This document shows, one piece after another, positions 1 through 53,550 of a stretch of DNA of 53,550 nt. Positions within the stretch are counted from its first letter, which is position 1; the number at the start of each line of letters is the position of its first letter. The notes beneath the pieces were generated by a model. The model searched no databases. It was given only the letters and a program-made list of their open reading frames with translations, and had not been told where the DNA came from. Both the position numbers and the translations under genes were made by a program. Source of the stretch: a virus; the IMG/VR virus record IMGVR_UViG_3300035542_000019, one strand, 5' to 3'.

Positions 1-113
1 CTAGGCGAAAAAACGGCCGCGACGGTGGGTGTATCGGACGAAACGGTGGATAGTGGTACAACGGCTACCCCGGACGAGGAAAACGCGCCTACGGGCGAAT
101 CAGGCGCCAGTAA
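1..113. repeat. Terminal overlap identical to 53438-53550 (circular closure of a 53,437-bp unit)
   Basis: First 113 nt (ctaggcgaaaaaacggccgcgacggtgggtgtatcgg...ggcgccagtaa) recur base-for-base as the last 113 nt of the window. Confidence 0.95.
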
Positions 114-282
114 CGAAGCAGACGCGAAAGCGGCCAAAGCGCTGGACGATAAGTACAAGCGCGACGAACTGGCTACAGCTGCTAAGGACGCCGGCGTAGA
201 ATTCCCGTACGACGCGAAAAAAGCCGAAATCATCGAAGCAGTAATGACAGCTGGAAAAGCCGAAACACTGCTTAAAGCGTAA
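1..282 (+). CDS. 3-prime part of the wrap-around gene that starts at 53315 (134 aa when joined); hypothetical head-module protein
   Basis: Position 1 is in frame with the ATG at 53315 (53438 = position 1, 123 nt = 41 codons upstream). The frame stays open to the TAA at 280-282. The track ORF 25..282 is only its GTG-truncated tail. Confidence 0.7.
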   Translation, partial: LGEKTAATVGVSDETVDSGTTATPDEENAPTGESGASNEADAKAAKALDDKYKRDELATAAKDAGVEFPYDAKKAEIIEAVMTAGKAETLLKA

Positions 283-295
283 AGGGGGCTAACGT

Positions 296-670
296 ATGGC
301 CTTTTTAACCGAAGCAGACCTGGTAAACTTCTACCCGAAGGCCGTAAACGTCGAAGCAGGGGACAAGCGCACGTACCTACAGCGTGCTAATGCTTTTTGT
401 AAAGGCGTAATCGGGGGCGAACCGCCTACAGTGGACGACGACTTAAAGGCTGCTGTAGCGCTGGCCTTCGAAATCATGGCCCAGGGGGAAACCGCACAGA
501 TAGAAGAAATCACGGGGAACATTACGGAAGCAGCGCCGCCAGGCCAGTACGCCAGGAATTCCAGGGAAAAGGACCCGCTGGACGTAGTAAGAAACATGCT
601 ACGGCCGTACCGGTTAGCTTTCGAAGCTGCTAACGCGGCCAAGAGCGACCGGGGCGTGGCCTTCCTATGA
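296..670 (+). CDS. Head-tail connector/adaptor protein candidate
   Basis: 124-aa ORF with SD aaaggggg upstream and an ATGA overlap with the next gene. Assigned from size and position between the capsid block and the tail block. Confidence 0.4.
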   Translation: MAFLTEADLVNFYPKAVNVEAGDKRTYLQRANAFCKGVIGGEPPTVDDDLKAAVALAFEIMAQGETAQIEEITGNITEAAPPGQYARNSREKDPLDVVRNMLRPYRLAFEAANAAKSDRGVAFL

Positions 671-1167
671 GTAGACGGGAACACGTCTTTAACATAGAAA
701 ACCTGGATAAATGGCTGGAATGGCTGGAAAGCTTAGACAAGGAACACTTAGAGCGCTTCCAAAGTCGCGTATTAAGGACCGCGGGACTTCGGATACTTGA
801 ATACGCCGACGACTTGACGCCCAGGCGCAGCGGTAGACTACAGAACAGTATGACGATGGGCGACCGTGAAAACGTATTTAAACTAAAGGTAGGAAGGACG
901 GCATACGTAGCCGTGGGGTCCGCTGTAGAGTACGCCGAAGCACGGGAAAAGGGCTTCGAGCAAAGGCGGGGGCGCTTTATTCCTGGATACTGGCGTAGCG
1001 GCACTTTTCACTATGACCCCGAAGCTTACCCCGAGGGAATGGTACTTACGGGTAAGATTATCGAAGGGGCGCATATGTTTAAAAAGGCTATGGACTACCT
1101 GGAAGATGACCTGGACACTATTACAGAATTCGAGTTTAGGCGGTTATATGCCGAACTCTTTAATTAA
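667..1167 (+). CDS. HK97 gp10-like head-tail joining protein
   Basis: 166 aa. TPRRSGRLQNSM ... VGSAVEYAEAREKG resembles the HK97 gp10 family pattern. Lies in the connector region. Confidence 0.5.
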   Translation: MSRREHVFNIENLDKWLEWLESLDKEHLERFQSRVLRTAGLRILEYADDLTPRRSGRLQNSMTMGDRENVFKLKVGRTAYVAVGSAVEYAEAREKGFEQRRGRFIPGYWRSGTFHYDPEAYPEGMVLTGKIIEGAHMFKKAMDYLEDDLDTITEFEFRRLYAELFN

Positions 1168-1178
1168 GGGGGTGACGT

Positions 1179-1637
1179 ATGGACTACCTTAAGGAACTAG
1201 AAGCCATACAAACCTGGATAAAACAAACGACCGGCCTAAATTCGTACAGACTAAGAGAAGCCAAGCCCAAGCTGGCCCGCCCAGTAATACTATGGGAAAC
1301 GCCTAGCCGAAGCAGGGACCGAAACCTAAGCAGGTACCAATACGTGACGACGGTAAGGCAGTATGGGCGGTTATTCGTAACCAGCCTGGACAGCGCCTTA
1401 ACCGTACAGGAACAGCTTATTAAGGACCTGGAAGAAAAGGTAGGCGTCCTTCCGGTTATGGACGGGCAGACGCAGCTAGGCCTTTTAAAGGCTGTAACCA
1501 TCGAATTCGAGGACGGCGAAAACCTGGATATACCCTTTAGCATACGCTACGAAGCGACCTACGGCAGAACCCGCCCAGCGGAAGCGCCGAACGCGACGTA
1601 CGTAGGCAATAGGATTATCAACCACTACGACGAATAG
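1179..1637 (+). CDS. Neck/tail-terminator candidate (XkdJ position)
   Basis: 152-aa ORF with SD aagggggt, placed just upstream of the sheath block. No motif recognised. Confidence 0.35.
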   Translation: MDYLKELEAIQTWIKQTTGLNSYRLREAKPKLARPVILWETPSRSRDRNLSRYQYVTTVRQYGRLFVTSLDSALTVQEQLIKDLEEKVGVLPVMDGQTQLGLLKAVTIEFEDGENLDIPFSIRYEATYGRTRPAEAPNATYVGNRIINHYDE

Positions 1638-1647
1638 GGGGTAACAT

Positions 1648-1836
1648 ATGGCGACGAAGAAGAAGCCAGCAAAAGAAGCGCCCGTATTCGACAAGGCCGC
1701 GCTGATTAGCGCAGCTAAAGAATTCGGTACGACCCCCGAATTTATGGCGGGCGCACTGACAGGAACGAAAGAACCAATCACACGGGAACAGGCCAAGGAT
1801 AAGCTGGACGAATTCATGGCCCGACCTATCAAATAA
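1648..1836 (+). CDS. Small hypothetical protein
   Basis: 62-aa ORF with SD taggggg 6 nt upstream, Lys/Ala-rich. Confidence 0.5.
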   Translation: MATKKKPAKEAPVFDKAALISAAKEFGTTPEFMAGALTGTKEPITREQAKDKLDEFMARPIK

Positions 1837-1854
1837 CGAAGGGGGTAATACCAT

Positions 1855-3258
1855 ATGGCAGGAACATATATCGAAGGTAGCAGCAAGACACTAAGCGGCG
1901 TTTATACGCTGATTAAGTCGGCTGTAGAGCGCGTAAGTATGGGCGACCGTGGTATCGTGGCCTACCCGTTTACGTCCGACTGGGGACCTGTAAACGAACT
2001 GGTAACGGTGCTTATGGGTAGCGAATTCGACGAGAAGTACAATGGAAGCGCTACGGACCTTACAGCGTCTAAGATTTACGCCCACGCCTTCAAGGGAAAA
2101 CCGCAGCGCGTACTATGCTACCGCATGGCTACGGGCGCAGCAGCTAAAGGAACCGTCGTACTTAGCGACGACGGCGCAGCAGAAAGCCTTACCCTGGAAA
2201 CCCTGTACCCTTCCGACAGAGCCTTTACGGCTGTAGTATCGGACGGCGTGGCAGTAGGTACTAAGGTTATCGACATTGTAGAGGGTGGCGTAAAGCTGGC
2301 GTCCGTAACCGGCAGCACGGTAGCGGAACTGGAAGAAAAGCTTAACCTTACAGACTACGTAAGGGTGACTTCCAAGGGGTCGAACCTTCCAGCAGATAAC
2401 GCAGGGGCAGCCTTCACGGGCGGCGCTAACGGCGATACGGTAACGTCTACCGAGTATGGGGCCTTTATGGACGAACTGGAAGCAGACGGTACGCCTTCGT
2501 CCTTCTCACTGGACGGGGTAAGCGACGACGCTATCTTAACCACGGTACGCGCTTTTGTGAAGCGTGTAAGAACCGAAGGCTTTTACGTGACCTTCGTACA
2601 GGGCGGCCCTTTATCCTGGGATACCGACCTTACGAGCGCTAACACAGCTTCGACGACAGCGAACCACAGGGGCATTATCAACGTGGGTAATGGCTGCGAC
2701 GGGCATACGGCCGCAGATATGGCGATTTTCGTAGCCGCTAGAGTGGCGAGCGTGGCCCTTAACAGGACGCTTACCGACGAAGTGGTAGACTACGCCAAGG
2801 TGAACAAGAAGCTTAAGCCTGGCGAGCGTGTAACGGCTAAGGAAGCCGGTACCCTGGTATTCGTAATGGACGGGGAAGCCGTCTTTATCGACGAAGCGGT
2901 AAACACGCTTACGACACCTGGGGCCGACGAGGTTATCGAGTTTAGAAAAATTCGAGTAAATAACGCCCTGGACTACATTGCCCGCGACCTTGAAAAATTC
3001 GGGGACGAGTACAAGAAAACCCGAAGTAATACGCAGGAAGCTAGGGAAACCTACGCGGCCACAGTAGAAAACAGCTACCTAAGACCGCTGGAAGCTATGG
3101 AAGTTATCCAGCCAGGGTACTTCTACCGACCGGACCCCGAGTACCACGGAAAAGACGCGGTATTTAGTCCGAAAATCGACGAAGCCTTTTTCTACAGCGA
3201 TATTACGCCGGTAGACAGTATGGAAAGAATCTATCAGAAAATCAACGTTCGATTTTAG
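1855..3258 (+). CDS. Contractile tail sheath protein (PBSX XkdK-like)
   Basis: 467 aa with SD gaaggggg, immediately upstream of the tube and chaperone genes. Length and order match the XkdK-XkdM-XkdN arrangement. Confidence 0.8.
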   Translation: MAGTYIEGSSKTLSGVYTLIKSAVERVSMGDRGIVAYPFTSDWGPVNELVTVLMGSEFDEKYNGSATDLTASKIYAHAFKGKPQRVLCYRMATGAAAKGTVVLSDDGAAESLTLETLYPSDRAFTAVVSDGVAVGTKVIDIVEGGVKLASVTGSTVAELEEKLNLTDYVRVTSKGSNLPADNAGAAFTGGANGDTVTSTEYGAFMDELEADGTPSSFSLDGVSDDAILTTVRAFVKRVRTEGFYVTFVQGGPLSWDTDLTSANTASTTANHRGIINVGNGCDGHTAADMAIFVAARVASVALNRTLTDEVVDYAKVNKKLKPGERVTAKEAGTLVFVMDGEAVFIDEAVNTLTTPGADEVIEFRKIRVNNALDYIARDLEKFGDEYKKTRSNTQEARETYAATVENSYLRPLEAMEVIQPGYFYRPDPEYHGKDAVFSPKIDEAFFYSDITPVDSMERIYQKINVRF

Positions 3259-3274
3259 GAAGGGGGTAAACTAA

Positions 3275-3694
3275 ATGGCTTTTGAAGCTAACGAAGTAAT
3301 TAACGGGCTTTACGGTAAAGTCTACGACGAAAACGGTAAGCAGATGGACAGTACCCAGGAATTCGAAGCTAACGTAGAATTCGAAAAAGAAGCTATCAAG
3401 GTGCCGGGTAAATTCCTGGATAGCCATAGGGTCATGGGTGGCAGCGGCAGCGGTAGTACCAGGTTCTTAAAGCTGGACAGCCGCCTACAGAAAAAAATCG
3501 CGGAGAACCCGACGGAGAAATACAACTACATCGGGAAGCTAGCGGACCCGACGGCCAAAGGCGAGGAAGCGGTACTATTTATCGGCGTGTCCTTCGATGG
3601 GGCGCCCCTTATGGGCTTTTCCCTGGGCGAACTTGCGGAAGTAGAACTAGATTTTACTTTCGACGACTACCGCTACGTGGACGCTATCGAATAG
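3275..3694 (+). CDS. Tail tube protein (XkdM-like)
   Basis: 139 aa, directly after the sheath gene and followed by an intrinsic terminator. Size and position are typical of a myovirus tube protein. Confidence 0.7.
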   Translation: MAFEANEVINGLYGKVYDENGKQMDSTQEFEANVEFEKEAIKVPGKFLDSHRVMGGSGSGSTRFLKLDSRLQKKIAENPTEKYNYIGKLADPTAKGEEAVLFIGVSFDGAPLMGFSLGELAEVELDFTFDDYRYVDAIE

Positions 3695-3702
3695 GTAGCA
3701 CA

Positions 3703-3733
3703 GGGGCGGGCTAAGGCCTGCCCCATTTTCTTT
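3703..3733 (+). terminator. Rho-independent terminator/attenuator after the tube gene
   Basis: GGGGCGGGC (3703-3711) pairs with GCCTGCCCC (3716-3724) with one G-U, followed by attttcttt. Confidence 0.6.
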
Positions 3734-3759
3734 ATATCAACGAAAGGAAGGTAAACCCT

Positions 3760-4230
3760 ATGGAGAAGAAAAAAGAAGCAGTAGAAGAACAGGTAACGAA
3801 ATTCGTAACGCTGGAAGATATCCTGGGAAAAGACCAGGCGGAACTTACAGCCCTGGCGCAGGGGGAATACGAAACCAGCAAGCTGGGTACCGTACCCTTT
3901 ACGGCACTTAGCCACGAGGAATACAAGCAAGCGAAAAAGGACTGTATGAAGATGGTACCCAACGGTACCGGCGGAATGGTCCCGGACCTTGACGACGACG
4001 CCCTTATGATTAAGGTAATCGTAGCGGCTGTAGATAAAGACGAGCGAAGCAGCTTTACTTTTGCGAATAAGGCCCTTAGGGAAAAGCTGGGGGTACTGAC
4101 AGCGGACGCCGTAGCAGCTAAGCTTTTGGCACCTGGCGAAATCTTTAAAATGGCTATCGAGATTCAAAATATTAGTGGCTTCGGTGAAAAGGCAGCCAAA
4201 GAGGTTAAAGACGCGGTAAAAAACTCTTAA
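3760..4230 (+). CDS. Tail assembly chaperone, zero-frame product (XkdN-like)
   Basis: 156 aa between the tube and tape-measure genes. Ends ...gta aaa aac tct taa with a slippery heptamer. Confidence 0.7.
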   Translation: MEKKKEAVEEQVTKFVTLEDILGKDQAELTALAQGEYETSKLGTVPFTALSHEEYKQAKKDCMKMVPNGTGGMVPDLDDDALMIKVIVAAVDKDERSSFTFANKALREKLGVLTADAVAAKLLAPGEIFKMAIEIQNISGFGEKAAKEVKDAVKNS

Positions 4231-4400
4231 AGCGGGACGGGGAAACTAAACTACTGGCGTACATATGGAACGAATACCATAAGCTACCCAGTGAAATTTA
4301 TAACCTGCCCGCCGGTGAGCGTGAACTAATATACCAGGCCACCTTACTAAAGATTAAAGAGGAACAACGAGCGGCAAAACGCGGAAAGGGGGGTAAGTAA
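3760..4400 (+). CDS. Tail assembly chaperone, -1 frameshift fusion product
   Basis: The -1 frame from 4224 (LLKRDGETKLLAYIWNEYHKLPSEIYNLPAGERELIYQATLLKIKEEQRAAKRGKGGK) has no stops through the otherwise empty 170-nt gap. It ends at TAA 4398-4400, which overlaps the tape-measure ATG. Confidence 0.55.
4218..4224 (+). other. Slippery heptamer A_AAA_AAC for -1 programmed ribosomal frameshifting
   Basis: X_XXY_YYZ motif in the zero frame, two codons before the chaperone stop. The -1 frame is open for 58 codons from here. Confidence 0.6.
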
Positions 4401-6565
4401 TGGCTAACGAATTCGTAATGGGCGCTAGGCTTAACCTGGGGGTAAACCAATACGTAAACCAGGTAAGAAGCGCTAGTAGAATGACCCGAGAATTTAGAGG
4501 GGACACGGACCAGGCGGACCGCAGCGCCAGGCAGTGGCGAGATAGCCAGGGGCGACTTAACACGACCCTAGGCGGCTACAGACGTGCGGCGGACCTTGCA
4601 GGACGAGAAACCCGGGAATTCAGTAACGAAGCCAGGGGACTTAAGGGCAGTTTAGGCGGACTTCGCAGCCTGGTAGGTGCGGTATTTACCGGGGTGGCTG
4701 TAAGTAAAGGCTTCGACTGGCTGGTAGGCGCTAACGCTGAAATGGAAACCTACGAAAATACCCTTACCGTCGTTATGAAAAGCCACGAAAAGGCCATGGA
4801 AACGCTGGCATGGGCTGAAAAGTTTAGCGCCAGTACGCCTTTTGAGATACCGCAGGTAGTAGAAGCGACGACGCGCTTAACGTCGTACGGCCTGGAAGCG
4901 CAGAAGGTACTAGGCATTACCGGGGATATGGCCGCCGTCATGGGTAAAGACCTTATGCAGGCTGTAGAAGCGGTAGCCGACGCGCAGACCGGGGAAGTCG
5001 AAAGGCTTAAGGAATTCGGTATCACTAAGGACATGATTAAGGAAGCCGCGGACAGCCTGGGGCTTGACGTAATCAATAACAAGGGACAGATAACCGATAT
5101 GAAGGCCTTTAACGTCGCCCTGTTCTCACTTATGGAAGAACGCTTCCAGGGCGGTATGGAAATGCAGGCCAAGACCTGGAAGGGCATGGTATCAAACGCC
5201 AAGGACTTTATGGGACGATTAGGTAGACAGCTGGGGGCGCCGTTATTCGAAGCGGCTAAGTCGCGCCTGGCGGACTTCCTGGCCTTCATTAACCAGCTAG
5301 AGGAAAACGGCACTATCGAAGAATGGATAAGCCGGGTACACAGTGCCGTAACCACGGCGGGTACCTATATAAGCAATACGGTAAACTACGTAAAGGATAA
5401 CTGGGGGACCATCGAGCCAGCGGTAGCCGGCGTTACAGCTGCCTTTATCGCCTTTAGAGCGGCGTCACGGGTAGCGGCAGCCGGGGCTAAGGCCATGGCG
5501 CTTAAAACGGCAATCATGGCGACGGTAGCGGAAGCCGGTAGCATTAAGGTAGCGCTGCTTAATGCTGTAATGGCTGTAAACCCGGTCGTACTGGTCGTAG
5601 CTGCCATAGCTGCCCTGGTAGGTATCCTGGTATTCGCTGCCATGAAGTCCGACAAGTTTAGGGCTATCCTGGTGGGCGTATGGAATAGTATTGTAAGCTT
5701 CGTTACGCCGGCCGTTAACACGGTAAAGGCTGCCATTATGACCGCCTTTAGCGCTGTAATGACGTGGGTAGAAACCTACTGGCCGAAGATACAGGCCATC
5801 GTAAGCTTCGTATGGTCCTTCCTGGGTCCGTATATTCAGACCTGGCTAGAATTCATAAAGACGGCCATACAGAACGGCTTCGATATCGTGCTTACCATCG
5901 TAAAGGGCGCCTGGGATATGGTTACAGCCGTTATTAAGACGGCCTGGACAGTCATAAGCAATATTATAGGCTTTTGGCTTAACCTCTTTACCGGGGACTT
6001 CGAAGCGGCAGGGCAGAACGTGTTAAATATCTTTAGCGGCCTGGGCGAGGGTATAAAGGACTTCTTTAGCGCCTTCGGCAGTACGATATGGGATAGCGGC
6101 GTAAAAATCATGGAAACCCTGGCCGAGGGTATCAAGTCGGCAGTTATGGCACCTGTAAACGCGATTAAGGGCGGCTTTAAAAAGGTACGCGACCTGCTGC
6201 CGTTTTCAGACGCGAAGAAGGGGCCATTTTCAGACCTAACCTTTAACGGGGGCCGCATTATGACGACGCTAGCCGAGGGCGTGAAAAGCCAGGCTGGAAG
6301 CTTGCAGCGTGCGGTAACAAGTGCCTTCGGAGATACCGGCGTATCAGTAGACGCGGCCAGCGTAAACCCTGCTGGAAGCACGAAGGCAGCCGGCGGCAAC
6401 GTGACGACGATAGCGAAGCTATTCGACAAGCTGGAAATTCACGGCGCCGAAGGTATGGACGAAGAAACCCTGGCCGATAAGGTTATCGCGAAATTCTACG
6501 AGAAGCTGACCGAAGCCGACGACGTGCTAGGCAGCGAAGGGAAGGGGGTATTACTAAATGCTTAA
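4400..6565 (+). CDS. Tail tape measure protein
   Basis: 721 aa, directly after the chaperone pair. Has a long Ala/Val-rich hydrophobic core (AVAGVTAAFIAFRAASRVAAAGAKAMALKTAIMATVAEAG...), the usual tape-measure architecture. Confidence 0.85.
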   Translation: MANEFVMGARLNLGVNQYVNQVRSASRMTREFRGDTDQADRSARQWRDSQGRLNTTLGGYRRAADLAGRETREFSNEARGLKGSLGGLRSLVGAVFTGVAVSKGFDWLVGANAEMETYENTLTVVMKSHEKAMETLAWAEKFSASTPFEIPQVVEATTRLTSYGLEAQKVLGITGDMAAVMGKDLMQAVEAVADAQTGEVERLKEFGITKDMIKEAADSLGLDVINNKGQITDMKAFNVALFSLMEERFQGGMEMQAKTWKGMVSNAKDFMGRLGRQLGAPLFEAAKSRLADFLAFINQLEENGTIEEWISRVHSAVTTAGTYISNTVNYVKDNWGTIEPAVAGVTAAFIAFRAASRVAAAGAKAMALKTAIMATVAEAGSIKVALLNAVMAVNPVVLVVAAIAALVGILVFAAMKSDKFRAILVGVWNSIVSFVTPAVNTVKAAIMTAFSAVMTWVETYWPKIQAIVSFVWSFLGPYIQTWLEFIKTAIQNGFDIVLTIVKGAWDMVTAVIKTAWTVISNIIGFWLNLFTGDFEAAGQNVLNIFSGLGEGIKDFFSAFGSTIWDSGVKIMETLAEGIKSAVMAPVNAIKGGFKKVRDLLPFSDAKKGPFSDLTFNGGRIMTTLAEGVKSQAGSLQRAVTSAFGDTGVSVDAASVNPAGSTKAAGGNVTTIAKLFDKLEIHGAEGMDEETLADKVIAKFYEKLTEADDVLGSEGKGVLLNA

Positions 6566-7238
6566 GGGTATAAAAGTGGACCTAACGCTTAGGGACAATA
6601 GCACGGGCGCTTACCTTCGCATACCGGTAGTACCCGCTACCATTCCCTACATGGAAGGTGAAAGACTAAGCGACGCTAAAAAGATACTGAACCTGGGCGA
6701 CGTAGATTTTCTTAACGGCGTGGCCCTGGACGCCATGGAATGGCAAAGCTTTTTTCCTGCCAGGTACGACCCGGGATACTGCGCCTACAGCAATCTTTTG
6801 CAGCCTACGGCGTATAAGGACCGGTTTAGAGCCTGGAAGGACGCGGGTACGAGCCTGCAAGTCATATGCCCCGCAGCGGGTATTAACGTGGAAATGTACC
6901 TAAAAAGCTTTAACTGGGAACTTAAGGGCTTCGAAGGGGATATACACTACTACGCAGCCTTTAGGCAAAACAAGAATATACGACCGAAGCAGATAGCGGT
7001 ACAAGTGGACCAGGTGACCCTATCTATATCGGCGGCCGATAAGAAAACCCCCGAAAGCCGGCCACCGATTCCCGAGAAACCGACGCCAAAGACCTACACG
7101 GTCAAAAGCGGCGACAGCCTTAGCCTTATCGCGAAGCGCTTAGGCGTATCGTCATGGCGGTCGCTGTATGACGCGAATAAGTCGGTTATCGGGGCAGACC
7201 CTAATAAAATCTACCCGGGGCAGGTACTTAGCGTATGA
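6558..7238 (+). CDS. LysM-domain tail protein (XkdP-like)
   Basis: C-terminal YTVKSGDSLSLIAKRLGVSSWRSLYDANKSVIGADPNKIYPGQVL is a LysM motif. Follows the tape measure as in PBSX. Confidence 0.7.
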   Translation: MLKGIKVDLTLRDNSTGAYLRIPVVPATIPYMEGERLSDAKKILNLGDVDFLNGVALDAMEWQSFFPARYDPGYCAYSNLLQPTAYKDRFRAWKDAGTSLQVICPAAGINVEMYLKSFNWELKGFEGDIHYYAAFRQNKNIRPKQIAVQVDQVTLSISAADKKTPESRPPIPEKPTPKTYTVKSGDSLSLIAKRLGVSSWRSLYDANKSVIGADPNKIYPGQVLSV

Positions 7239-8335
7239 CCCTGGACGTTAGAATCAATAACCAAAGCCTTAGGGGTATCTTGAACGGGCCGCCGGTAATC
7301 AAGGACCAGCTTAACGCAGTATGCAGAACGCTGGAAGTACCGGTACAAAACGCCGACGGCCTGGAAAACTACCTGGGGCAGCCTATCGAACTATGGTACG
7401 GGGGTAGCCGGTGGTTCATGGGCTTTTTAATGCGGCGGTCGAAGGCTTCGGACGGAAGCTTTAAGTACACGGCCTACGACCCGCTGTACTTTATGAAAAA
7501 GAATAAGGACGACTGGTACTTTAAGAACATGACAGCGAAGCAGATTTTTACAGACCTGGCGAAGAAGTCGGGCGTAAGGGTCGCTTCCCTTGCAAGCACG
7601 GGCGCCGTATTCCCAGCCCTTTACTACCAGGGCGCGGAAGCGGATAAAGTGGCTGTAGATACCCTGGCGAGGACTTACAAGGCTGGTGGGAAGCGCTACT
7701 GGTTCAGATATACGCCCGACGACGGGGCAGACGGGCTTACCCTATTCGAAAAGAAGGTACCGGCGAATATATGGGCCTTCCAGGTGGGGGTAAACCTAGA
7801 GAGCGCCAGCCTGGACGAATCGGTAGAGGAAACGGCTACGGTCGTAAAACTGGTTAACCGGGAAACCGGTAAGACGGTGACACGGACAGACGCCGAAGCC
7901 CTTAAGAAATACGGCCAGCTGGTCCACTTCGAAGAAGTGAACAAGGAAGAAGCCGAAACGATGGAAAAAAAGGCCCAGGAACTGCTTAAGCAGCTGGCGA
8001 AGGTTAAAACGACGATGGCGGTAGCCGGCGTTAACCCGGATAGAAGCATACCGCAGCTATATAGCGGCGACGCTATTTACGTGGAAGAAGCGAATACCGG
8101 CCTACTGGGTGGCTACTATATACAAAACGTTACGCAGACCTTCGAAAGCGATAACCTGGTAAGCCTGGCCTTCGACATACAAGCAGCACCGGACGTACCG
8201 ACGGTCCAGTACGAAAATGCGACGACGAACCCGGACGACGATAAGAAGAAAAAAGACGACGGTAAAGGCGTGCAGCAAGAATACAGCGACGAAGTAAAGG
8301 CGCTTATGGACAAGTACGGTATAGCCGAATCATAG
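7235..8335 (+). CDS. Baseplate hub/late-control-D-like protein (XkdQ position)
   Basis: 366 aa with ATGA overlap. Assigned from its position in a PBSX-syntenic baseplate block. Confidence 0.5.
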   Translation: MTLDVRINNQSLRGILNGPPVIKDQLNAVCRTLEVPVQNADGLENYLGQPIELWYGGSRWFMGFLMRRSKASDGSFKYTAYDPLYFMKKNKDDWYFKNMTAKQIFTDLAKKSGVRVASLASTGAVFPALYYQGAEADKVAVDTLARTYKAGGKRYWFRYTPDDGADGLTLFEKKVPANIWAFQVGVNLESASLDESVEETATVVKLVNRETGKTVTRTDAEALKKYGQLVHFEEVNKEEAETMEKKAQELLKQLAKVKTTMAVAGVNPDRSIPQLYSGDAIYVEEANTGLLGGYYIQNVTQTFESDNLVSLAFDIQAAPDVPTVQYENATTNPDDDKKKKDDGKGVQQEYSDEVKALMDKYGIAES

Positions 8336-8349
8336 AAAGGGGGTAGCGC

Positions 8350-8892
8350 ATGAAAGGAAAGACCGATAAGACGGTAGACCTTCTAAAACTGATACGAGGA
8401 CCAGGCGGGCAGCAGGGCTTTAAAATCGTTAAGGTAGACACGACGGACCCGGACCCTATAACCCTGGTATTCGAGGGTACGCCGCTGCCCCTGGACCTGG
8501 AAATATTCGAGATTCCCGTAGACTGCTACCCGCTTAGAAAGGGCGATAGGCTGCTGGCCTATCCCCTGGTAGGTACAGAAAACGGGCAGCGCTGGGCGGC
8601 CTTTAGTAAGCTATCGGGCGGCGTAACACTGGCGACCATGACAGGGGCCACCAGCTGCCAGGTAGAGGGTATAGGGCGCGAGTACACGGCCCAGGACCTA
8701 ATCGTACCGCCCTACTTCCTGGTAGGCGACGCTGCCACCAGGTACGCGGATAACGACGGCGGGGCCACGGTCTACAGCGATTATTACCTTACAGCTTCGG
8801 ACGCTAGGCCTTTACAGGCTGGGGATACGGTTAGCCTGGTCCCTACGCTGGAAGATGGAACGATAAAATATGTTATCTTAGAACGCTATTAA
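8350..8892 (+). CDS. Baseplate spike/plug candidate (XkdR position)
   Basis: 180 aa with SD gaaaggggg. Assigned by position only. Confidence 0.4.
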   Translation: MKGKTDKTVDLLKLIRGPGGQQGFKIVKVDTTDPDPITLVFEGTPLPLDLEIFEIPVDCYPLRKGDRLLAYPLVGTENGQRWAAFSKLSGGVTLATMTGATSCQVEGIGREYTAQDLIVPPYFLVGDAATRYADNDGGATVYSDYYLTASDARPLQAGDTVSLVPTLEDGTIKYVILERY

Positions 8893-8905
8893 AGGGGGTA
8901 CGTAA

Positions 8906-9322
8906 ATGGCTGATAAGAGAAAGAGCCCCTTATTCGACTGGGAAAACGGGGAATTTATGACCGCCCAGGGTCGGGTACTTACCGGTACCGAGGAACAGGC
9001 GGTACAGCAGATAATCATAAAGGCCCAGCAGACAGCGCGGGGCCTTTACTTGATTTATGCGGACACCGAAAACCCGGCACTTAATCACAAGTACGGCAGC
9101 GACGTACACGATATCCTAGTACGACGCGACCTTACCGAGGAAGTGCGGATAAGTGAACTTAAAAGGGCTATCCAGGAAGCTATCATATACGACCCCTGGA
9201 TAGACGAGGTATACGACATTACCATAGAGCGCCAGGGCAGCACCGAGGTACTGGCAAGCTTCAAGGTAAAGACGGTATACGACAAAGAAATAGAGGTAGA
9301 GGGGGTAACGTTAAATGGCTAG
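8906..9322 (+). CDS. Baseplate wedge protein, gp25/gpW-like (XkdS position)
   Basis: 138 aa with SD taaaggggg. Size and order relative to the baseplate-J gene. Confidence 0.5.
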   Translation: MADKRKSPLFDWENGEFMTAQGRVLTGTEEQAVQQIIIKAQQTARGLYLIYADTENPALNHKYGSDVHDILVRRDLTEEVRISELKRAIQEAIIYDPWIDEVYDITIERQGSTEVLASFKVKTVYDKEIEVEGVTLNG

Positions 9323-10424
9323 ACCTACATTTACGCCGGTTTTCGAGGAATCGGAAGCGGCGATTAAAGAACGTATGCTAAACAGGGTAAGCGACGACTG
9401 GCGAAAAGAGCCTGGCGACTTTATCCACGACGCGGTAGCCCCCAGCCCTTTAGAGGTTAAGCAGCTACAGGTTAACCAGGATAACGTCCTTAAGCAGGGC
9501 TTCGCGCTTTATGCCGAGGACGACTACCTGGACCGAAAGCTGGAAGAAGTAGGACTTACAAGGGGACAGGCTACAGCAAATAAAAGGGCGCTAAGCGTGA
9601 CGGCGGACGCCGGCGTAACCCTTCCTATGGGCCATACCCTTAGTACGGTGGTCCTTGACGAAGAAGGTAACCCACTAGAGTACACGGTAGACGCTGCGGT
9701 AACCTTCGCAGCTGCTGGTACGGAAACGGTTAACGTGACCTGTACCACGGCCGGAGAAGTTGGAAACGTGACGACGGGCAGCCAATTCATCCTAAGCCCG
9801 GCGATACCCGGGGTACGGACCATCGTAGACCAGGGGACGACGATACCGGGGGCCGATAAGGAAACCGACGAAAGCGCATGGACCCGCTACGACTTCAAGG
9901 TAAAGAACCCGGATACCGGCGGCAATAAAAACGATTACGTAAGATGGGCCGGGGAAGTCGAAGGCGTGGGTAAAGCGAAATGCGTACCACGCTGGGACGG
10001 TAACGGCACGGTAAAAGTCGTCGTCGTGGATACGACCTACCAGCCGGCCAGTACGGTACTGGTGGACGAAGTACAGGAATACCTGGACCCTGGCAGCACG
10101 GGCCTAGGTGACGGTAAGGCGCCCTGCGGCGCACGGGTAACCGTGGTAGCAGCTACGGCCCTTAACGTGGATATAACGGCGACGGTGACCTACGCCACGG
10201 GTTACGACCCAGCGACGGTTAAGGCCGCTTTTGAAGCAGCTGTAGACGACTACCTGGAAGGCCTGGTATTTACCGAGTACGACGTAGTGTATAACCGAAT
10301 CGGTGCGCTTTTATCCTTCACCGAGGGCGTGAGTAACTACAGCGGTCTAACGGTTAACGGTGGCAGCGCGGACCTACCGGTAGGCGACGAGGAAGTAGCG
10401 GTACTGGGGGTGGTTAGCGTATGA
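9315..10424 (+). CDS. Baseplate J-like protein (XkdT position)
   Basis: 369 aa overlapping both neighbours. Size and order typical of baseplate J / P2 gpJ-type proteins. Confidence 0.6.
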   Translation: MARPTFTPVFEESEAAIKERMLNRVSDDWRKEPGDFIHDAVAPSPLEVKQLQVNQDNVLKQGFALYAEDDYLDRKLEEVGLTRGQATANKRALSVTADAGVTLPMGHTLSTVVLDEEGNPLEYTVDAAVTFAAAGTETVNVTCTTAGEVGNVTTGSQFILSPAIPGVRTIVDQGTTIPGADKETDESAWTRYDFKVKNPDTGGNKNDYVRWAGEVEGVGKAKCVPRWDGNGTVKVVVVDTTYQPASTVLVDEVQEYLDPGSTGLGDGKAPCGARVTVVAATALNVDITATVTYATGYDPATVKAAFEAAVDDYLEGLVFTEYDVVYNRIGALLSFTEGVSNYSGLTVNGGSADLPVGDEEVAVLGVVSV

Positions 10425-10975
10425 CCCTAACCGTAGATAGAATGGTAGACAGCGCCCCGGGGTACTATCAGTACAGTAACATTTACCGGGCCATTCAACA
10501 GGCCCAGGGCGACGAGTACGACGACGTGGAAGCGAAAAACGAGGACCTAAGGGCGCAGCTGTATATCACGACGGCGACCTGGGGCCTTAAATACTGGGAA
10601 GAAACCCTGGGAATCGCGACGGTCGAATCGGACAGCTACGAGATTAGAAGAAGCCGCGTACTAAGCAGCTGGCGGGGCTATGGACAGTTTAGCGCGTCGC
10701 TGCTTAAGTCTATCGCGGAAGCCTACGTAAACGGCGAGGTAGACGTAACGGTAGACGTGGCGGCCTACGAAATAACGATACGCTTTATTAGCGATATCGG
10801 AGTACCGCCGAACCTATGGGACCTTAAGGCGGTCGTCGAGAACATCGTACACGCCCATATGGGAACGCAGTATAAACTAAGGTATCTAACGATAGCGGAA
10901 GTCGAAGCCCTTACCCTGGACGAAGTACAGGCCAGGCAGCTTACCGACTTTTCGCCGTTTATACCGATTCAATAA
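10421..10975 (+). CDS. Baseplate/tail-fibre attachment protein, P2 gpI-like (XkdU position)
   Basis: 184 aa. TATWGLKYWEETLGI ... EIRRSRVLS resembles the DUF2313/gpI family pattern. Confidence 0.6.
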   Translation: MTLTVDRMVDSAPGYYQYSNIYRAIQQAQGDEYDDVEAKNEDLRAQLYITTATWGLKYWEETLGIATVESDSYEIRRSRVLSSWRGYGQFSASLLKSIAEAYVNGEVDVTVDVAAYEITIRFISDIGVPPNLWDLKAVVENIVHAHMGTQYKLRYLTIAEVEALTLDEVQARQLTDFSPFIPIQ

Positions 10976-10990
10976 AGGGGGTAATTAGAA

Positions 10991-12805
10991 ATGCCAAAGA
11001 CGACGCCATATTTAGGGCTTCCGATGAAGGACCCGACGACGGACGGTAACGACTACTTCGACGTAGAAGGACAGATAAACGACCCGCTGGAAATGCTGGA
11101 CCAATACGCCGAAGCTACCGACCAGGACTTAACAGCTAAGGGTCAAACTTTAGCGGGCCACGAAACCCGAATAGGGGAAGCGGAAGCCGATATAGTAAAC
11201 CACGAAGGCCGCGTAACGCGCTTAGAAAACAGCTTCGCCGCTGACCTAGAAGCGTACTACGGGAATACGAAGCTTATAGACGACTTCCAGGACTTAACCA
11301 GCTGGAACGGTACCGTAGTAGGGGAAAAGACCGCAGATACGTCTAACGTAAAGATAGGTAAGCAAAGTATAAAACTGGTAGAACATGACGGCAGCGCTAA
11401 CTCTAATTACATGGTAAAAAATAATATAACCCTAGACCTTACTAAGCTTAACAACGGCGAAGTAAGTACGGGCGACGATTACGTACTTATGGTTATGTAT
11501 GTAAGCGACGTAAACGCTATAAACTTCGCAGGGTCCGCGGTAGAATTTAGCTTCGGGGCCGACGACACATTTAGCCAAAATAACCGCGCGCTTTTCAGAT
11601 TTGAACAGGGCGACCTAGTAACTGGCTGGAACTTCATAAAGCGTAAGAAAAGTAGCGCTATCCTTCTAAATACGGGTAACTGGGCTAGTATTAAGTCTTT
11701 ACAGTTATTATGGGCCAGTAACGGCGGCTACCAGGGCGCTTATATATCAATGCAATTAGTACAGCTAGTAAAAAAGGACCCGCTGGAAGCTAAGCCTAAC
11801 CCCTTCCAAAAGAACGGGGTAAGGGACTTCGAAATATCTTCCACTATAGCCGAATGGTACGTAGGTAAGGAATTCGGGGAAATTATATGTAGAGAACTTC
11901 GAAACGCCACTATATACCCTACGGCTTTACTGGGTACTAAAACATACAAAGACAACTTTAAAGCTTATTTTAAAGCTAAAGTAATGCGGGCAGCAGGGGG
12001 CAGAACCAATTATCATGGGGTATACAAAGACAATCAAAACTTTTTAATAACGTCTATATACGACAGTAAACTTAGGTTAGGAGGGGAATTAAACGACGTC
12101 ATTTTTACCATTGAAGGGCCTACGTTGTCGGTACCAGTAGGTACGATTGTAGAATTCTACCTGGAACTGGTAGAGGGGCTACCTAACGTAACCGCCTACT
12201 TAAATGGGGACTACGCGAACCCTGTACAGCTTGTCGCTAAGGACAAAGACTATAGCGGTATAGACTTAAAATTAAACGTAAATATCTTAAGTAGTGATAC
12301 CAGTAATGTTATGGCGGCGTCCATAACCGAAATAGGCCACGCCCACCACGCCGCTATAGCTGACGTAGCTAAAAGCCTGGTAGAGCAGCCAGCAGCTAGG
12401 GTATACAATAACGTAGACCAATCCGTAGCTAGTGGCGTAGACACAGCCTTAGTATTTAACAGTATATCAGTAGATAACAGGGCGCACTTTGACCCCGAAA
12501 ACCCCTCTTACCTTACGGTTAGGGAAGCGGGTATATATCTTATAAGCGCTAGTGTAGGCGCAACTAACCCGAATGTAACGGGCTTTAGAAGCGCCTTTAT
12601 AACCGTAGGGGCGTTAGCTTTAGGTATAGACAGGAAATTACCCACAGAAGCAGGACAGAATAATTACTTTGTATTTTCCACAGTAGCTAAGCTAAAGGTA
12701 GGGGATAAAATCTACTTAAAATTTAGCCACACAGCGGGCGTTAGTATAACTATACCGAGGTATGGAAGTTTTTCACCCGAACTAAGCATAGCTAAAATAG
12801 GCTAG
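10991..12805 (+). CDS. Tail fibre / receptor-binding protein with C-terminal C1q/TNF-like head
   Basis: 604 aa after the baseplate genes. The last ~138 aa (ALVFNSISVDNRAHFDP...GIYLISASV...KLKVGDKIYLKF...) follow the C1q jelly-roll pattern. Confidence 0.7.
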   Translation: MPKTTPYLGLPMKDPTTDGNDYFDVEGQINDPLEMLDQYAEATDQDLTAKGQTLAGHETRIGEAEADIVNHEGRVTRLENSFAADLEAYYGNTKLIDDFQDLTSWNGTVVGEKTADTSNVKIGKQSIKLVEHDGSANSNYMVKNNITLDLTKLNNGEVSTGDDYVLMVMYVSDVNAINFAGSAVEFSFGADDTFSQNNRALFRFEQGDLVTGWNFIKRKKSSAILLNTGNWASIKSLQLLWASNGGYQGAYISMQLVQLVKKDPLEAKPNPFQKNGVRDFEISSTIAEWYVGKEFGEIICRELRNATIYPTALLGTKTYKDNFKAYFKAKVMRAAGGRTNYHGVYKDNQNFLITSIYDSKLRLGGELNDVIFTIEGPTLSVPVGTIVEFYLELVEGLPNVTAYLNGDYANPVQLVAKDKDYSGIDLKLNVNILSSDTSNVMAASITEIGHAHHAAIADVAKSLVEQPAARVYNNVDQSVASGVDTALVFNSISVDNRAHFDPENPSYLTVREAGIYLISASVGATNPNVTGFRSAFITVGALALGIDRKLPTEAGQNNYFVFSTVAKLKVGDKIYLKFSHTAGVSITIPRYGSFSPELSIAKIG

Positions 12806-12820
12806 AAAGGGGGTAAAGAT

Positions 12821-13366
12821 ATGCTAAGACTTGAATATACAGGACTTAATACTGGTAAATTCCACGACGAAATTATAGCCGCTGGTATAAGCCATACGGC
12901 TGTACTAAGTGAAAACGGTGCGACCTACTTACTATTCCAGGGCCTACGGGAAGTAAAAACCCCCGTACTGGACGACCAGGAAGAAGTAATAGGGTACGAC
13001 GTAACCTACGAAAAGCGGACCGAAGTAAGAACTACGGACCCCGAAACCCAGGAAGAAGTAGTAACGGAAACCTGGGAACCATACGACGGGGAAGCGCTTA
13101 AGGCTTCCATACAGGCGGTAGTAGACGTACACGACCCGACGCCGCTACCCGTACCGCCGACGACGGAAGAACGGGTAGAAAACCTGGAAATGGATAACCT
13201 AACCGCGCTGGAAGGCGTGGCCCTGGTCTACGAAGAAAACCTGGCCCTTAAGAGTGAGAACGAGGACCTAAAGGCCCAGGTAGCGCAGGCCGAAGCCGAT
13301 AACCTAACCGCGCTGGAAGGTATCGCGACACTTTACGAGGAACTACTAACGAAAGGGGTAATCTAA
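12821..13366 (+). CDS. Tail-fibre-associated protein (XkdW position) with internal 35-aa repeat
   Basis: 181 aa with SD gaaaggggg. DNLTALEG(V/I)A(L/T)(V/L)YEE occurs twice. Confidence 0.4.
   Translation: MLRLEYTGLNTGKFHDEIIAAGISHTAVLSENGATYLLFQGLREVKTPVLDDQEEVIGYDVTYEKRTEVRTTDPETQEEVVTETWEPYDGEALKASIQAVVDVHDPTPLPVPPTTEERVENLEMDNLTALEGVALVYEENLALKSENEDLKAQVAQAEADNLTALEGIATLYEELLTKGVI
13193..13215 (+). repeat. 23-nt exact direct repeat, copy 1 (gataacctaaccgcgctggaagg)
   Basis: Identical 23-mer recurs at 13298-13320, 105 nt (35 codons) downstream in the same frame. Confidence 0.9.
13298..13320 (+). repeat. 23-nt exact direct repeat, copy 2
   Basis: Identical to 13193-13215. Confidence 0.9.
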
Positions 13367-13367
13367 T

Positions 13368-13481
13368 ATGGCCGCTGTATACTACAAGCTAATCAAGGCA
13401 GGCGCGCGTACCATCGACCAGGTACCGCAGCACCTACAGGCGGACGTACAGGCTTTACTTGACGCCGACGCCACCGAGTAG
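13368..13481 (+). CDS. Small protein, paralogue 1 (37 aa, MAAVYYKLIKAGARTIDQVPQHLQADVQALLDADATE)
   Basis: Not in the ORF track (<60 aa). SD gaaagggg 8 nt upstream. Shares VY..LI..G.RT.DQVP..L...V with the next ORF. Confidence 0.5.
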   Translation: MAAVYYKLIKAGARTIDQVPQHLQADVQALLDADATE

Positions 13482-13555
13482 ATAAAGGGGGGCTTATTAT
13501 GGGGCTTTTGGCCCGAATAAGGTTACTTTTCGAAATATTGAAAGGGGGTGAAATC

Positions 13556-13687
13556 ATGGTAGACGTATACGTAGCGCTAATCGTTAGAGGACGAAGAACG
13601 CTAGACCAGGTACCGGAAGGGCTTAGACCGGCGGTAGAAGCGGAACTTACAGCCCTGGGGCTTGACGGTAACGGGCAGCCTTTGTAA
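13556..13687 (+). CDS. Small protein, paralogue 2 (43 aa, MVDVYVALIVRGRRTLDQVPEGLRPAVEAELTALGLDGNGQPL)
   Basis: Internal ATG of track ORF 13499..13687 with SD aaagggggt 6 nt upstream. Paralogous to 13368-13481. Confidence 0.5.
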   Translation: MVDVYVALIVRGRRTLDQVPEGLRPAVEAELTALGLDGNGQPL

Positions 13688-13703
13688 AGGACGACAGTAA
13701 CGA

Positions 13704-13728
13704 GGGGGCGGCGGTGGCTGCCCCTTTT
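13704..13728 (+). terminator. Rho-independent terminator after the tail-fibre block
   Basis: GGGGGC ... GCCCC hairpin followed by tttt. Confidence 0.5.
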
Positions 13729-13758
13729 ATCATGCACGCGAAGGAAAGGGGGCTTAAC

Positions 13759-14160
13759 ATGGCGGGCGATAGAGCGGACGATATGATAAGGGAAGAAGAT
13801 AAGGGCGCCTGTACGGACCTTAAAAAGCTAATCGTCGAGGTAAGACACCACGGCGAAAGGCTTAATAAAGTGGAAGCTATCACGGACAGACAGGAAAAGG
13901 ACTTAACGCAGCTTAAGACGAACCACGCGGAAACGCGGGTATATGTTAAGCAGATACTGGACAGTATCGACAAGCTGGAAAATAAAATCTTTTCCTACGT
14001 GTCGCAGTTAGCAGCTGCCCAGGAAAAAGACGACCAGGAAGAACGAAAAGAGCGTACACAGACAGCCGAACAGTGGATAGACCTACTTAAGTACGTACTG
14101 GGCGGTACGATTATCGCTATCGTGGCGTACCTATTCGGCAGCGGACAGGTGCCGGGATAA
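13759..14160 (+). CDS. XhlA-like membrane-anchored lysis-associated protein
   Basis: ATG with SD aaaggggg. The track start at 13714 is a GTG inside the terminator hairpin. Coiled coil plus a single C-terminal TM ([19 protein letters not shown]), immediately upstream of the endolysin. Confidence 0.5.
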
Positions 14161-14176
14161 GAAAGGGGGTAACACT

Positions 14177-15745
14177 ATGGACCTAGAAAAACTACTGGGC
14201 TTCGTGCCTACGATTATCGTAAACGACGGCCACGGGTATAACCCGGAAACCGGCAAGGCCACAGCTGGAAAGAGGACGCCGGCTATGCCTGGGACCGGTA
14301 GGCCGATATACGAAAACCAGTTTAACAAGGCAGCGGCCGACAAATTCGAAAAACGGGCCAAGGCGGCAGGTTTTAACGTCGTCCAAGCTGCACCGGAATA
14401 CGACGACGTACCGCTTAAAGAGCGCAGCAGACGGGCGAACGCGGTATACGCAGACCTTAAGAATAAGTACCCGAAGGTGGAACCTAGAAAGTTATGTATC
14501 TACGTAGCTTTTCACTATAACGCCTACGACGGGCGCTTTAACACGAATAAGGGCGGCGTAAGCGTTCACTACCACCCTGGAAGCGTAGAGGGCGAAAGGC
14601 TAGCCGCTGCGGTACTGAACCAGCTTATCAAGGGGACCCCACAGAGAAACCGGGGGGTAATCGCGTCAAACTTCCACGAGGTACGGGAAACCTATATGCC
14701 GGCTATCTTAATCGAAGCGGGCTTTATGGACGTACTGGAAGAAGCTACCCTTATGCTTAACGACGCCTTCCAGGACGAGGTAGTAGAAGAAACCCTGGCG
14801 GGCTGCCTGGACTATTACGACCTGGAAGGGTACCAGGATACGGCCCAGGACGACCAGCAGACGACTTACACGGTTAAGGCAGGCGATACCCTGGGTAAGA
14901 TTGCAAAAGCCTACAGCACGACGGTAGACGCCCTGGTAAGGCTAAACGGTATCAAGGACCCGAATATTATTAGGGTCGGCCAGGTAATCAAGCTTACCGA
15001 GGAAAAGGAACCCGAGGTAATGGGTACGCCGCTTATGGGACCGGCCACGGCGACGACGGACCAGGCCAGGGCCTGGGTCGAAGGGGTCTTTAAAAAGAAC
15101 GGCTGGAAGAACGACGAAAAGCTGGAAAGCCTTAAGGACCTGGCGAAAGTCTACTGGGACGTATGGCCGAAAATCGGACTTAACCCGGCTATCGGCTTCG
15201 TGCAGATGGTACACGAAACAGGGTACCTATACATGATTAAAAGCGCCGCGGGTATCGACGAAAGCTATAAGAACCCCTGCGGGCTTAAGGTGACCCAGGG
15301 CGGCGGTGACTACGTGGCAAGCGCCCATAAGCGCTTTAGCAGTTGGGAAGAAGGGGTAACAGCCCACGGCGACCATGCAGCGCTTTACGCAGGCGCGCCA
15401 GGCTACCCCAAAGCGGATACCCCGGACCCTAGACACTTCCCGTATATCAAGGGTAAGGCCCCTACGGTGGAAGCCCTGGGCGGACGCTGGGCGCCGTCTA
15501 AAGAGTACGGTAACAAGCTGGTAAGGACCCTAAAGACGCTGGAAGCTGCGAAGCCTACAGCGGTGGAAGAACCGGCAGACGAAACCGCGGGCCTAAGGGC
15601 GCGCATTAAACAGCTGGAAGCTGACCTGGATAGAATGAGCGGCCGCGCGGTCGTCGCAGAACGCCAGGCCCAGGCGGAACGCGAAAAGTACCTTAAGTAC
15701 GAAAAGGTATTTAAGGATATCAAAACACTACTGGGGGGTATGTAA
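14177..15745 (+). CDS. Multidomain endolysin: amidase_3 + LysM + glucosaminidase-like domain + coiled-coil tail
   Basis: [12 protein letters not shown]...HYNAYDG...ILIEAGFMD (MurNAc-LAA type). LysM is [55 protein letters not shown] is glucosaminidase-like. The C-terminus is heptad-rich. Confidence 0.85.
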
Positions 15746-15748
15746 ACT

Positions 15749-16111
15749 ATGACGATTCTAACGCTACTTACAGAATGGCTTAAAATCTACTGGGGCGACG
15801 TACTTTTAATCGTGGCCTTCCTGGCCCTATGCGCGTATCTTTTGAAGCGCGGCAAGGTGGAAACGGTTAAGCGAATGGTCTACTACTTCGTCGTCCAGGC
15901 GGAAAAACAGCTGGGAAGCAAGACTGGCCCGCTTAAGTACGCCATGGTCGTAGCAGCGGTATACGACAAGCTACCAAGGCTTCTACGGTTCCTTTACACG
16001 CAAAAGGATATTGATAGGTTTATCGACGACGCGGTGCAGCAGCTAAAAGAATACCTAGAGAAAACCGGCGCGAACCTACTAGCATACAGCGAGGAAATGA
16101 AGCAGCCATAA
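15749..16111 (+). CDS. Holin candidate (LL-H-like architecture)
   Basis: 120 aa. One N-terminal TM (VLLIVAFLALCAYLL) followed by an amphipathic region. Sits 3 nt after the endolysin stop. Confidence 0.55.
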   Translation: MTILTLLTEWLKIYWGDVLLIVAFLALCAYLLKRGKVETVKRMVYYFVVQAEKQLGSKTGPLKYAMVVAAVYDKLPRLLRFLYTQKDIDRFIDDAVQQLKEYLEKTGANLLAYSEEMKQP

Positions 16112-16119
16112 CGACAAGA

Positions 16120-16152
16120 CCCCCGGCTATGAAAAGCTGGGGGTTATTTTTT
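16120..16152 (+). terminator. Rho-independent terminator ending the lysis cassette
   Basis: cccccggct / agctggggg stem (one G-U) with a 6-nt loop, followed by ttatttttt. Confidence 0.75.
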
Positions 16153-16201
16153 CGTATTCGGGTACATATACTAACAACAAACGAAGAAAGGGGTAATCAG
16201 T

Positions 16202-16576
16202 ATGTTAAGTGTAACGGTAGAACTGGTAGCAGGCTTCGGGAAGATAAGGGGCAAGGAAATAACCTTCTACAAGGGCAAGCAGCCCGGCGGCGTTCTTTTC
16301 CATATCCCGCTAAGGTATAAGAAGGAACACCAGGTAACAGGCGTCACGTGGGACGAGAGGACAGAAAGAAGCGCAGGCAAGGCAGCAGCCGGGGCTATAG
16401 TAGGCGGGGCGCTTACCGGCGGCCTGGGCCTGGTAGCCGGTACAGCTGTAGGCGGAAGAAAGCGCGACAAGTCTACAGCGGTTATAAGTTTCCTGGACGA
16501 AAAGGGCGAGGAAAGGCAGCTTATGGTACGCTGCGACGCGAAGAAATTCGAAGGCCTTACCAGGTACATAACCTAA
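16202..16576 (+). CDS. Hypothetical glycine-zipper membrane protein (moron-like, between two terminators)
   Basis: 124 aa with SD gaaagggg. Central GAIVGGALTGGLGLVAGTAVGG segment flanked by charged soluble halves. Confidence 0.6.
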   Translation: MLSVTVELVAGFGKIRGKEITFYKGKQPGGVLFHIPLRYKKEHQVTGVTWDERTERSAGKAAAGAIVGGALTGGLGLVAGTAVGGRKRDKSTAVISFLDEKGEERQLMVRCDAKKFEGLTRYIT

Positions 16577-16610
16577 AACCTTCCAGCCTTAAAACATTAA
16601 AAAATAAGAC

Positions 16611-16632
16611 TATATAGTATATATACTATATA
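16611..16632. repeat. Perfect 22-bp palindrome tatatagtatatatactatata
   Basis: The sequence equals its own reverse complement. Lies at the start of the A/T-only core. Confidence 0.9.
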
Positions 16633-16755
16633 TTATAAATACTACTAACTATATATATTATGTATATTATATTTATAGTATTTATTATTATATATAGTAT
16701 ATTATTTAGTAGTTAAAGAAATTAAAAATAATATATAGTGCTTTTGATTCTTTAT

Positions 16756-16830
16756 GGGGGTACTTTTCTTCTGATTTACTGCTGTAGTAAGTCTTTAGAA
16801 AATTACCCCCCTCTAATTTTTTTGATTTTA
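16756..16830 (+). terminator. Long hairpin plus T-tract inside element A (putative strong terminator)
   Basis: GGGGGTACTTTTCT (16756-16769) pairs with AGAAAATTACCCCC (16797-16810) in 13 of 14 positions, followed by ctctaatttttttgatttt. Confidence 0.55.
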
Positions 16831-16882
16831 TATATTTTTTCTACCGCTGGGATACTGTAAAGAAATACATAATAAAAAAGTC

Positions 16883-16911
16883 TTTACTTCTTTACTTAAT
16901 AGCCTTATAAT
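16883..16911 (+). promoter_or_regulatory. SigA-type promoter candidate for the early orphan gene cluster
   Basis: TTTACT (16883-16888), 17-nt spacer, TATAAT (16906-16911), 44 nt upstream of the ATG at 16955. Confidence 0.5.
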
Positions 16912-16954
16912 AAGGGAAACGGCACCCCACAAATTTACGAAAGGCGGTAAGACC

Positions 16955-17890
16955 ATGGAAAAGAGTATCAAGGAAATGATTAAGGAATCGAAAGAGCGCG
17001 ACGCAAAACGAGTAAAGCAGCTGCACGAAAAGATTAAAGCGGAATTCCCAGGGCTGGAAATCGAGAACCTAAAGACGGGCGGCAGCCTGTACGGCGAGTA
17101 CATCGTATACCTAAACGAGCGCGAATGTATTAAAGTGGATAGCTTCATGGTTTACGAAAGCACAACGGACCTAGGCTTTAACATCGAGTACGCCGAGGAA
17201 CGCGGCGAGCAGTACGAGGTAGTCGAAACGAAGAACTATATATACGTGATAGAAAGCTGCTTCGACTGGCAAGTATGGATTAGAAAATTTTTCAAAGGCA
17301 CAGGCAAGCGCGTAAAAGGCACGCAGATAAGCCGCAAGGTTTACACGACAGGTAAGGGCAGCTATATTAACATGGAAGGTAAACGCCACTACGTAAGCTT
17401 CTTAAACACCGACGACGTGGCCGAGAGTGAGCCGGCCCCCGAGCGTAAGCGGGAAAAACTATATCGCGGCGACGAAGGCTTTTACCAGGCTGTAGAAGCA
17501 GCAAAGGCGGGGAAGAAACTTTATACCAAGGGCTGGCCCGCTTGCGAGTATACCGAAGTCGCCTACTATTCGGACGGCTATAAGTACATCGTTACCAATA
17601 ACGACGACCTGGGTGTATTTAGTACGGTGGAGAAGATACCGGCGGATATCGTAAAGGCCATGGTATCCCAGGATAGCACTGTGCTAGAAGGTGAGTTTTT
17701 CGGTCACGTGGAAAGCGTGATAGGGCCGGACGGTATTACCCGGTACGATATCGACGCCTTTATCGTCTACCAGGACAATAACCTAACCATAAGGACAGGC
17801 GGCGAAGTGGTAACGGCCTGCGAAATCGAGGACGGCATGGTAACCGTATGGGAAACCTTAGACTACGAAGAAGAAAAGGGGGCGCTTTAA
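16955..17890 (+). CDS. Hypothetical early protein (311 aa)
   Basis: First ORF after element A and the promoter candidate. No motif recognised. Confidence 0.65.
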   Translation: MEKSIKEMIKESKERDAKRVKQLHEKIKAEFPGLEIENLKTGGSLYGEYIVYLNERECIKVDSFMVYESTTDLGFNIEYAEERGEQYEVVETKNYIYVIESCFDWQVWIRKFFKGTGKRVKGTQISRKVYTTGKGSYINMEGKRHYVSFLNTDDVAESEPAPERKREKLYRGDEGFYQAVEAAKAGKKLYTKGWPACEYTEVAYYSDGYKYIVTNNDDLGVFSTVEKIPADIVKAMVSQDSTVLEGEFFGHVESVIGPDGITRYDIDAFIVYQDNNLTIRTGGEVVTACEIEDGMVTVWETLDYEEEKGAL

Positions 17891-18274
17891 GTGGATAGGA
17901 ACAAGGCGAAGGAATTTATTAGACGGTACAGCGCATGGTTCGAAGAAACGGTAGACGAACTGGAACGCGTCTATACCCTGGACAGCGACCAGGCCTACGA
18001 AGAAGCGATTAAGATTATGAAAAAGAACCACCTGTACGGGAATAAATTCAAGACCAGCGAGGAAATGGACCTACTGGCCCTTTGGTTCGCACAGCTGGCG
18101 CAGAAAACGACCTGGCGGGTAACGACGACCTTTTACAACAGCGGCCGGGTAACCGCAGCCTTTTACAGAGCAGGCGACGAACCCGGGGACTTCGGAAACT
18201 GCGACGTATACGTGGATAGCTTCAAGACAAAGCTAGAAGCGCTTTACTTCATCGACGACGCGAAGAACGCGTAA
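17891..18274 (+). CDS. Hypothetical early protein (127 aa, GTG start)
   Basis: GTG immediately after the previous TAA, with SD aaaaggggg upstream. Confidence 0.6.
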   Translation: MDRNKAKEFIRRYSAWFEETVDELERVYTLDSDQAYEEAIKIMKKNHLYGNKFKTSEEMDLLALWFAQLAQKTTWRVTTTFYNSGRVTAAFYRAGDEPGDFGNCDVYVDSFKTKLEALYFIDDAKNA

Positions 18275-18286
18275 GGGGGCTATACT

Positions 18287-18538
18287 ATGAACTTCAAGGA
18301 ATACCTGGAAACCTGTACGACGCCAAGCTTTAACGACCACCTACAGGCAGAGGGTAGGCCGACCCAAAAGGCTTACCTAGAGAAGTCGGTAAAAGAGCGC
18401 ATGGTAAAATACGCCAAGGCTAAGGGGCTGCACAGGCTGGAAGGCGACTTAAAGGCCATGGCTGCACTTACCAGCTTTATATACTTTAACGTCATATGCC
18501 GGGGCGAGGACCTGGCCGAAGAAAGGAAGGGGGCTTAA
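18287..18538 (+). CDS. Hypothetical early protein (83 aa)
   Basis: SD taaggggg 7 nt upstream. Confidence 0.6.
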   Translation: MNFKEYLETCTTPSFNDHLQAEGRPTQKAYLEKSVKERMVKYAKAKGLHRLEGDLKAMAALTSFIYFNVICRGEDLAEERKGA

Positions 18539-18540
18539 TA

Positions 18541-18885
18541 ATGAACGAAGAATACTACGACCAGCTTATGACGTATATAGCGGCAGATATAGCGGACTGT
18601 AGGGACCGCTATAAAAGCCTACAGGCTACTAAGGACGCCTGGGACGACCGCTTTAACCCTACGTCTAAGACCAGCGGCCTAACGCTGGAAGAAATGACGG
18701 ACTTACAGCAGCACTTAGTAACGCGGCAGCATAAACTTTTTATACAATGGTACCATATGAACGAAAAGCTTAGGCGGGAAGGGAAAAGCCATTACTTACC
18801 GCAGAAGGTAAGGGACGTAGGCGGGGCGCTGCTTCATGTAACTAGATATATGGACGTAATAGAAAACGAAAGGAAGGGGCTTTAA
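18541..18885 (+). CDS. Hypothetical early protein, tandem paralogue A (114 aa)
   Basis: ATG with SD aaggaaggggg. The track start at 18496 lacks an SD. About 55 percent identical by hand alignment to the next ORF. Confidence 0.65.
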   Translation: MNEEYYDQLMTYIAADIADCRDRYKSLQATKDAWDDRFNPTSKTSGLTLEEMTDLQQHLVTRQHKLFIQWYHMNEKLRREGKSHYLPQKVRDVGGALLHVTRYMDVIENERKGL

Positions 18886-19224
18886 ATGCGTGACAGTTAT
18901 TACAGCCAGCTAATGACCTATATAGCCCTGGATATTGAAGAACTACGACAGCGTTACGACAGGCTACAGCGTACCCTAGAATACTGGGACGACCGCTTTA
19001 GCCCTACTTCAAAGACCAGCGGCCTAAGTCTTGAAGAAATAGCAGACCTAAAGGCTAGCATTGAAAGCCGGCAGCATGACCTTTTTATACAGTGGTACGA
19101 AATGAACGAGAAGGCAAGGCTTGAAGGCAGACCCTTCTACCTTGCCGGAAAGGTAAGAGAACTAGGCGGCTATCTAATTAACGTAGCGAGTTATAAGGAC
19201 CTGCTAACAGAAAGGAAGGGGTAG
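18886..19224 (+). CDS. Hypothetical early protein, tandem paralogue B (112 aa)
   Basis: Shares YY.QLMTYIA.DI...R.RY..LQ.T...WDDRF.PTSKTSGL.LEE..DL.....RQH.LFIQWY.MNEK.R.EG..YL..KVR..GG with 18541-18885. Confidence 0.65.
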   Translation: MRDSYYSQLMTYIALDIEELRQRYDRLQRTLEYWDDRFSPTSKTSGLSLEEIADLKASIESRQHDLFIQWYEMNEKARLEGRPFYLAGKVRELGGYLINVASYKDLLTERKG

Positions 19225-19226
19225 TA

Positions 19227-19697
19227 ATGCACAAGATTTTAATAGGCTATTACCAGCTGGAAAAGGAAATGGAATTCGTGGACAACTGCTACGAGTGCGC
19301 GGCGTGGAATCAGACGATAAGGGTACCGGCAGGAAGGTACCCACTGTATGCACTAGGCTACCAGTACAACGAACGCGAAAGGCACTATACGAAGCAGGTA
19401 ACAGACAGCAGCGTATTTATCGAAATGCAGGGCGAGGTAGTGGCCGACGACTTTAGGGGTCGCTACTTCGGTGGTATCATAAACGGCAGCCAGCTTAACC
19501 AGCGCGTAGGGGTTACAGATATATACAGGGTGAACTTTTACGCCCACAGCCTGGCCGAGAAGCTGCTATACGGTACCGACCCGCTGCCAGGGGTAGAAGG
19601 AAAGCTGGAACTTTTACCGGAATTCGAAGCGGTGGCCCTGCCTTTTACGTACCAAGGCCAGGAACTTAAAACTTATGGAATCTTTAGAAAGGGGTAG
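19227..19697 (+). CDS. Hypothetical early protein (156 aa)
   Basis: SD aaaggaagggg upstream. No motif recognised. Confidence 0.6.
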   Translation: MHKILIGYYQLEKEMEFVDNCYECAAWNQTIRVPAGRYPLYALGYQYNERERHYTKQVTDSSVFIEMQGEVVADDFRGRYFGGIINGSQLNQRVGVTDIYRVNFYAHSLAEKLLYGTDPLPGVEGKLELLPEFEAVALPFTYQGQELKTYGIFRKG

Positions 19698-19701
19698 AAT
19701 C

Positions 19702-19950
19702 ATGGCAAAAGGAAAAAGCACAGGGGTAGAATTAGTAGCGTATAACTCTAAGATTAGCCAGGACCTTAAGGATACGCTGGAAGCACTGGTAGACGTGCTA
19801 AAGGAAGAAGGCGTAAGCGGACAGCGCGAACTACTGGAAAGAATGGTAGACGCGTACCGCCAGGCTAGGCCCGACGTATTCGAGCAGGCCGAGAAGCTGG
19901 TAGCGCTTAAGCACGAAGCCCGTAACATCGTGTACCGTAAGGACAAGTAA
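19702..19950 (+). CDS. Hypothetical early protein (82 aa)
   Basis: ATG with SD gaaagggg 7 nt upstream (internal to track ORF 19675..19950), followed by a terminator. Confidence 0.55.
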   Translation: MAKGKSTGVELVAYNSKISQDLKDTLEALVDVLKEEGVSGQRELLERMVDAYRQARPDVFEQAEKLVALKHEARNIVYRKDK

Positions 19951-19956
19951 ACAAGC

Positions 19957-19984
19957 GGGACCCGTAAAAGGGTCCTATTTTTTC
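19957..19984 (+). terminator. Rho-independent terminator closing the early orphan cluster
   Basis: ggaccc / gggtcc stem with gtaaaa loop, followed by tatttttt. Confidence 0.75.
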
Positions 19985-20011
19985 ACCCTTTTAGGTATAA
20001 AAAGGCGAATT

Positions 20012-20069
20012 TAAGAATATACTAATAAGTTATTGACGTATGGAAAATAAAGCACTATAATAGAAAATA
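20012..20069 (+). promoter_or_regulatory. Consensus SigA promoter, copy 1 of a duplicated promoter cassette
   Basis: TTGACG (20033-20038), 17-nt spacer, TATAAT (20056-20061). The flanks taagaatatactaataagttattgac and tataatagaaaata are identical to the cassette at 29158-29215. Confidence 0.8.
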
Positions 20070-20116
20070 AGCCCGCGTAGTGCGGGATAATGGAAGAAGA
20101 AAGGGGGCGCTAAACA

Positions 20117-20242
20117 GTGAAACAAACGACGGTTTTCGTATTAAAAGGCACTATCGACGACGTGGTAAAGCAGCTTAGAAGCATGACGGAAGCGGACTTC
20201 GAGGAAATGAAACAGAAAGCTTTAAGAAGAAAGGGGGCCTAG
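20117..20242 (+). CDS. Small hypothetical protein (41 aa, GTG start)
   Basis: SD aaaggggg 8 nt upstream of the GTG. Its stop overlaps the SD of the next gene. Not in the track (<60 aa). Confidence 0.4.
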   Translation: MKQTTVFVLKGTIDDVVKQLRSMTEADFEEMKQKALRRKGA

Positions 20243-20245
20243 ACG

Positions 20246-21682
20246 ATGGCGAAAATAGCTTACGTAAAAGCCTGGGGTTTATGGTCCCACTTCGAAACGG
20301 TTTTCGAGTTTAGCCCAGGCCTAACCGTGGTAACGGGGCCAAACGGCAGCGGTAAAAGTACGCTGATACGTATTATAAAATGGGTAGCCCAAGGCGAACC
20401 CAGCGGGGAAAGTTTTATTTTTAAAGTGGAAAACGACGCCGGCGAAACGGTGAAGCAGGCGGACGAGGGTAAGGCGGAAATCGGCCTGGATAACGGGGTA
20501 GTCATTACCAAGACCAGGCGGAAAGGAAAAACCACCTATACCATTAACACGGTGGCCGAACCCTTCGAGAAGGCCGAGGTACCCCAGGAAGTAAAGGAAG
20601 CCCTGGGTATTGATAAGTACAGCTTCGGGGACTTCGAAAGCTACCTTAACTACGCCTTCCAGCTGGAAGCGCCCTTCCTGCTAAGCGAAAGCCCAAGCGT
20701 AGGGGCTAAGGTACTGGGTAAGCTTGCCGGTACCGAAGCGGTGGACCTGGCTATTAGAGAAGTAGCGAAAAGGACCCACAAGACCAGGGAAGAAAAGCGA
20801 CTAGCAGACAAAGAGGTAGAACGTATTAACGGCGACCTTTTGGACTACCAGGACCTGGACGACCTTAAGCAGCAGCTTACAGCCTGCGAGTACCTGGTAG
20901 AGCAGCTGGACCAGGCGGTAGCGAGAAAAACAGACCTGGCCGCCATGGATAACACTTTTAGGCTGGCCGTGGACAAGTACGGCGAACTGGCCGAGCAGCT
21001 ACAGCACTATATGGTACTGGGCGAACTGGAAGCGGATATGGAAAACGTGGAAACCGCCCAGCGTCGCTACGATATGCTGCTGGACCTTTACGGGCAAGTA
21101 GACAGCGCGGTAAATACCATCGCGGACCTGGGGCAGCAGCTTAGCGAGTACCGGGAAGTCGAAAGCGCCGGCCTGCTTCTTACCGAAACAGAAAAGCGGG
21201 CAGCAAGACTTACGAACCTAAAGGACTTATCCACAGAGTTATCAACATATACACAGCGCATTGACGCGGCGCGCGGATACCTGGACACGGTAAAGGACCT
21301 AGACGTAGCCGCTTCGAATATGCAGTACGTCGAGAAAACAACGGAAAAGCTGGAAGCCCTAAAGACACTTCGCGGGGCCTACACTACAGCCGATACCGAA
21401 AGAAAACGCCTTACCGAGAACCTGGAAGCCTTAAAGGGTACCCAGGAAGCCGCGGAACTCTTTAGCGTGGTAGACGACAAGCTGGTAAGGCTGAACAGCC
21501 TAAAGGCCCTTAGCGACGAGGTACAAAGTAAAACGGGCCTGGCGGAAAGCTACAAGGACGACGTAAGGAAGGCCGGGGAAGCATACCTGGCAGCCGAAAA
21601 CGAACTGGCCGCAGCGTGGGAAGCAGCCGGCGGGACCTGCCCGTTATGTAATCAACCGGTAAGCGGCGACCACGCGCATTAG
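20246..21682 (+). CDS. Rad50/SbcC-type ATPase, N-terminal piece (Walker A head, coiled coil, terminal CxxC hook)
   Basis: FSPGLTVVTGPNGSGKST Walker A, then ~350 aa of heptad-rich sequence. Ends GGTCPLCNQPVSGDHAH with the CxxC at 21638-21649. Confidence 0.75.
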   Translation: MAKIAYVKAWGLWSHFETVFEFSPGLTVVTGPNGSGKSTLIRIIKWVAQGEPSGESFIFKVENDAGETVKQADEGKAEIGLDNGVVITKTRRKGKTTYTINTVAEPFEKAEVPQEVKEALGIDKYSFGDFESYLNYAFQLEAPFLLSESPSVGAKVLGKLAGTEAVDLAIREVAKRTHKTREEKRLADKEVERINGDLLDYQDLDDLKQQLTACEYLVEQLDQAVARKTDLAAMDNTFRLAVDKYGELAEQLQHYMVLGELEADMENVETAQRRYDMLLDLYGQVDSAVNTIADLGQQLSEYREVESAGLLLTETEKRAARLTNLKDLSTELSTYTQRIDAARGYLDTVKDLDVAASNMQYVEKTTEKLEALKTLRGAYTTADTERKRLTENLEALKGTQEAAELFSVVDDKLVRLNSLKALSDEVQSKTGLAESYKDDVRKAGEAYLAAENELAAAWEAAGGTCPLCNQPVSGDHAH

Positions 21683-21698
21683 AAAGGGGGCGCGGGCC

Positions 21699-22373
21699 AT
21701 GAATAACACGTACGGAACGCTAGAAGATGGTAGGGTACAGATTTTACTAACCAGGAAGAACGGGAACCCACAGGAAGCCGTCGTAATTGACGCCGAGGAC
21801 CTGCCTAGACTGCTGGCCTTTAAAGGCCACTTCTACCCGTTTACCCACCAAAAGACGGGCAAGGTATACGCCAGGGGGTACTACAAGGACCCCGAAACCG
21901 GAAAGGTGCAGCAGCCATTACTACATAGGCTAATCGCGGACCCTTCCAAGGGACAGAACACGGCGCACGTAAACGGTAATACCCTGGACTGTACCCGCGA
22001 GAACCTGCGGAACTTGTCCATAGGTAAGAATATCGAGGACGTGTTAAGGGAAGAAAAGACCTTCACGGACGGCCTTAAAGAGGTTAAGCGCAGCGGGGAT
22101 ATCGCAGCAGAAAAGGAACTGGAAGAACTGGCGACGGTGGACCCGGATACGCTTAACGATAAGCTGGACAAGCTTAAGGACCAGGGCCGGGTAGAAAAGG
22201 GCGTAAGCTTCCACAAGCTAAAGCGGCGCTGGGAAGTAAGCGCCTTCCATAAGGGCAAGCGGCACCGGCTGGGGTACTGGCCGCCGGAAGAACTTAGAAA
22301 GGCAAACGAAGCGGTACTATTCTTTAGGCGAGAGGGTCCCAGGGCCTTTAACGCCGCTTATGAAAGGGGGTAA
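21699..22373 (+). CDS. HNH-AP2 homing-endonuclease-like protein
   Basis: LHRLIADPSKGQNTAHVNGNTLDCTRENLRNL is HNH_3-like. GVSFHKLKRRWEVSAFHKGKRHRLGYWPPEELRKANEA is an AP2 DNA-binding motif. Confidence 0.7.
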   Translation: MNNTYGTLEDGRVQILLTRKNGNPQEAVVIDAEDLPRLLAFKGHFYPFTHQKTGKVYARGYYKDPETGKVQQPLLHRLIADPSKGQNTAHVNGNTLDCTRENLRNLSIGKNIEDVLREEKTFTDGLKEVKRSGDIAAEKELEELATVDPDTLNDKLDKLKDQGRVEKGVSFHKLKRRWEVSAFHKGKRHRLGYWPPEELRKANEAVLFFRREGPRAFNAAYERG

Positions 22374-22377
22374 GTAA

Positions 22378-22650
22378 ATGGACGACAAGACCTTAAAGGA
22401 ACTTAGGGAAAAGGTAGACGCTGCCGAAACGCTGAAAAAGAAAATGGAAATGCTGGACGACGTGGTAGCCAGCTGTAACGCCGAGGTAGGTTTTTTAAGC
22501 GTGACGGTAAACTACAGGAATCAGAACGAAATCAGAATGGTAGACACGTTCCCGGCTAAAGAGTTATTCGAAGCATTTAAAGACGACCTTAAGGCCGCGG
22601 CACTAAAGCATAAGGAACAGCTGGAAAAACAGTACACGAATCTAAAATAG
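22378..22650 (+). CDS. Hypothetical protein (90 aa)
   Basis: SD gaaaggggg upstream, partly coiled coil. Confidence 0.6.
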   Translation: MDDKTLKELREKVDAAETLKKKMEMLDDVVASCNAEVGFLSVTVNYRNQNEIRMVDTFPAKELFEAFKDDLKAAALKHKEQLEKQYTNLK

Positions 22651-22663
22651 CGAAAGGGGTAAC

Positions 22664-23062
22664 ATGATGAAGAAAACAGTAACGGTAATTAAAACGAACA
22701 ACTTAAAAGAGGGCCTGGCGCAGGCTGCTAGGGATATCTACGAACAGACAGGCGAGCGCTACAGCGTGGAAGAACTTCTTACAGCTATCACAGAACACGA
22801 CGACGTAGAGGACAGCGTAGACGAGGGTCGCGAAGCCGTGGGTATTGCCGGGGCATACGCGAAGGCGCATATTAGGGCCTGCGATAACTTTATGGACCAC
22901 CTAAGAAACTGCGAAGCGTGCAGGGGTGACAAAGTAAGACGCGACCACGTGCTAAGAATGAGAGAAGCAGCCCAGGACCTAGAAAGAGCGCTAGAAGCTT
23001 TCGTATACGCCGAAGTAGCGCTGGAAAACTATATTACGATGGTTAAGAAGGGGGTAAACTAA
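22664..23062 (+). CDS. Hypothetical protein (132 aa) with CxxC-x8-H motif followed by helical segment
   Basis: SD gaaagggg. Contains HLRNCEACRGDKVRRDH followed by LRMREAAQDLERALEAF. Confidence 0.6.
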   Translation: MMKKTVTVIKTNNLKEGLAQAARDIYEQTGERYSVEELLTAITEHDDVEDSVDEGREAVGIAGAYAKAHIRACDNFMDHLRNCEACRGDKVRRDHVLRMREAAQDLERALEAFVYAEVALENYITMVKKGVN

Positions 23063-23296
23063 ATGGATATTAAGAACCGTATCGAAATCGCGAAAATGAA
23101 CCTCAAGAAGGCCGAAAACCAAAAGACGATTAAGGAAACCCAGCTAGCAGCTGCCGAGAAGCAGCGCGACGAAGTGGTAGAGAAGATGGCAAAAGAAGGG
23201 GTAACACCGGAAACCGTGGGCCAGGAAGTAGAGAAGCTGGAAAGCGAAATCACGGAGAACCTAACGAAAATCGAAAACTTACTACCGAGAGTATAA
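23063..23296 (+). CDS. Coiled-coil protein (77 aa)
   Basis: SD agaaggggg. Heptad-rich, Lys/Glu-rich throughout. Confidence 0.6.
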   Translation: MDIKNRIEIAKMNLKKAENQKTIKETQLAAAEKQRDEVVEKMAKEGVTPETVGQEVEKLESEITENLTKIENLLPRV

Positions 23297-23308
23297 GGGG
23301 GTATCGAA

Positions 23309-24040
23309 ATGGGACTACAGGACCTTTTTAACAAGGGGCCGGGAAACGGCCTAGACAGGCCCACAGTCGCGGGCAGCACCCCCAGCCATACCGCAGGTAC
23401 CTACCATATCAACAAAGCGAAAATGGACGTAAAGACGGCCGCCAGGAAGGTAGCCGCGAAAGAGGGGCAGCGCGACCTACTGCTTAAGCAAAGGGCCGAA
23501 GCTGAAAAGAGGGGCGAAGCTGCCGAAAGACAGCTGGACGTATTCGATAAGGTGCTTATCCTTCTACAGCTTACCAGCGACTACGCTAGGCAGCAGATTA
23601 AGGGACGGATAGAGGAACTGGTAAGCCAGGCCCTTAACATCGTATACGGCGGCAGCCATACCTTTACCATTGACCTGGTGGTACGCAGCAACAGGCCGGA
23701 AGCCGACTACTGGCTTAACGAAAATGGGGTAGTAACCCAGCTGGTTAAGCCGGACTACGATAACGGCGGCGGGAAGATTGACGTAATCAGTCTTACCCTT
23801 CGCCTGGCCGTGGACGAACTGGTAGGCGACCAGGGGCCGTTATTCCTGGACGAAGTGGGTAAACACGTGGACGGCGAAGCAGCGGTTAACCTGGCCTACT
23901 TCCTTAAGCAGTACGCCGAGAAATTCGACAGGCAGATAACCCTTATAACCCATAACACCACGCTAGGCGAGATAGGCGACGTAAGCTACAGGGTTACGAA
24001 GGTAAATAACGAAGCCGTGATTAAGGGGGTAGAGGTATGA
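23309..24040 (+). CDS. Rad50/SbcC-type ATPase, C-terminal piece (signature, Walker B, D-loop, H-loop)
   Basis: Coiled-coil N-terminus, then DNGGGKIDVISLTLRLAV (signature-like), GPLFLDEVG (Walker B/D-loop) and ITLITHN (H-loop). Confidence 0.7.
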   Translation: MGLQDLFNKGPGNGLDRPTVAGSTPSHTAGTYHINKAKMDVKTAARKVAAKEGQRDLLLKQRAEAEKRGEAAERQLDVFDKVLILLQLTSDYARQQIKGRIEELVSQALNIVYGGSHTFTIDLVVRSNRPEADYWLNENGVVTQLVKPDYDNGGGKIDVISLTLRLAVDELVGDQGPLFLDEVGKHVDGEAAVNLAYFLKQYAEKFDRQITLITHNTTLGEIGDVSYRVTKVNNEAVIKGVEV

Positions 24041-24291
24041 AGGAAGTAAAAGGCGGACACCTAGAACCCTTTAAGCTTATGCCGGCTAAGCCTGGAAAGT
24101 GCCAGGTATGCGCTGTAGAACATGACCCGGCGCAGCCGCATAACAAGCGAAGCTTATTTTATCAATATGCCTTCTTTAACGAGTACGGACGCTGGCCTAC
24201 ATGGGCGGACGCCATGGAACACTGCGACGACGAGGTAAAGAGGGTATGGAAAGAAGCACTTGAAAAAATGGGGGTGGCCTTAATTGATTAG
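24037..24291 (+). CDS. Small Cys/His protein (84 aa)
   Basis: ATGA overlap with the upstream gene. Contains GKCQVCAVEHDPAQPH. Confidence 0.6.
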   Translation: MKEVKGGHLEPFKLMPAKPGKCQVCAVEHDPAQPHNKRSLFYQYAFFNEYGRWPTWADAMEHCDDEVKRVWKEALEKMGVALID

Positions 24292-25252
24292 ACTACTATA
24301 TACCGGGGACTGGCACATAAGAGGGACGAACCCCAGGAACCGACTAGACGACTACAAAACAGCGCTTAAAGAAAAGCTGCGCGAGATATTCGAAATTGCG
24401 ACGAAGTGGGACGCCAAGGCGATTATAGCCCCTGGCGACATATTCGACAGGCCCGAGGTAACCATAAGCGTACTGCTGGAATTCGTGACGGTCCTTAGAG
24501 AAGCGCCGGTAACCATCTACACGACACCGGGGAACCATGACCTTTACGGCTACAACGTGGAAACCTTCCAACGAAGCAGCCTTAAACTGCTGGAAATGCT
24601 GGTACCGAAACTACAGGTAATCACAGACCCCACAGAGGTAGTAACCTTCGACGGCAGCACAGCCCTAAGCTTTACGCCCTACAGCGGTAAAATGGACCTT
24701 AACGGGTACGGGTATAGCCCCGAATACGAAGGGCTGGACGATATGTATAAGATTCACGTAGCCCATGGTATGCTGCTGGACCATACGCCGCCCTTCGACA
24801 AGTTTACCTATATCCAGGACGTACAGACCAGGGCGGATATGGTGCTTACCGGCCACGACCATACAGGCTACGGCGTCTATAACCGAAAAGACGGTAAAGT
24901 ATTCTGTAACCCAGGCGCCCTTACCAGGCTGGCGGCTTCGGTAAAGGAAATGCAGCGCCAGGTACAGGTAGGCCTTATTACGGTAGACGGGAAGGAAGCG
25001 AAGGTAGAACTTATAGCACTTAATACAGCCAAGCCCGGCGAAGAAGTCCTGGACCGCAGCAGGATAGAAGCCGAGAAAGAAAGACAGTACGCCATGGATA
25101 CCTTTAGCGCACTTATGAAGGCAAAGACCGGCGACGCGGTGCTTATGGACGTTAACCAAATCGTCGAAACCATCGCCAAGCAGCAGGAAACGGCGCCGCA
25201 TATCGTAAAGGCAGCTATCGAACTTATCGACGAGCAAAGGGCCGTACTATGA
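24284..25252 (+). CDS. sbcD: Mre11/SbcD-type nuclease (calcineurin-like phosphoesterase)
   Basis: Motifs in canonical order: YTGDWHIRG, APGDIFD, TPGNHD, HVAHG, LTGHDHTG. TTG start with SD atggggg. Confidence 0.85.
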   Translation: MIRLLYTGDWHIRGTNPRNRLDDYKTALKEKLREIFEIATKWDAKAIIAPGDIFDRPEVTISVLLEFVTVLREAPVTIYTTPGNHDLYGYNVETFQRSSLKLLEMLVPKLQVITDPTEVVTFDGSTALSFTPYSGKMDLNGYGYSPEYEGLDDMYKIHVAHGMLLDHTPPFDKFTYIQDVQTRADMVLTGHDHTGYGVYNRKDGKVFCNPGALTRLAASVKEMQRQVQVGLITVDGKEAKVELIALNTAKPGEEVLDRSRIEAEKERQYAMDTFSALMKAKTGDAVLMDVNQIVETIAKQQETAPHIVKAAIELIDEQRAVL

Positions 25253-25491
25253 ATGGGGTAAACGTCAAGCTAATGGTATGGACCTGCGGCAACTGCGGAC
25301 ACGAAGAACCAATACCTAAAGACGGCAGCGTAGGCGGCCTGGTATTCGAGAAGTACAGCCGGTTCACAAGTAAGCTAGGCTGCCCGGCCTGCGGCAGCTA
25401 CACGTTACAGCAGGCTACAGACGGCAGCTTTACGGTGGGCCACTTCCTAATCGTAAAGACGAAAAACAGGATACAAGGAAAGGGGCGTTAA
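25249..25491 (+). CDS. Zinc-ribbon protein (80 aa)
   Basis: CGNCGH ... CPACGS, two CxxC pairs. ATGA overlap with sbcD. Confidence 0.6.
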   Translation: MNGVNVKLMVWTCGNCGHEEPIPKDGSVGGLVFEKYSRFTSKLGCPACGSYTLQQATDGSFTVGHFLIVKTKNRIQGKGR

Positions 25492-25492
25492 C

Positions 25493-25564
25493 ATGGACTT
25501 TAACGAAAAAGACTTCGAAGAAGTCACAGACGGCGACGTAACCATCGAATTTTTAAGCAAATAG
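25493..25564 (+). CDS. Possible 23-aa acidic peptide (MDFNEKDFEEVTDGDVTIEFLSK)
   Basis: ATG 2 nt after the previous stop, with ggaaagggg 8 nt upstream. Very short, so weak. Confidence 0.25.
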   Translation: MDFNEKDFEEVTDGDVTIEFLSK

Positions 25565-25578
25565 AAAGGGGTAGAATT

Positions 25579-26139
25579 ATGGAAAACGTGAAAATGGAAC
25601 TTGAAAAAATGGTAGAAGCATACGGGGCCGACGAGGTAAGAAAGGCCATCGAAAACCTTATGGGAAGGGTAAGCAAGCCTGTACCGGCCGAGCATATCCA
25701 GGTACTTAGCCCTAAGAGAATCGAGGACACGGTAGCGCAGCTGGACAGCGCGGTAAGCGAAGTCCTGGCAGCAGGCGACGCCCTGGACGCTGCTTACAAG
25801 AACCGCGGGGAACTGCTTAGCAGAAAAGCCCAGCTGGAAGGCGAAATTAAGCTGGAAGAAGCCCAGGCCATTATGGAGATTAGGGGCGAAGCTAGAAGCC
25901 AGTACATTATGGTAGGCGACGAAAAGGTACTACTGACTAACGACACGGCCAGGGACGCTTACCGAAGAATGGCAAGCAAGACCCAGCGCGAAGAACTGGC
26001 GGGCGTGGAAGCGCAGCTGGCGAAGCTTGACGCTGAAATCGAGCAGGCAAAGGAAAAGCGTAATACGGTAAAGGAAGCTAACGACAGTATCAGAGCCAAG
26101 GGACACGTACAGGCTGCCTTACTGAATTACCTAAGGTAG
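25579..26139 (+). CDS. Hypothetical coiled-coil protein (186 aa)
   Basis: SD gaaagggg. Long heptad regions. No catalytic motif recognised. Confidence 0.6.
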   Translation: MENVKMELEKMVEAYGADEVRKAIENLMGRVSKPVPAEHIQVLSPKRIEDTVAQLDSAVSEVLAAGDALDAAYKNRGELLSRKAQLEGEIKLEEAQAIMEIRGEARSQYIMVGDEKVLLTNDTARDAYRRMASKTQREELAGVEAQLAKLDAEIEQAKEKRNTVKEANDSIRAKGHVQAALLNYLR

Positions 26140-26146
26140 GCCGCCT

Positions 26147-26680
26147 ATGAAGAACAAAAGCATAACGCCGCACAGCCTAAGCAGCCGGGACCTGCAAAGG
26201 GAACGGCAGCGGCGCGGCGAGGACTTCCAGGCGGAAATACGTAGAAGCTGGCGGCTAGTACCTAACTGCTGGCGTATGCGGATAGCCGACGGACGGGGCG
26301 GAAGCCGACCGGCCGACGAAATCACACTACTAGAAGAAATAAACGTACTGGCGGAACTAAAGAGGACCCAGGGCAGCAGCTTTAAGCTGAACATGTTAAG
26401 GCCAAACCAAATACAGGGGCTTATCGACTTCGACGAAGTGATAAGCAGGAACTACGGGCTAGTATTCGTAAGCTTCCTAGACGAAAAAAAGGACCTGGAC
26501 GAAGCCTACGCTTTTCGGCTTATTACAGCGCTTAAGCATATGAAGAAGAAAGGCGCTGTTAACGTCAAGCTGGAAGAACTACGAAAGGGAAAGCTTCCGG
26601 CTGTACGGCTTCCTCTTTTGGACCGCGCAGAACGTACTTACGACCTAAAGGGGGTAGTCGAGTGCTACAAATCACTTTAA
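26147..26680 (+). CDS. PD-(D/E)xK Holliday-junction-resolvase-like nuclease (Hjc/RecU-like)
   Basis: RGEDFQAEI ... SRPADEITLL ... VLAELKRTQGSSFKL..LRPNQIQGL follows the G..FE ... D ... E.K ... Q pattern of Hjc/RecU-type resolvases. Confidence 0.5.
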   Translation: MKNKSITPHSLSSRDLQRERQRRGEDFQAEIRRSWRLVPNCWRMRIADGRGGSRPADEITLLEEINVLAELKRTQGSSFKLNMLRPNQIQGLIDFDEVISRNYGLVFVSFLDEKKDLDEAYAFRLITALKHMKKKGAVNVKLEELRKGKLPAVRLPLLDRAERTYDLKGVVECYKSL

Positions 26681-28350
26681 AAAACAATATTCGAATACGC
26701 GGGGCGGGTACGCCGCTTAGGGCAGAGGTAACGAAGGCCCTTACGGTGGACAACCCCGAAGCCGCAAGGCGAAAGAAACAGGGGCGGACGACCTGGGGCG
26801 TAGAAGAAAAGCTTAAGCTTTACCTTTACGACCGTGGCGACCTAATCGTACCCCGGGGCTTTTCAAAGGACCTGGAAGCGATTCTAAAGGCCCAGGGGGT
26901 AAACCCGGCCAAGGTTATTACCGTCGTACAGAACGAAGGGCAGCCGGTGGACTTCGGGCCATGGAACGAGGACTACAAGCTTAAGAAGGACCAGGCGCCT
27001 ATGGTTAAGGCCCTGGTAGCAGAGAACGGCGTAGGGGTAGCGCCTGCCGGCAGCGGTAAAACGATTATGGGTATGCGCTATATCTACGAGGTAGGAAGGC
27101 CTACCCTATGGCTTACCCACACGAAAGACCTTATGTACCAAAGTAAAGAGCGAGCCGAAGCCACGCTTAAAGGCGTAGGCCAGGTAGGGCTACTAGGCGA
27201 CGGTAAAACCGAATGGGGAAGCGGTAAGCTGATTATCGCGACCGTGCAGACCATACAGCAGAACCCGCAGCTTATCGAAGCCCTGGACCAGTTTATAGGC
27301 GTCGTCATTATCGACGAAGCCCACCACTTCCCGGCGCCGCAGTTTATCGACGTGGCGGCAAAGTTTAGCGCGGCCCGTATCCTGGGACTTACGGCGACGC
27401 CAGACAGAAAAGACCAGCTGCAAATCTATATGTATATGGGAATCGGGCCTAAGCTTTACGAGATTAGCAGGGACGGGCTGTACGACAGCGGGCGCCTGGT
27501 TAAGCCGGAACTTCGCTTTATCTATACGAAATTCGACTACGAGCAGGCCAGCGACAGACAGGGCAGTAACGTAGACGCCGGCGGCGAGGACCTGGACTAC
27601 GTGGACCTTATGAACACGCTTATAAACGACGAGGACAGGGCGCAGCTTTTGGCCCATCATATCCTAGACGCTGCACCCCTGGGGGCTAGTATTGTAATCG
27701 CGGAGAGCGTAAGGTACTGCTTTACCCTTAGGGACGCCGTAGCAGCCCTAGCAAAGCGTAAATGGGGCGTCGTACCGCGCCAGGCGGTCGTACACGGGGG
27801 CTTAAGCCGTTACAGCTGGAAGGTGGCGGGCAACGAAGCCCAGGCCCAGGCCATGGTAAGAGCAGGCGAAGCCCTGGAATACAAGTACGATAAGCGAGCA
27901 AGACGCTTTAAGGTAAAGGTACCGCAGTATACCGAAGCCGAGTTTAACGACTGGCAGGTAACGAATAAGCAGCGTAAGGCAATCCTGGACGACGTACGAG
28001 AAGGCCGCGTAGATATCCTATACGCTACGCAGCTGGCCCGTGAAGGCCTGGATATTAGCCACTTAACCGTAGGGCATATGGCGACGCCTAAACGGGGCGA
28101 CACCGGCAACAGCCGAAGCGGTGCAGCGGTCGAGCAGGAAATAGGCCGAATCATGCGCCCGGACCCTGGAAACCCGGATAAAAGGGCAGTATGGTACGAC
28201 TACGTGGACTATGAGGTAGGCGTACTTAAGTCGCAATACCACAGCCGTAGAAAGACCTATAGGCGCCTGGACCTTATCGTACCGAACAAACCACCGAGAA
28301 GCGCCGAAGCTGACCTTATCGACAGCTTCCTAGGGGGTAGTATTATCTAA
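26662..28350 (+). CDS. Superfamily 2 DEAH helicase
   Basis: APAGSGKT (Walker A), IIDEAHHF (DEAH), LGLTATP (motif III), QEIGRIMR (motif VI-like). GTG start with SD aaaggggg. Confidence 0.8.
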   Translation: MLQITLKNNIRIRGAGTPLRAEVTKALTVDNPEAARRKKQGRTTWGVEEKLKLYLYDRGDLIVPRGFSKDLEAILKAQGVNPAKVITVVQNEGQPVDFGPWNEDYKLKKDQAPMVKALVAENGVGVAPAGSGKTIMGMRYIYEVGRPTLWLTHTKDLMYQSKERAEATLKGVGQVGLLGDGKTEWGSGKLIIATVQTIQQNPQLIEALDQFIGVVIIDEAHHFPAPQFIDVAAKFSAARILGLTATPDRKDQLQIYMYMGIGPKLYEISRDGLYDSGRLVKPELRFIYTKFDYEQASDRQGSNVDAGGEDLDYVDLMNTLINDEDRAQLLAHHILDAAPLGASIVIAESVRYCFTLRDAVAALAKRKWGVVPRQAVVHGGLSRYSWKVAGNEAQAQAMVRAGEALEYKYDKRARRFKVKVPQYTEAEFNDWQVTNKQRKAILDDVREGRVDILYATQLAREGLDISHLTVGHMATPKRGDTGNSRSGAAVEQEIGRIMRPDPGNPDKRAVWYDYVDYEVGVLKSQYHSRRKTYRRLDLIVPNKPPRSAEADLIDSFLGGSII

Positions 28351-28368
28351 CGAAAGGGGGTTTAAAAC

Positions 28369-29160
28369 GTGAAGGTACTGTACTGTAACAAGGAACTGAT
28401 TAAGTACCATATGGCCGAAGCACTGGTAATGGCCGGCCTTCCTATGAGTACGACGACCGAATACCTGGACACGGATATACGGGCCGTGGAAGCCCTTCTT
28501 ATGGGCTGTAGGGAAGAAGCCCTGGCGAATATCTTTACGAAGGACGAAGCCGAGGAAGAAGCCTTTACCAAGCGGCTACACGCCCATATGAGAAGGGGCC
28601 ATACACTAGGCCAGGCAGCGCCTAGCAGCGGACACGATAGCTTTTTAAAGGGTATCGTCGTCACAGCTATTATATCGGCGCCAGCTTACCAGTGGCCGCA
28701 GATACAGCGCTACCACTTCCTGGACATTGTAAGCAGCCAGTCGAAAATGCACAGACTTACGAAAATGGATATTAGAAGCCAGTGTAACGAGGAAGTAAGC
28801 GACCTGCTTATAGATATGCTTAATGCCATGATTGACGACTATAACCAGGTACAGGGGCAGGTAGAAGCGATTAACCAGTGGCGGGTAGACAGCCCGGAAG
28901 CTGCCAGGGAGAAGCAGGACGCCCTAAAGGCAGCGAACGCAAAGGCCCATAAAATCTTTAGGGCTATCCTAAACAATACGCCGCACGGCCTTAGGCTTGC
29001 AGCGGGTATTACGACGAACTACCTACAGCTTAAGACCATGAAGCAGCAGCGCAGGGGTCACAGGCTGGAAGAATGGTACCACGACTTCGTAGACTGGGTA
29101 GACGACCTACCGTACTTTTTAGAATTCACGGAAAAAACAGGTATAAAAAAGAGCCGGTAA
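28369..29160 (+). CDS. Divergent ThyX-like (flavin-dependent thymidylate synthase fold) protein with degenerate signature
   Basis: SGHDSFLKGIVVTAIISAPAYQWPQIQRYHFLDIVSSQSKMH aligns with the ThyX core (GH.S..EH..FTF.I.APIF..RQ..RHR..S....S.RY), but RHR..S....S.R is replaced by RYH..D....Q.K. GTG start with SD gaaaggggg. Confidence 0.55.
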   Translation: MKVLYCNKELIKYHMAEALVMAGLPMSTTTEYLDTDIRAVEALLMGCREEALANIFTKDEAEEEAFTKRLHAHMRRGHTLGQAAPSSGHDSFLKGIVVTAIISAPAYQWPQIQRYHFLDIVSSQSKMHRLTKMDIRSQCNEEVSDLLIDMLNAMIDDYNQVQGQVEAINQWRVDSPEAAREKQDALKAANAKAHKIFRAILNNTPHGLRLAAGITTNYLQLKTMKQQRRGHRLEEWYHDFVDWVDDLPYFLEFTEKTGIKKSR

Positions 29161-29215
29161 GAATATACTAATAAGTTATTGACTTGTAGGATAACGACCC
29201 TTATAATAGAAAATA
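29158..29215 (+). promoter_or_regulatory. Consensus SigA promoter, copy 2 of the duplicated promoter cassette
   Basis: TTGACT (29179-29184), 17-nt spacer, TATAAT (29202-29207). Flanks identical to 20012-20069. Confidence 0.8.
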
Positions 29216-29273
29216 GGTACAAATAAACGAAAATTAGCGAAGTTAGTATACCGAAAAGAAAGGGGGCGCGAGC

Positions 29274-29507
29274 ATGGAAGCAGCTAAGGAAAGACTTACG
29301 GCGCTGGAACGGGACCTAATGAAGTACCCGGCCGTATTGACACCGGACCAGGTGGCCGATATCCTGGGCGTGAGCCGCAGGACTGCCGACGATTATATCA
29401 AGGCTGGGGTTATCGAATCCTTCGTACTGGACCCGAGCAGGGAAAGAAAGCAGTACCGCGTAACAAAGGCCGCACTTATGGCCTATATGACAAATTCAAA
29501 CCAATAA
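29274..29507 (+). CDS. Excisionase/MerR-type helix-turn-helix DNA-binding protein
   Basis: LTPDQVADILGVSRRTADDYIKAGVI is an HTH_17-like motif. First gene after the promoter at 29179. Confidence 0.6.
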   Translation: MEAAKERLTALERDLMKYPAVLTPDQVADILGVSRRTADDYIKAGVIESFVLDPSRERKQYRVTKAALMAYMTNSNQ

Positions 29508-29526
29508 TAGGAAGGGGTAATTAAAA

Positions 29527-30315
29527 ATGACGAAAGAAAACGTACAGAACACAGCAGCAGAGGACGTAAAGGGCGCAGGAACAGCAGGCACGGAAGAAGT
29601 GGCACAGAACGCAATCGCAAAGACCCAGGAAAACGCAGTAGCCAAGGTAGGCGGCGGGGCGTACATTACGGGGCTTTTGCAGAGTATTAAAAACGACTTT
29701 ATCGAAGCAAACGACGGCCTGGATATGGACTTTGTATATATGGGGTCCTGGCTTGTAACCAATAAAAAGGGCAACTTCGTAGAGAAGGACGACGAAACGG
29801 TAACCTACGGGGATACCATCGACGTAGTAGTAGGCCAAGGCGAAAAGCGCTGGTCTTTATGGGGACTTAAGGACAGCCCCGAGGACGGCCAGCTTATCGT
29901 AGCTTGTAAAGAGAAGGTAGACGCCGAAGAACAGCTGGAAGCATGGCTGGACGAGAACCCGGACGCTAGAAGCCGCTACAGCGTAAACGACCTGGACCTT
30001 AGATACATGGCCTACGTCGTACCAGTAAGCACGCTGGGACCCGACGACTTCCCGAATATCTACCTTATGAGTTTCGCACCGACGGCGACCATCGCCTGGG
30101 GTAAGTACGCTATGAGCGTCTACCAGGGCAAGTACAAGGCCCAGGGAATCAAGGCACGTACAGGGGTTAACAAAGTGGTAACGAGAATTACGACAGAGGA
30201 ACAGCAAAGCAGAAACGATAAAAGTATTAGCTGGCTGGCCCTTAAATTCGAAGCTGTAGGAATGTTTAACCCGAGTGACTACGGTATCGAGGAAGAAACC
30301 GTAGTAGTCGAGTAA
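29527..30315 (+). CDS. Hypothetical protein (262 aa), possibly ssDNA-binding/annealing by position
   Basis: SD aggaagggg. Immediately upstream of the primase-helicase gene. No motif recognised. Confidence 0.55.
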   Translation: MTKENVQNTAAEDVKGAGTAGTEEVAQNAIAKTQENAVAKVGGGAYITGLLQSIKNDFIEANDGLDMDFVYMGSWLVTNKKGNFVEKDDETVTYGDTIDVVVGQGEKRWSLWGLKDSPEDGQLIVACKEKVDAEEQLEAWLDENPDARSRYSVNDLDLRYMAYVVPVSTLGPDDFPNIYLMSFAPTATIAWGKYAMSVYQGKYKAQGIKARTGVNKVVTRITTEEQQSRNDKSISWLALKFEAVGMFNPSDYGIEEETVVVE

Positions 30316-30343
30316 TCAAACTAAGAGAAGGGGGCTTCGAAAT

Positions 30344-33300
30344 ATGGCCGCAAAGGAACCAAAGATAGACGACTTTAAATACGTGGACGTATGGTATTCC
30401 GACGATAAAGGCAAAAGCAGCCCCTGGCAGCGTATCGAGGTAGGAAACTTACCGAAATTCCAGCAAGAAGAAGCTTTTAACTTTAACTGCTTCGCGACCG
30501 TCCAGCGCTTCGCTAATAAGTCGAGGGAAAAAGGGGAAGCTTTCGTAGCGCCCCTTTTCTTTGACTTAGACTATAAAGAGGACCCGGCGGTAGCGCAGGC
30601 GGAAGCGGTTAAAATCGTAGACTTCTTTACCAAGGAACTAGACGTAAAGCCTACGGATATATGGGTATATTTTAGCGGTAGTAAGGGCTTCCATATACTT
30701 GTAAGCAGCCAGGCGATAGGAATACAGCCACGTAATGACCTGCACAAGGTTTTCAAGCACATAGCAGGGTACCTTAAGTACCGGCTAGGAGAAACGACGA
30801 CGAAAGAGGACGAAGCGGGTAAAAAGGTAGAGGTAATCGAGCCGCTAAAGAGTATCGACCTGGTGGTATATACCAGCAGCCGTATGCTAAGGCTTCCGAA
30901 TTCCGTACACCAGCATACCCGCCTTTTCAAAATAGAACTGACCTTAGAAGAACTTAAGACCCTAAGCCTTGACGATATTAAGGATAAGGCCCGTATGCCG
31001 CGTAGAAGCGACGACGGCCTTTTAGGGTCCGCAGCACGTAAGGCGGATATGGGAATTAGAAAAGAAACCCAGGCGCTTTACACGGACAAGCTGGAAGAAT
31101 ACGGACAGGCAGCGGCCACAGCGAATAAACGGTACGAAAAAGAAGAATTCCTTTTCGTAAAGGGTAAGCCGCCGGTATGCGTGGAAGATATCCTAAGCGG
31201 CGGCTGGAAGAAGGAAGGCGACCGTAACCAGGCCACGGTACAGCTGGCTTGTTATTTCAAGGCAGCGGGCCACCCACAGGCTGAAACGCTGGAAACCCTG
31301 GAAGAATGGGTTAAGAAGCACACGAGCGCGAAAAGCGGCTACCAGGTGCAGCAGCGCGTAGCCAATACCCGCAGCGTGGTAGAAGCGGTCTACAGCAAGG
31401 AGAACGAATACAAATTCGGGTGCGCCTTTATTAGAAGCCTGCACGGTGAAAAGACACCAGGCAGTAAGGAATACGACCGGGTACCGTGCGCCGGCGACTT
31501 ATGCCCGGTACTAAAGCGAAACGCGGAACCCGACGAAGAAGCCGAGAGCCTGCACCTGGCGGCGACCGGTGACGCTGAACTTACCGGGAAGCTGGTAAAG
31601 ACTAAGGTAATGATAGCCGGTAAGAAACATACCCCGTACATCGTACCGAAGAAGATAGAATACAGCTGCTGGGGCCGTGACAAGTGTAAAAAGTACAGCT
31701 GCCCGCTGTATAATATCCCGACCGGTACAGCTTTTAAGGACCTGGGGCCGACAAGCCGCGAACTTATCCAAATGACGGGGACCGGCGACGACAATATTAA
31801 GGGTATTCTTAGGGAACTAAGCGGGGTACCCAGCTGCGGAAAGTACGATACCGAGATAGTGGAAACTACGAATATCGACGAACTACTGGTAATTCCGATG
31901 GCCGAGGTAGGCGCGGAGAACCAGGAAGAAGAAACCCACGAAGGCGGCTACGTCCTTAGACGGGTTTACAGCGTGGGCGGGCTGCCGATTAGCGAAAACA
32001 AGTATTACGAGATTAGCGGCTACGTGTTCCCGCACCCGAAGAACCAGGAAAGCACTATCTTAATCAAGCACGCCGAACCCTTGCAGGACGTGGTAGAGCG
32101 CTTCGAACTGACAGACGAGGTTAAAGAGGACCTGGCGGTATTCCAGCCAGCGGACTATACCCCGGAAGCCATCGCGGAGAAGCTGGGGGCAATCCTTAAC
32201 GACTTAACCTACAACGTGACCCACATAGTCGAGCGTGACGAAGTGCTGCTGGGCGCCCTTTTGGTCTACCATAGCGTCCTAAGGTTTAACGTACCCTGGG
32301 ATATGGAAGCTATAAGGGGCTGGACCGAATTAAAGATAGTAGGGGACACGGGTACCGGTAAAAGCCACCTGCTAGAAAAGCTTATGACCTTTACCGGCCT
32401 AGGTACCCGAGTAAACGCCGAGAGTACGAGCCGTACCGGACTAACCTACAAAATGGAACAGTCGGGCAGCGGCGGCGCCTGGTACATCGTATGGGGTGCC
32501 TGGCCCCTTGCAGACCGTGAACTGATATGGATTGACGAGGACACGGGCATTAAAAAGGACGAGTACGGGGAAATGACCCTGGCGCGAAGCGACGGAAAGC
32601 TGGAAGTAAAAAGGGCCGTTACAGCTGAAACCCCTTGTAGAGTAAGGGCGATTATGAGCGGTAACGTACCCAAGGGTAAGCGCCTGGCAGACTACGCCCA
32701 GGGCGTCGAAAGCCTTAAGGATATCTTTAACAACGAGGATATAAGGCGCTTCGACTTCGGCGTATTCATGCGGGCGACAGACGTAGACGCGTCCCTGTAT
32801 AACCAGCAGCTGCCGACCTACCCGAATATGGTAAACGGCGAAACGCTTAAGAATAATATCCTTTTCGCCTGGTCCAGGGGACCAGAGGACGTTATCTTTA
32901 CCGGCGACGCTATCGACAGGGTACTAGAAGCCGCTACGGACCTAAGCAAGGTTTACGGGAACGCTACAGACGTACCCCTGGTAAGCCCTCCGGACCAGCG
33001 GAACAAGATAGCCCGCCTAAGCGTCGCACTGGCAGCACTCACGAGAAGCGTAGACGAAACCGGCAGCCGTTTATTAGTATGGCCCGGTCACGTCGATTTT
33101 ATACTTACGTATCTTAAGGGGCTGTATAACGCGCCCGGCTGCGGACTGAACTACTACGCTAGGCTTAGCGTGAAGGAAGAAGAACTAAACGAAGAAAAAT
33201 TCGAGATTCTAACGAAGGAACTTAGGAAGCTGGACACGCTTAAGGGCGATAATAAGTATCTTGAATTTATTACATTATTCGCACAGCAGAAATACCTAAG

Positions 33301-33490
33301 GCTGGGCGACGTGGAAGCCATGTTAAGTATTGAGAAGGACGAAGCGAAGGCCATCGTTAACCAGTGCGCTAGGCTGCGTATGCTGGTAATGACGAGCGGC
33401 GGGTACAGGAAAACCCCACGCTTTAACGCTTATATAGCGAAGTGCTTCGAAATGGGCCTATTCGACTACATGGACAACGATATTATCTAA
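30344..33490 (+). CDS. Archaeo-eukaryotic primase (AEP) fused to an MCM-type AAA+ helicase
   Basis: AEP motifs: PLFFDLDY, FSGSKGFHILV, RLPNSVH. MCM-like motifs: IVGDTGTGKSHLL (Walker A), IWIDEDTG (Walker B), RAIMSGNVP (sensor 1), IRRFDFGVF (Arg finger). Confidence 0.8.
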   Translation: MAAKEPKIDDFKYVDVWYSDDKGKSSPWQRIEVGNLPKFQQEEAFNFNCFATVQRFANKSREKGEAFVAPLFFDLDYKEDPAVAQAEAVKIVDFFTKELDVKPTDIWVYFSGSKGFHILVSSQAIGIQPRNDLHKVFKHIAGYLKYRLGETTTKEDEAGKKVEVIEPLKSIDLVVYTSSRMLRLPNSVHQHTRLFKIELTLEELKTLSLDDIKDKARMPRRSDDGLLGSAARKADMGIRKETQALYTDKLEEYGQAAATANKRYEKEEFLFVKGKPPVCVEDILSGGWKKEGDRNQATVQLACYFKAAGHPQAETLETLEEWVKKHTSAKSGYQVQQRVANTRSVVEAVYSKENEYKFGCAFIRSLHGEKTPGSKEYDRVPCAGDLCPVLKRNAEPDEEAESLHLAATGDAELTGKLVKTKVMIAGKKHTPYIVPKKIEYSCWGRDKCKKYSCPLYNIPTGTAFKDLGPTSRELIQMTGTGDDNIKGILRELSGVPSCGKYDTEIVETTNIDELLVIPMAEVGAENQEEETHEGGYVLRRVYSVGGLPISENKYYEISGYVFPHPKNQESTILIKHAEPLQDVVERFELTDEVKEDLAVFQPADYTPEAIAEKLGAILNDLTYNVTHIVERDEVLLGALLVYHSVLRFNVPWDMEAIRGWTELKIVGDTGTGKSHLLEKLMTFTGLGTRVNAESTSRTGLTYKMEQSGSGGAWYIVWGAWPLADRELIWIDEDTGIKKDEYGEMTLARSDGKLEVKRAVTAETPCRVRAIMSGNVPKGKRLADYAQGVESLKDIFNNEDIRRFDFGVFMRATDVDASLYNQQLPTYPNMVNGETLKNNILFAWSRGPEDVIFTGDAIDRVLEAATDLSKVYGNATDVPLVSPPDQRNKIARLSVALAALTRSVDETGSRLLVWPGHVDFILTYLKGLYNAPGCGLNYYARLSVKEEELNEEKFEILTKELRKLDTLKGDNKYLEFITLFAQQKYLRLGDVEAMLSIEKDEAKAIVNQCARLRMLVMTSGGYRKTPRFNAYIAKCFEMGLFDYMDNDII

Positions 33491-33505
33491 GAAAGGGGCG
33501 ACGCT

Positions 33506-35029
33506 GTGAAACTTAGCAGCATGTTTCCAAATAGCAGGACGCTAGCCAATAAGACAGCACCGGCCCCCGTAAAGGAACGGCCGAAAGCTGAAAAGCTGGC
33601 GGACCTATTACCGAAGAACAAAAGAAAGCCAGGTACTTTTAACATTACCTGGCCCAAGTTTAGAACGCAGCAGCCAAAGGACTACAGGGTTATAACCACA
33701 GTAGACCAGCTGGAAGCGTATATAGATAAATGCGAAGCTACCGGACTGGGCGGCTTCGACTATGAAACAGCGGGCGACGAGAACCACAGGACCGAAAAGG
33801 ACATAGAGGAAAGGGTAGCGCTTGACCCGCATAAGTCAGAAATATGCGCTATGAGCCTATCGGCAGCAGCCGACGAAGCCCGGGCCATATTCATAAGCCA
33901 CAAAACGGGCGGTAACCAATTCGAGCCGGGGCTAGAGAGAAACGAAGCCAGGAAAGTTTTAATGGACACGCTGGAAAGACGCTTCTTTACTAACCCTAAG
34001 ATTATGAAAATCGCCGTTAACCTGGCCTTCGAAACGAAATTTACAGCCAAGTACGGTAAGTATATCCTTATGCCGGTGGCTGACCCGTTCACGGCCTGGA
34101 TACGTATTTTACAGCTGGTGGCGCCCCAAAAGATTAAAAGCCCGAAGCGGCCGTACACTGGAAAGGGCCTTAAGCCCATGACGTACGAATACTTCGGGGT
34201 ACGTATGGGTAACTTCGAAGAAGTGCTTAAGAAGTACGACGCGGACTTTTTCGACGAGATACCATCGGACAGCCAGGACGCCCTGGTATACTGCTGCGAG
34301 GACAGCGACTACGCCGTACAGCACTGGTTATACTGGGACGAGATAGCCCAGCAGATAGAGAACGAGAACGACGAGTACCCGACGTACAGCGACTGGCTTA
34401 AGGGTATAGAAATGCCCTTCGCCCGCGTTATCGGCCTTATGGAATACCACGGCATGTACTGGGACCAGCACCTAAGCGAGGTTAAGCGCCAGGAAGCCGA
34501 GATTATGCAGCAACAGGCCGCCGAGGATATCCAGCGTATCGCAAAGGAAACCCTGGGCCTTGACGTGAACCCGGGTAAGTCGGGAAAGACCAACGAGGTA
34601 AAAAGCGTCATATTCGACAGCATGAAAATACCGGCGTCGTCCTGGTCCGATAAGACCGGCGACCCGAGCCTGGACGCTAACGCGCTTATGGATATGATTT
34701 TTATGTTAGAGAACAAACTAAACAGCCTGGACGAAGAAAAGTACCTAGCGACGCCGCTACCCGAGGGCTGGGAAGATATCGACGTAGAAAACGACACCAC
34801 GCTAGACCGCTACACGCGCCAGCGTATACGTATAGCGCAGCGGCCGCCGCACAAGTACCGCGACCAGGGTATCGAACTGCTTAACCTGCTGCAAAAGATA
34901 CAAAAGTACAGCACGCTTTTAAGTAGCCATATCGTAGGCCGTGAGAAGTACCTACACGAGGTTACGAACCGGATACACGCCCAGTATACGCCGTGGACGG
35001 AAACCAGCAGGCTAAACAGCAGCCGCCCT
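33506..35029 (+). CDS. Family A DNA polymerase, exon 1 (3-5 exonuclease domain and N-terminal part of the polymerase domain)
   Basis: GTG start with SD gaaagggg. GGFDYETAGD and CCEDSDYAV are exo motifs. The conserved motif is broken after ...TSRLNSSRP. The track ORF reads on into the intron to 35077. Confidence 0.85.
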
Positions 35030-35743
35030 AAAAAGTTGGGGCCTACAGGGGCGACCCTGTACGGAAAAACCGCGTGAACCCAGGGGAAGCTAAGGGCCTA
35101 TGGCCTACGCCAATCCTGGACCAAGCCAGCAGAACGCTATAAAAGTAAGCTGGAAGGCGCAACGACTAACGGCCGAGGAAGCGAACCGATAAGGCCGACA
35201 CGAGCGCGCGGGTACTATAAAAACCTGTAATAACAAAACGTGCCGTTTTATGATATACTAACCCTAAGAAAGGGGAGATACCATGAAATGGAATGAAGAA
35301 AAAGAGCGGTTCCTAAAAGAGAACTACCTAGAGAAAGGCGCTAAATATTGCGCGGAGAAGCTGGGGGCTACAAATGCGGCCATACGACACAAAGCAAGCA
35401 GGCTAGGCCTTAAGCGGAAAGGTAAAGGCAGACCGGATAGAGTTGTAGAAGTTGGCGGCTATAAAGCCATATCACGTTATAACGACAGAAAGCGGATACA
35501 CAGGTTAGTAATGGAGAAACACCTGGGGCGCGAACTGGAAGCTAACGAGATAGTACACCATAAGAACGGCAACAAACACGATAACCGGCTGGAAAACCTA
35601 GAGGTAGTAACCAGGGGTGAACATATGCGCAAGCACCCAAAGGAACGCGACGAAAAGGGTAGGTTTATATAGTACATGATATAGTCTAACCTTACGGGAA
35701 ACCGTAAGAACTACAGGATAAAGAGCCTGTAGGTTAATACATG
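35030..35743 (+). mobile_element. Group I self-splicing intron carrying an HNH endonuclease ORF
   Basis: Exon 1 ends in U (gccct) that can pair as G-U with ggggc at 35038-35042 (P1). The intron ends in G (...aatacatg). Has GAAA-tetraloop and other hairpins. Splicing restores SSRP-NGQNVPR. Confidence 0.75.
35283..35672 (+). CDS. Intron-encoded HNH homing endonuclease
   Basis: Own SD aaagggga. [47 protein letters not shown] is an HNH motif. The N-terminal segment is HTH-like. Confidence 0.8.
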
Positions 35744-36661
35744 AACGGCCAAAACGTCCCACGTACCGATAACGACGAATTCGGTATACGGAACTTCTAC
35801 AGGGCGCCCGACGGGAAGGTGCTTTACCTTATCGACTATAGCGGCTTCGAACTTCGGCTAATGGCCTGGAAGTCCGGCGACGAGGTAATGACAGACGCCT
35901 TTAAGCACGGGGGCGACCTGCACAGGAAAACAGCGGCGACGCTTACGGGTAAGCCGGAAAGCGAAATCACGAAGCACGAAAGAAGTAATGCAAAATCTGG
36001 AAACTTTGGTATTTCTTATGGCGGCACGGAATACGCCCTACAGGGAACCCTTAAGGGCTACGGTATTCGTATGAGCCTGGACGAGTGCCTGGAAATCGTA
36101 AAGGCGGTAAAAGCGACCTATCCAAGGATACCCGAGTACCAGCGCAGTATCGTAGTAGAAGCCAGGGAACAGGGCTACGTAGAAACCATCTACGGCTATA
36201 AAAGACTGCTGCCTAACATCAATTCGACAAGCGGCAAGGCTAGAAGCAGCGACGAGCGTAGGGCGTCAAATACGCCTATACAGGGGTCGGCAGCAGACGT
36301 TATGAAACGTAGCCAGCTGGTCGTATACGAGAAAATAGGCCTTGATACAGCCAGGGAAAGGCTGGGACAAGACCTTAAGGTATTCGAAGGCTTTAGCGAA
36401 GAAATCAAAACAAAGCTGGAAGAACCGCCGGTATTCATGCACGGTAAAACCGATATGCTGGCTAATATTCACGACGAAATTATATTCGAATTCGTAGACG
36501 ACGTGGAAGTAATCAAGCGTGCCGGCGCATGGGTAAAAGAGGTTATGGAAATACCACCGGTACCAGGCTTCCCTATTGATATCGAAGCTGACGCCAGCGT
36601 AGCCTACAGCTGGGGTAATAAAAAGGACCTGGACGAATGGCTTAAAGAAAGGAAGGGGTAA
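35744..36661 (+). CDS. Family A DNA polymerase, exon 2 (palm/fingers motifs A, B, C)
   Basis: NGQNVPR; DYSGFELRLMAW (motif A); RSNAKSGNFGISYGG (motif B); NIHDEIIFE (motif C). The ATG at 35741 in the track is the last three intron bases. Confidence 0.85.
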   Translation, partial: NGQNVPRTDNDEFGIRNFYRAPDGKVLYLIDYSGFELRLMAWKSGDEVMTDAFKHGGDLHRKTAATLTGKPESEITKHERSNAKSGNFGISYGGTEYALQGTLKGYGIRMSLDECLEIVKAVKATYPRIPEYQRSIVVEAREQGYVETIYGYKRLLPNINSTSGKARSSDERRASNTPIQGSAADVMKRSQLVVYEKIGLDTARERLGQDLKVFEGFSEEIKTKLEEPPVFMHGKTDMLANIHDEIIFEFVDDVEVIKRAGAWVKEVMEIPPVPGFPIDIEADASVAYSWGNKKDLDEWLKERKG

Positions 36662-36664
36662 AAT

Positions 36665-37021
36665 ATGAAATTTAACGAATACCAGGACCTGGCGGCTAGG
36701 ACCGATAACCGGGACCTGGATACTGAAAAACTTATCAAAATGGCGCACCTTATTAACGCGGCCATGGGCCTATCGGGGGAAGCCGGGGAATTCGAGGACC
36801 GGGTAAAAAAGGTAGTATTTCAAGGCCACGACTTCGAGAAGGAAGCGGCCAAGCTTAGCGAGGAACTGGGCGATATTCTATGGTATGCAGCCAAGGCAGC
36901 CCGCGAACTTGATAAGCTGCTGGGCGACGTGGCTAAGGCAAACATCGGTAAGCTTATCGCCAGGTACCCCCAGGGTTTCGAAAAGGATAGAAGCGTAGAA
37001 AGGGGCGGGTACGATGGCTAA
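36665..37021 (+). CDS. mazG: MazG-like nucleoside triphosphate pyrophosphohydrolase
   Basis: 118 aa. LSGEAGEFEDRV ... ELGDILWYAA matches the MazG EExxE/D signature. Confidence 0.7.
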   Translation: MKFNEYQDLAARTDNRDLDTEKLIKMAHLINAAMGLSGEAGEFEDRVKKVVFQGHDFEKEAAKLSEELGDILWYAAKAARELDKLLGDVAKANIGKLIARYPQGFEKDRSVERGGYDG

Positions 37022-37196
37022 GCAGCTGCACGTAGAAGAATACCTTAAGCGCTACCAAAAGGAAGCCGAGGTAATCGGCCTAAAGGTAACGCAGGAAGAA
37101 ATGATTAAGGTATGGGTCGGTATGGCTATCGTACAGAACTGGTTAAACGACCAGGAAAAGCCTACGACGAAAGAAAGGGGGCGCGGTAATGGCTAG
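37014..37196 (+). CDS. Small hypothetical protein (60 aa)
   Basis: SD gaaagggg. Overlaps both neighbours by 8 nt. Confidence 0.5.
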   Translation: MAKQLHVEEYLKRYQKEAEVIGLKVTQEEMIKVWVGMAIVQNWLNDQEKPTTKERGRGNG

Positions 37197-37665
37197 GTAC
37201 CTAAATTCACAGGAAAAGAGCAAGGCCCTTACCCTGGCAGCCTTTACCGCCTTCCTTGACGATACTATCGAGTTATGGCAACAGATAGGCAGGCCCACGG
37301 ACCAAATTAAGTACGCGAAAACCGCCAAGACCTTTACCGGTAAGGTTATGGAAATCATGTTTAAAGACCTGGATAAGGACGAGGTTAACAAGGTGGTAGC
37401 GGAAACTAAGAAAATGGAAGTCGTGACGAAGTACAAGACGGAAGCCGTAAGGGTCCATAAAGAGATACAAAAGCTGGAAAGCGTGACCCCAGTAGAAACC
37501 GACGAACTGCTGGGCATTATCGAACTTGCTTTAGCAAGCTGTAGCGTATGCGAGGAACCAGGCGGCGACTGCAAGTACAAGAAGCTTTTTATTAAGCAGG
37601 ACATACAGCCGCTCAACCTGGACCCACCGGCCGGCGGCTGCCCGTACAGACTGGGGGCGAAATGA
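37189..37665 (+). CDS. Hypothetical protein (158 aa) with C-terminal Cys cluster
   Basis: SD gaaaggggg. Contains CSVCEEPGGDC ... GGCPY. Confidence 0.6.
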   Translation: MARYLNSQEKSKALTLAAFTAFLDDTIELWQQIGRPTDQIKYAKTAKTFTGKVMEIMFKDLDKDEVNKVVAETKKMEVVTKYKTEAVRVHKEIQKLESVTPVETDELLGIIELALASCSVCEEPGGDCKYKKLFIKQDIQPLNLDPPAGGCPYRLGAK

Positions 37666-37952
37666 TGAAGAAAAAACGCGTAGAGCCGCTAGGCCGAAGC
37701 ATGAAGGAACTAGACGACCTTTTTACAGACGGCGGCGGTATATTCGACACGGCGGCCCGGGTGGCCTTCAAGGAAAAGAGTAAGCCGGCGCCGAAAATCA
37801 AGGTACCGGGGGTTAAAGGCCCCCAGGTACTTACTGATAAGGAACTGGCCCGCATAAAGAAGCTGGAAGCACTGGCAGCGGACCCCGGGGCTTCGGAAGG
37901 CGAGAAGGCGACGGCCAGGGAGAAGATACGCCGCATTAAAGGGGGTAAGTAG
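37662..37952 (+). CDS. Hypothetical basic protein (96 aa)
   Basis: ATGA overlap. ELARIKKLEALAADPGASEGEKATAREKIRRI is helical. Confidence 0.55.
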   Translation: MMKKKRVEPLGRSMKELDDLFTDGGGIFDTAARVAFKEKSKPAPKIKVPGVKGPQVLTDKELARIKKLEALAADPGASEGEKATAREKIRRIKGGK

Positions 37953-38444
37953 ATGGCTACGAAAGTGGTAATCATCAACGGGTACCCCCAGGCGGGTAAG
38001 GACACCTTTATAGGATACTGCGAGCAGTACGTAACCGTGCTAAACGTGTCCACGGTAGACAGGGTAAAGCAGGCCCTTAAGCTGCTGGGCTGGGAAGGAG
38101 AGAAAACGCCGGAAATCAGAAAGGCCCTATCAGACCTTAAGGACCTATCTACGGCGCTTTTCGACGGACCGGTGACCTATATAAAGGACCAGGTAAAAGC
38201 GCACCCTACCAAGTGCTTACCGGGCCTTATCTTTATCCACTCACGGGAACCGGCCGAAATCTACAGGCTTAAGCAGGAACTGGACGCGACGACGCTTTTA
38301 ATAAGCCGGAAGCCGAAAGAGGAAATCACGAACCACGCCGACCGAAACGTAGAGAAATTCCCTTACGACCACGTGATAGACAATAACGAAGGGCTGGAAG
38401 AACTACACGAGAAGGCGCGGAAATTCATAGGAAGGATATTTTAA
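37953..38444 (+). CDS. P-loop kinase, dNMP-kinase-like
   Basis: VVIINGYPQAGKDTF is a P-loop of the G....GKD(T) type seen in phage dNMP kinases. 163 aa. Confidence 0.5.
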   Translation: MATKVVIINGYPQAGKDTFIGYCEQYVTVLNVSTVDRVKQALKLLGWEGEKTPEIRKALSDLKDLSTALFDGPVTYIKDQVKAHPTKCLPGLIFIHSREPAEIYRLKQELDATTLLISRKPKEEITNHADRNVEKFPYDHVIDNNEGLEELHEKARKFIGRIF

Positions 38445-38446
38445 CC

Positions 38447-39124
38447 ATGGATAAGAAGCAGATAAGCATACTGGCGGCCCTGGTGGCTGCGGTAATCATT
38501 ATAGGGGGCGTAGGCCATGAAGCGAAGGGGGAAGGAAAAGGAACCACCGAACCGGCTATACAGACTATCAAGAAAGGGGGAAGCGCAGATAATGGACAAC
38601 TTGACGGAACTAGCCCAGGACCTACAGCAGGCGAAGAAGGAAGCAGAGAGGTACAGGAAGGCATGGGAAGCGGAGAAACAAATAGCAGCGGGCTACAGGC
38701 GGGGGCTGCAAAGGCAGGCAGCGGTAGCGAAACGGTTAGCCGTGGCACTAATGACGCTAGCCGGCGTACAGATGGGCTTACTAGCCTGGGTACTTTTAAA
38801 GTAACCGCCTATACGGCAGGCTACGAAAGCACAGGAAAGAACCCAGGGGACCCGCTGTACGGCCAGGTGGCTATAAGCGGCAGCAAGTGGGCCGACTTCG
38901 AACCTGTATACGTAACCGAGGACGTGACCGCAGCGGCCGACTGGGACGTACTACCGCCGGGTAGCATAGTTTATATCGAAGGGGTAGGCGAACGCGTCAT
39001 ACAGGACAAGGGCGGCGCTGTACGAGGTAACCATATCGACCTTTACATACCGAACCTAGAGGACGCCCTAGAGTGGGGCGTACAGGAACGGGACGTATAC
39101 CTAATAGAGAAAGGGGACTACTGA
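38447..39124 (+). CDS. Membrane-anchored/secreted 3D-domain (MltA/RlpA-like) cell-wall protein
   Basis: N-terminal TM ILAALVAAVIIIGGV, then a Gly/Ser/Glu-rich linker. C-terminal FKVTAYTAGYESTGKNPGD...GNHIDLYIP is typical of 3D domains. Confidence 0.7.
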   Translation: MDKKQISILAALVAAVIIIGGVGHEAKGEGKGTTEPAIQTIKKGGSADNGQLDGTSPGPTAGEEGSREVQEGMGSGETNSSGLQAGAAKAGSGSETVSRGTNDASRRTDGLTSLGTFKVTAYTAGYESTGKNPGDPLYGQVAISGSKWADFEPVYVTEDVTAAADWDVLPPGSIVYIEGVGERVIQDKGGAVRGNHIDLYIPNLEDALEWGVQERDVYLIEKGDY

Positions 39125-39125
39125 T

Positions 39126-39449
39126 ATGACGAGATTAGAGCGGCTTCTAAAGCTAATCGAAGAAAACCCAGGCGTACCGGTGAAGTGCCAGGTATTCGAA
39201 GAATCGCTACCAGGTGACTACTATAAGTACATGCTGGCGGACCTGGGTACCTGTAAGCTTGACGAGATTTACACAGACGACGACGCGGTATACACGCGGG
39301 ACGAGGTAGACTATCTTATCGACGAATGGATAGATAGAAACATGCCCGACGAAGCCGACAGCAGCTACGAGGACGCCCAGGCCGCGGCCGAGAAAGCGGT
39401 AAACGCCTACGAATGGCAAAAGGTAATTCTAGTAGAGATTAGACCGTAA
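39126..39449 (+). CDS. Small strongly acidic protein (107 aa)
   Basis: SD gaaagggg. Many D/E residues (DDDAVYTRDEVDYLIDEWIDRNMPDEADSSYED). Confidence 0.6.
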   Translation: MTRLERLLKLIEENPGVPVKCQVFEESLPGDYYKYMLADLGTCKLDEIYTDDDAVYTRDEVDYLIDEWIDRNMPDEADSSYEDAQAAAEKAVNAYEWQKVILVEIRP

Positions 39450-39459
39450 GGGGGGTGGC

Positions 39460-39909
39460 ATGATGGACACGGTAACAAGGGTTTTAATTAACCTATTATT
39501 TAACGTCGTCGTACTGGCTATGGTCTACGTACCTACGACCCGGTGGCTGGCGGTAAGGAACGAGCGCACAGCCGAGCAGCTAAGGCGTGGACTTGACAGG
39601 TACAGCCAGGAAGCGGCGAAGCTGCGCCAGGCTTACGAGAAAATGAAGGACGCCGAGGAAAAGAAAGCCTGGAACATCGAGTACCTAAAGGACGAAATCG
39701 AAAAGCTGACCGATAAAAAAGCAGCCAACAAGGCGCTTAAGGTAGACCTTTTCGGGGACGACCTGGACAAGCTACTAGGCGAAACGAAGAAGCAAAAGGC
39801 GGTAATCGTGGACGCGAAGGGCGGCGACGTAACGCCACTAATAAACGACGCTATGATTAACGAGATTATCGAGCGATTAAAAGAGAAGGGGGTACAGGTA
39901 AATGATTAA
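39460..39909 (+). CDS. Membrane-anchored coiled-coil protein (149 aa)
   Basis: SD aagggggg. N-terminal TM LINLLFNVVVLAMVYV followed by heptad-rich sequence. Confidence 0.6.
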   Translation: MMDTVTRVLINLLFNVVVLAMVYVPTTRWLAVRNERTAEQLRRGLDRYSQEAAKLRQAYEKMKDAEEKKAWNIEYLKDEIEKLTDKKAANKALKVDLFGDDLDKLLGETKKQKAVIVDAKGGDVTPLINDAMINEIIERLKEKGVQVND

Positions 39910-40501
39910 AGCAGAGATAAGGACAGACGCGGGTAACTACGTCGTAAGTCTTGAAAATACGGAAACCTTCCAGGGGGGTTTATCCCTGGTTCAGACAAAA
40001 CTAGACGAGGGCCTACCCTTCACAGGTGACGACGGCTACCTGCTTATATGCAACGGGTCGAAACTTAAGCATATTCGCATATTCGAGGTAAGCGACGACG
40101 TAATACCGTTTATGGACGACGCTAGCGACGACGTAGAGCAGCCGCCGAAAGGGGCCTACGTGTTCAAGACAGACCGGGCGGAATTTTTAGGCCACAAGCT
40201 GACCGTAACAGGCCAGGCGCTGGAAGTGGACGGCCATACTTACTACCTGCCGATGGAAGTAAACAATAACCCGGCACTTATGACGATGGGACCCGAGAAG
40301 CTGGAAGAATTCCTGGACTACTGGCTTATGAGCCGCCAGGTGGACTACGACAGCTATACGGTGGTTATCCCAGCTGCGCAGCTGCCGGACTACGAAGAAG
40401 CCCTGGAATACGTAAGGGACTACGCAAAGGAAACCGCAGGCGACTATACACCAAAAGAAAGGAACGCGAGAGCATGGCAGGAATGGAAAGGAAACGAGTA
40501 G
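39902..40501 (+). CDS. Hypothetical protein (199 aa)
   Basis: SD agaaggggg. No motif recognised. Confidence 0.6.
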   Translation: MIKAEIRTDAGNYVVSLENTETFQGGLSLVQTKLDEGLPFTGDDGYLLICNGSKLKHIRIFEVSDDVIPFMDDASDDVEQPPKGAYVFKTDRAEFLGHKLTVTGQALEVDGHTYYLPMEVNNNPALMTMGPEKLEEFLDYWLMSRQVDYDSYTVVIPAAQLPDYEEALEYVRDYAKETAGDYTPKERNARAWQEWKGNE

Positions 40502-40689
40502 ACTACGTACCGAAATGCGAGAACTGCGACCTATACGTGGATATACGGACCCTAAACCCGAGGAAGAAAAAGGGCGGCATGGTATGTAAAGTCGTCATGG
40601 ACCATATGAACCCGCTACTACACGGCTGCCAGCTGCACCCAGCGTACAGGAAGCCCGGCGTACTTGAAAAAATGGGGGTGAGCCTATGA
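40474..40689 (+). CDS. Small Cys-containing protein (71 aa; start uncertain, 40474 or 40483)
   Basis: CENC ... C ... HGC. Overlaps the upstream gene by 28 nt and has a weak SD. Confidence 0.45.
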   Translation: MAGMERKRVDYVPKCENCDLYVDIRTLNPRKKKGGMVCKVVMDHMNPLLHGCQLHPAYRKPGVLEKMGVSL

Positions 40690-41294
40690 GCCTACCAAGC
40701 GTAACGAAAATCGGCGGCCTGCCCTTTAGGACGGTCGAGAAGGACAGGTATTTACACGGCGGGAACTACGTAAGCTATTCCAGCTTTAAGGGGCTGGAAA
40801 TCGCCATACGCGGCGACCTGGCCCGGGAAAGACGCCAGGCCTACTACTTAAACGAGGTAGCGGTACAGCTTTTAGAACTTGCAGGCTTTAACCACGACGA
40901 CGCGGCCGAGTACAAGGAAGGCCTGGGCCGGGGACTGTATAGCTTACTTCGGGAAAACAGCTTTACATGGGTACGAGAAGAAAACCTACCGCTGCCGCTG
41001 GTTATACGTATCGGGTTGGTAACCTACGACGTGAAAAAAGCGGACAGCGAGTACATGGAAGGGGCCGGGCTGCTGGGGGAAGTATCCTATACCAAGCTGA
41101 ATATACAGGTTACGCCAGGGCTTAACGATACGATAACCCGCTGGGTCCTGGTCCACGAAATGACCCACGCCCTTTTATACGATACAGGATACCCGGGCGA
41201 CTGTAACGACGACGCTATCGTAGTACCGCTGGGGAATCTTTTGTACCAGCTGCTTAGGGAAAATAACTTCGACTTTATGGGGGGCAGGCTATGA
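40686..41294 (+). CDS. HExxH zinc-metallopeptidase-like protein
   Basis: WVLVHEMTHALLYDTGYPGD contains HExxH. 202 aa, ATGA overlap. Confidence 0.5.
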   Translation: MSLPSVTKIGGLPFRTVEKDRYLHGGNYVSYSSFKGLEIAIRGDLARERRQAYYLNEVAVQLLELAGFNHDDAAEYKEGLGRGLYSLLRENSFTWVREENLPLPLVIRIGLVTYDVKKADSEYMEGAGLLGEVSYTKLNIQVTPGLNDTITRWVLVHEMTHALLYDTGYPGDCNDDAIVVPLGNLLYQLLRENNFDFMGGRL

Positions 41295-41581
41295 CGAACT
41301 TAAAAGAGCAAAGGGACCGATTTATCACACTACAGGAAAAAGCGGCCTTCGGGGGCCTTAACGCCATCGAGGAAGGCGAGGTAGCAGCACTGGAAAGGTA
41401 CCTGGAAAACCCGGCGACCGAGAACCAGGTAGAGTACATCGAAGCCCTGCTGGAACGCCTGGGGGCCGACCTTAGCGAATACACGGACACCGACCAGGAC
41501 CTACTGACCTACGAGGAAGCCAGCGACCTTATCGACGACCTAAAGGACGACGCTTACCTTACGGACGCCTGGGACAATTAA
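41291..41581 (+). CDS. Small strongly acidic protein (96 aa)
   Basis: ATGA overlap. The C-terminus EYTDTDQDLLTYEEASDLIDDLKDDAYLTDAWDN is very acidic. Confidence 0.6.
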   Translation: MTNLKEQRDRFITLQEKAAFGGLNAIEEGEVAALERYLENPATENQVEYIEALLERLGADLSEYTDTDQDLLTYEEASDLIDDLKDDAYLTDAWDN

Positions 41582-41596
41582 GAAGGGGGCGACGAC

Positions 41597-41785
41597 GTGG
41601 CACGGAAACGGACACTAAAGGAATACGGGTACGAGTTTTTACTACTACGCGACAAGATGGTTAAGGACTACCCGGACGTGGACTTTAGCGAGGTAAACCC
41701 GCTAATCGAGGAAATAGACGACGCCCTGGGCTGGCTGGAATACGAACGACGCGGCGGGAACTGGACGAAAGAGGGGGTAGAGTAA
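41597..41785 (+). CDS. Small hypothetical protein (62 aa, GTG start)
   Basis: SD agaaggggg 7 nt upstream of the GTG. Confidence 0.5.
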   Translation: MARKRTLKEYGYEFLLLRDKMVKDYPDVDFSEVNPLIEEIDDALGWLEYERRGGNWTKEGVE

Positions 41786-42102
41786 TGGGTAAGCACTTTG
41801 TAAAATACACGCTAAGCACGAACCTAGAAGCCGAAGGACTGGAAGGTACGCCGGAATTTAAGGCACTGGAAAAGAAGCTAAAGGAAGGCGGCAGCATATG
41901 GAACGAGCGCTACGGCCTTCGCACGCTGGGAAGTATTGAAAGACGCGGCACCGAGTACGTGGCCTTCCAGGGGGTTATCGTCGGTAGCACGGTAACCGAG
42001 TGTAAGGGAATCCTACAGGGGTTTAAGGTGGAAATCAGAAACGCCCTTCCAGGTGTCAAGCGCATAAGCGACGACTTCGTGGCCTTTGGTAGGAATATGT
42101 AA
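41785..42102 (+). CDS. Hypothetical protein (105 aa)
   Basis: TAATG overlap with SD agaggggg. Confidence 0.6.
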   Translation: MGKHFVKYTLSTNLEAEGLEGTPEFKALEKKLKEGGSIWNERYGLRTLGSIERRGTEYVAFQGVIVGSTVTECKGILQGFKVEIRNALPGVKRISDDFVAFGRNM

Positions 42103-42114
42103 GGGGGTAGGCGA

Positions 42115-42384
42115 ATGGACTTTAGAGGGAACCCGGGGAAGGTGGACCGCTGCGTATGCTGCGGCGAGCCGGTACCCGAGGGCCGGCAGGTATGTAAGGG
42201 CTGCGAGAAGAAAACAGCAGGGCCGCAAGACGGGGGCGTAAAGCCCCGAAGAACTGGGAAGCGGATAAAAGGCGCTTCTACGACAAGTAAGGGGGTAAGG
42301 ATATGGCAGCACCTAAAAAGCCCCTGGTCGTTACCCTGGAAGGGGTGGCGCCAAGGGCAAGCAAGGAAGAACTGGAAGAACTGA
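42115..42384 (+). CDS. Zinc-ribbon protein; 3-prime end doubtful (possible frameshift near 42205-42240)
   Basis: SD taaggggg. CVCCGEPVPEGRQVCKGCEKK looks real. The Trp/Arg-rich tail overlaps the next gene by 82 nt and looks out of frame. Confidence 0.45.
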   Translation: MDFRGNPGKVDRCVCCGEPVPEGRQVCKGCEKKTAGPQDGGVKPRRTGKRIKGASTTSKGVRIWQHLKSPWSLPWKGWRQGQARKNWKN

Positions 42385-42590
42385 TAAGGCGAGAGGAAAG
42401 CCGGTACTTTACAACAGCAAGGGGCGAGGACCTGGACAGACTGGCAGCACTGGCCGCCTTTTGGCGCAGACAGGGAGAGGACGACGACGCCTTTAGGGCG
42501 CGGATACTAAAAGGGCTGGGAATGGTACACGGTAAAGGGAACCCAGCAGAAAGGGGCTTACATCATGCACGAGAGAAGAACGAAGGTTAA
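42303..42590 (+). CDS. Hypothetical protein (95 aa)
   Basis: Strong SD taagggggtaaggat before the ATG. Confidence 0.6.
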   Translation: MAAPKKPLVVTLEGVAPRASKEELEELIRREESRYFTTARGEDLDRLAALAAFWRRQGEDDDAFRARILKGLGMVHGKGNPAERGLHHAREKNEG

Positions 42591-43074
42591 CGACAGGCTG
42601 GAAATCGTAGAGAGGGAAAGCGACGGTACGCAGGAAGCTATACAGGCCACGGGTCGAATGATGAAGGAAGCGGGCCTGGTCTACGACTACCACAAGGCCA
42701 GGGCTATAGTGGAATTCGCTACAGAGGTTAAGGAAGGCTGGGGGACCTGTATACGTGATACAGTGGAAACGGTTATAGACCTATGGGCTTCGGTACAGGA
42801 AGCTATGGGGACCGACGGCCGGGTACTTGACGACCTGCTTAGGGAAATGAGAAGGCAGCTTAAAATCAAGCGGTACACGGTAGACGGCCTTATCGCCCGT
42901 GGAATCGACGAGCGGGGCGCCCACCTTATGGCTGCGGACCTTATCAAGGCCCACGAAGATACGGGGGCGGATATGGAAATGCTGCTGGACGGCTACGCGA
43001 AGGGCCAGCGACTTTTAACGAAGGACGAGATACTGGAAGCGGCTTTACAGCTGGACGAGGACCGCGAAGCGTAA
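42565..43074 (+). CDS. Hypothetical protein (169 aa), last gene of the early half
   Basis: SD aaagggg 8 nt upstream, followed by AT-rich element B. Confidence 0.6.
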   Translation: MHERRTKVNDRLEIVERESDGTQEAIQATGRMMKEAGLVYDYHKARAIVEFATEVKEGWGTCIRDTVETVIDLWASVQEAMGTDGRVLDDLLREMRRQLKIKRYTVDGLIARGIDERGAHLMAADLIKAHEDTGADMEMLLDGYAKGQRLLTKDEILEAALQLDEDREA

Positions 43075-43130
43075 AAAATAAGGCTGGAAAGGCCCGGAAC
43101 GAAAAGGCTACAGCCTAGTAATTCCAAAGC

Positions 43131-43405
43131 TTCCAGCGCGTAAAAGAAAAAGACTTATTATATACTATATATACTATATATTATATAACTAATACTACTA
43201 TATATTATATATATATTATTATATATAGTATTTATTATTATATATATGTATATATAGTATTGTTTTTTAGTTAGAGAGTTAGAGAAAATAAAAAATATAT
43301 AAGGTATTCGAATCTTTAGGGGGGTAGTTTTTTTATTTTCGTTTTTAGAATTCGTTTTTATAAAAATTACCCCCCTCTAAATTTTTTCGTTTTATATATT
43401 TTTTC
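43131..43405. repeat. AT-rich boundary element, copy B (homologous to 16581-16841)
   Basis: Same ordered blocks as copy A. Ends directly at the SD of the gene starting at 43422. Confidence 0.85.
43316..43394 (+). terminator. Long hairpin plus T-tract inside element B (putative strong terminator)
   Basis: ttaggggggtagttttttt (43316-43334) pairs with ataaaaattacccccctctaa (43360-43380) with one bulge, followed by attttttcgtttt. Confidence 0.55.
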
Positions 43406-43421
43406 AGAAAGGGGTTTTTCT

Positions 43422-43805
43422 ATGGCTGTAAGAATCGAAGGACTGGTAAGCAAGAAGGTAATAAGGGCATGGCTGGACGACTGGGACAGCCTACAGGGTG
43501 ACGGGCCGCCGAAGTACCAGGCCTGCTTTAACAGCGGCAGCAAGCCGTACGATGGGGTCAGTAATAAGCAGCTGAATAAAATAATGCTGGAAGCTGCCCT
43601 TAACGACCTGCCGCCGGTGCTTTACGTATGCGCGAAGTACCGATGGGTCGAGCAGCTGCCACTAAGCGAAACGCTGGAACGTACGGGAATCGCAAAGAGT
43701 ACATATTACAGACGCTGCGATAAGGCCGTGGAATTCATTTACTACCACGTGAACGGGATAGCTGCGGGTATCAAGGACTTACTAGAGAAAATAAGGGAAG
43801 TTTAA
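43422..43805 (+). CDS. Late transcription regulator candidate (sigma-70 region-4-like HTH; RinA/ArpU-type position)
   Basis: 127 aa. LPLSETLERTGIAKSTYYRRCDKAVEFI is a region-4-like HTH. Sits immediately upstream of the terminase genes. Confidence 0.5.
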   Translation: MAVRIEGLVSKKVIRAWLDDWDSLQGDGPPKYQACFNSGSKPYDGVSNKQLNKIMLEAALNDLPPVLYVCAKYRWVEQLPLSETLERTGIAKSTYYRRCDKAVEFIYYHVNGIAAGIKDLLEKIREV

Positions 43806-43815
43806 GGCGTATAGT

Positions 43816-43855
43816 GGAAACTTCCTTCTTATTCCTTGTCAAGGGTGGGAAACTT
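43816..43855 (+). promoter_or_regulatory. Pair of GGAAACTT direct repeats 32 nt apart (candidate activator or TerS binding sites)
   Basis: gtGGAAACTTcc at 43816-43823 and gtgGGAAACTTtgg at 43848-43855. TTGTCA and a TG-n-TACTCT element lie between and after them. Confidence 0.35.
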
Positions 43856-43878
43856 TGGTACTCTATATGTAGTATGGC

Positions 43879-43900
43879 GGTAGTACGTAAACGTACTACC
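43879..43900. repeat. Perfect 22-bp palindrome GGTAGTACGTAAACGTACTACC
   Basis: 10-bp arms are exact reverse complements around a central AA. Confidence 0.9.
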
Positions 43901-43921
43901 TATAGTTAGTTAAATATTGCC

Positions 43922-43968
43922 AAAAGGGCCAGGAAAGCCGCGTTTATCGTGCTTACCGGCCCTTTTTT
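43922..43968 (+). terminator. Intrinsic terminator/attenuator in the leader upstream of terS
   Basis: aaaagggccaggaaagc ... gcttaccggccctttt form an extended imperfect stem, followed by a run of T. Confidence 0.6.
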
Positions 43969-43981
43969 ACGAATCAAAGAG

Positions 43982-44058
43982 AAGGGCGACGTACTGCGAC
44001 GAGCCGTTACCTACATACGGAACCCAAAGGCGGAAAACCTTACTAGCGCGTCGCCCTT
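43982..44058 (+). other. Long-range 10-bp inverted repeat enclosing ~57 nt (structured RNA or DNA element)
   Basis: aagggcgacg (43982-43991) is the exact reverse complement of cgtcgccctt (44049-44058). Confidence 0.6.
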
Positions 44059-44098
44059 TAAATAAAACTAACATCGGCCAATCGGAAGGGGGGTCATT

Positions 44099-44878
44099 AT
44101 GAAAAACGAAGATAATCTATACTACGGCTGCAATAGGATAGAGATACCGGAAGGATACGACCCTTACGATATGGACCTTAAAAAGCAGCTAAACGAAAAA
44201 GCGGACGAAATGAACCGTATACACTTTATCAGAAAAAAGCCGGTACTATCCTGCGGGGCGAAAAAGCGGGGTACAGATGGCTTTTGCCAGCAGTACGCAG
44301 GACAGGGTACGGACCATATAGGGTACGGACGCTGTAAGAACCACGGCGGCAGCAGCACGGGACCGAGAAGCGCGGAAGGTAAGGCGGCTTCGTCCCAAAA
44401 CTCACGGGTACACGGCCTGTATTCTAAAGTTATGCTGCCGAAGGAACGGGCCATATACGAAGAACTGCTGGAAGCTGGCGGCGAAGCCCTGGGCCTTAAG
44501 CACGAAATTCTAATGATGAAGGCTAAGATTATCCTATACCTAGGTAAGTGGGCCGACCGGTGGAAGGATATAGCGGAAAAAGAAGGCGACGGACCGGCCG
44601 ACGATAAAACCAAGGTATGGTTTAACGAAGGCGAAACGGGTAAGGCGAGGAACTACTACCATGCCGGTACCATCGAGGACCGAACGCTGGACAGGGCGCT
44701 TAACACGCTGCGAAGGCTGGTAGACGCTTATAGCAAAATGAACCCGGAACAGGGCGACGACCTGCTTAAGTCCATTAACCAGGAACTAAGGGCAGCGTCC
44801 TACGGCCAGGTAAGCGTAAGCTGGGGCGGCAGCGCACAGGCGAAAGGGGGCGTAGATAATGACGACGCCGACGAGTAA
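44099..44878 (+). CDS. terS: Terminase small subunit candidate
   Basis: 259 aa, upstream of TerL. CKNHGGSSTGPRSAEGKAASSQNSRVHGLYS resembles the G.N..HG.YS repeats I associate with some small terminases. Confidence 0.55.
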   Translation: MKNEDNLYYGCNRIEIPEGYDPYDMDLKKQLNEKADEMNRIHFIRKKPVLSCGAKKRGTDGFCQQYAGQGTDHIGYGRCKNHGGSSTGPRSAEGKAASSQNSRVHGLYSKVMLPKERAIYEELLEAGGEALGLKHEILMMKAKIILYLGKWADRWKDIAEKEGDGPADDKTKVWFNEGETGKARNYYHAGTIEDRTLDRALNTLRRLVDAYSKMNPEQGDDLLKSINQELRAASYGQVSVSWGGSAQAKGGVDNDDADE

Positions 44879-44996
44879 CCAGGGCAAGCTACAGCAGGCC
44901 AAGGCGATTTTAAAGGCCCGGGGAATGAAGCCCCAGGACTACAACCACCTGGGCTATAGGGAAATCTTGAAACTGGCGGGGGTAAAGAATGAGTAA
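44859..44996 (+). CDS. Small protein (45 aa, MTTPTSNQGKLQQAKAILKARGMKPQDYNHLGYREILKLAGVKNE)
   Basis: SD gaaaggggg 8 nt upstream. Overlaps terS and the next ORF. Not in the track (<60 aa). Confidence 0.45.
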   Translation: MTTPTSNQGKLQQAKAILKARGMKPQDYNHLGYREILKLAGVKNE

Positions 44997-45171
44997 GGAC
45001 CCATGCAAAGGCTGTATATGTAGTACCTGCGAGTTAAGCGAGAAGCAGGGACACCTATACGGCTGTAAAAAAAGACGCTGCCAAGCGTGCAGCGAAAACA
45101 GGTACCTGCGACTTACCTACTGCCCCGACAGCCTGCCAATAGAGGAAAAGGGGGAAGTAATAAGGCTATGA
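44989..45171 (+). CDS. Cys-rich mini-protein (60 aa, 9 Cys) between terS and terL
   Basis: CKGCICSTC ... C ... CQAC ... C. ATGAGTAA overlap upstream and ATGA overlap with terL. Confidence 0.55.
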   Translation: MSKDPCKGCICSTCELSEKQGHLYGCKKRRCQACSENRYLRLTYCPDSLPIEEKGEVIRL

Positions 45172-46856
45172 TAGAGGGAAACCTAGCTTACAAGTCTACG
45201 GAATTCGAATATAAGGCGGATATCGACCCTATAAGCGGCGCGCCTACGCTGGTAGCCGTACCGAAAACCGTAAAGGCTGCTAAAGCTGGCGTCCCTTATA
45301 ACGCGATAGCCGATATTACCGACCTATTCAAACGTGAGAACATACGCGAAGCCTGGCGACTGATACGGAAGAACGACCCGTACGACTACCAGGTAGAAAT
45401 CGCGGACGCCATCATATACAGCGCACTAAACGGCCTGGGCTGGTACTTCGTAGTCATGGTAACGCGCCAGGCCGGTAAAAACGAAATAAGCGCCTTCGTG
45501 CAGCAGTACCTTTTACTTTACGGCCACTTTTTCGGGCAGCCGGTAAGCGGGGTCAAATTCGCACCGGTACATAAGCCGCAGGTACAGGCTTCCATGGACC
45601 GATTAGAGGGCGCGGCCACGGCAGACAGTGGCGGCCTGGCGGGAAGCGTGCTTACGAAAACCCGCTGGTCGAAATCAGACGGCTACAAGTACCATATAGG
45701 ACCGGCCCGGGACGGTAATAAATGGGCCTTCCTAAGTATCAACCCGTCCGCTAACGTGGCTTCGCAGACAGCCTTTACACTGCTGGAAGGTGACGAAGCC
45801 CAGGACATAGACGCGAATAAGTGGGAACGGGACGCGCAGCCCATGGGGTCCTTTAACAATGCTACGACGGTCTTATGGGGCGTAGCCTGGACAAAGGAAA
45901 GCTTTATCTACCAGGGTATGCAGCAGGCCCTGGATATGGAACAGCGCTTAGAAGCACAGCTGGGGTACCGCCCTAAGCTGGTCTTTAAGATTGACGCCCA
46001 CCGGGTTATCGCGTCGGGTAACGAGAACTACCAAAAGGCTTTCGAGAACCAGGTAGCAAGACTGGGTAAGGACCATATCGCAATACAGACCCAGTACCTG
46101 CTTAATTTTATAGACAGTATCGGTAAATTCTTTAGCCATGAACAGCTGGCGCGGATATTCGCAGGCACCCAAAAGCCGAGAGTAGGCCCGGAACCCGGGA
46201 AAATCTACATATGGGCGCTTGACGCTGCCGGCCAGGAAGAAGAACTAACCACGGTAGACGAATTCGCGGTAGGCGAGCATAAACGCGACGCCGTGGACCT
46301 GGTGATAGGGGAACTAAAGAAGGACGGTACGATTATACCGGTATGCTTTTACCAGTGGGTCGGACAGGCCCATAGCAAGCTTAGGGAACTGATACCTAAG
46401 ATACTAAAGCACTGGGGAACCATCGGCGGCAGCGGTGACGCTACGGGAATCGGGGAACCCCTGGTATACTACCTTAAGGAAATACTGACTAACCAGGAAG
46501 TAGAAGCCTACAAGTTTAAGGCCCACGGCGACGAGAACAAAAGCAAGCTGGGGTACCTGGCCTACGAGTACGTGAAAAGCGACCTTTTCAAAATGCCACG
46601 TAGACCGGTGGACGACCCCGAGCAGGCCGAGTTATGGGACGAAGCCCGCTGGCAGCTGGAAAACTTGATACGAGAAGCGAAAAAGGAACAAAAGATAAAC
46701 TGGTACGTACCCGGGAACGCGAAACCACGCAAGCCGGGCCACGTAGCCCATGACGATATGGCGACAGCTTTATTTTTACTTATGCGGGCCGCGTTTATGA
46801 TTAAGAACCCTGGCGCGCGTAAGGCGGCGGCTTTTGACCGCAGCGAAGTAATCTAA
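45168..46856 (+). CDS. terL: Terminase large subunit
   Basis: 562 aa from the ATG coupled (ctATGAtag) to the upstream stop. VTRQAGKNEIS is Walker A-like and LLEGDEAQD is Walker B. Followed by the portal gene. Confidence 0.8.
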   Translation: MIEGNLAYKSTEFEYKADIDPISGAPTLVAVPKTVKAAKAGVPYNAIADITDLFKRENIREAWRLIRKNDPYDYQVEIADAIIYSALNGLGWYFVVMVTRQAGKNEISAFVQQYLLLYGHFFGQPVSGVKFAPVHKPQVQASMDRLEGAATADSGGLAGSVLTKTRWSKSDGYKYHIGPARDGNKWAFLSINPSANVASQTAFTLLEGDEAQDIDANKWERDAQPMGSFNNATTVLWGVAWTKESFIYQGMQQALDMEQRLEAQLGYRPKLVFKIDAHRVIASGNENYQKAFENQVARLGKDHIAIQTQYLLNFIDSIGKFFSHEQLARIFAGTQKPRVGPEPGKIYIWALDAAGQEEELTTVDEFAVGEHKRDAVDLVIGELKKDGTIIPVCFYQWVGQAHSKLRELIPKILKHWGTIGGSGDATGIGEPLVYYLKEILTNQEVEAYKFKAHGDENKSKLGYLAYEYVKSDLFKMPRRPVDDPEQAELWDEARWQLENLIREAKKEQKINWYVPGNAKPRKPGHVAHDDMATALFLLMRAAFMIKNPGARKAAAFDRSEVI

Positions 46857-46874
46857 AACAAAGGGGGTAATCGA

Positions 46875-48458
46875 ATGGCTGTAACAAGTACACCACCGGC
46901 GGCGTTATCGAGCCTGCCGCGCGTGAGCCTGGAAGCGGCGCAAGACTGGGCGCAAGCTAACGGCAGATGGATAAAGCTTATGCTGGACCAGCACGCCGCA
47001 TGGATAGAAGAAGCCGAAGTAGAGAAATACCAGGCCGCGTACGACGGGTACCTGGAAAGCGTAGACACCAGGGACAAGGCCCGGGGCGACGATACGAATT
47101 ATAAGATATTCGTAAACCTGGCCCAGCTGATTATCGACGTGGCGGTGGACTACATCATAGCGAAGCCGCCCGTATGGACCGTATACGATTCAGACCTGGA
47201 AAAGGGGAAGAAGGAACCGGAGATACTGGAAGAATTCCGTAAGAAGCTGCTAAAGAAGCTAAGGACGGAACAAGCCCAGCGCGTACTTGCCGAGCAGCTG
47301 CGCCAGGGCAGTATCGCCTTTTACAGCCCGGTTATATGCTGGGTAGACGAAAAGGGTAATATCGACTTCGAGGAATTCCCGGTACAGGAAGTAATACCGG
47401 TCTACGATACAAGGGGCCGCCTGGTAATGGTCCTACGTAGGTATGAAATGGAAGTAGCCACCGACGCGGGTACCGAAAAGTATACGCGGGTAGATGTTTA
47501 CGACGATAGGTATATCACGTACTACCGCAGCAACGAAACAGGCGACGGCTACGTACTGGACGATACGGAAATCGAAACAGGTAACCCTATCGAGCATAAG
47601 GCCGGCCGTATCCCGGTAAGCGTGTTCACGAATGGAACCGCAGCCAGGTACAGCAGGCGGGTAAAGCGTGCTGGTACGTCGGACCTGGAAAGCGTCTTTA
47701 GCATTATCGACGCCTACGCCAATGCAGTAAGCGACAAGGCGAACCTGGTAGACTACCTACAGGACCAGTACCTTAAGCTTAAGGGCGTGGATACCGACGA
47801 AAAAGAAGTAATCAAAATGCGAAAGGCTAGGGCCATCGCGCTTAAGTCGAAGGACAGCGACGCGGAATTTATCGCCCAGGACCAAAGCGACACGGCGGTA
47901 GAGAACTACCTAAAGCGCCTGGAAGATTTAAGCTACGATACGACCTTTACGCCGAAGCTGAACGACCTACAGGGGGCAACGGCTACCGAAATCAAAATGA
48001 AGTACGCGAACCTGGATATCAAGGCCGGGAAGAAGGAAACGTACTTCACGACGGCGATTAACGACTTTATCGCTATCGTAACGGACCTAATGAACGCCGA
48101 GAAGCTGGTAGCGGCTGGCGTGGAAAGTCCTTACGAGATTCTAAGCGACCCCGAAGCCATGGAAAAGCGCGACGACCTATATAATGCAGAGTGGGTACAG
48201 TTTACCCTTAAACGAAATATGCCGCAGAACTACAAGGAAATAGCGGATATCGTAAGCCTGCTTATCGACAAGGTACCGGACGCTTACCTGTACGAACTCT
48301 TATGGTTTATCGACGACCCGGTGGCTGCCCTGGAAGAAATGAAGGCGCAGCGAGAGGAAAGGGCAAAGCTGGAAGCACAGACGAGCCTAACCGCGCTGGG
48401 GTACGGCGGAGAATTCGCGAACCTTGAAGGGGAAAATAACGAGGAAGGCGAAGAATAA
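46875..48458 (+). CDS. Portal protein
   Basis: 527 aa, directly after terL and before the MuF/gp7-like gene. Acidic C-terminus. Confidence 0.75.
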   Translation: MAVTSTPPAALSSLPRVSLEAAQDWAQANGRWIKLMLDQHAAWIEEAEVEKYQAAYDGYLESVDTRDKARGDDTNYKIFVNLAQLIIDVAVDYIIAKPPVWTVYDSDLEKGKKEPEILEEFRKKLLKKLRTEQAQRVLAEQLRQGSIAFYSPVICWVDEKGNIDFEEFPVQEVIPVYDTRGRLVMVLRRYEMEVATDAGTEKYTRVDVYDDRYITYYRSNETGDGYVLDDTEIETGNPIEHKAGRIPVSVFTNGTAARYSRRVKRAGTSDLESVFSIIDAYANAVSDKANLVDYLQDQYLKLKGVDTDEKEVIKMRKARAIALKSKDSDAEFIAQDQSDTAVENYLKRLEDLSYDTTFTPKLNDLQGATATEIKMKYANLDIKAGKKETYFTTAINDFIAIVTDLMNAEKLVAAGVESPYEILSDPEAMEKRDDLYNAEWVQFTLKRNMPQNYKEIADIVSLLIDKVPDAYLYELLWFIDDPVAALEEMKAQREERAKLEAQTSLTALGYGGEFANLEGENNEEGEE

Positions 48459-48471
48459 GGGGGCGTAGGCT

Positions 48472-50595
48472 ATGGCTGGAATAAGCAAACGCGTATTAGC
48501 CCGAAGGCAGAAAGACCTAGAAGGCTTTACGGAATACTACCAGGGGCGGCTTGATAAACTGGCCGCCGAAAAAGCGAAATCACTAGCCCCGGCCTGGCAG
48601 CGCATGACGAAGCAGATAGAAAAGCAGGTAGCGGACCTTTATTTTAAAGTGGGCGCCATGGACGACCCCACAAAGATAACGGCCCTTAACTATAAAGGCG
48701 CCAGGCTTGAAGCCCTGGCTAAGCAGCTGGAAAAGGACCTACAGCTGGGGGGAATCATCAAAAGCGAAACCGAGAAAATGGTACCGGTATTTACGGACGC
48801 CATAAGCGCGGGCTTCGAAGATGGCTACTACTTCCAGGCCTGGGGGCTTGAACAGGCGGCGAAAGTCGGGGTAAACGTCCCGCTTTTAAGTAAGGCGAAC
48901 GTATTAGGCGTTATCGTTAACCCGTGGCTACCGGACGGCGCGAACTACAGCAGCCGAATAAGGGCTAACGCGGACTTTATCGCGAAGAAAGCGCGCGAGA
49001 AGGTGGCTGAAGCCGTTAAAAATGGCTGGTCGGTGAACGAAGCAGCCCGGGCCATGCGTGACGTGACCGGGGAAGGCTACTTCCGAAACGTCGCCCTTAT
49101 GCGGACCGAGTTAAACAGGGCCGCGGCACTGGGTAGCAGCTATTTAGGCATGGAAAACGCCGATATATGCGACGCCAAGCGGTGGAACGCGACCCTAGAC
49201 ATAAGAACGGCCCCTAAAGACAGGGATAACGACGGTAAACAGTACGACCTGGACTACGATACACCGGGTAATCCTGGCGTAGCCGGGCAGCGGATACCGA
49301 ATCATACGAATTGTCGCTGCAAGTGGACCCTGGTACTAAGCGCCCTGGGCGTAAGCACCAAGGAAAGGATAGCGAGAAGCGGCGATACGAAGGACAGCTG
49401 GGGCGAGAACGTCTACACGAAGGCCAGGACCTACGACGAGTACGCCGAGAAGCGCGGTCTACCGCCGGCTAAGGAACTGCTGGAAAGGGACAACTTCAAA
49501 AGCTACCTACGACCCGGCGAAACCATGGAAGCCTTTAACCGAAAGGTAACACGGTGGCAGACAGCCGGCGGCGCGGTCACTACAGCCCGCCCAGCATGGG
49601 ACAAGGTGAACAAGACCGAGTTAAAGGCAGCTGCCGAAGGTAAGACAGGCGACGAGTGGGACGAAATCATAAAGGCCAAGGTAGCCCAGGGGGTCGAGAA
49701 TGAAGCGGACGTACGCGAGGTAGGCGCTATACTGCGTAAGCAGGTAGAAGCCGAGGACAAGGCCCTAAAGGCCGCCAGGGACAAGCTGGACCTGGAACGC
49801 GACGAACTGGAAGAACTTATGGCCGAAGCGCAGCTTAAGGCTATGGGCGGTACAGATAAAGCAGCGGTTAAGCGTTACGAGGAACTAAAGGAACAGCTTA
49901 CCGAGAAAATAAAAGCGGTAGACGAGATTAACGACAAGCTGGCGACAAAACGCGGCGAAAGACTTAAGGAAATGCTGGCGAAGGTTCGACAAGTAGGCCC
50001 TGCAGGCACAGAACAGCCGTATATAAAGCGCAGCAGCGTACCCTACAAGAAGGAAATAGACAACGTACGCGAGTACCTGCCTACAGACTGGGTTAAGGCT
50101 TCCAATACCCGGCCGATGAAGGTAAAGAAAGGGCAGCGTGGTTACTACCAGGAAGCAAAATTTAAAGACGAGGAAGCGCTAAGCAGGGCGGGTTACTCAC
50201 TTAGACAGCTGGAACGTGCCAAGCGAATGGACCTTTACGAGGATACCATAGCGCTAAGCGGCAGGGGCAGCAGTCTAAAGCGTACAGCCTTCCACGAAAT
50301 GGGCCACCGAATGGAAGATATGATACCGAATATCAGACGCCTAGAGCATGAATTTTACCAAAGGCGGACAGCCGGCGACGAATTAAAATGGCTGGGGGGC
50401 GGCTATTCGAGAAGTGAAACGGCCCGCTTCGATAAATTCCTGCGTAAGTACATGGGTAAGGACTACGGTAACAAGCCGGACAGCTACTACGAACTTTTAA
50501 GCATGGGGCTAGAAGGCATTTATACAGGCAGCGTTAACGTACTGGACGATACAGACTATGCGGACTTTATCTACGGCCTGCTGGCATCGCAGTAA
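48472..50595 (+). CDS. MuF/SPP1 gp7-like head morphogenesis protein with long C-terminal extension carrying HExxH
   Basis: RIPNHTNCRCKW is the gp7/MuF-family motif. A coiled-coil linker follows. TAFHEMGHRME (HEMGH at 50293-50307) lies in the last ~200 aa. Confidence 0.7.
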   Translation: MAGISKRVLARRQKDLEGFTEYYQGRLDKLAAEKAKSLAPAWQRMTKQIEKQVADLYFKVGAMDDPTKITALNYKGARLEALAKQLEKDLQLGGIIKSETEKMVPVFTDAISAGFEDGYYFQAWGLEQAAKVGVNVPLLSKANVLGVIVNPWLPDGANYSSRIRANADFIAKKAREKVAEAVKNGWSVNEAARAMRDVTGEGYFRNVALMRTELNRAAALGSSYLGMENADICDAKRWNATLDIRTAPKDRDNDGKQYDLDYDTPGNPGVAGQRIPNHTNCRCKWTLVLSALGVSTKERIARSGDTKDSWGENVYTKARTYDEYAEKRGLPPAKELLERDNFKSYLRPGETMEAFNRKVTRWQTAGGAVTTARPAWDKVNKTELKAAAEGKTGDEWDEIIKAKVAQGVENEADVREVGAILRKQVEAEDKALKAARDKLDLERDELEELMAEAQLKAMGGTDKAAVKRYEELKEQLTEKIKAVDEINDKLATKRGERLKEMLAKVRQVGPAGTEQPYIKRSSVPYKKEIDNVREYLPTDWVKASNTRPMKVKKGQRGYYQEAKFKDEEALSRAGYSLRQLERAKRMDLYEDTIALSGRGSSLKRTAFHEMGHRMEDMIPNIRRLEHEFYQRRTAGDELKWLGGGYSRSETARFDKFLRKYMGKDYGNKPDSYYELLSMGLEGIYTGSVNVLDDTDYADFIYGLLASQ

Positions 50596-50608
50596 AGGGG
50601 GTATCGAA

Positions 50609-50890
50609 ATGTTTACGGTAAAAGGCAGGATACGCGGAAAGCCCTACAGCATTACATGGGACGATGGCAAGCTTACCGGTGACGGGCTGGCCGTAGATAT
50701 GACAAAGATACAGGCAGCGGCAAAAGAAGGCCGGCCAGTGGGACCCGTGGGACAGTACACGGAAACCGACCACCTAAAGGACCCGGTTAGCGCCCTGTAT
50801 CTTATCACGAGCGACGTTTTTACGTCGGTAATCGCCATAACGGGGGAAATACCGGAAGCAGACGGCGCCCCCGAAGGCGCGGTAATCTAG
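50609..50890 (+). CDS. Hypothetical protein (93 aa)
   Basis: ATG with SD taaaggggg. The track start at 50558 has no SD and overlaps the upstream gene. Confidence 0.55.
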   Translation: MFTVKGRIRGKPYSITWDDGKLTGDGLAVDMTKIQAAAKEGRPVGPVGQYTETDHLKDPVSALYLITSDVFTSVIAITGEIPEADGAPEGAVI

Positions 50891-50992
50891 GCCCGACCTG
50901 GCAAGGCGTTAAACTGACAGGGGGATATAGCGACCAGCGGCTTACAGCTGGCAAATAAGGCGACGGCCGTAAAACGGAAAGGAAGGTAGACT

Positions 50993-51769
50993 ATGAAAAG
51001 AATCAGAACGCTACAGGAACAGTTAAAAACGGGGAAAATCACGAAGGACCAGTACGAAGCCGAACTTAAAAAGTTACTGGACGATGAATTTATAGACCAG
51101 GACGAACACGACGAAGCGGCAGCCTTCGACCCCGAAGCCGAAAAGCCTATTTTCACACAGGCAGACGTAGACCGTATCGTAGTGGTAAAAGCTACGAAAC
51201 TGGTAAGAAAAGCCCTTAAGGACGCCGGCGTAGACGTGGACGCTTCGAATAAAGACCTACTGGAAACGGTAGCCGACTTAGCGAAGAAGGGCCAGGGCGC
51301 AGGCGACGGCGGTACAGATGGCGCAGCTACAGACCAAGACCTGGCGAAGCTTAAGCAGCTAGAAGGTAAATTACCGAAGCTGGAAAGCCGCGTACAGGAC
51401 CTGGCAGTAGAGAACGCCGTACTTAAGGGACTGGGTGGGAAGCTTAAGGCTGTAAACCCTGTTCAAGTAGTGCGCGCTTTAAAGCTGGACTATATGGACC
51501 TGGTAGAAATCGACGACGAGAGCGGCGAAGCTACCACGAAAAGCGTAGAAACAGCGTTAAAGCGTATCGCGCAGGCAGAGCCTAACCTATTCGAAGCCAC
51601 AGAGGGGGGAGAAGAAGGCGCAGGCGACGACGAAAGCGGTACGGGCTTCAAGGGGAAAGGCCCGGGCGGCGGCACAGCTGGCGGCAGCACTAAGGACCTG
51701 GAAAAGAAAAGGGCCGAAGCTAAGGCCATGCTGGCGAAAACAGGTATCACGTTTCCCGAAACCAAATAA
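50993..51769 (+). CDS. Scaffolding protein
   Basis: 258 aa, charged coiled coil with FTQADVDRIVVVKATKLVRKAL. Lies upstream of the decoration and capsid genes. Confidence 0.65.
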   Translation: MKRIRTLQEQLKTGKITKDQYEAELKKLLDDEFIDQDEHDEAAAFDPEAEKPIFTQADVDRIVVVKATKLVRKALKDAGVDVDASNKDLLETVADLAKKGQGAGDGGTDGAATDQDLAKLKQLEGKLPKLESRVQDLAVENAVLKGLGGKLKAVNPVQVVRALKLDYMDLVEIDDESGEATTKSVETALKRIAQAEPNLFEATEGGEEGAGDDESGTGFKGKGPGGGTAGGSTKDLEKKRAEAKAMLAKTGITFPETK

Positions 51770-51794
51770 CTAAACGAAAGGTAGGTAATTAAAA

Positions 51795-52187
51795 ATGGCT
51801 GATATCACTATCAGAACCCACAGCGCTAGCGCTGCTAAGGAAATCAAGGCAAGCGCGCATTACGCGTACGTAGTAAACGGCATTACCCTGGACGGTAGCA
51901 AATTCGCGACCGGCGAACTTGTCACAGAAGGCCAATGCCTGGTAATGGACGACACTAGCGGCAAGTACGAGAAGTACACGGAATCGACGCCCGGCACTTT
52001 TGAGCCTGGGAAGTCTAACCCCGTGATTCTTGACGAAAGCGTGAAATTCACGGTAGACGACGAGGGAAATAACCCCGACGTAACCGTAGGCCAGGTAATC
52101 GTACACGGTGCGGTACATGCTGGTATGCTTACCGGCGTTACCGACGAATTCAAGAAGGCGCTGGCCGGTAGCGTGCGCTTCGTGTAA
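51795..52187 (+). CDS. Head decoration protein candidate (lambda gpD-like position)
   Basis: 130 aa between the scaffold and major capsid genes. Confidence 0.5.
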   Translation: MADITIRTHSASAAKEIKASAHYAYVVNGITLDGSKFATGELVTEGQCLVMDDTSGKYEKYTESTPGTFEPGKSNPVILDESVKFTVDDEGNNPDVTVGQVIVHGAVHAGMLTGVTDEFKKALAGSVRFV

Positions 52188-52228
52188 GCGACAACTAACT
52201 AAACCAACAACGAAAGGGGTAAATAAAC

Positions 52229-53239
52229 ATGGCTGGACTTGCAAACTTAAGCGATTTTTTCTCTAACCCGCTATTTACCGAAGCGATTCGGGAAGTACCG
52301 GTAGAAGCTAAGTACATCGGGCAAAGATTTTTGCCTATCGAAGAAACTTACGACATTGACTTTAACGAAACAGTGCTTACGCGCCAGGCAGATATGGCGA
52401 ACCTGGTAGACAGCGGCGCCGAACTGCCTTTAACTGACCGCGACCCTGTACGTAGGGTGTCCGGTGAAATTACCGATATCGGTCAAAGCTACATTCTTAC
52501 GAAAAAAGAACTTGCAGCTATGAGCGATAAGGGTAACGAAGGCAAGCGAAAGCTGGCCGTACAGATGGTACTAGGCAAGACCGCACAGGTTAAGCGTAAT
52601 ATCGACGCCCGTATCGAGTGGCTGCGCTGGCAGGCACTGGGTAACGGCGTGCTGGCTTACAACAAGGGCGGTATTATCCTGGGCCAGGACTTCGGCGTAC
52701 CTGCCGAGAACAAGGTAACAGCTGGGACTAAGTGGGACGATACCACGCCTACGATTATCCCGGACTATGAAAGCTGGGTACAGGCGTACATCGACCTTAA
52801 CGGCGAAGTGCCGGACGTATTCGTAACGTCTATTAAGGCGATTCGTGCCGTAATGAACGACGCGAACGTTAGAAAGGCTATTACAGGCCTTAGCGACAAG
52901 CTGGTAACGCTTGACGAACTTAACGACTTCCTGGTAGGCCGTCAAATGCCACGTATGGAAGCCTTCGACGCGACGGTTACTTACCGCGACGTGGAAAGCG
53001 GCGGAAGCCGAGTTACCCAAAGACTGCTTAGCGAGAAAAAGGGCGTTTTCCTTAAGGAAGGCGGCGTAATCGGTAAGCAGCTTCTAGGACCTACGTACGA
53101 AAACGATATGAACCCTGGTATTTACGCGCATACGTTCACTATGCAGCGACCTACTAGGGAAGTCGTGGAAGTCGTAGCGGCTTCGTTCCCGAAAATCCTA
53201 GACCCTAACCTTATCAAAATCGCCAACCTGCTAGTATAG
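52229..53239 (+). CDS. Major capsid protein (lambda gpE-like type)
   Basis: 336 aa with SD gaaagggg. Follows the scaffold and decoration genes and is followed by a stable hairpin. Confidence 0.75.
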   Translation: MAGLANLSDFFSNPLFTEAIREVPVEAKYIGQRFLPIEETYDIDFNETVLTRQADMANLVDSGAELPLTDRDPVRRVSGEITDIGQSYILTKKELAAMSDKGNEGKRKLAVQMVLGKTAQVKRNIDARIEWLRWQALGNGVLAYNKGGIILGQDFGVPAENKVTAGTKWDDTTPTIIPDYESWVQAYIDLNGEVPDVFVTSIKAIRAVMNDANVRKAITGLSDKLVTLDELNDFLVGRQMPRMEAFDATVTYRDVESGGSRVTQRLLSEKKGVFLKEGGVIGKQLLGPTYENDMNPGIYAHTFTMQRPTREVVEVVAASFPKILDPNLIKIANLLV

Positions 53240-53256
53240 GGGTATGGCAGCTAATT

Positions 53257-53284
53257 AAGGGGCGTACTATAGGCTACGCCCCTT
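53257..53284 (+). terminator. Stem-loop after the capsid gene (partial terminator or mRNA stabiliser)
   Basis: aaggggcgta / tacgcccctt 10-bp perfect stem with an 8-nt loop. The downstream T-tract is poor. Confidence 0.4.
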
Positions 53285-53314
53285 TATCAATTCAAAACGA
53301 AAGGGGCGTATAGT

Positions 53315-53550
53315 ATGCCAAAAGTAAAACTGCTTAAGCCGGTGACGTTTAACGGCGCCATCGTAGAAGCTGGGGAAGAAATCGAAGTAGCCGAAAGAAG
53401 CGCCGCGAGCCTGGTAGCCGACAAGGTAGCCGAGTATCTAGGCGAAAAAACGGCCGCGACGGTGGGTGTATCGGACGAAACGGTGGATAGTGGTACAACG
53501 GCTACCCCGGACGAGGAAAACGCGCCTACGGGCGAATCAGGCGCCAGTAA
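53315..53550 (+). CDS. 5-prime part of the wrap-around gene continuing at 1-282
   Basis: ATG with SD gaaagggg 8 nt upstream. The frame is open to the window end. 53438-53550 duplicates 1-113. Confidence 0.7.
   Translation, partial: MPKVKLLKPVTFNGAIVEAGEEIEVAERSAASLVADKVAEYLGEKTAATVGVSDETVDSGTTATPDEENAPTGESGAS
53438..53550. repeat. Terminal overlap identical to 1-113
   Basis: Exact 113-nt identity with the window start. Confidence 0.95.

Follow-up and report, generated by a model that had tools for sequence, protein, structure and literature searches.

Background

Complete elimination of the tetranucleotide GATC is a known event in phages. Staphylococcus phage K and the Twort-like myoviruses have eliminated GATC, which has been explained as escape from Sau3A (PMC6532042; PMC5618024), a precedent correctly cited in the preliminary description of the virus genome considered here. 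In a larger survey, Rusinov et al. [quoted passage not shown] The same 4-mer is wholly absent from phiX174, a ssDNA phage whose host has Dam and MutH and for which evasion of mismatch repair has been offered as the reason; restoring 20 sites lowered its mutation rate eightfold (PMC5014478). Other enterobacterial phages, among them those of the T7 type, are GATC-poor, and the Dam/MutH reading has been extended to them.

Here, we analyzed IMG/VR record IMGVR_UViG_3300035542_000019, a stretch of 53,550 bases that is referred to as the window. Similar to phage K, the window combines complete GATC loss with a probably virulent lifestyle, an indicated Gram-positive host and no phage methylase among the genes scanned, and in both cases the loss is read as passive escape from Type II restriction. 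Phage K is a ~140-kb myovirus, whereas the window represents an unrelated ~53-kb phage having an SPP1-type portal as well as tail-sheath-like and XkdM-like genes, and its GATC loss lies inside a far larger purge with asymmetric and bipartite words. The scale of that purge, rather than GATC elimination itself, is the interesting part of this case.

Genome organization

Without the terminal overlap (Table 1), which is that of a circularly closed assembly, i.e. a circular contig, the genome comprises 53,437 unique bp. The coding share is 94% of the window, every gene is on the + strand and GC content is 51.8% (A 30%, G 29%, C 23%, T 18%). The domain set of the endolysin indicates a Gram-positive (Bacillota) host; its named homologues are mostly from Paenibacillus, as weak matches of 35-50% identity. 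Relatives of the phage were found in Bacillus, Paenibacillus, Brevibacillus, Lysinibacillus and Clostridia, and the window phage is probably a virulent phage of Bacillota.

Table 1 Features of the window. Coordinates refer to the 53,550-base stretch. Column Remarks denotes the basis of the assignment or a comment on it.
Feature	Coordinates	Strand	Remarks
Endolysin (Amidase_3, LysM and glucosaminidase domains)	14177..15745	+	Pfam
SbcCD-like recombination nuclease module	20246..25252	+	Domain searches and PADLOC
SbcC-like N-terminal part	20246-21682	+	Within SbcCD-like module
HNH endonuclease	21699-22373	+	Within SbcCD-like module
SMC_N C-terminal part	23309-24040	+	Within SbcCD-like module
SbcD-like phosphoesterase	24284-25252	+	Within SbcCD-like module
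Holliday-junction resolvase	26147-26680	+	Domain search
ResIII/DEAD helicase	26662-28350	+	Domain search
Primase-MCM fusion replicase	30344..33490	+	73% identity to vB_BboS-125 gp45
Family A DNA polymerase (PolA), interrupted by HNH gene	33506..36661	+	Domain search
PolA, exonuclease part	33506-35077	+	
HNH_3 gene between PolA parts	35283-35672	+	
PolA, polymerase part	35741-36661	+	
MazG nucleotide pyrophosphohydrolase	36665..37021	+	Domain search; not a base-modification enzyme
Partial dNMP-kinase-like ORF	37953-38444	+	
Packaging and head module	44099..53239	+	Domain searches; synteny with vB_BboS-125 gp64-71
Small-terminase-like gene	44099-44878	+	
Probable large terminase	45087-46856	+	Synteny only
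SPP1-type portal	46875-48458	+	
MuF-like gene	48472-50595	+	
Major capsid protein	52229-53239	+	
Terminal overlap	53438..53550	+	Exact 113-bp copy of 1-113; one reading frame spans the junction

Scans of the genes with Pfam, PHROGs and a motif screen yielded no methyltransferase and no base-modification gene, ORFs of less than 100 aa and some structural genes being covered by the motif screen alone. The SbcCD-like module contains neither a restriction enzyme nor a methyltransferase, and the nucleotide-metabolism genes found were limited to MazG and the partial dNMP-kinase-like ORF. The preliminary description had argued that the DNA is not shielded by a blanket base modification. This is supported indirectly, by the lack of a modification gene in the genes scanned and by the relative Bacillus phage vB_BboS-125, whose DNA (as opposed to that of the window phage) is cut by EcoRI, DraI and PstI and not by BamHI, as predicted from its sequence. 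On the same two grounds, assignment to the class of phages with hypermodified DNA was rejected.

The phage might also produce a GATC-cutting nuclease against host DNA, with its own genome spared by lacking the site. Candidates would be the two HNH endonuclease genes, to which no specificity is assigned. However, each of them interrupts another gene (SbcC-like and PolA), as homing endonucleases typically do, and PADLOC labels the second one as a homing endonuclease. No DpnII, MboI, Sau3AI or MutH-type domain was found in the proteins scanned with Pfam, PHROGs and PADLOC, and GATC-rich relatives keep the same gene order as the window. We consider this explanation very improbable.

Absence of GATC

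An exact count found no GATC on either strand of the whole window, as had been reported from a manual scan. That scan assumed a near-even base composition and about 200 expected copies; the composition is A/G-rich instead, and 70-140 copies is a fairer expectation. While base composition predicts 192 copies, the expectation drops to 69.5 +/- 7.5 in dinucleotide-preserving shuffles (n=100) and 74.8 under a second-order Markov model; it is 135.6 +/- 9.4 (minimum 105) when synonymous codons are shuffled within genes and 142 when codon order is shuffled. The Poisson probability of zero copies ranges from 7e-31 to 1e-59 across nulls. All four flank classes of NGATC and of GATCN have zero counts, compared to 59-73 expected, so that the avoided word is GATC and not a longer site. 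The remaining fifteen 4-bp palindromes occur at 0.77-1.39 of their Markov expectation. The 3.1 kb of non-coding DNA has no power by itself, having a Markov expectation of just 1.1 copies.

All three codon phases have been cleared through synonymous choice with amino acids unchanged. The Asp codon GAT never precedes C, compared to 244 cases of GAC followed by C. After G, Ile is encoded by ATT (73) or ATA (94) and never by ATC, which makes up 40% of Ile codons overall. Both regularities had been noticed by eye. In the third phase, xGA-TCx is used in 0 of 122 Arg/Gly-Ser dipeptides.

Biases of the genome are extreme: the TC dinucleotide reaches just 0.5 of its expectation, CTC is almost missing and 62% of Val codons are GTA. 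One may ask whether composition, codon usage or mutation bias alone could have produced the absence, or whether it is an artefact of assembly or library, or a synthetic design. Nevertheless, nulls that preserve dinucleotides, trinucleotides, codon usage and protein still expect 70-142 copies, and 1,758 one-step neighbours of GATC are present. GATC is likewise missing from independent metagenome contigs and from a cultured phage sequenced by PacBio. The null models and the independent sequences refute this reading, to which we attach practically no probability.

Distribution among relatives

The cultured phage is vB_BboS-125 (genus Elmenteitavirus, host Bacillus bogoriensis), a distant relative whose complete 58.5-kb genome has 0 GATC. 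Its gene order (replication-packaging-head-tail) and its placement of all genes on one strand are those of the window; the portals are 55% identical and the primase-MCM proteins 73% identical. Megablast of 25 kb of the window against the phage collection gave no nucleotide match, which places the window outside genus Elmenteitavirus by the usual nucleotide-identity criterion. By gene order and homology of core proteins, the window is assigned to an Elmenteitavirus-like group. The two genomes also differ: vB_BboS-125 additionally lacks CCGG and HindIII sites, has 79 PstI sites compared to 1 in the window, has an intact PolA gene where that of the window is split, and encodes a dCTP deaminase and a ThyX-like gene. 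The words 'restriction', 'GATC' and 'methyl' do not occur in its genome paper.

In a tree of portal proteins, at least six clades are GATC-free, and GATC-normal as well as GATC-rich sister clades branch between them. Among 37-38 lineages, GATC has been eliminated in 12, CCGG and CTAG in 5 each, CATG in 3, and GGCC and CGCG in 2 each; the other ten 4-bp palindromes have been eliminated in none, and the eliminated ones combine in lineage-specific ways. The GATC-free trait is thus labile and lineage-specific rather than a fixed family trait. Relatives integrated in chromosomes are barely purged, which matches the stronger site elimination in non-temperate phages (PMC6286503) and speaks for restriction escape. 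A GATC methylase was predicted for the relatives that retain GATC and was not found in their available sequence, which counts against restriction escape; the only methylase found there, a C5 methylase with no specificity assigned, comes from a GATC-normal lineage.

The phiX174 precedent suggests another possible cause, namely that GATC is avoided in order to dodge Dam/MutH mismatch repair or nicking by MutH. However, Dam/MutH-directed repair is known from certain Gammaproteobacteria only and is not known to occur in Bacillota, to which the endolysin and the taxa of the relatives all point, so it is not expected in hosts of the window phage. Such a cause would also leave dozens of other purged words unexplained, along with the losses of CCGG, CTAG and CATG in sister lineages. 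We regard it as extremely improbable.

Ongoing selection

Over about 34 kb, 734-789 substitutions separate the window from a twin of ~98% identity that comes from another metagenome. Given the one-step neighbours, 8.2-9.0 new GATC sites would be expected neutrally between the twins, whereas both genomes contain 0 (P about 1e-4 to 3e-4). For other purged words, regain in the twin runs at about 38% of what neutrality predicts. The absence of GATC is kept by purifying selection that is ongoing, and the case is thus caught while selection can still be measured. Together with the codon-preserving nulls and the lineage-specific recurrence, this bears out the site-specific counter-selection originally proposed.

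Probable escape from restriction

Type II enzymes specific for GATC are well known from Bacillota, e.g. Sau3A and DpnII. Since GATC loss is recurrent and interleaved, other palindromes are purged elsewhere, the twin has no gains and the genes scanned yielded no methylase, we regard restriction escape as the best explanation. We consider it likely that natural selection cleared GATC as hosts carry restriction systems that read it, and infer a host restriction enzyme with GATC specificity as the selective agent. Of the earlier proposal of escape from a GATC-cutting host system, the counter-selection is now demonstrated; a host enzyme would be its probable agent. MboI/DpnII-type and DpnI-type enzymes are indistinguishable by sequence.

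Under restriction escape, Gram-positive hosts would carry MboI/DpnII/Sau3AI-type enzymes that cut unmethylated GATC, and DpnI-type enzymes that cut methylated GATC may also be present in mixed host populations. For incoming phage DNA without the host methylation mark, each GATC would be an independent cutting risk and every lost site would raise the odds of successful infection. The loss could proceed synonymously, using GAC for Asp before C, ATT or ATA for Ile after G, and never an xGA Arg/Gly codon before a TCN Ser codon. At zero sites, the phage would be invisible to both kinds of enzyme without a methylase or inhibitor, and any GATC newly arisen by mutation would be purged by purifying selection.

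It is also conceivable, but in our view quite unlikely, that the sole agent is a methyl-dependent DpnI-type (Type IIM) enzyme, the phage being methylated in one strain and cut in the next, with loss of the sites as its only way out. In pneumococci, DpnI and DpnII complement each other by acting on methylated and unmethylated phage, respectively (PMC3812788), and for GATC as a Type IIM site Rusinov et al. report a compositional bias below 1 in 46 of 46 phages with such host enzymes (PMC6286503). Moreover, site loss beats both kinds of enzyme, which self-methylation does not. On the other hand, this would require regular passage through GATC-methylating hosts, which usually also have an enzyme for unmethylated sites, and the window phage has no Dam-like methylase; sequence separates neither case from the other.

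In this phage family, closely related lineages differ in whether they show the trait, which offers a natural comparative system for connecting purged words with the restriction enzymes of hosts. Both the cultured relative vB_BboS-125 (DSM 29706) and its host exist, which makes add-back work feasible.

Other purged words

The preliminary description treated GATC as a single-site signature, which is an incomplete picture. At least 38 minimal contiguous words are near-absent from the window, GATC being the sole 4-mer among them, and about 22 bipartite motifs have zero copies in addition. The near-absent words include the Type IIS sites GTCTC, GAAGAC and CTCTTC. The bipartite motifs have Type I/IIB geometry with specific gaps (N4-N8) and include the sites of BcgI and Bsp24I (recognition sequences taken from PMC3883493), for which the spacers rule out local composition effects as the cause of absence. 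The lack of so many further restriction-type words adds to the case for restriction escape. These losses set the window apart from the Rusinov survey, in which asymmetric and bipartite motifs belong to classes without avoidance. If the purged words are restriction targets, they contradict its conclusion on non-avoidance of Type I/IIG sites, and the list would be a readable record of restriction specificities that circulate among hosts. Phages so poor in restriction targets are of practical interest as broad-host-range chassis.

Many of the co-purged words are asymmetric 5-6-mers, the kind of words used by Type IIS, IIG, III and BREX-like systems. This leaves some room for non-classical host immunity reading GATC, e.g. 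phosphorothioate (Dnd/Ssp)-based or BREX-like, and the reader of a motif is not deducible from sequence alone. However, a 4-bp palindrome is a typical orthodox Type II target, and the words lost in relatives (CCGG, GGCC, CATG, CTAG and CGCG) are classical Type II palindromes. We therefore hold non-classical immunity to be very unlikely.

As a tentative reading, which we rate slightly below even, the GATC gap may be the visible part of a family-wide 'stealth genome' strategy. Dozens of Type II, Type IIS-like and Type I/IIB-geometry words would have been deleted, codon usage bent and the ribosome-binding site rewritten from GGAGG to the GGGGG found in the window, with a core list held across Bacillota relatives at ~55% protein identity.

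Eight bipartite zero motifs and 16 of the 18 purged 5-mers of the window are common to vB_BboS-125. Sharing of these 5-mers among relatives from different hosts is unexpected under strain-specific enzymes and counts against restriction escape. Finally, CTC occurs 22 times compared to 504 for GAG, a strand-specific depletion which shows that forces beyond restriction of dsDNA also act on the window genome.

GATC absence and null models

Both a pattern search and an independent script returned 0 GATC on the two strands of the 53,550-base window. Base composition predicts 192 copies, 100 dinucleotide-preserving shuffles gave 69.5 ± 7.5, a second-order Markov model 74.8 (GAT 427, ATC 422, AT 2410), within-gene synonymous-codon shuffles 135.6 ± 9.4 (minimum 105 in 500 trials) and codon-order shuffling 142. 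The Poisson probability of observing no copy ranges from 7e-31 to 1e-59 across the null models. The preliminary description had assumed near-even base composition and about 200 copies; the composition is in fact skewed (A 30%, G 29%, C 23%, T 18%), which makes 70-140 copies a fairer figure. Its claim of a zero count nevertheless holds in both independent counts, against dinucleotide-shuffle, Markov and codon-shuffle expectations of 70-142. The remaining fifteen 4-bp palindromes lie at 0.77-1.39 times their Markov expectation. GATC alone, among the 136 strand-symmetric 4-mers, falls below 5% of its codon-shuffle expectation. Since all four flank classes are empty (AGATC, CGATC, GGATC and TGATC with their complements, each zero where 59-73 were expected), the avoided unit is GATC itself. 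Non-coding DNA, with a Markov expectation of just 1.1 GATC, has no power as a separate test. Four null models rule out an origin in composition or codon bias, and the same absence in independent metagenome contigs and in a PacBio-sequenced isolate rules out an assembly, library or synthetic-design artefact.

Approximately 75 genes, all on the + strand, make up 94% of the window sequence. In codon shuffles GATC arises in three phases, 88 times as xxG-ATC, 43 times as GAT-Cxx and 5 times as xGA-TCx. After a G-ending codon, isoleucine is written ATT (73) or ATA (94) and never ATC, the codon used for 40% of isoleucines genome-wide; before a C-starting codon, aspartate is GAC 244 times and GAT 0 times, which bears out the earlier remarks that GAT never precedes C and that ATC never follows G. 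A GA-ending codon followed by a TC-starting one occurs in 0 of 122 Arg/Gly-Ser dipeptides. Removal of GATC requires no amino-acid change. Codon usage is also unusual in other respects (Val GTA 62%, Leu CTC 0.5%, Leu TTG 2%, Ser AGC 64%), and A follows Asp GAT in 174 of 199 cases; this usage probably follows from the purging of words, a word being called purged when it is at or near zero copies against its expectation.

Genome content and relatives

The 113-bp end overlap indicates that the contig closes into a circle with 53,437 unique bases, and one ORF continues across the circular junction. The SbcC-like ATPase (20246-24040) is apparently split, with an HNH gene and three small ORFs between its parts. 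The family A DNA polymerase gene is unsplit in the cultured Bacillus phage vB_BboS-125 (NC_048735). No integrase, repressor, other lysogeny gene, tRNA gene or known anti-restriction protein was found in the window, and no methyltransferase or base-modification enzyme among the window genes scanned. A phage-encoded GATC nuclease, with the phage avoiding its own target, is an unsupported explanation: both window HNH genes lie within split genes in homing-endonuclease fashion, and the window proteins scanned hold no DpnII, MboI or Sau3AI-type domain.

Features of the window. Coordinates are in nucleotides.
Feature	Position	Remark
Terminal 113 bp	53438-53550	exact copy of positions 1-113
Ribosome-binding site examples	283-295, 1168-1178, 1838-1854
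SbcCD-like nuclease pair
SbcC-like ATPase, N-terminal part	20246-21682
HNH endonuclease gene	21699-22373	between SbcC-like parts
SbcC-like ATPase, C-terminal part	23309-24040	SMC_N
Holliday-junction resolvase and helicase
Primase-MCM fusion		1,048 aa
Family A DNA polymerase	33506-36661	exonuclease part and polymerase part
HNH endonuclease gene	35283-35672	free-standing; splits the polymerase
MazG
Terminase, SPP1-type portal, MuF-like protein, major capsid protein
Endolysin		Amidase_3-LysM-glucosaminidase

A 25-kb Megablast query matched none of 50,697 phage records, and relatives were therefore located by protein comparison. Among cultured phages the closest is vB_BboS-125 (Elmenteitavirus), which infects Bacillus bogoriensis; it shares gene order with the window and has identities of 55% for the portal and 73% for primase-MCM. 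The portal homologues make up a large family of contigs, ~55 kb in size, that come from metagenomes and bacterial genomes (Brevibacillus, Lysinibacillus, Paenibacillus, Clostridia, Lachnospiraceae). As pointers to the host, the named homologues of the endolysin are weak matches of 35-50% identity, mostly from Paenibacillus.

GATC across related phages

GATC counts were made for about 40 related loci, each 12-58 kb long. On a neighbour-joining tree of the portal, GATC-free status occurs in at least six clades, namely the window with its twin, L037, L033/34 with L014/19/20, L010, vB_BboS-125 (0 GATC in the complete genome) and L029. Normal clades lie between them on the tree, as do clades with a 2-5-fold excess of GATC, such as locus L008 (93 vs 18 expected) and L031 (141 vs 63). 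The 2-5-fold excess, seen in L008, L015, L025, L030, L031, L032 and L064, is evenly spread along the DNA, and GGATC/GATCC is avoided even in GATC-rich L008, L015 and L025. Six 4-bp palindromes account for every case of elimination in 37-38 lineages (GATC in 12 lineages, CCGG in 5, CTAG in 5, CATG in 3, GGCC in 2 and CGCG in 2), in combinations that differ by lineage, and the ten others were never eliminated. Where copies are integrated in large chromosomal contigs of Paenibacillus and Brevibacillus, hardly any purging is seen. Loss that is all-or-none, specific to palindrome and lineage, and weaker in prophages is what host restriction is expected to produce, and it accords with what Rusinov et al. 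found in their survey (PMC6286503).

Protection of GATC-retaining relatives by a GATC methylase is unsupported; motif screens of all loci, covering ~20-45 kb per relative, identified a single true methylase. This sole methylase of any family locus is a C5 cytosine DNA methyltransferase (L075:13076-14185, + strand; PF00145, E = 1.6e-58), and the GATC content of L075 is normal. A primase-based scan for more coverage of relatives yielded just six loci, none of them from a GATC-rich lineage.

Comparison with the twin genome

The twin, IMGVR_UViG_3300035548_000031, comes from a different metagenome and is ~98% identical to the window, with 734-789 substitutions over ~34 kb. The window contains 1,758 four-mers one step from GATC, and 8.2-9.0 new GATC would be expected neutrally between the two genomes; there were 0 gains in either (P = 1.3e-4 to 2.8e-4), a shortfall that shows selection still acting against GATC. 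Other purged words were regained 36 times vs 94 expected neutrally, with CTCAG (4 vs 4.2) and GTCTC (4 vs 5.2) near neutrality. Since GATC had no gains while these words were partly regained, GATC is kept out more strictly than any other word in the window lineage. Leftover copies of the other purged words are all synonymously removable and not forced by protein sequence, and are therefore probably young mutations. The twin, itself GATC-free, has scattered copies of other purged words, and its differences from the window cluster where a small number of segments have been replaced (window ~39.1-43.1 kb and 49.7-50.2 kb).

A wider purge of words

The main correction to the preliminary description concerns its single-site picture, which is incomplete. 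At least 38 minimal purged words (those with no purged sub-word) are at 0-3 copies vs 12-114 expected, GATC being the sole 4-mer.

Examples of contiguous purged words; further purged words exist. Both strands scored against codon shuffles.
Word	Observed	Expected
GAGGC	0	82
GGAGC	0	66
CTCAG	0	53
GTCTC	0	49
GAAGAC	0	43
CTCTTC	0	37
CTGAAG	1	55
GGATG	1	56
GCATC	1	58
GAGTC	0	20
CCTGA	2	114
CCAGA	3	80
GGAGG	2	72
GKGCMC	0	35
TGGCCA	0	17

A panel of ~190 restriction specificities splits in two, with ~40 at 0-1 copies and the remainder at or above expectation. We take GTCTC, GAAGAC, CTCTTC, CTGAAG, GGATG, GCATC, GAGTC and CTCAG to be Type IIS sites, and no enzyme could be matched to GAGGC, GGAGC, CCTGA and CCAGA. 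Some asymmetric words may be read by a non-classical, motif-recognizing immunity of phosphorothioate- or BREX-like kind; for a 4-bp palindrome this is less probable. When all 3+N+3 motifs were scanned de novo, 22 were at zero where at least 14 were expected, compared to 0.05 on average in codon-shuffled genomes. Bipartite motifs of this kind include CAGN5TCG, GACN5-6TGG, CCAN7TCC and CGAN6-7TGC. These zeros are confined to spacers N4-N8 (19 of 22 at N5-N7), with none at N1-N3 or N9-N12, and are gap-specific: CAG-Nx-TCG occurs 103, 0, 2 and 46 times for x = 4 to 7. Two are the exact sites of BcgI (CGAN6TGC) and Bsp24I (GACN6TGG), both among the Type IIB sites listed in PMC3883493; from that list BcgI, Bsp24I and HaeIV are purged, and BaeI, FalI and PsrI are not.

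The core purged list is common to distant relatives from different hosts. In vB_BboS-125, 16 of the 18 purged 5-mers of the window are also purged (1.2 expected by chance) and eight of the bipartite zeros are also zero; its complete genome also lacks CCGG, GGAG/CTCC and HindIII sites. Of 31 lineages, 23 have purged CTCAG, 17 GGATC, 16 GAGTC and 15 GAGGC. Nearly every window gene is preceded by the ribosome-binding site AAGGGGGT in place of AAGGAGGT, with 54 GGGGG..ATG vs 0 GGAGG..ATG. Because relatives that tolerate GGAGG use the canonical form (L026 15 vs 7, L068 7 vs 2), the site appears to have been rewritten to avoid GGAG-containing words.

Agent of the avoidance and precedents

The proposal of counter-selection against GATC is borne out by these counts; that restriction drove the elimination is quite likely, and we infer the enzyme from the pattern of loss. 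On passive anti-restriction, the explanation with the best support, phage DNA would enter unmethylated with every GATC a separate cleavage target, selection would strip the sites singly via synonymous changes, and purifying selection would hold the count at zero. A genome without GATC would also evade enzymes like DpnI that depend on methylation, an escape not open to a phage that methylates its own DNA (PMC3812788 describes the DpnI/DpnII pair). Agents of MboI/DpnII/Sau3AI type and of DpnI type are indistinguishable from sequence. For phiX174, which is GATC-free, the explanation discussed is that it evades Dam/MutH mismatch repair (PMC5014478). Here that explanation does not fit, being ill-suited to a Bacillota host and accounting neither for the co-purged words nor for the other palindromes that sister lineages have lost. 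The suggestion that the DNA is not blanket-modified gains indirect support from the window's gene content and from vB_BboS-125, which is cut as predicted: in published gels EcoRI, DraI and PstI cut and BamHI does not (PMC6483233), matching sequence counts of 42, 27, 79 and 0 sites. In the window, 35 EcoRI, 46 KpnI and 49 HindIII sites are predicted.

Complete loss of GATC has precedents in Staphylococcus phage K, as the preliminary description stated, and in Twort-like phages, so the window case is not new in kind. Near-complete site elimination affects roughly a tenth of viral genomes, and the 2018 survey found that Type I and IIG sites were not avoided (PMC6286503). The window purge is broader than reported there, a more novel and less secure reading than the GATC loss. 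Within the literature searched by genus name, which yielded a single review, GATC loss appears undescribed for this phage family; the words 'restriction', 'GATC' and 'methyl' occur nowhere in the text of the vB_BboS-125 genome paper.

Strand-specific depletion of CTC

Genome-wide, the coding strand of the window has 22 CTC vs 504 GAG and 0 CTCG vs 293 CGAG. The depletion of CTC occurs in all three codon phases, and base skew predicts only ~2.7-fold. An enzyme reading double-stranded DNA could not cause this strand bias unless the orientation of its site matters; the cause may be orientation-dependent restriction, or a target at the level of mRNA or single-stranded DNA. The same depletion is found in nearly all relatives (L003-L073).

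Follow-up and report, generated by a model that had tools for sequence, protein, structure and literature searches.

Two homologous A/T-rich elements, A (16580-16841) and B (43130-43405), were found in the 53-kb phage window (the whole stretch of DNA analysed, 53,550 nucleotides), and from their sequence we tentatively propose that they are most likely paired replication-origin-type sites which also mark the ends of the late and the early transcription units. An origin reading and an insulator reading are both compatible with the anatomy of the elements, and the two are not separable in silico. Each element is about 270 bp long and 90% A/T, with a mirrored G-run/C-run module. The initial annotation had reported two A/T-rich elements built from the same ordered blocks, and a full-length alignment of A and B confirmed their homology with the blocks in identical order, including one 43-nt stretch of 93% identity. 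Its locations were right, except that the border word begins one base further to the left, at 16580 in A and 43130 in B; the G-run and C-run blocks that it listed are present in order but belong to a larger mirrored dyad, which it had missed. The composite motif TACCCCCC-N14-20-TATATATTTT gave 3 matches against 0.00 expected, and this count, the core instability of 7 standard deviations and a two-copy arrangement that recurs in many related genomes indicate that the likeness of A to B is not due to chance.

The window is a circular assembly in which bases 1-113 equal bases 53438-53550, leaving a unit of 53,437 bp, and all its long ORFs lie on the + strand, as had been said of its genes. A and B occupy the two largest intergenic gaps of the genome (378 bp and 347 bp). 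The GC content is 0.27-0.28 at the two sites and about 0.52 elsewhere, in line with the earlier remark that the rest of the genome has far more G/C. The centres of the elements are 26.56 kb apart, so the first estimate of about 26.6 kb on a 53.4-kb circle held. This distance is 49.7% of the circle, but the half-genome spacing appears to be a by-product of equal module sizes, since the second copy of the related Bacillus phage phBC6A51 lies elsewhere, upstream of a recombinase gene, internal to the prophage and not at a lysis/early junction. In the window, A is preceded by a lysis cassette (endolysin, a holin-like gene and a small membrane-type gene) and followed by a sigmaA-like promoter and the first early gene, while B sits after the last early gene and adjoins a small regulator gene, which precedes the terminase genes. 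The boundary placement first described, from lysis to early genes at A and from early genes to the late regulator at B, was therefore correct. Hypervariable early genes were observed on the flanks of both copies, which places A and B at mosaic junctions. The replication machinery of the phage comprises an MCM-primase, a family A polymerase, an SbcCD-like nuclease and a UvsW-like helicase, whose homologue is annotated as UvsW helicase in the vB_BboS-125 record. The MCM-primase is a homologue of BC1863; the gene just ahead of it codes for a conserved protein of 262 aa, and an HTH_17 protein is encoded as well. The features of the two elements and their neighbourhood are as follows:

16580-16587, + strand: left border word of A, CTTCCAGC, 4 nt past the stop codon of the gene at 16202-16576
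16611-16632, no strand: head palindrome of A, TATATAGTATATATACTATATA, perfect over 22 bp, with AGTA/TACT arms (read directly and folded)
16611-16737, no strand: TpA-rich A/T core of A, 91% A+T, one of the two 100-bp stability minima of the genome
16729-16762, - strand: left arm of the A dyad, TACCCCC, 18-nt spacer, TATATAT; 23 nt from first C to TATAT; strict-motif match at 16761
16763-16803, no strand: central A/T-rich spacer of A, a hairpin (TTTTCT/AGAAAA and TTTACTGC/GTAGTAAG); self-fold z = -4.5
16804-16841, + strand: right arm of the A dyad, TACCCCCC, 17-nt spacer, TTATATATTTTTT; 23 nt from first C to TATAT
16883-16911, + strand: sigmaA-like early promoter (TTTACT, 17 nt, TATAAT), 42 nt past A; first early gene at 16955; most non-regulator copies have a similar promoter 18-50 nt past the right arm
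43108-43114: second border word of B, CTACAGC
43130-43137, + strand: left border word of B, CTTCCAGC
43156-43301, no strand: TpA-rich A/T core of B, 90% A+T, a large imperfect palindrome (inverted repeat) containing the least stable 100 bp of the genome
43292-43326, - strand: left arm of the B dyad, TACCCCCC, 17-nt spacer, TTATATATTTT; exact pattern match, 100% conserved in the close relative c031
43327-43367, no strand: central T-rich spacer of B, weakly self-complementary (z = +0.3), 82.5% identical in c031
43368-43405, + strand: right arm of the B dyad, TACCCCCC, 17-nt spacer, TTATATATTTTTT; ends 16 nt ahead of the regulator ATG, 100% conserved in c031
43422-43805, + strand: small late-regulator gene, 127 aa, phrog_23784, with a conserved helix-turn-helix-like C-terminus

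The conserved anatomy has four parts. A border word, which is CTTCCAGC or CTACAGC, opens it; next come a short palindrome whose arms read TACT/AGTA and a core rich in TpA but poor in A-tracts, and the dyad closes it. In 16 of 21 copies the more general word T[AC]CAG[CGT] precedes the A/T core by 11-48 nt, against a genome background of 3 per kb. The perfect 22-bp palindrome already noticed at 16611-16632 was confirmed by direct reading and folding, and a comparable palindrome of 20-34 bp opens the core in most lineages. As would be expected of the A/T-rich unwinding element of an SPP1-type origin, the cores are 85-93% A+T and form the two least stable 100-bp windows: the duplex free energy is -83.9 kcal/mol per 100 bp in the B core (z = 7.4) and -87 kcal/mol per 100 bp in the A core (z = 7.0), where the genome mean is -142.8 +/- 8.0 kcal/mol per 100 bp and the next lowest stretch reaches z = 3.7. 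The B core also folds, with z = -2.2. Over 21 copies the cores are rich in TpA (z = 23) and in ATATA (z = 23) and depleted in A-tracts (z = -8), and TACTA/TAGTA words number 66 where 9.1 are expected, mostly within the head palindrome. Beside this presumptive unwinding element, the mirrored bipartite boxes and the head palindrome are specific to the elements and could be initiator-binding repeats. Direct iterons are not general among the copies and are significant upstream of B only in vB_BboS-125 and L017. No DnaA boxes were found at or near the elements, and GC skew gave no usable origin signal, the cumulative skew rising monotonically.

Two bipartite boxes in mirror orientation (TAC6, then TATATAT, exactly 23 nt from first C to TATATAT) make up the dyad, around an A/T-rich and often hairpin-forming spacer. 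The distance from first C to TATAT is 23 nt in 20/21 right arms and in 13/18 left arms, the left arm is turned towards the core in 13 of 18, and TTATATATT is invariant among 19 aligned copies. Box variants occur, for instance TAACCCT in lineage c273. The geometry of a box is hexamer, 17 bp, hexamer, and its C-run starts at -35 if TATATA is set at -12 to -7. A sigmaA promoter would share the invariant TATATA(T) and the 17-bp spacing but not the CCCCCC at -35, and the promoter scan found no sigma70-like site in B. The strict box is confined to the two elements, four per genome in the three complete genomes searched; a general promoter class was therefore rejected, as the box is used at no other gene. 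The segments between the box halves are not complementary across the arms (z = +0.39), hence the mirror symmetry does not serve to lengthen a hairpin. For the same reason one long hairpin of 115 nt was rejected: the outer A/T blocks looked like an outer helix, but the intervening segments do not pair. Between near-identical phages the B arms are 100% conserved while the B spacer drifts; the A spacer is 97.6% identical in c031. Taken together, the strict spacing of the mirrored boxes and a core with many TACTA words and TpA steps but few A-tracts suggest that the elements are recognised as DNA, something for which a plain terminator has no need.

The initial annotation had suggested a search of related genomes, and the pair proved to be kept in no fewer than 15 related lineages, the most divergent with an adjoining regulator of 35% identity; among them are the Bacillus phages vB_BboS-125, which grows on Bacillus bogoriensis, and phBC6A51 and PHBA67-T, of which B. 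cereus forms lysogens. The clade that carries it encodes an archaeal-type MCM-primase. Copies always number exactly two and lie at syntenic positions, and lineage-specific features are common to both copies within a genome. The pair stays with the replication and regulator block where the packaging and structural module has been replaced; in phBC6A51 the packaging module is non-homologous, with no homologue of the terS, terL and portal genes of the window, and both elements are retained. In deposited phages and metagenomic contigs alike, the replication module and the regulator always co-occur. Youna2, where just a distant relative of the helicase occurs, has no element. Other copies are on contigs binned into Clostridia MAGs, which suggests non-Bacillus hosts. 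A blastn search of the element against phages and plasmids returned no match, and the pair is undescribed in the searched literature on the relatives, in agreement with the earlier statement that no element of this type was known.

A homologue of the late regulator adjoins one element copy in every lineage. The protein has a weak match to sigma70-ECF region 4 (E = 0.0026), and its gene is followed in every lineage by a promoter, a palindrome and a leader terminator, an arrangement that implies late control of the antitermination type. The element as target of this regulator was rejected, as the conserved late promoter and the palindrome past the regulator gene share no motif with it. A centromere for a ParM-like partition protein was likewise dropped, the first gene after A being unrelated to gp17 of vB_BboS-125. 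The copies away from the regulator are all co-oriented with transcription (11/11), and so are the regulator-adjacent copies of 9 of 13 lineages. In the other four the regulator-adjacent copy is inverted and is stably inherited in that orientation; these lineages form one clade, so a single ancient inversion suffices and repeated inversions were rejected.

If A and B are origin-type sites, a symmetric protein complex would recognise the two mirrored bipartite boxes, and this complex could be an initiator or a helicase-loading complex or, given the exact -35/-10 geometry, equally RNA polymerase with a C-run-bound factor. The TpA-rich core, as the least stable duplex, would then melt, and the A/T-rich spacer between the boxes may melt as well. 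The core-facing arm would follow the layout of T4 oriF/oriG, a promoter (factor box and sigma70-type -10) and then an A+T-rich unwinding element. Two copies of like organisation would parallel SPP1 oriL/oriR, of which the second is thought to stall forks and so bring about the switch to concatemers. Finally, incoming transcription could be stopped by the dyad, which has a T-run and tends to form hairpins, or by its bound protein, and in this way a copy would double as a module boundary. Many phage origins lie in or beside the initiator gene; the elements differ in this respect, with the MCM-primase gene 10-13 kb away. Among the proteins scanned, sequence searches against Pfam, NCBIfam and the PDB identified no initiator or origin-binding protein. 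Both points count against an origin, and so do the uninformative skew, the lack of general iterons and the absence of DnaA boxes.

A more specific version of the origin reading, which we regard as rather unlikely, is that the elements are loading sites of the phage-encoded archaeal/eukaryotic-type MCM-primase. Present twice per genome, they would couple initiation, or at the second copy fork arrest and a recombination-dependent switch, to both boundaries of the temporal programme. By analogy, mirrored G-run boxes around an easily melted spacer, beside a large unwinding element, would be closer to archaeal ORB/G-string origins and to the core origins of SV40 or papillomavirus than to any origin of bacteria. 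Biochemical work on the MCM-primase of this phage group (BcMCM of phBC6A51) has treated it as a bacterial-virus version of the archaeal/eukaryotic replicative helicase, and the BcMCM literature examined named no origin or loading site.

The main alternative is that A and B are purely transcriptional boundaries, which is possible though on balance doubtful. Here the dyad hairpin and its T-run would terminate the preceding unit, at A the late operon and at B the early ones, and the right arm would restart the next unit through a -10 TATATA and a C-run factor box at -35. The exact hexamer, 17 bp, hexamer geometry of the boxes speaks for this reading. The insulator of terminator plus restart that was first proposed fits the gene map, and several observations count against an origin reading and for this one. 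With all genes facing one way, one copy stands at each of the two transcription boundaries, as a boundary function directly predicts, and the co-orientation of the non-regulator copies, the T-runs and the hairpins at late-operon ends fit a terminator better. Most forward copies have a G/C-clamped hairpin and a T-run after the C-run; both copies of lineage c122 form a tight GGGGGG-ACTA-CCCCCC hairpin with a T-rich tail, which is canonical, and the copies closing the late operon have the strongest spacer hairpins (z = -4 to -5.5). From the promoter at 29179 to the regulator gene there is no other terminator, and ahead of the regulator gene there is no sigmaA-like promoter. As late transcription appears antiterminated, the A copy would have to be a strong stop, since control of that type needs a robust end.

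However, a terminator needs neither a TpA-rich core of 100-150 bp nor a head palindrome, a border word or strictly spaced boxes, and the segments between the box halves stay unpaired. RNA from the coding strand of the inverted clade lacks a U-tract past the hairpin (fold z = -0.36 in vB_BboS-125). Furthermore, canonical small terminators already lie beside the element in vB_BboS-125 and phBC6A51, and in the window one gene upstream of A. The restart half meets the difficulty that CCCCCC is no sigmaA -35 element and that the box is absent from all other genes. With a loop longer than 8 nt (spacer or loop 40-57 nt), the element is missed by a simple terminator scan. The insulator idea stands as to the gene map, and needs revision as to the inverted copies, the adjoining terminators and the boxes and core.

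It is improbable that the elements are nucleation sites for a minor-groove architectural or silencing protein, Rok-like and of host or phage origin, which would act as a roadblock or repress the early promoter and the late regulator. Rok is not known outside certain species of Bacillus. The words of the cores do match its published preference, TACTA and AACTA at the top, then ATATA/TpA, with A-tracts disfavoured (PMC6212790): TACTA has z = 18 and AACTA z = 3.6, beside the ATATA and A-tract values given above. The copies also adjoin regulatory nodes, an early or integrase promoter and the late regulator. Yet the B. cereus group has no Rok (PMC6212790), and phBC6A51 and PHBA67-T nevertheless carry the elements, as do the contigs whose Clostridia MAGs suggest hosts outside Bacillus. 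Outside the elements TACTA is not avoided (observed/expected 1.40 for the window, 2.54 for vB_BboS-125), and a single head palindrome accounts for most TACTA words. Pfam detects neither a Rok-like nor any other architectural protein of the phage, and the G/C boxes would be left unexplained. Silencing by host Rok was rejected on the lack of genome-wide avoidance, of Rok in some hosts and of a Rok-like phage gene.

A function at the RNA level, either an RNase III processing or mRNA-stabilising hairpin or a small RNA gene (core promoter, hairpin and U-tail), is to be regarded as very improbable. The dyad does fold well (z = -3.7 to -5.7), and its stem extensions vary by lineage with complementarity kept (GGGGGGTATC/GATACCCCCC, TACT/AGTA, TACC/GGTA), up to a stem of about 25 bp in c273_A; a hairpin forms in either orientation, so inversion would be tolerated. 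The forward strand has the better raw fold energy, but the difference disappears after shuffle correction (-3.75 vs -3.92, equal on both strands), and strand-specific structure was for this reason rejected as evidence for RNA. Self-complementarity is missing from the spacer in many copies and from the middle segments in all, the B spacer drifts where the arms are fixed, and RNAalifold recovered only the invariant 8-bp G/C helix. No Rfam family matched at the gathering score, and permissive thresholds gave only hairpin noise of the microRNA type (E = 0.16-0.2). The core again would have no explanation. Least probable of all is recombination, packaging or selfish DNA (a pac/cos or attP site, an invertible or MITE-like element, or palindromes cleaved by SbcCD to start recombination-dependent replication): palindrome-rich elements, SbcCD-like proteins, mosaic junctions, the one inversion in evolution and the CTTCCAG and CTGGAAG words on the flanks of the inverted vB_BboS-125 copy speak for it, but pac/cos is contradicted by two copies per genome and by the unrelated packaging module of phBC6A51, attP by the internal phBC6A51 copy upstream of the recombinase and by a window phage with no Pfam-detectable integrase among the scanned genes, and a mobile element by the constant two syntenic copies, by flanks in which no target-site duplications were seen on reading and by an inverted right-border word that is weakly enriched, in 6/21 copies.

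The origin-type reading which we prefer would make the elements concrete, conserved and sharply delimited candidates for the loading sites of a phage MCM, and the defined boxes, the fixed spacing and the natural inversion variant make the place and mode of that loading directly testable. Should they prove to be insulators of transcription, they would reveal how temporal modules are kept separate on a circular genome read in one direction, with apparently antiterminated late transcription, and they would define an unusually elaborate class of terminator/promoter. In either case they are useful for annotating the clade, as they mark the early/late borders and the adjoining slots of hypervariable genes.

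Among known systems, SPP1 has two origins of one organisation with an A/T-rich unwinding element; nowhere in its genome is the composition more biased than in the A/T-rich islands, oriR occupies an intergenic island with transcription signals on either side, and the second origin was proposed to stall forks and lead to recombination-dependent concatemer synthesis (PMC6316719). Like the gp38-bound oriL and oriR, A and B are two distant copies of the same organisation in one Firmicutes phage, with putative protein-binding repeats beside an A/T-rich unwinding element. SPP1 differs in its direct repeats, DnaB-type helicase, dedicated origin-binding protein and an oriL inside the initiator gene, whereas here there are mirrored G/C boxes with -35/-10 geometry, an MCM-primase fusion and two intergenic copies; no sequence similarity to SPP1 was found. 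In T4, oriF and oriG each place an A+T-rich unwinding element after a promoter, and both are under the control of the UvsW helicase (PMC3016281). The elements resemble them in the layout of a compact unit, some 100 bp long, in which a putative promoter (factor box near -30/-35, sigma70-type -10) leads into an A+T-rich unwinding element, and, like T4 (PMC3016281), this phage has genes for a UvsW-type helicase and for recombination nucleases of the Mre11/Rad50 type. In each dyad the left arm is turned towards the core exactly as in oriF/oriG, with the promoter activity of the boxes being putative; T4 differs in that its two origins share no homology and lack dyad structure, and no MotA/AsiA-like factor was found in this phage.

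Archaeal ORB elements have the consensus GTTCCAGTGGAAAC-AAA----GGGGG (PMC1868953, PMC4010727). Similar to archaeal oriC, the elements have inverted G-run boxes flanking an A/T-rich stretch, a TTCCAG-type word and an MCM-type helicase, but the full mini-ORB dyad is absent and the TTCCAG word is more than 150 bp from the G-run, so the likeness is one of resemblance only. A genuine ORB origin was rejected as a candidate: the mini-ORB (TTCCAGTGGAA) does not occur at the elements (9 genome-wide matches with at most 2 mismatches vs 6.7 expected), and sequence searches against Pfam, NCBIfam and the PDB, covering most early genes, the element-flanking genes and the MCM-primase neighbours, found no Orc1/Cdc6. 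With Rok binding regions the elements share TACTA, AACTA, ATATA/TpA steps and few A-tracts (PMC6212790), and they differ in that several hosts have no Rok, words are not avoided genome-wide and no phage gene is Rok-like. Like intrinsic terminators, including bidirectional ones, they place a G/C-clamped hairpin and then a T-run at operon 3' ends, canonically so in c122; unlike them, they have the long loop or spacer, unpaired outer boxes, an A/T core and border word that are always present, and some inverted copies. In the satellite phage P4 the initiator is a primase-helicase fusion that needs two separate homologous cis sites, ori and crr, of which the second works in either orientation; both are arrays of direct octamer iterons, separated by a few kb, to which the alpha protein binds. 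These iteron arrays are unlike the elements described here, but two homologous sites, here candidate cis sites, together with a primase-helicase fusion are common to both phages.

The A/T-rich elements A (16580-16841) and B (43130-43405) are real, sharply defined and conserved as a pair, and they are undescribed in the literature that could be searched. On the circular unit of 53,437 bp (bases 1-113 of the window are those of 53438-53550), the sequence claims of the initial annotation were borne out: A and B align block by block, their centres lie half of the 53.4-kb circle (26.56 kb) apart, and the 22-bp palindrome at 16611-16632 is perfect. No intergenic gaps are larger than the two that they occupy (16577-16954 and 43075-43421). 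GC falls to 0.27-0.28 at these two sites only (about 0.52 for the window), no other 100-bp stretch of the genome is as unstable as their cores (-84 and -87 kcal/mol vs -142.8 ± 8.0), and the composite motif gave 3 matches vs 0.00 expected. Long ORFs are all on the + strand and their content is that of a tailed phage. In the late module are genes for terminase, portal, head and tail proteins and for lysis. Products of the early module include a 1,048-aa protein in which an archaeo-eukaryotic primase is fused to an MCM helicase, besides a superfamily 2 helicase, SbcC/SbcD-like proteins and a family A polymerase whose gene is split by that of an HNH endonuclease. Among the window genes scanned, neither an integrase nor a CI-type repressor was found. 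As had also been claimed, A lies between the last late and the first early gene, and B between the last early gene and the late regulator. More exactly, the lysis cassette stands before A and the first early promoter after it, and B ends 16 nt ahead of the ATG of the regulator gene (127 aa), after which the terminase genes come. The ribosome-binding site before nearly every gene is an unusual G-run, AAAGGGGGTAA, instead of GGAGG. The signals were located as follows:

3703, + strand, canonical terminator
16118, + strand, canonical terminator
16883, + strand, strong sigmaA-like promoter
19957, + strand, canonical terminator
20033, + strand, strong sigmaA-like promoter
29179, + strand, strong sigmaA-like promoter
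8888-8911, example of the G-run ribosome-binding site
22360-22383, example of the G-run ribosome-binding site
37935-37958, example of the G-run ribosome-binding site

Some other features of the window were recorded. A second homologous intergenic pair (19993-20069 and 29139-29215; 77 nt, 78% identical) heads the recombination operon and the HTH_17/MCM-primase operon; both copies have a sigmaA promoter close to consensus (TTGAC, 17 nt, TATAAT) and are A/T-rich in their upstream part, and the pair is the next least stable DNA behind A and B (z = 3.7). The polymerase region (33506-36661) is split into an exonuclease part (33506-35077) and a polymerase part (35741-36661), with an HNH_3 endonuclease gene (35283-35672) and a non-coding stretch of 205 bp in between. 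Insertion of a homing endonuclease, an intron or a split gene could each account for this; the polymerase gene is uninterrupted in vB_BboS-125 and phBC6A51. 5-mers with CAAT/ATTG or TCAA/TTGA are strongly avoided genome-wide (observed/expected in the window: AATTG 0.12, ACAAT 0.21, ATTGA 0.31; in vB_BboS-125: ATCAA 0.10).

Read in its own orientation, the element opens with a border word, T(C/A)CAG(C/G/T), mostly CTTCCAGC or CTACAGC, 11-48 nt ahead of the core; 16 of the 21 copies have it at this distance (genome background, 3 per kb). The core (90-150 bp, 85-93% A+T) starts with a head palindrome of 20-34 bp with TACT/AGTA arms. Across the 21 copies, TACTA/TAGTA occurred 66 times in cores vs 9.1 expected, ATATA and TpA steps reached z ~23, A-tracts were depleted (34 observed vs 172 expected) and control words having G or C at the centre showed no enrichment; dyad symmetry of the core was merely modest (mean z = -1.2). 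The dyad consists of a left half (AATATATA(A/G)GGTAT, ~9 nt, T-run and G6TA), an A/T-rich spacer of 40-57 nt and a right half (TAC6, 17 nt, TTATATATT(TTT)). TATAT follows the first C at a distance of 23 nt in 20/21 right arms, in which changes of C-run length were offset by the spacer, and in 13/18 mirrored left arms. This strict box was confined to the elements, with four per genome in three complete genomes. The segments enclosed by the box halves of the two arms were not complementary to each other (mean z = +0.39), and composition-controlled folding of the whole dyad was equal on both strands (-3.75 vs -3.92). The central spacer was self-complementary overall (mean z = -1.64, p = 5e-4), strongly in the copies ending the late operon (z -2.7 to -5.5), and this property was frequently missing in the regulator-adjacent copies. 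The G6TA half resembles the G-run ribosome-binding site and the TAC6TCT half its complement; in the elements, the G-run has no start codon after it.

The closest deposited relatives are the Bacillus phages vB_BboS-125, phBC6A51 and PHBA67-T (MCM-primase ~70% identical in amino acids), all three of which have two copies; the searched literature on them does not mention the elements. Pattern and profile searches of viral, metagenome and MAG contigs extended the element to at least 15 lineages in total, with adjacent regulators as low as 35% identical. In each examined locus it is the sole stretch of ≥85% A+T over 80 nt, and one copy adjoins the regulator gene in every case. The other lies 3' of the lysis genes, mostly after a homologue of gene 16202-16576, with a sigmaA-like early promoter 18-50 nt beyond; in the temperate phBC6A51 and PHBA67-T its place is upstream of the recombinase gene, and a canonical terminator and a promoter come after it. 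The pair is kept despite replacement of the packaging and structural module, and always together with the replication and regulator block. Gene 16202-16576, a small member of phrog_37056 with a glycine-zipper-like hydrophobic stretch, sits between the terminator at 16118-16145 and A, and its homologues (43-52% identity) lie directly 5' of the non-regulator copy in L009, L013, L044, L046 and L048. Two near-genome-length contigs, L053 (IMGVR_UViG_3300009194_000002, 52.8 kb) and L040 (ERZ808275 NODE-94, 55.1 kb), end within the A/T core, one end being in the lysis-side and one in the regulator-side copy; most simply these are assembly breaks at repeated A/T-rich sequence, though physical genome ends are conceivable.

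Non-regulator copies were co-oriented with the genes in 11/11 cases, whereas regulator-adjacent copies were forward in about nine lineages and inverted in four. The four form one clade in the regulator tree, indicating a single old inversion that was stably kept; as the dyad is symmetric, inversion in effect merely shifts the core to its other side. PHBA67-T has a DNA-invertase (hin) gene between the terminase genes and the late regulator (L068 17011-17571), near an inverted copy; no invertase is annotated in vB_BboS-125 (86-feature record). Both copies of a genome have lineage-specific features in common (an extra G-run in lineage c122, ATTTAT repeats in vB_BboS-125), and identity within genomes was somewhat above that between genomes. 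Compared with a near-identical relative (flanking genes 93-96% identical), both arms of B were 100% conserved while its spacer had drifted to 82%; conservation in A was 97% for spacer and right arm, and the core of A had changed mainly by insertions and deletions. The early genes directly beside A and B have been exchanged, so the elements border hypervariable gene slots and mosaic junctions. Against L042 and L059 (IMGVR_UViG_3300035548_000031), the replaced slots are 16955-18500 after A and 41500-43074 before B (alignable identity 54% and 39%, the two phages being 93-99% identical elsewhere).

From its sequence, the element would be a cis-element of the origin or module-boundary kind. That it serves purely as a transcriptional boundary is the main rival explanation, a possible but less favoured one. 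In its favour, one copy stands at each boundary, most point with transcription, a C-run is followed by a T-run, both c122 copies form canonical tight hairpins, and hairpins are stronger at late-operon ends. The regulator, which weakly matches sigma70-ECF region 4 (E = 0.0026), has no other terminator or promoter ahead of it. In all lineages, the stretch from its gene to the terminase genes contains a sigmaA-like promoter, then a palindrome that is short and lineage-specific (in the window, GGTAGTACGTAAACGTACTACC) and a strong GC hairpin with T-run (in the window, GGGCCAGG...CCGGCCC-TTTTTT) (window 43806-43990; L001, L003, L017, L021, L030, L034, L038, L061, L062, L063). This layout is that of antitermination-controlled late operons (lambda PR'/tR'-like), which would call for a robust stop before re-entry into the early genes; accordingly, the 61-aa ORF 43917-44102 is probably not a gene. 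However, a pure boundary leaves the core, border word and mirrored spacing unexplained, the coding strand of the inverted clade has no U-tract, ordinary terminators adjoin the elements in some genomes, and the box is used at no other site.

Other leads were rejected. As for a Rok-type silencer platform, the word composition of the core matches the published Rok preference (PMC6212790), but several hosts lack Rok, the words are not avoided by the genome and Pfam revealed no such gene in the phage. The resemblance to archaeal ORB origins (consensus GTTCCAGTGGAAAC-AAA----GGGGG; PMC1868953) is real, with the TTCCAG word, inverted G-strings and an MCM helicase, but mini-ORB is absent and no Orc1/Cdc6 was found among the scanned proteins, a likeness and not membership. 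No RNA family matches the elements, and pac/cos, attP and mobile elements were ruled out by copy number, position and synteny.

We tentatively rank first that the elements are origin-type sites doubling as transcription stops; this and a transcriptional boundary do not exclude each other. The strictly spaced, non-pairing mirrored boxes, their confinement to two sites per genome, the strand-neutral dyad and the extreme TpA-based core instability indicate that a symmetric protein assembly recognises the element as duplex DNA, beside DNA built to bend or melt, which is the logic of a replication origin. No DnaA boxes occur at or near A and B, and iterons are not a general property of the elements. 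Elsewhere in the window, DnaA-box-like words (TTATCCACA, ≤1 mismatch) were about twice as frequent as expected (14 vs 6.2; 0/100 shuffles reached 14), with three within 94 bp (12638-12731) inside a low-GC tail gene and a perfect and a near-perfect one 3 nt apart (21227-21247) inside the SbcC-like gene. The main value of the elements lies in offering precise candidates for the loading site of the phage MCM-primase, so far studied in vitro only, and the inverted clade is a built-in natural experiment. The ranking also draws on precedents. The two origins of SPP1 are alike in organisation and include an A/T-rich unwinding element; one is located in an intergenic island flanked by transcription signals and was proposed to stall forks, triggering recombination-dependent concatemer synthesis (PMC6316719). 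In T4, the UvsW-controlled oriF and oriG are each made up of a promoter (factor box and sigma70-type -10) and, downstream of it, an A+T-rich unwinding element (PMC3016281). Our phage encodes UvsW-like, Mre11/Rad50-like and resolvase-like functions and, compared with oriF and oriG, the left arm faces the core and the box geometry is exactly -35/-10, the C-run starting at -35 if TATATA is placed at -12 to -7.

Follow-up and report, generated by a model that had tools for sequence, protein, structure and literature searches.

In the window (the whole 53,550-nt stretch of virus record IMGVR_UViG_3300035542_000019), a Rad50/SbcC-type ATPase is encoded in two pieces on the + strand, next to its nuclease partner. 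The N piece (478 aa, 20246..21682) is followed by an HNH-AP2-type homing-endonuclease-like gene (224 aa, 21699..22373), a 90-aa ORF (22378..22650), a 132-aa ORF in which NCEAC precedes a helix (22664..23062), a 77-aa helix-turn-helix protein, here called E (23063..23296), and the C piece (243 aa, 23309..24040), while an 84-aa Cys/His-rich ORF taken from the ORF list (24037..24291) occupies the interval between the C piece and the gene for the SbcD/Mre11 nuclease (322 aa, 24284..25252). These positions are as placed by an earlier note on this DNA, and the distance of 1.6 kb given there between the two pieces was measured as 1626 nt from the N-piece end to the C-piece start. The HNH-AP2 gene starts 17 nt past the N-piece stop codon, and E shares its frame with the C piece, one stop codon and four codons lying between them. 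Each of these ORFs carries a separate Shine-Dalgarno sequence of the AAAGGGGG type and a start codon; since the arrangement also recurs in dozens of related loci, the ORF pattern is not due to chance.

Expression signals were searched for by a consensus scan. A hairpin followed by a T run (19957..19976, + strand; a pattern match only) is terminator-like and would end the upstream transcription unit. The single promoter-like site in 19500-26500 is a sigma-70-like promoter on the + strand (TTGACG-17-TATAAT, 11/12 matches, 20033..20061), which is likely the start of an operon covering all Rad50 pieces, and no terminator-like site was found on the + strand from this promoter to 26500. With one promoter and no internal terminator, the region is predicted to be one operon, in which the N piece, E, and the C piece are co-transcribed.

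The N piece matched Pfam AAA_23 (1.6e-18) and, over its full length, phrog_16465 (4.5e-124), and consists of ABC-ATPase lobe I, a helical rod, and a C-terminal zinc-hook motif. The Walker A P-loop GPNGSGKS (aa 31-38, 20336..20359) contains G31, G36, and K37, which were invariant in the N-piece alignment (A1); in the same alignment, Walker A and the Q-loop Gln139 were found on the N piece only. The Foldseek matches of its AlphaFold2 model were lobe I of SMC/Rad50 proteins, and aa 136-168 are disordered in this model, which contains no partner chain. The distal rod carries four tandem repeats of ~47 aa each (aa 258-445, 21017..21580, boundaries set by eye), the copy number of which varies among relatives, with 44-94 aa indels in alignment A1 and internal duplications in relatives P0008 and P0090. 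AlphaFold2 helix breaks were present in the rod at aa 256-258, 349-351, and 397-398.

The zinc-hook motif CPLC (aa 465-468, 21638..21649) precedes NQPVSGDHAH and the stop codon, so that the chain ends 10 residues past the second Cys, and not 12 as previously counted. W458, C465, P466, and C468 were invariant (alignment A1), the N piece ended 0-17 aa past the CxxC in 54 loci, and CPxC formed the terminus of every full-length N-piece relative aligned or inspected. In profile comparison, the C-terminal end of the N piece aligned with unsplit Rad50 proteins at their central hook, and the break is right at the zinc hook, as the earlier note had proposed. In the window's clade, [H/C]x[H/C] comes after CPLC (alignment A1), and this addition could make up a one-chain zinc site, rather than a two-chain hook.

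The C piece matched phrog_15167 (2.6e-76), and its best PDB sequence matches were Rad50 C-terminal fragments. Its AlphaFold2 model (pLDDT 90.5) had as top Foldseek matches 5h66_B, 1ii8_B, 3qkr_B, and 1f2u_B, which are C-terminal chains of two-chain Rad50/SMC head constructs. A disordered N-terminal tail (aa 1-28) leads into a long helix (aa 29-113) and then ABC-ATPase lobe II. The motifs expected on this separate ORF were all located: the signature-motif equivalent GGG (aa 153-155, 23765..23773), which lines up with the signature region of Rad50, Walker B LFLDE (aa 178-182, 23840..23854) with the D-loop region next to it, and the H-loop histidine H215 (23951..23953). In the C-piece alignment (A4), G154, D181, and E182 were invariant, and G153, G155, T214, and H215 were nearly so; the signature, Walker B, and H-loop were found on the C piece only. 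The C-piece profile aligned with the last ~200 residues of unsplit Rad50 proteins.

SbcD was identified by Pfam Metallophos (4.6e-12) and phrog_100 (8.6e-27), with the NCBIfam sbcd and mre11 matches under their cut-offs, and a syntenic SbcD gene was found in most related loci. It retains a C-terminal helical region of ~65 aa (read by eye), which could be a Rad50-binding domain. The 84-aa Cys/His-rich ORF had one homologue, located 3' of SbcD in L032 (1.7e-26).

Since the motif set is divided between them, the N and C pieces are jointly needed for one ATPase. Both ATPase halves are present, intact, and conserved, and they always co-occur, being separate genes in 56/56 loci holding both, usually together with SbcD. 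Motifs, families, and structure matches agree with the earlier claim that the two ORFs together make up a single ABC ATPase of the Rad50/SbcC type. The opposite reading, unrelated stand-alone proteins with no common ATPase, is hardly credible: the two pieces do belong to separate PHROG families with the independent annotations 'exonuclease' and 'ATPase', but neither carries the complete motif set, their co-occurrence is constant, their trees are broadly congruent, and their profiles map colinearly to opposite ends of unsplit Rad50 proteins.

The split is widespread. Lobe II was absent from all 120 N-piece relatives listed, of which 118 were 430-533 aa long and the others were a 336-aa fragment and a 571-aa protein with an internal duplication; one 657-aa N-piece chimera with an unrelated tail was found besides. 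The best 150 of 1913 C-piece representatives in an exhaustive HMMER search were all 90-296 aa long. An unsplit close relative, with which the earlier note had planned to locate the insertion point, was found neither among the 120 listed N-piece relatives nor among the best 150 C-piece relatives or the 56 loci. Two gene orders were observed, N-E-C-SbcD (type 1) and N-SbcD-E-C (type 2), the latter including the isolated cyanophage Mvi-JY20. In the outer type-1 loci L030-L033, the genes for N, E, C, and SbcD are abutting or overlap by 4 nt, and in L034 they are spaced by a few to ~375 nt, in both cases with no HNH gene. The split point is shared by the HNH-free loci, which comprise every type-2 locus, the phBC6A51-type loci, L030-L034, and L042. 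The split architecture is thus predicted to be old and ancestral to a large phage family. A literature search found no paper describing such a split-Rad50 family, and the novelty claimed earlier is kept in a modified form, as members have long been sequenced and are unrecognised in phBC6A51 and 0305phi8-36.

The HNH ORF matched phrog_99 (1.6e-9), whereas Pfam HNH_3 gave only an E of 0.04 and no Pfam AP2 match was found in it. The HNH and AP2 motifs were clear in an alignment (A3) of nine syntenic homologues, with H76 and N102 invariant and an AP2-like C-terminal domain, and an HNH-AP2-like gene between the pieces, as noted earlier, is therefore retained on the PHROG match and the alignment rather than on Pfam. 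In neighbour-joining trees the gene was limited to an inner clade, its tree roughly tracked those of the N and C pieces, and its homologues were 28-51% identical, having diverged along with the neighbouring genes.

In the earlier note, the split was attributed to mobile-endonuclease insertion, with the split nrdA and DNA polymerase genes of T4-like phages as precedents. Entry of this HNH-AP2 gene into a one-piece Rad50 gene, together with the ORFs next to it, would resemble the case of mobE in Aeh1 nrdA. Such a recent insertion is suggested by the short distance to the N-piece stop codon, by the precedents of endonuclease-split genes (PMC2988022), and by HNH-domain relatives in other phage contexts, which point to a family that is mobile in general. 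Against it stand the lack of any unsplit close relative in the sets searched, the shared split point of the HNH-free loci, and the divergence of an HNH gene confined to the inner clade. Since HNH-free lineages are already split, the HNH-AP2 gene is not the cause of the split, and a recent HNH-made split, now very improbable, was rejected. The earlier note had also stated that families never occurring fused would speak against its reading; the two families were indeed never fused, yet they always co-occur in one operon, so that the recent-insertion story is refuted and the idea of one enzyme is not.

Because of its inner-clade restriction on the neighbour-joining trees, the HNH gene is considered to have entered an already split gene. 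It is probably a later entrant outside the ancestral module, and behaves as a long-term resident of an insertion-tolerant gap. Elsewhere, this gap 3' of the N piece contained an HNH-AP2 gene, assorted small ORFs, or, in L025 and L029, a gene recognised by eye as that of a C5 DNA methyltransferase through its N-terminal motif. The 90-aa ORF had no family match and its sole significant homologue was in L010; a look-alike was present in L013 (judged by eye), and no kinship was detectable by hhalign (probability 14%) with the 98-101-aa ORF that phBC6A51-type loci carry. The 132-aa ORF had no significant family match, and its C-terminal half resembled only the 92-aa ORF of L010 (blastp 7e-6). Both ORFs, found in the closest relatives only, are predicted to be cargo and not conserved parts, and of the small ORFs previously suggested as Rad50 parts, only the conserved 77-aa E is kept.

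Endonuclease genes are known to lie within genes in pieces, as with mobE in Aeh1 nrdA, mobA in T4 gene 39/60, and the split gene 43 of Aeromonas phages, and for gene 43 Edgell and colleagues describe an endonuclease whose entry may have come after the split (PMC2988022). The present locus is similar in that an HNH gene lies between the halves of an essential DNA-metabolism gene whose products must reassemble. In endonuclease-split genes, however, close relatives are uninterrupted, whereas no relative found here is, and those lacking an HNH gene have the same split point. It is also possible, though rather unlikely, that a one-piece Rad50 was split at the hook long ago by a mobile endonuclease or some other rearrangement, that the element then disappeared from most lineages, and that the present HNH-AP2 gene is secondary. 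The repeated gain of foreign genes in the gap, the possible precedent of gene 43, and the colinear profiles, which make a one-piece ancestor plausible, are consistent with this, but the outer clades hold no trace of such an element, and the partner nuclease between the pieces in type-2 loci points to operon rearrangement and not homing.

Rejoining of the pieces into a one-piece Rad50 by a group I intron with an HNH ORF, a split intein, ribosomal bypassing, or read-through is extremely improbable. Group I introns commonly hold HNH ORFs, and the shared frame of E and the C piece would suit read-through, but no Rfam match at E <= 1 was obtained in 20000-25500, no Hint/intein domain was found, and an N-intein has no room because the N piece ends 10 aa past the hook. 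Each ORF also has its own translation start, the reading frames of E and the C piece differ in the annotated coordinates of phBC6A51, and a whole nuclease gene separates the pieces in type-2 loci. In fractured genes with split inteins, an endonuclease ORF likewise separates the gene halves (Dassa et al. 2009, PMC2677866); in contrast to these, both phage junctions are without intein motifs, and no protein trans-splicing is therefore expected.

E matched phrog_18563 over its full length (7.3e-31) and was present in 27/27 type-1 loci, with an equivalent ORF in at least 25 of 28 type-2 loci; the type-1 and type-2 forms were related in profile-profile comparison (probability 95.8%, E 6.8e-9). All 20 close homologues (20/20) were 77-78 aa long and 58-99% identical, and on the same contigs E was 58-81% identical compared with 35-62% for the N piece. 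In nearly every locus of both gene orders, E is directly 5' of the C piece, often translationally coupled to it, and P0215 resembles a natural E-C fusion (judged by eye). From this conservation, E is predicted to be a real, constrained third component of the system.

There is a sizeable chance, though below even, that E is an accessory or regulatory subunit outside the arm, such as an SbcD-Rad50 adaptor or a factor for DNA ends or for partner recruitment, in which case Rad50 would have two chains. The two helices of E are joined by a conserved tight turn, G-V-T-P-E-T (N-cap box), which is more hairpin-like than a continuous arm; E profiles gave no significant match when compared with the returning arms of unsplit Rad50s; and E is kept in 0305phi8-36 despite the fusion of SbcD to the N piece. 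The size of E also does not follow rod length, which ranged over 121-347 aa against 75-108 aa for E and ~190-245 aa for the C piece (r = -0.20). As the rod varies and E and the C piece do not, ~150 aa of the window's rod are left with no obvious partner strand. An arm role is favoured by the tight coupling between E and the C piece under either gene order, the apparent fusion P0215, and the shortest rods (121-135 aa), where E (~80 aa) plus the free C-piece helix (~45-65 aa) equals the arm length; in addition, SbcD already has its own possible Rad50-binding domain.

When produced separately, the two terminal fragments of Rad50 from P. furiosus assemble into an active catalytic domain. The structures 1F2T, 1F2U, 1II8, and 3QKR are such two-fragment structures, and their A and B chains were matched here. 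In the engineered two-chain Rad50/SMC heads (1F2T/1F2U, 1II8, 3QKR, 5H66), the lobes are likewise on separate chains, and these constructs were the best sequence and structure matches, chain A to the N piece and chain B to the C piece. They are laboratory truncations without arms or hook, whereas the phage split is natural and its N chain has the full arm and hook. The best model is a non-covalent three-chain Rad50 with SbcD, the assembly of which we infer. Lobes I and II would dock non-covalently, as in the engineered catalytic domains, and the first N-piece rod helix and the long C-piece helix (~85 aa) would form the antiparallel coiled-coil base. Less certainly, E may extend the returning strand beside the C piece, zinc may join two N pieces tip to tip via the terminal CxxC, and any stretch of the rod that E and the C piece leave free may pair with itself or with a second N piece. 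Nuclease activity would be supplied by SbcD.

The division of motifs between lobes I and II is the same as in canonical Rad50/SbcC-Mre11/SbcD complexes (E. coli SbcCD, T4 gp46/gp47, P. furiosus), and helical arms from the head, a zinc hook of the CxxC type, and a neighbouring gene for a calcineurin-type nuclease are also shared. Canonical Rad50 is one polypeptide that runs out along the arm to a central hook and back, whereas the phage chain stops 0-17 aa past the hook, a second protein provides lobe II along with ~60-85 aa of returning helix, E (~80 aa) is present as an additional conserved protein, and the outgoing rod of 121-347 aa is not length-matched by the other pieces. Known Mre11-Rad50 fusion proteins include Mimivirus R555 (Yoshida et al. 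2011, PMC3175470). The gp8 protein of 0305phi8-36, in which SbcD is fused to the N piece, is a member of the split family, and its missing segment is not lost, the C piece being gp5, three genes downstream, with the E-like gp7 between; SbcD of the window is unfused. Overall, it is highly probable that this Bacillota-phage operon encodes an SbcCD-type end-processing machine in which Rad50 is always made as separate polypeptides with E as the third subunit, the split being ancestral and the HNH-AP2 gene and the 90-aa and 132-aa ORFs later additions between N and E.

The gene content and order described for the Rad50 locus in the earlier note are confirmed by the ORF map, with all genes on the + strand. 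The N-terminal half of Rad50/SbcC (the N piece; 478 aa, 20246-21682) is separated from the C-terminal half (the C piece; 243 aa, 23309-24040) by an HNH-AP2-like ORF (224 aa, 21699-22373) and three small ORFs of 90 aa (22378-22650), 132 aa (22664-23062) and 77 aa (23063-23296, called E here), and the C piece is followed by a Cys/His-rich ORF (84 aa, 24037-24291) and SbcD (322 aa, 24284-25252). The + strand genes form an unbroken series from 18000 to 27000, and a AAAGGGGG-type ribosome-binding site is separately present for every ORF of the Rad50 locus. Upstream of the N piece, sequence patterns on the + strand mark a terminator-like hairpin (19957-19976) and, 3' of it, a near-consensus promoter (20033-20061). 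Since no other promoter-like or terminator-like site was found on the + strand between this promoter and 26500, the genes from the N piece through SbcD read as one predicted operon. Nearly all genes of the window lie on one strand, and the window looks like a nearly complete phage genome. The IMG/VR record UViG_3300035548_000031 is 99% identical to it over the compared part; a megablast search of the 5-kb region against isolated phages gave no match, and the relatives there are at the protein level only.

Two further features were observed around the operon. Just upstream, the adjacent ORFs at 18496-18885 (129 aa) and 18886-19224 (112 aa) are clear paralogues sharing ...YYxQLMTYIAxDI...WDDRFxPTSKTSGLxLEE...LFIQWYxMNEK..., a predicted tandem gene duplication. 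Many consecutive ORFs in 18287-23062 end in -RKG, -RKGA, -RKGL, -ERG or -KKGVN, because the final codons of each contain the strong Shine-Dalgarno sequence GAAAGGGG for the gene that follows; unrelated proteins thereby acquire the same C-terminal tail.

The N piece contains the Walker A motif GPNGSGKS at aa 31-38, and G31, G36, K37 and Q139 of the Q-loop are invariant in the N-piece alignment (A1). It is matched by Pfam AAA_23 (1.6e-18) and over its full length by phrog_16465 (4.5e-124), a profile of only 491 positions, and its best PDB sequence match is to the A chains of two-chain catalytic-domain constructs of P. furiosus Rad50. The AlphaFold2 model of the N piece (25 sequences; pLDDT 71.5, pTM 0.31), read as secondary structure only, contains the strands of lobe I, a segment that is disordered without a partner (aa 136-168) and helices at 164-200, 203-255, 259-348, 352-396 and 399-460; Foldseek matches of this model were confined to the N-terminal lobes of SMC and Rad50 proteins. 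The distal rod in the window is made of four tandem repeats of ~47 aa each (aa 258-445), and the copy number of this repeat differs among N-piece relatives.

In the C piece, the signature GGG (153-155), Walker B LFLDE (178-182) and TH (214-215, with H215 as the H-loop histidine) were found. The 211-position family phrog_15167 matches it at 2.6e-76 and Pfam SMC_N at 22.9 bits, the SMC_N and NCBIfam Rad50 matches being under the curated cut-offs, and its best PDB sequence match is to the B chains of two-chain catalytic-domain constructs of P. furiosus Rad50. The AlphaFold2 model (54 sequences; pLDDT 90.5, pTM 0.76) consists of a disordered tail (aa 1-28), a single helix (29-113) and then lobe II, and its top structural matches by Foldseek are the C-terminal chains 5h66_B, 1ii8_B, 3qkr_B, 9a9j_B and 1f2u_B, with target-normalised TM up to 0.75. 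As a side observation, C pieces of the window's clade carry an extra N-terminal MGLxDLF followed by a disordered linker of ~25 aa (pLDDT ~60; aa 1-30, 23309-23400 in the window). This peptide, which may be a docking peptide, is also present in the listed relative P0127 and the related loci L021 and L025, with looser variants in P0122 and L010; the 211-aa C pieces of the phBC6A51 group are without it.

The SbcD ORF (24284-25252), matched by Pfam Metallophos (4.6e-12) and phrog_100 (8.6e-27), is a predicted calcineurin-type phosphoesterase of the SbcD/Mre11 kind. The motif set of the N piece alone is incomplete, and so is that of the C piece. Given the Rad50 sequence and structure matches of both pieces and the SbcD type of the partner nuclease, the N and C pieces represent the two halves of a single Rad50/SbcC-type ATPase, as the earlier note had proposed, with the lobe motifs divided between them and the A and B chains of Rad50 matched by one piece each. 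The ATPase halves and the nuclease are intact and conserved; the N and C pieces are always linked, and in most related loci SbcD was detected in a syntenic position. Separately, the 84-aa ORF between the C piece and SbcD (24037-24291) shows the pattern CQVC...H...H...C, and the one homologue detected is in locus L032, downstream of SbcD (1.7e-26).

Rad50 is usually explained as one continuous polypeptide, with a coiled coil running from the head to the zinc hook and back to the head. In the window, CPLC at aa 465-468 of the N piece, a candidate CxxC zinc hook, is followed by ten residues (NQPVSGDHAH), rather than the twelve counted before, and then the stop. The hook Cys, Pro and Cys are invariant across alignment A1, and W-EAAGG-x-CPLC is the conserved end of every full-length N-piece sequence aligned or inspected. 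In 54 loci the N piece ends 0-17 residues past a CxxC. Compared with unsplit Rad50 references (archaeal, 766-774 aa, taken from a contig scan with the N piece; viral, 538-767 aa), the last N-piece profile positions align to the central hook, and the C-piece profile spans the last ~200 residues, the C piece beginning ~60-85 helical residues ahead of lobe II. The position of the N-piece end after CxxC and the profile placement on unsplit Rad50 thus put the cut just past the apex of the coiled coil, which bears out a break at the zinc hook. In alignment A1, CPLC is followed in the window's clade by a second ligand pair (HxH, CxH or H...C), and the outer clades have CPxCG and then a short amphipathic tail, xxKLxEVI; judged from these sequences, the zinc site may differ between clades. 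With [H/C]x[H/C] after CPLC, the window's clade would have four possible zinc ligands within one chain, which would complicate a hook that ties two N pieces.

The split is found throughout the family. All 120 listed N-piece relatives are without lobe II and 118 of them are 430-533 aa long; outside this range are a 336-aa fragment, one protein of 571 aa that is internally duplicated and a chimera of 657 aa with an unrelated tail. Hosts named among these relatives are Paenibacillus, the Bacillus cereus group, Sutcliffiella, Lysinibacillus, Neobacillus and Lachnospiraceae. With the C piece as query, an exhaustive HMMER search covering 1.84 billion representative proteins gave 1913 relatives, 492 of them with E <= 1e-10, and the best 150 of the 1913 are all 90-296 aa. 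A contig scan with the N-piece sequence alone gave distant archaeal Rad50 genes only. A profile-guided scan of IMG/VR yielded 80 loci, all ORFs of which were searched with the window's proteins, and N and C pieces are separate genes in all 56 loci containing both. The single hairpin polypeptide, one of the features that define Rad50, is missing, lobe II and the returning helix lying on other polypeptides in 56 of 56 loci.

Two gene orders were observed. Type 1, as in the window, has the N piece, optional inserts, E, the C piece and SbcD; in L030-L033, which are more distant type-1 loci, the endonuclease is absent and the four core genes either abut or have 4-nt overlaps, and L034 has the same core genes with small gaps between them. 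In type 2 the N piece (297-460 aa) is followed by SbcD, a small ORF and a C piece of ~200 aa, so that the nuclease gene separates the Rad50 halves; the isolated cyanophage Mvi-JY20 has this order. A window-like layout is annotated in three isolated phage genomes. vB_BboS-125 has a 471-aa 'exonuclease', an AP2 protein, a 78-aa ORF and a 211-aa 'ATPase'; phBC6A51 has a 518-aa SbcC, a 100-aa ORF, a 77-aa ORF, a 211-aa ATPase, one ORF and SbcD, with the HNH gene absent; and 0305phi8-36 (locus L003, 3987-8023) encodes a fusion of SbcD with the N piece (gp8, 769 aa), an E-like protein (gp7), an unrelated protein of 238 aa (gp6) and the C piece (gp5). Microbacterium phage Magritte (L089, L091) also has a C piece, gene 2 at the left genome end, and an E-like ORF, gene 245, which follows the 'nuclease' gene 244 close to the right end; its module seems to be spread over both ends of the linear record, and the N piece was not located in Magritte.

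Explanations in which the two halves are joined during expression were considered and rejected. An intron is opposed by the lack of any Rfam match at E <= 1 in 20000-25500 and by tightly packed ORFs, each with its own Shine-Dalgarno sequence. For an intein or split intein, no Hint or intein family match was obtained, and the 10 residues after the hook leave no room for one. Read-through or recoding is contradicted by the separate start site of each ORF, by a lack of frame conservation seen from the phBC6A51 coordinates and by the type-2 gene order.

The gene between the Rad50 halves (21699-22373) has a putative HNH motif, supported by phrog_99 (1.6e-9) and by H76 and N102, invariant in the alignment of nine syntenic homologues (A3); the Pfam HNH_3 match (E 0.04) is below threshold, and the second motif position varies among H, W and F. 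No Pfam AP2 match was obtained at E <= 0.1, and the C-terminal block GVSFHK..RW......GKRH.LGY aligns with the syntenic gp33 of vB_BboS-125, annotated as an AP2 domain protein. The N-terminal domain has relatives in other phage contexts, and no paralogue was found within the window. In neighbour-joining trees of the two Rad50 pieces, all of the inner clade but the phBC6A51 group has the HNH gene, and the outer clade and every type-2 locus lack it; the tree of the HNH gene itself, from homologues 28-51% identical, is broadly congruent with those of its neighbours. The simplest reading is one acquisition by an already split locus, long residence and one loss. The claim of the earlier note that insertion of this gene made the split does not hold for a recent event, since loci free of the HNH gene are split at the same point and no uninterrupted relative was found; with this key mark lacking, the likeness to endonuclease-made genes in pieces is superficial. 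An ancient endonuclease insertion that split Rad50 is possible; a review of mobile elements in T4-type phages describes a parallel, a gene 43 that may already have been split when a seg endonuclease invaded it (PMC2988022). The locus is a clean case of a homing-endonuclease-type gene settling in a pre-existing gap, and a caution that an endonuclease gene inside a split gene need not be the cause of the split. A C5 DNA cytosine methyltransferase gene, called by eye from its N-terminal FxGxG-type motif, lies between the N piece and the HNH-AP2 gene in L025 (4528-6301, broken into several ORFs) and L029 (1238-2177), so the gap after the N piece seems to be a site where foreign genes accumulate.

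As for the three small ORFs, which the earlier note had considered as possible parts of Rad50, this holds up for E alone. E is matched by the 77-position family phrog_18563 (7.3e-31), and in all 27 type-1 loci it immediately precedes the C piece (jackhmmer), usually at 10-16 nt, with a 4-nt overlap in four loci. At least 25 of 28 type-2 loci have a 75-95-aa ORF at this position with the same design, two helices joined by a G-[V/C]-[T/S]-x-E-E turn, and the type-1 and type-2 profiles align by hhalign with 95.8% probability (E 6.8e-9, 83 columns), compared with <4% for controls against other small ORFs. Close E homologues are all 77-78 aa long and 58-99% identical, and E is more conserved than the N piece on shared contigs (73% vs 62%, 58% vs 35%). 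One relative, P0215 (279 aa), looks by eye like a natural E-C fusion. E is thus predicted to be a real, constrained component of the Rad50 module. The 90-aa ORF has a significant homologue in L010 only, with a look-alike in L013 by eye, and the only resemblance seen for the C-terminal half of the 132-aa ORF is to a 92-aa ORF in L010; both are probably lineage-specific cargo outside the machine. Kinship of the 90-aa ORF with the 98-101-aa ORF of phBC6A51-type loci was unsupported (hhalign probability 14%). In the window, E and the C piece share one frame (23063-24040), with a single TAA and four codons between them, which is probably a coincidence because the phBC6A51 coordinates put its E and C genes in different frames.

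Beyond gene content, the mechanism given here is what we infer. N- and C-terminal fragments of Rad50 expressed separately assemble into an active catalytic domain, and the crystal constructs matched by the N and C pieces are such two-fragment assemblies. Lobes I and II of the phage protein would dock without a covalent link, held by a coiled-coil base formed by the first N-piece rod helix and the C-piece helix, and E may contribute a further stretch of the return strand. In the shortest members the lengths fit, with a rod of 121-135 aa against ~80 aa of E plus ~45-65 aa of free C-piece helix. Searches of E profiles against unsplit Rad50 proteins gave scattered insignificant coiled-coil matches, and mapping to the returning arm by sequence failed; that E is an accessory factor and not an arm segment is a serious alternative. 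Over the whole family, rod length varies between 121 and 347 aa against a constant size of E and the C piece (r = -0.20), so the repeat stretch of the window must have itself or a second N piece as its pairing partner. Length changes by single repeat units favour a repeat rod that would be linear and self-pairing, not a zig-zag bundle, and the terminal CxxC motifs would join two N pieces at their tips. We tentatively propose, as a possibility rated somewhat below an even chance, a natural three-chain Rad50 in which the covalent hook turn is dispensable. Two N pieces would lie side by side along a rod of 47-aa repeats, zinc would tie them at their extreme C-termini, and E with the C-piece helix would clamp only the head-proximal part of each arm; rod length would be free to vary since the rod pairs with itself.

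By its motifs, folds, hook and partner nuclease, the locus in the window is an Mre11/Rad50 (SbcCD) system. Yoshida et al. listed gp8 of 0305phi8-36 as an Mre11/Rad50 fusion without one NTPase segment (PMC3175470); this segment is the separate gp5, which was overlooked. Pipelines label the pieces 'exonuclease', 'chromosome segregation ATPase' or 'hypothetical protein', and such labels mean that surveys of viral Mre11-Rad50 can miscount phages as incomplete or solo, as with 0305phi8-36 (PMC3175470). Searches of open-access full text returned no description of a split Rad50 or SbcC, so the novelty suggested before stands for the description; the genes themselves have been sequenced many times, and PHROG already has the N piece, the C piece and E as three separate families. 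The split-Rad50 family is widespread and repeatedly sequenced, and apparently unrecognised.

By breaking the chain immediately past the hook, this large natural family amounts to an evolutionary experiment on the continuity of the Rad50 arm, with the return strand and second ATPase lobe on other proteins and an outgoing rod whose length varies about threefold. The arm is thought to transmit conformational changes and to close the ring around DNA, and engineered truncations are still the basis on which the importance of its length, its continuity and hook dimerisation is debated. To Rad50 specialists, a natural chain break at this point, combined with a conserved additional subunit of 80 aa, would be surprising and of experimental use, and the proteins are small enough for biochemistry and cryo-EM. 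If the three-chain reading is true, the family would show, as a dissection made by nature, which Rad50 functions depend on an unbroken arm; at issue are ring closure, hook-to-head signalling and DNA-end tethering.
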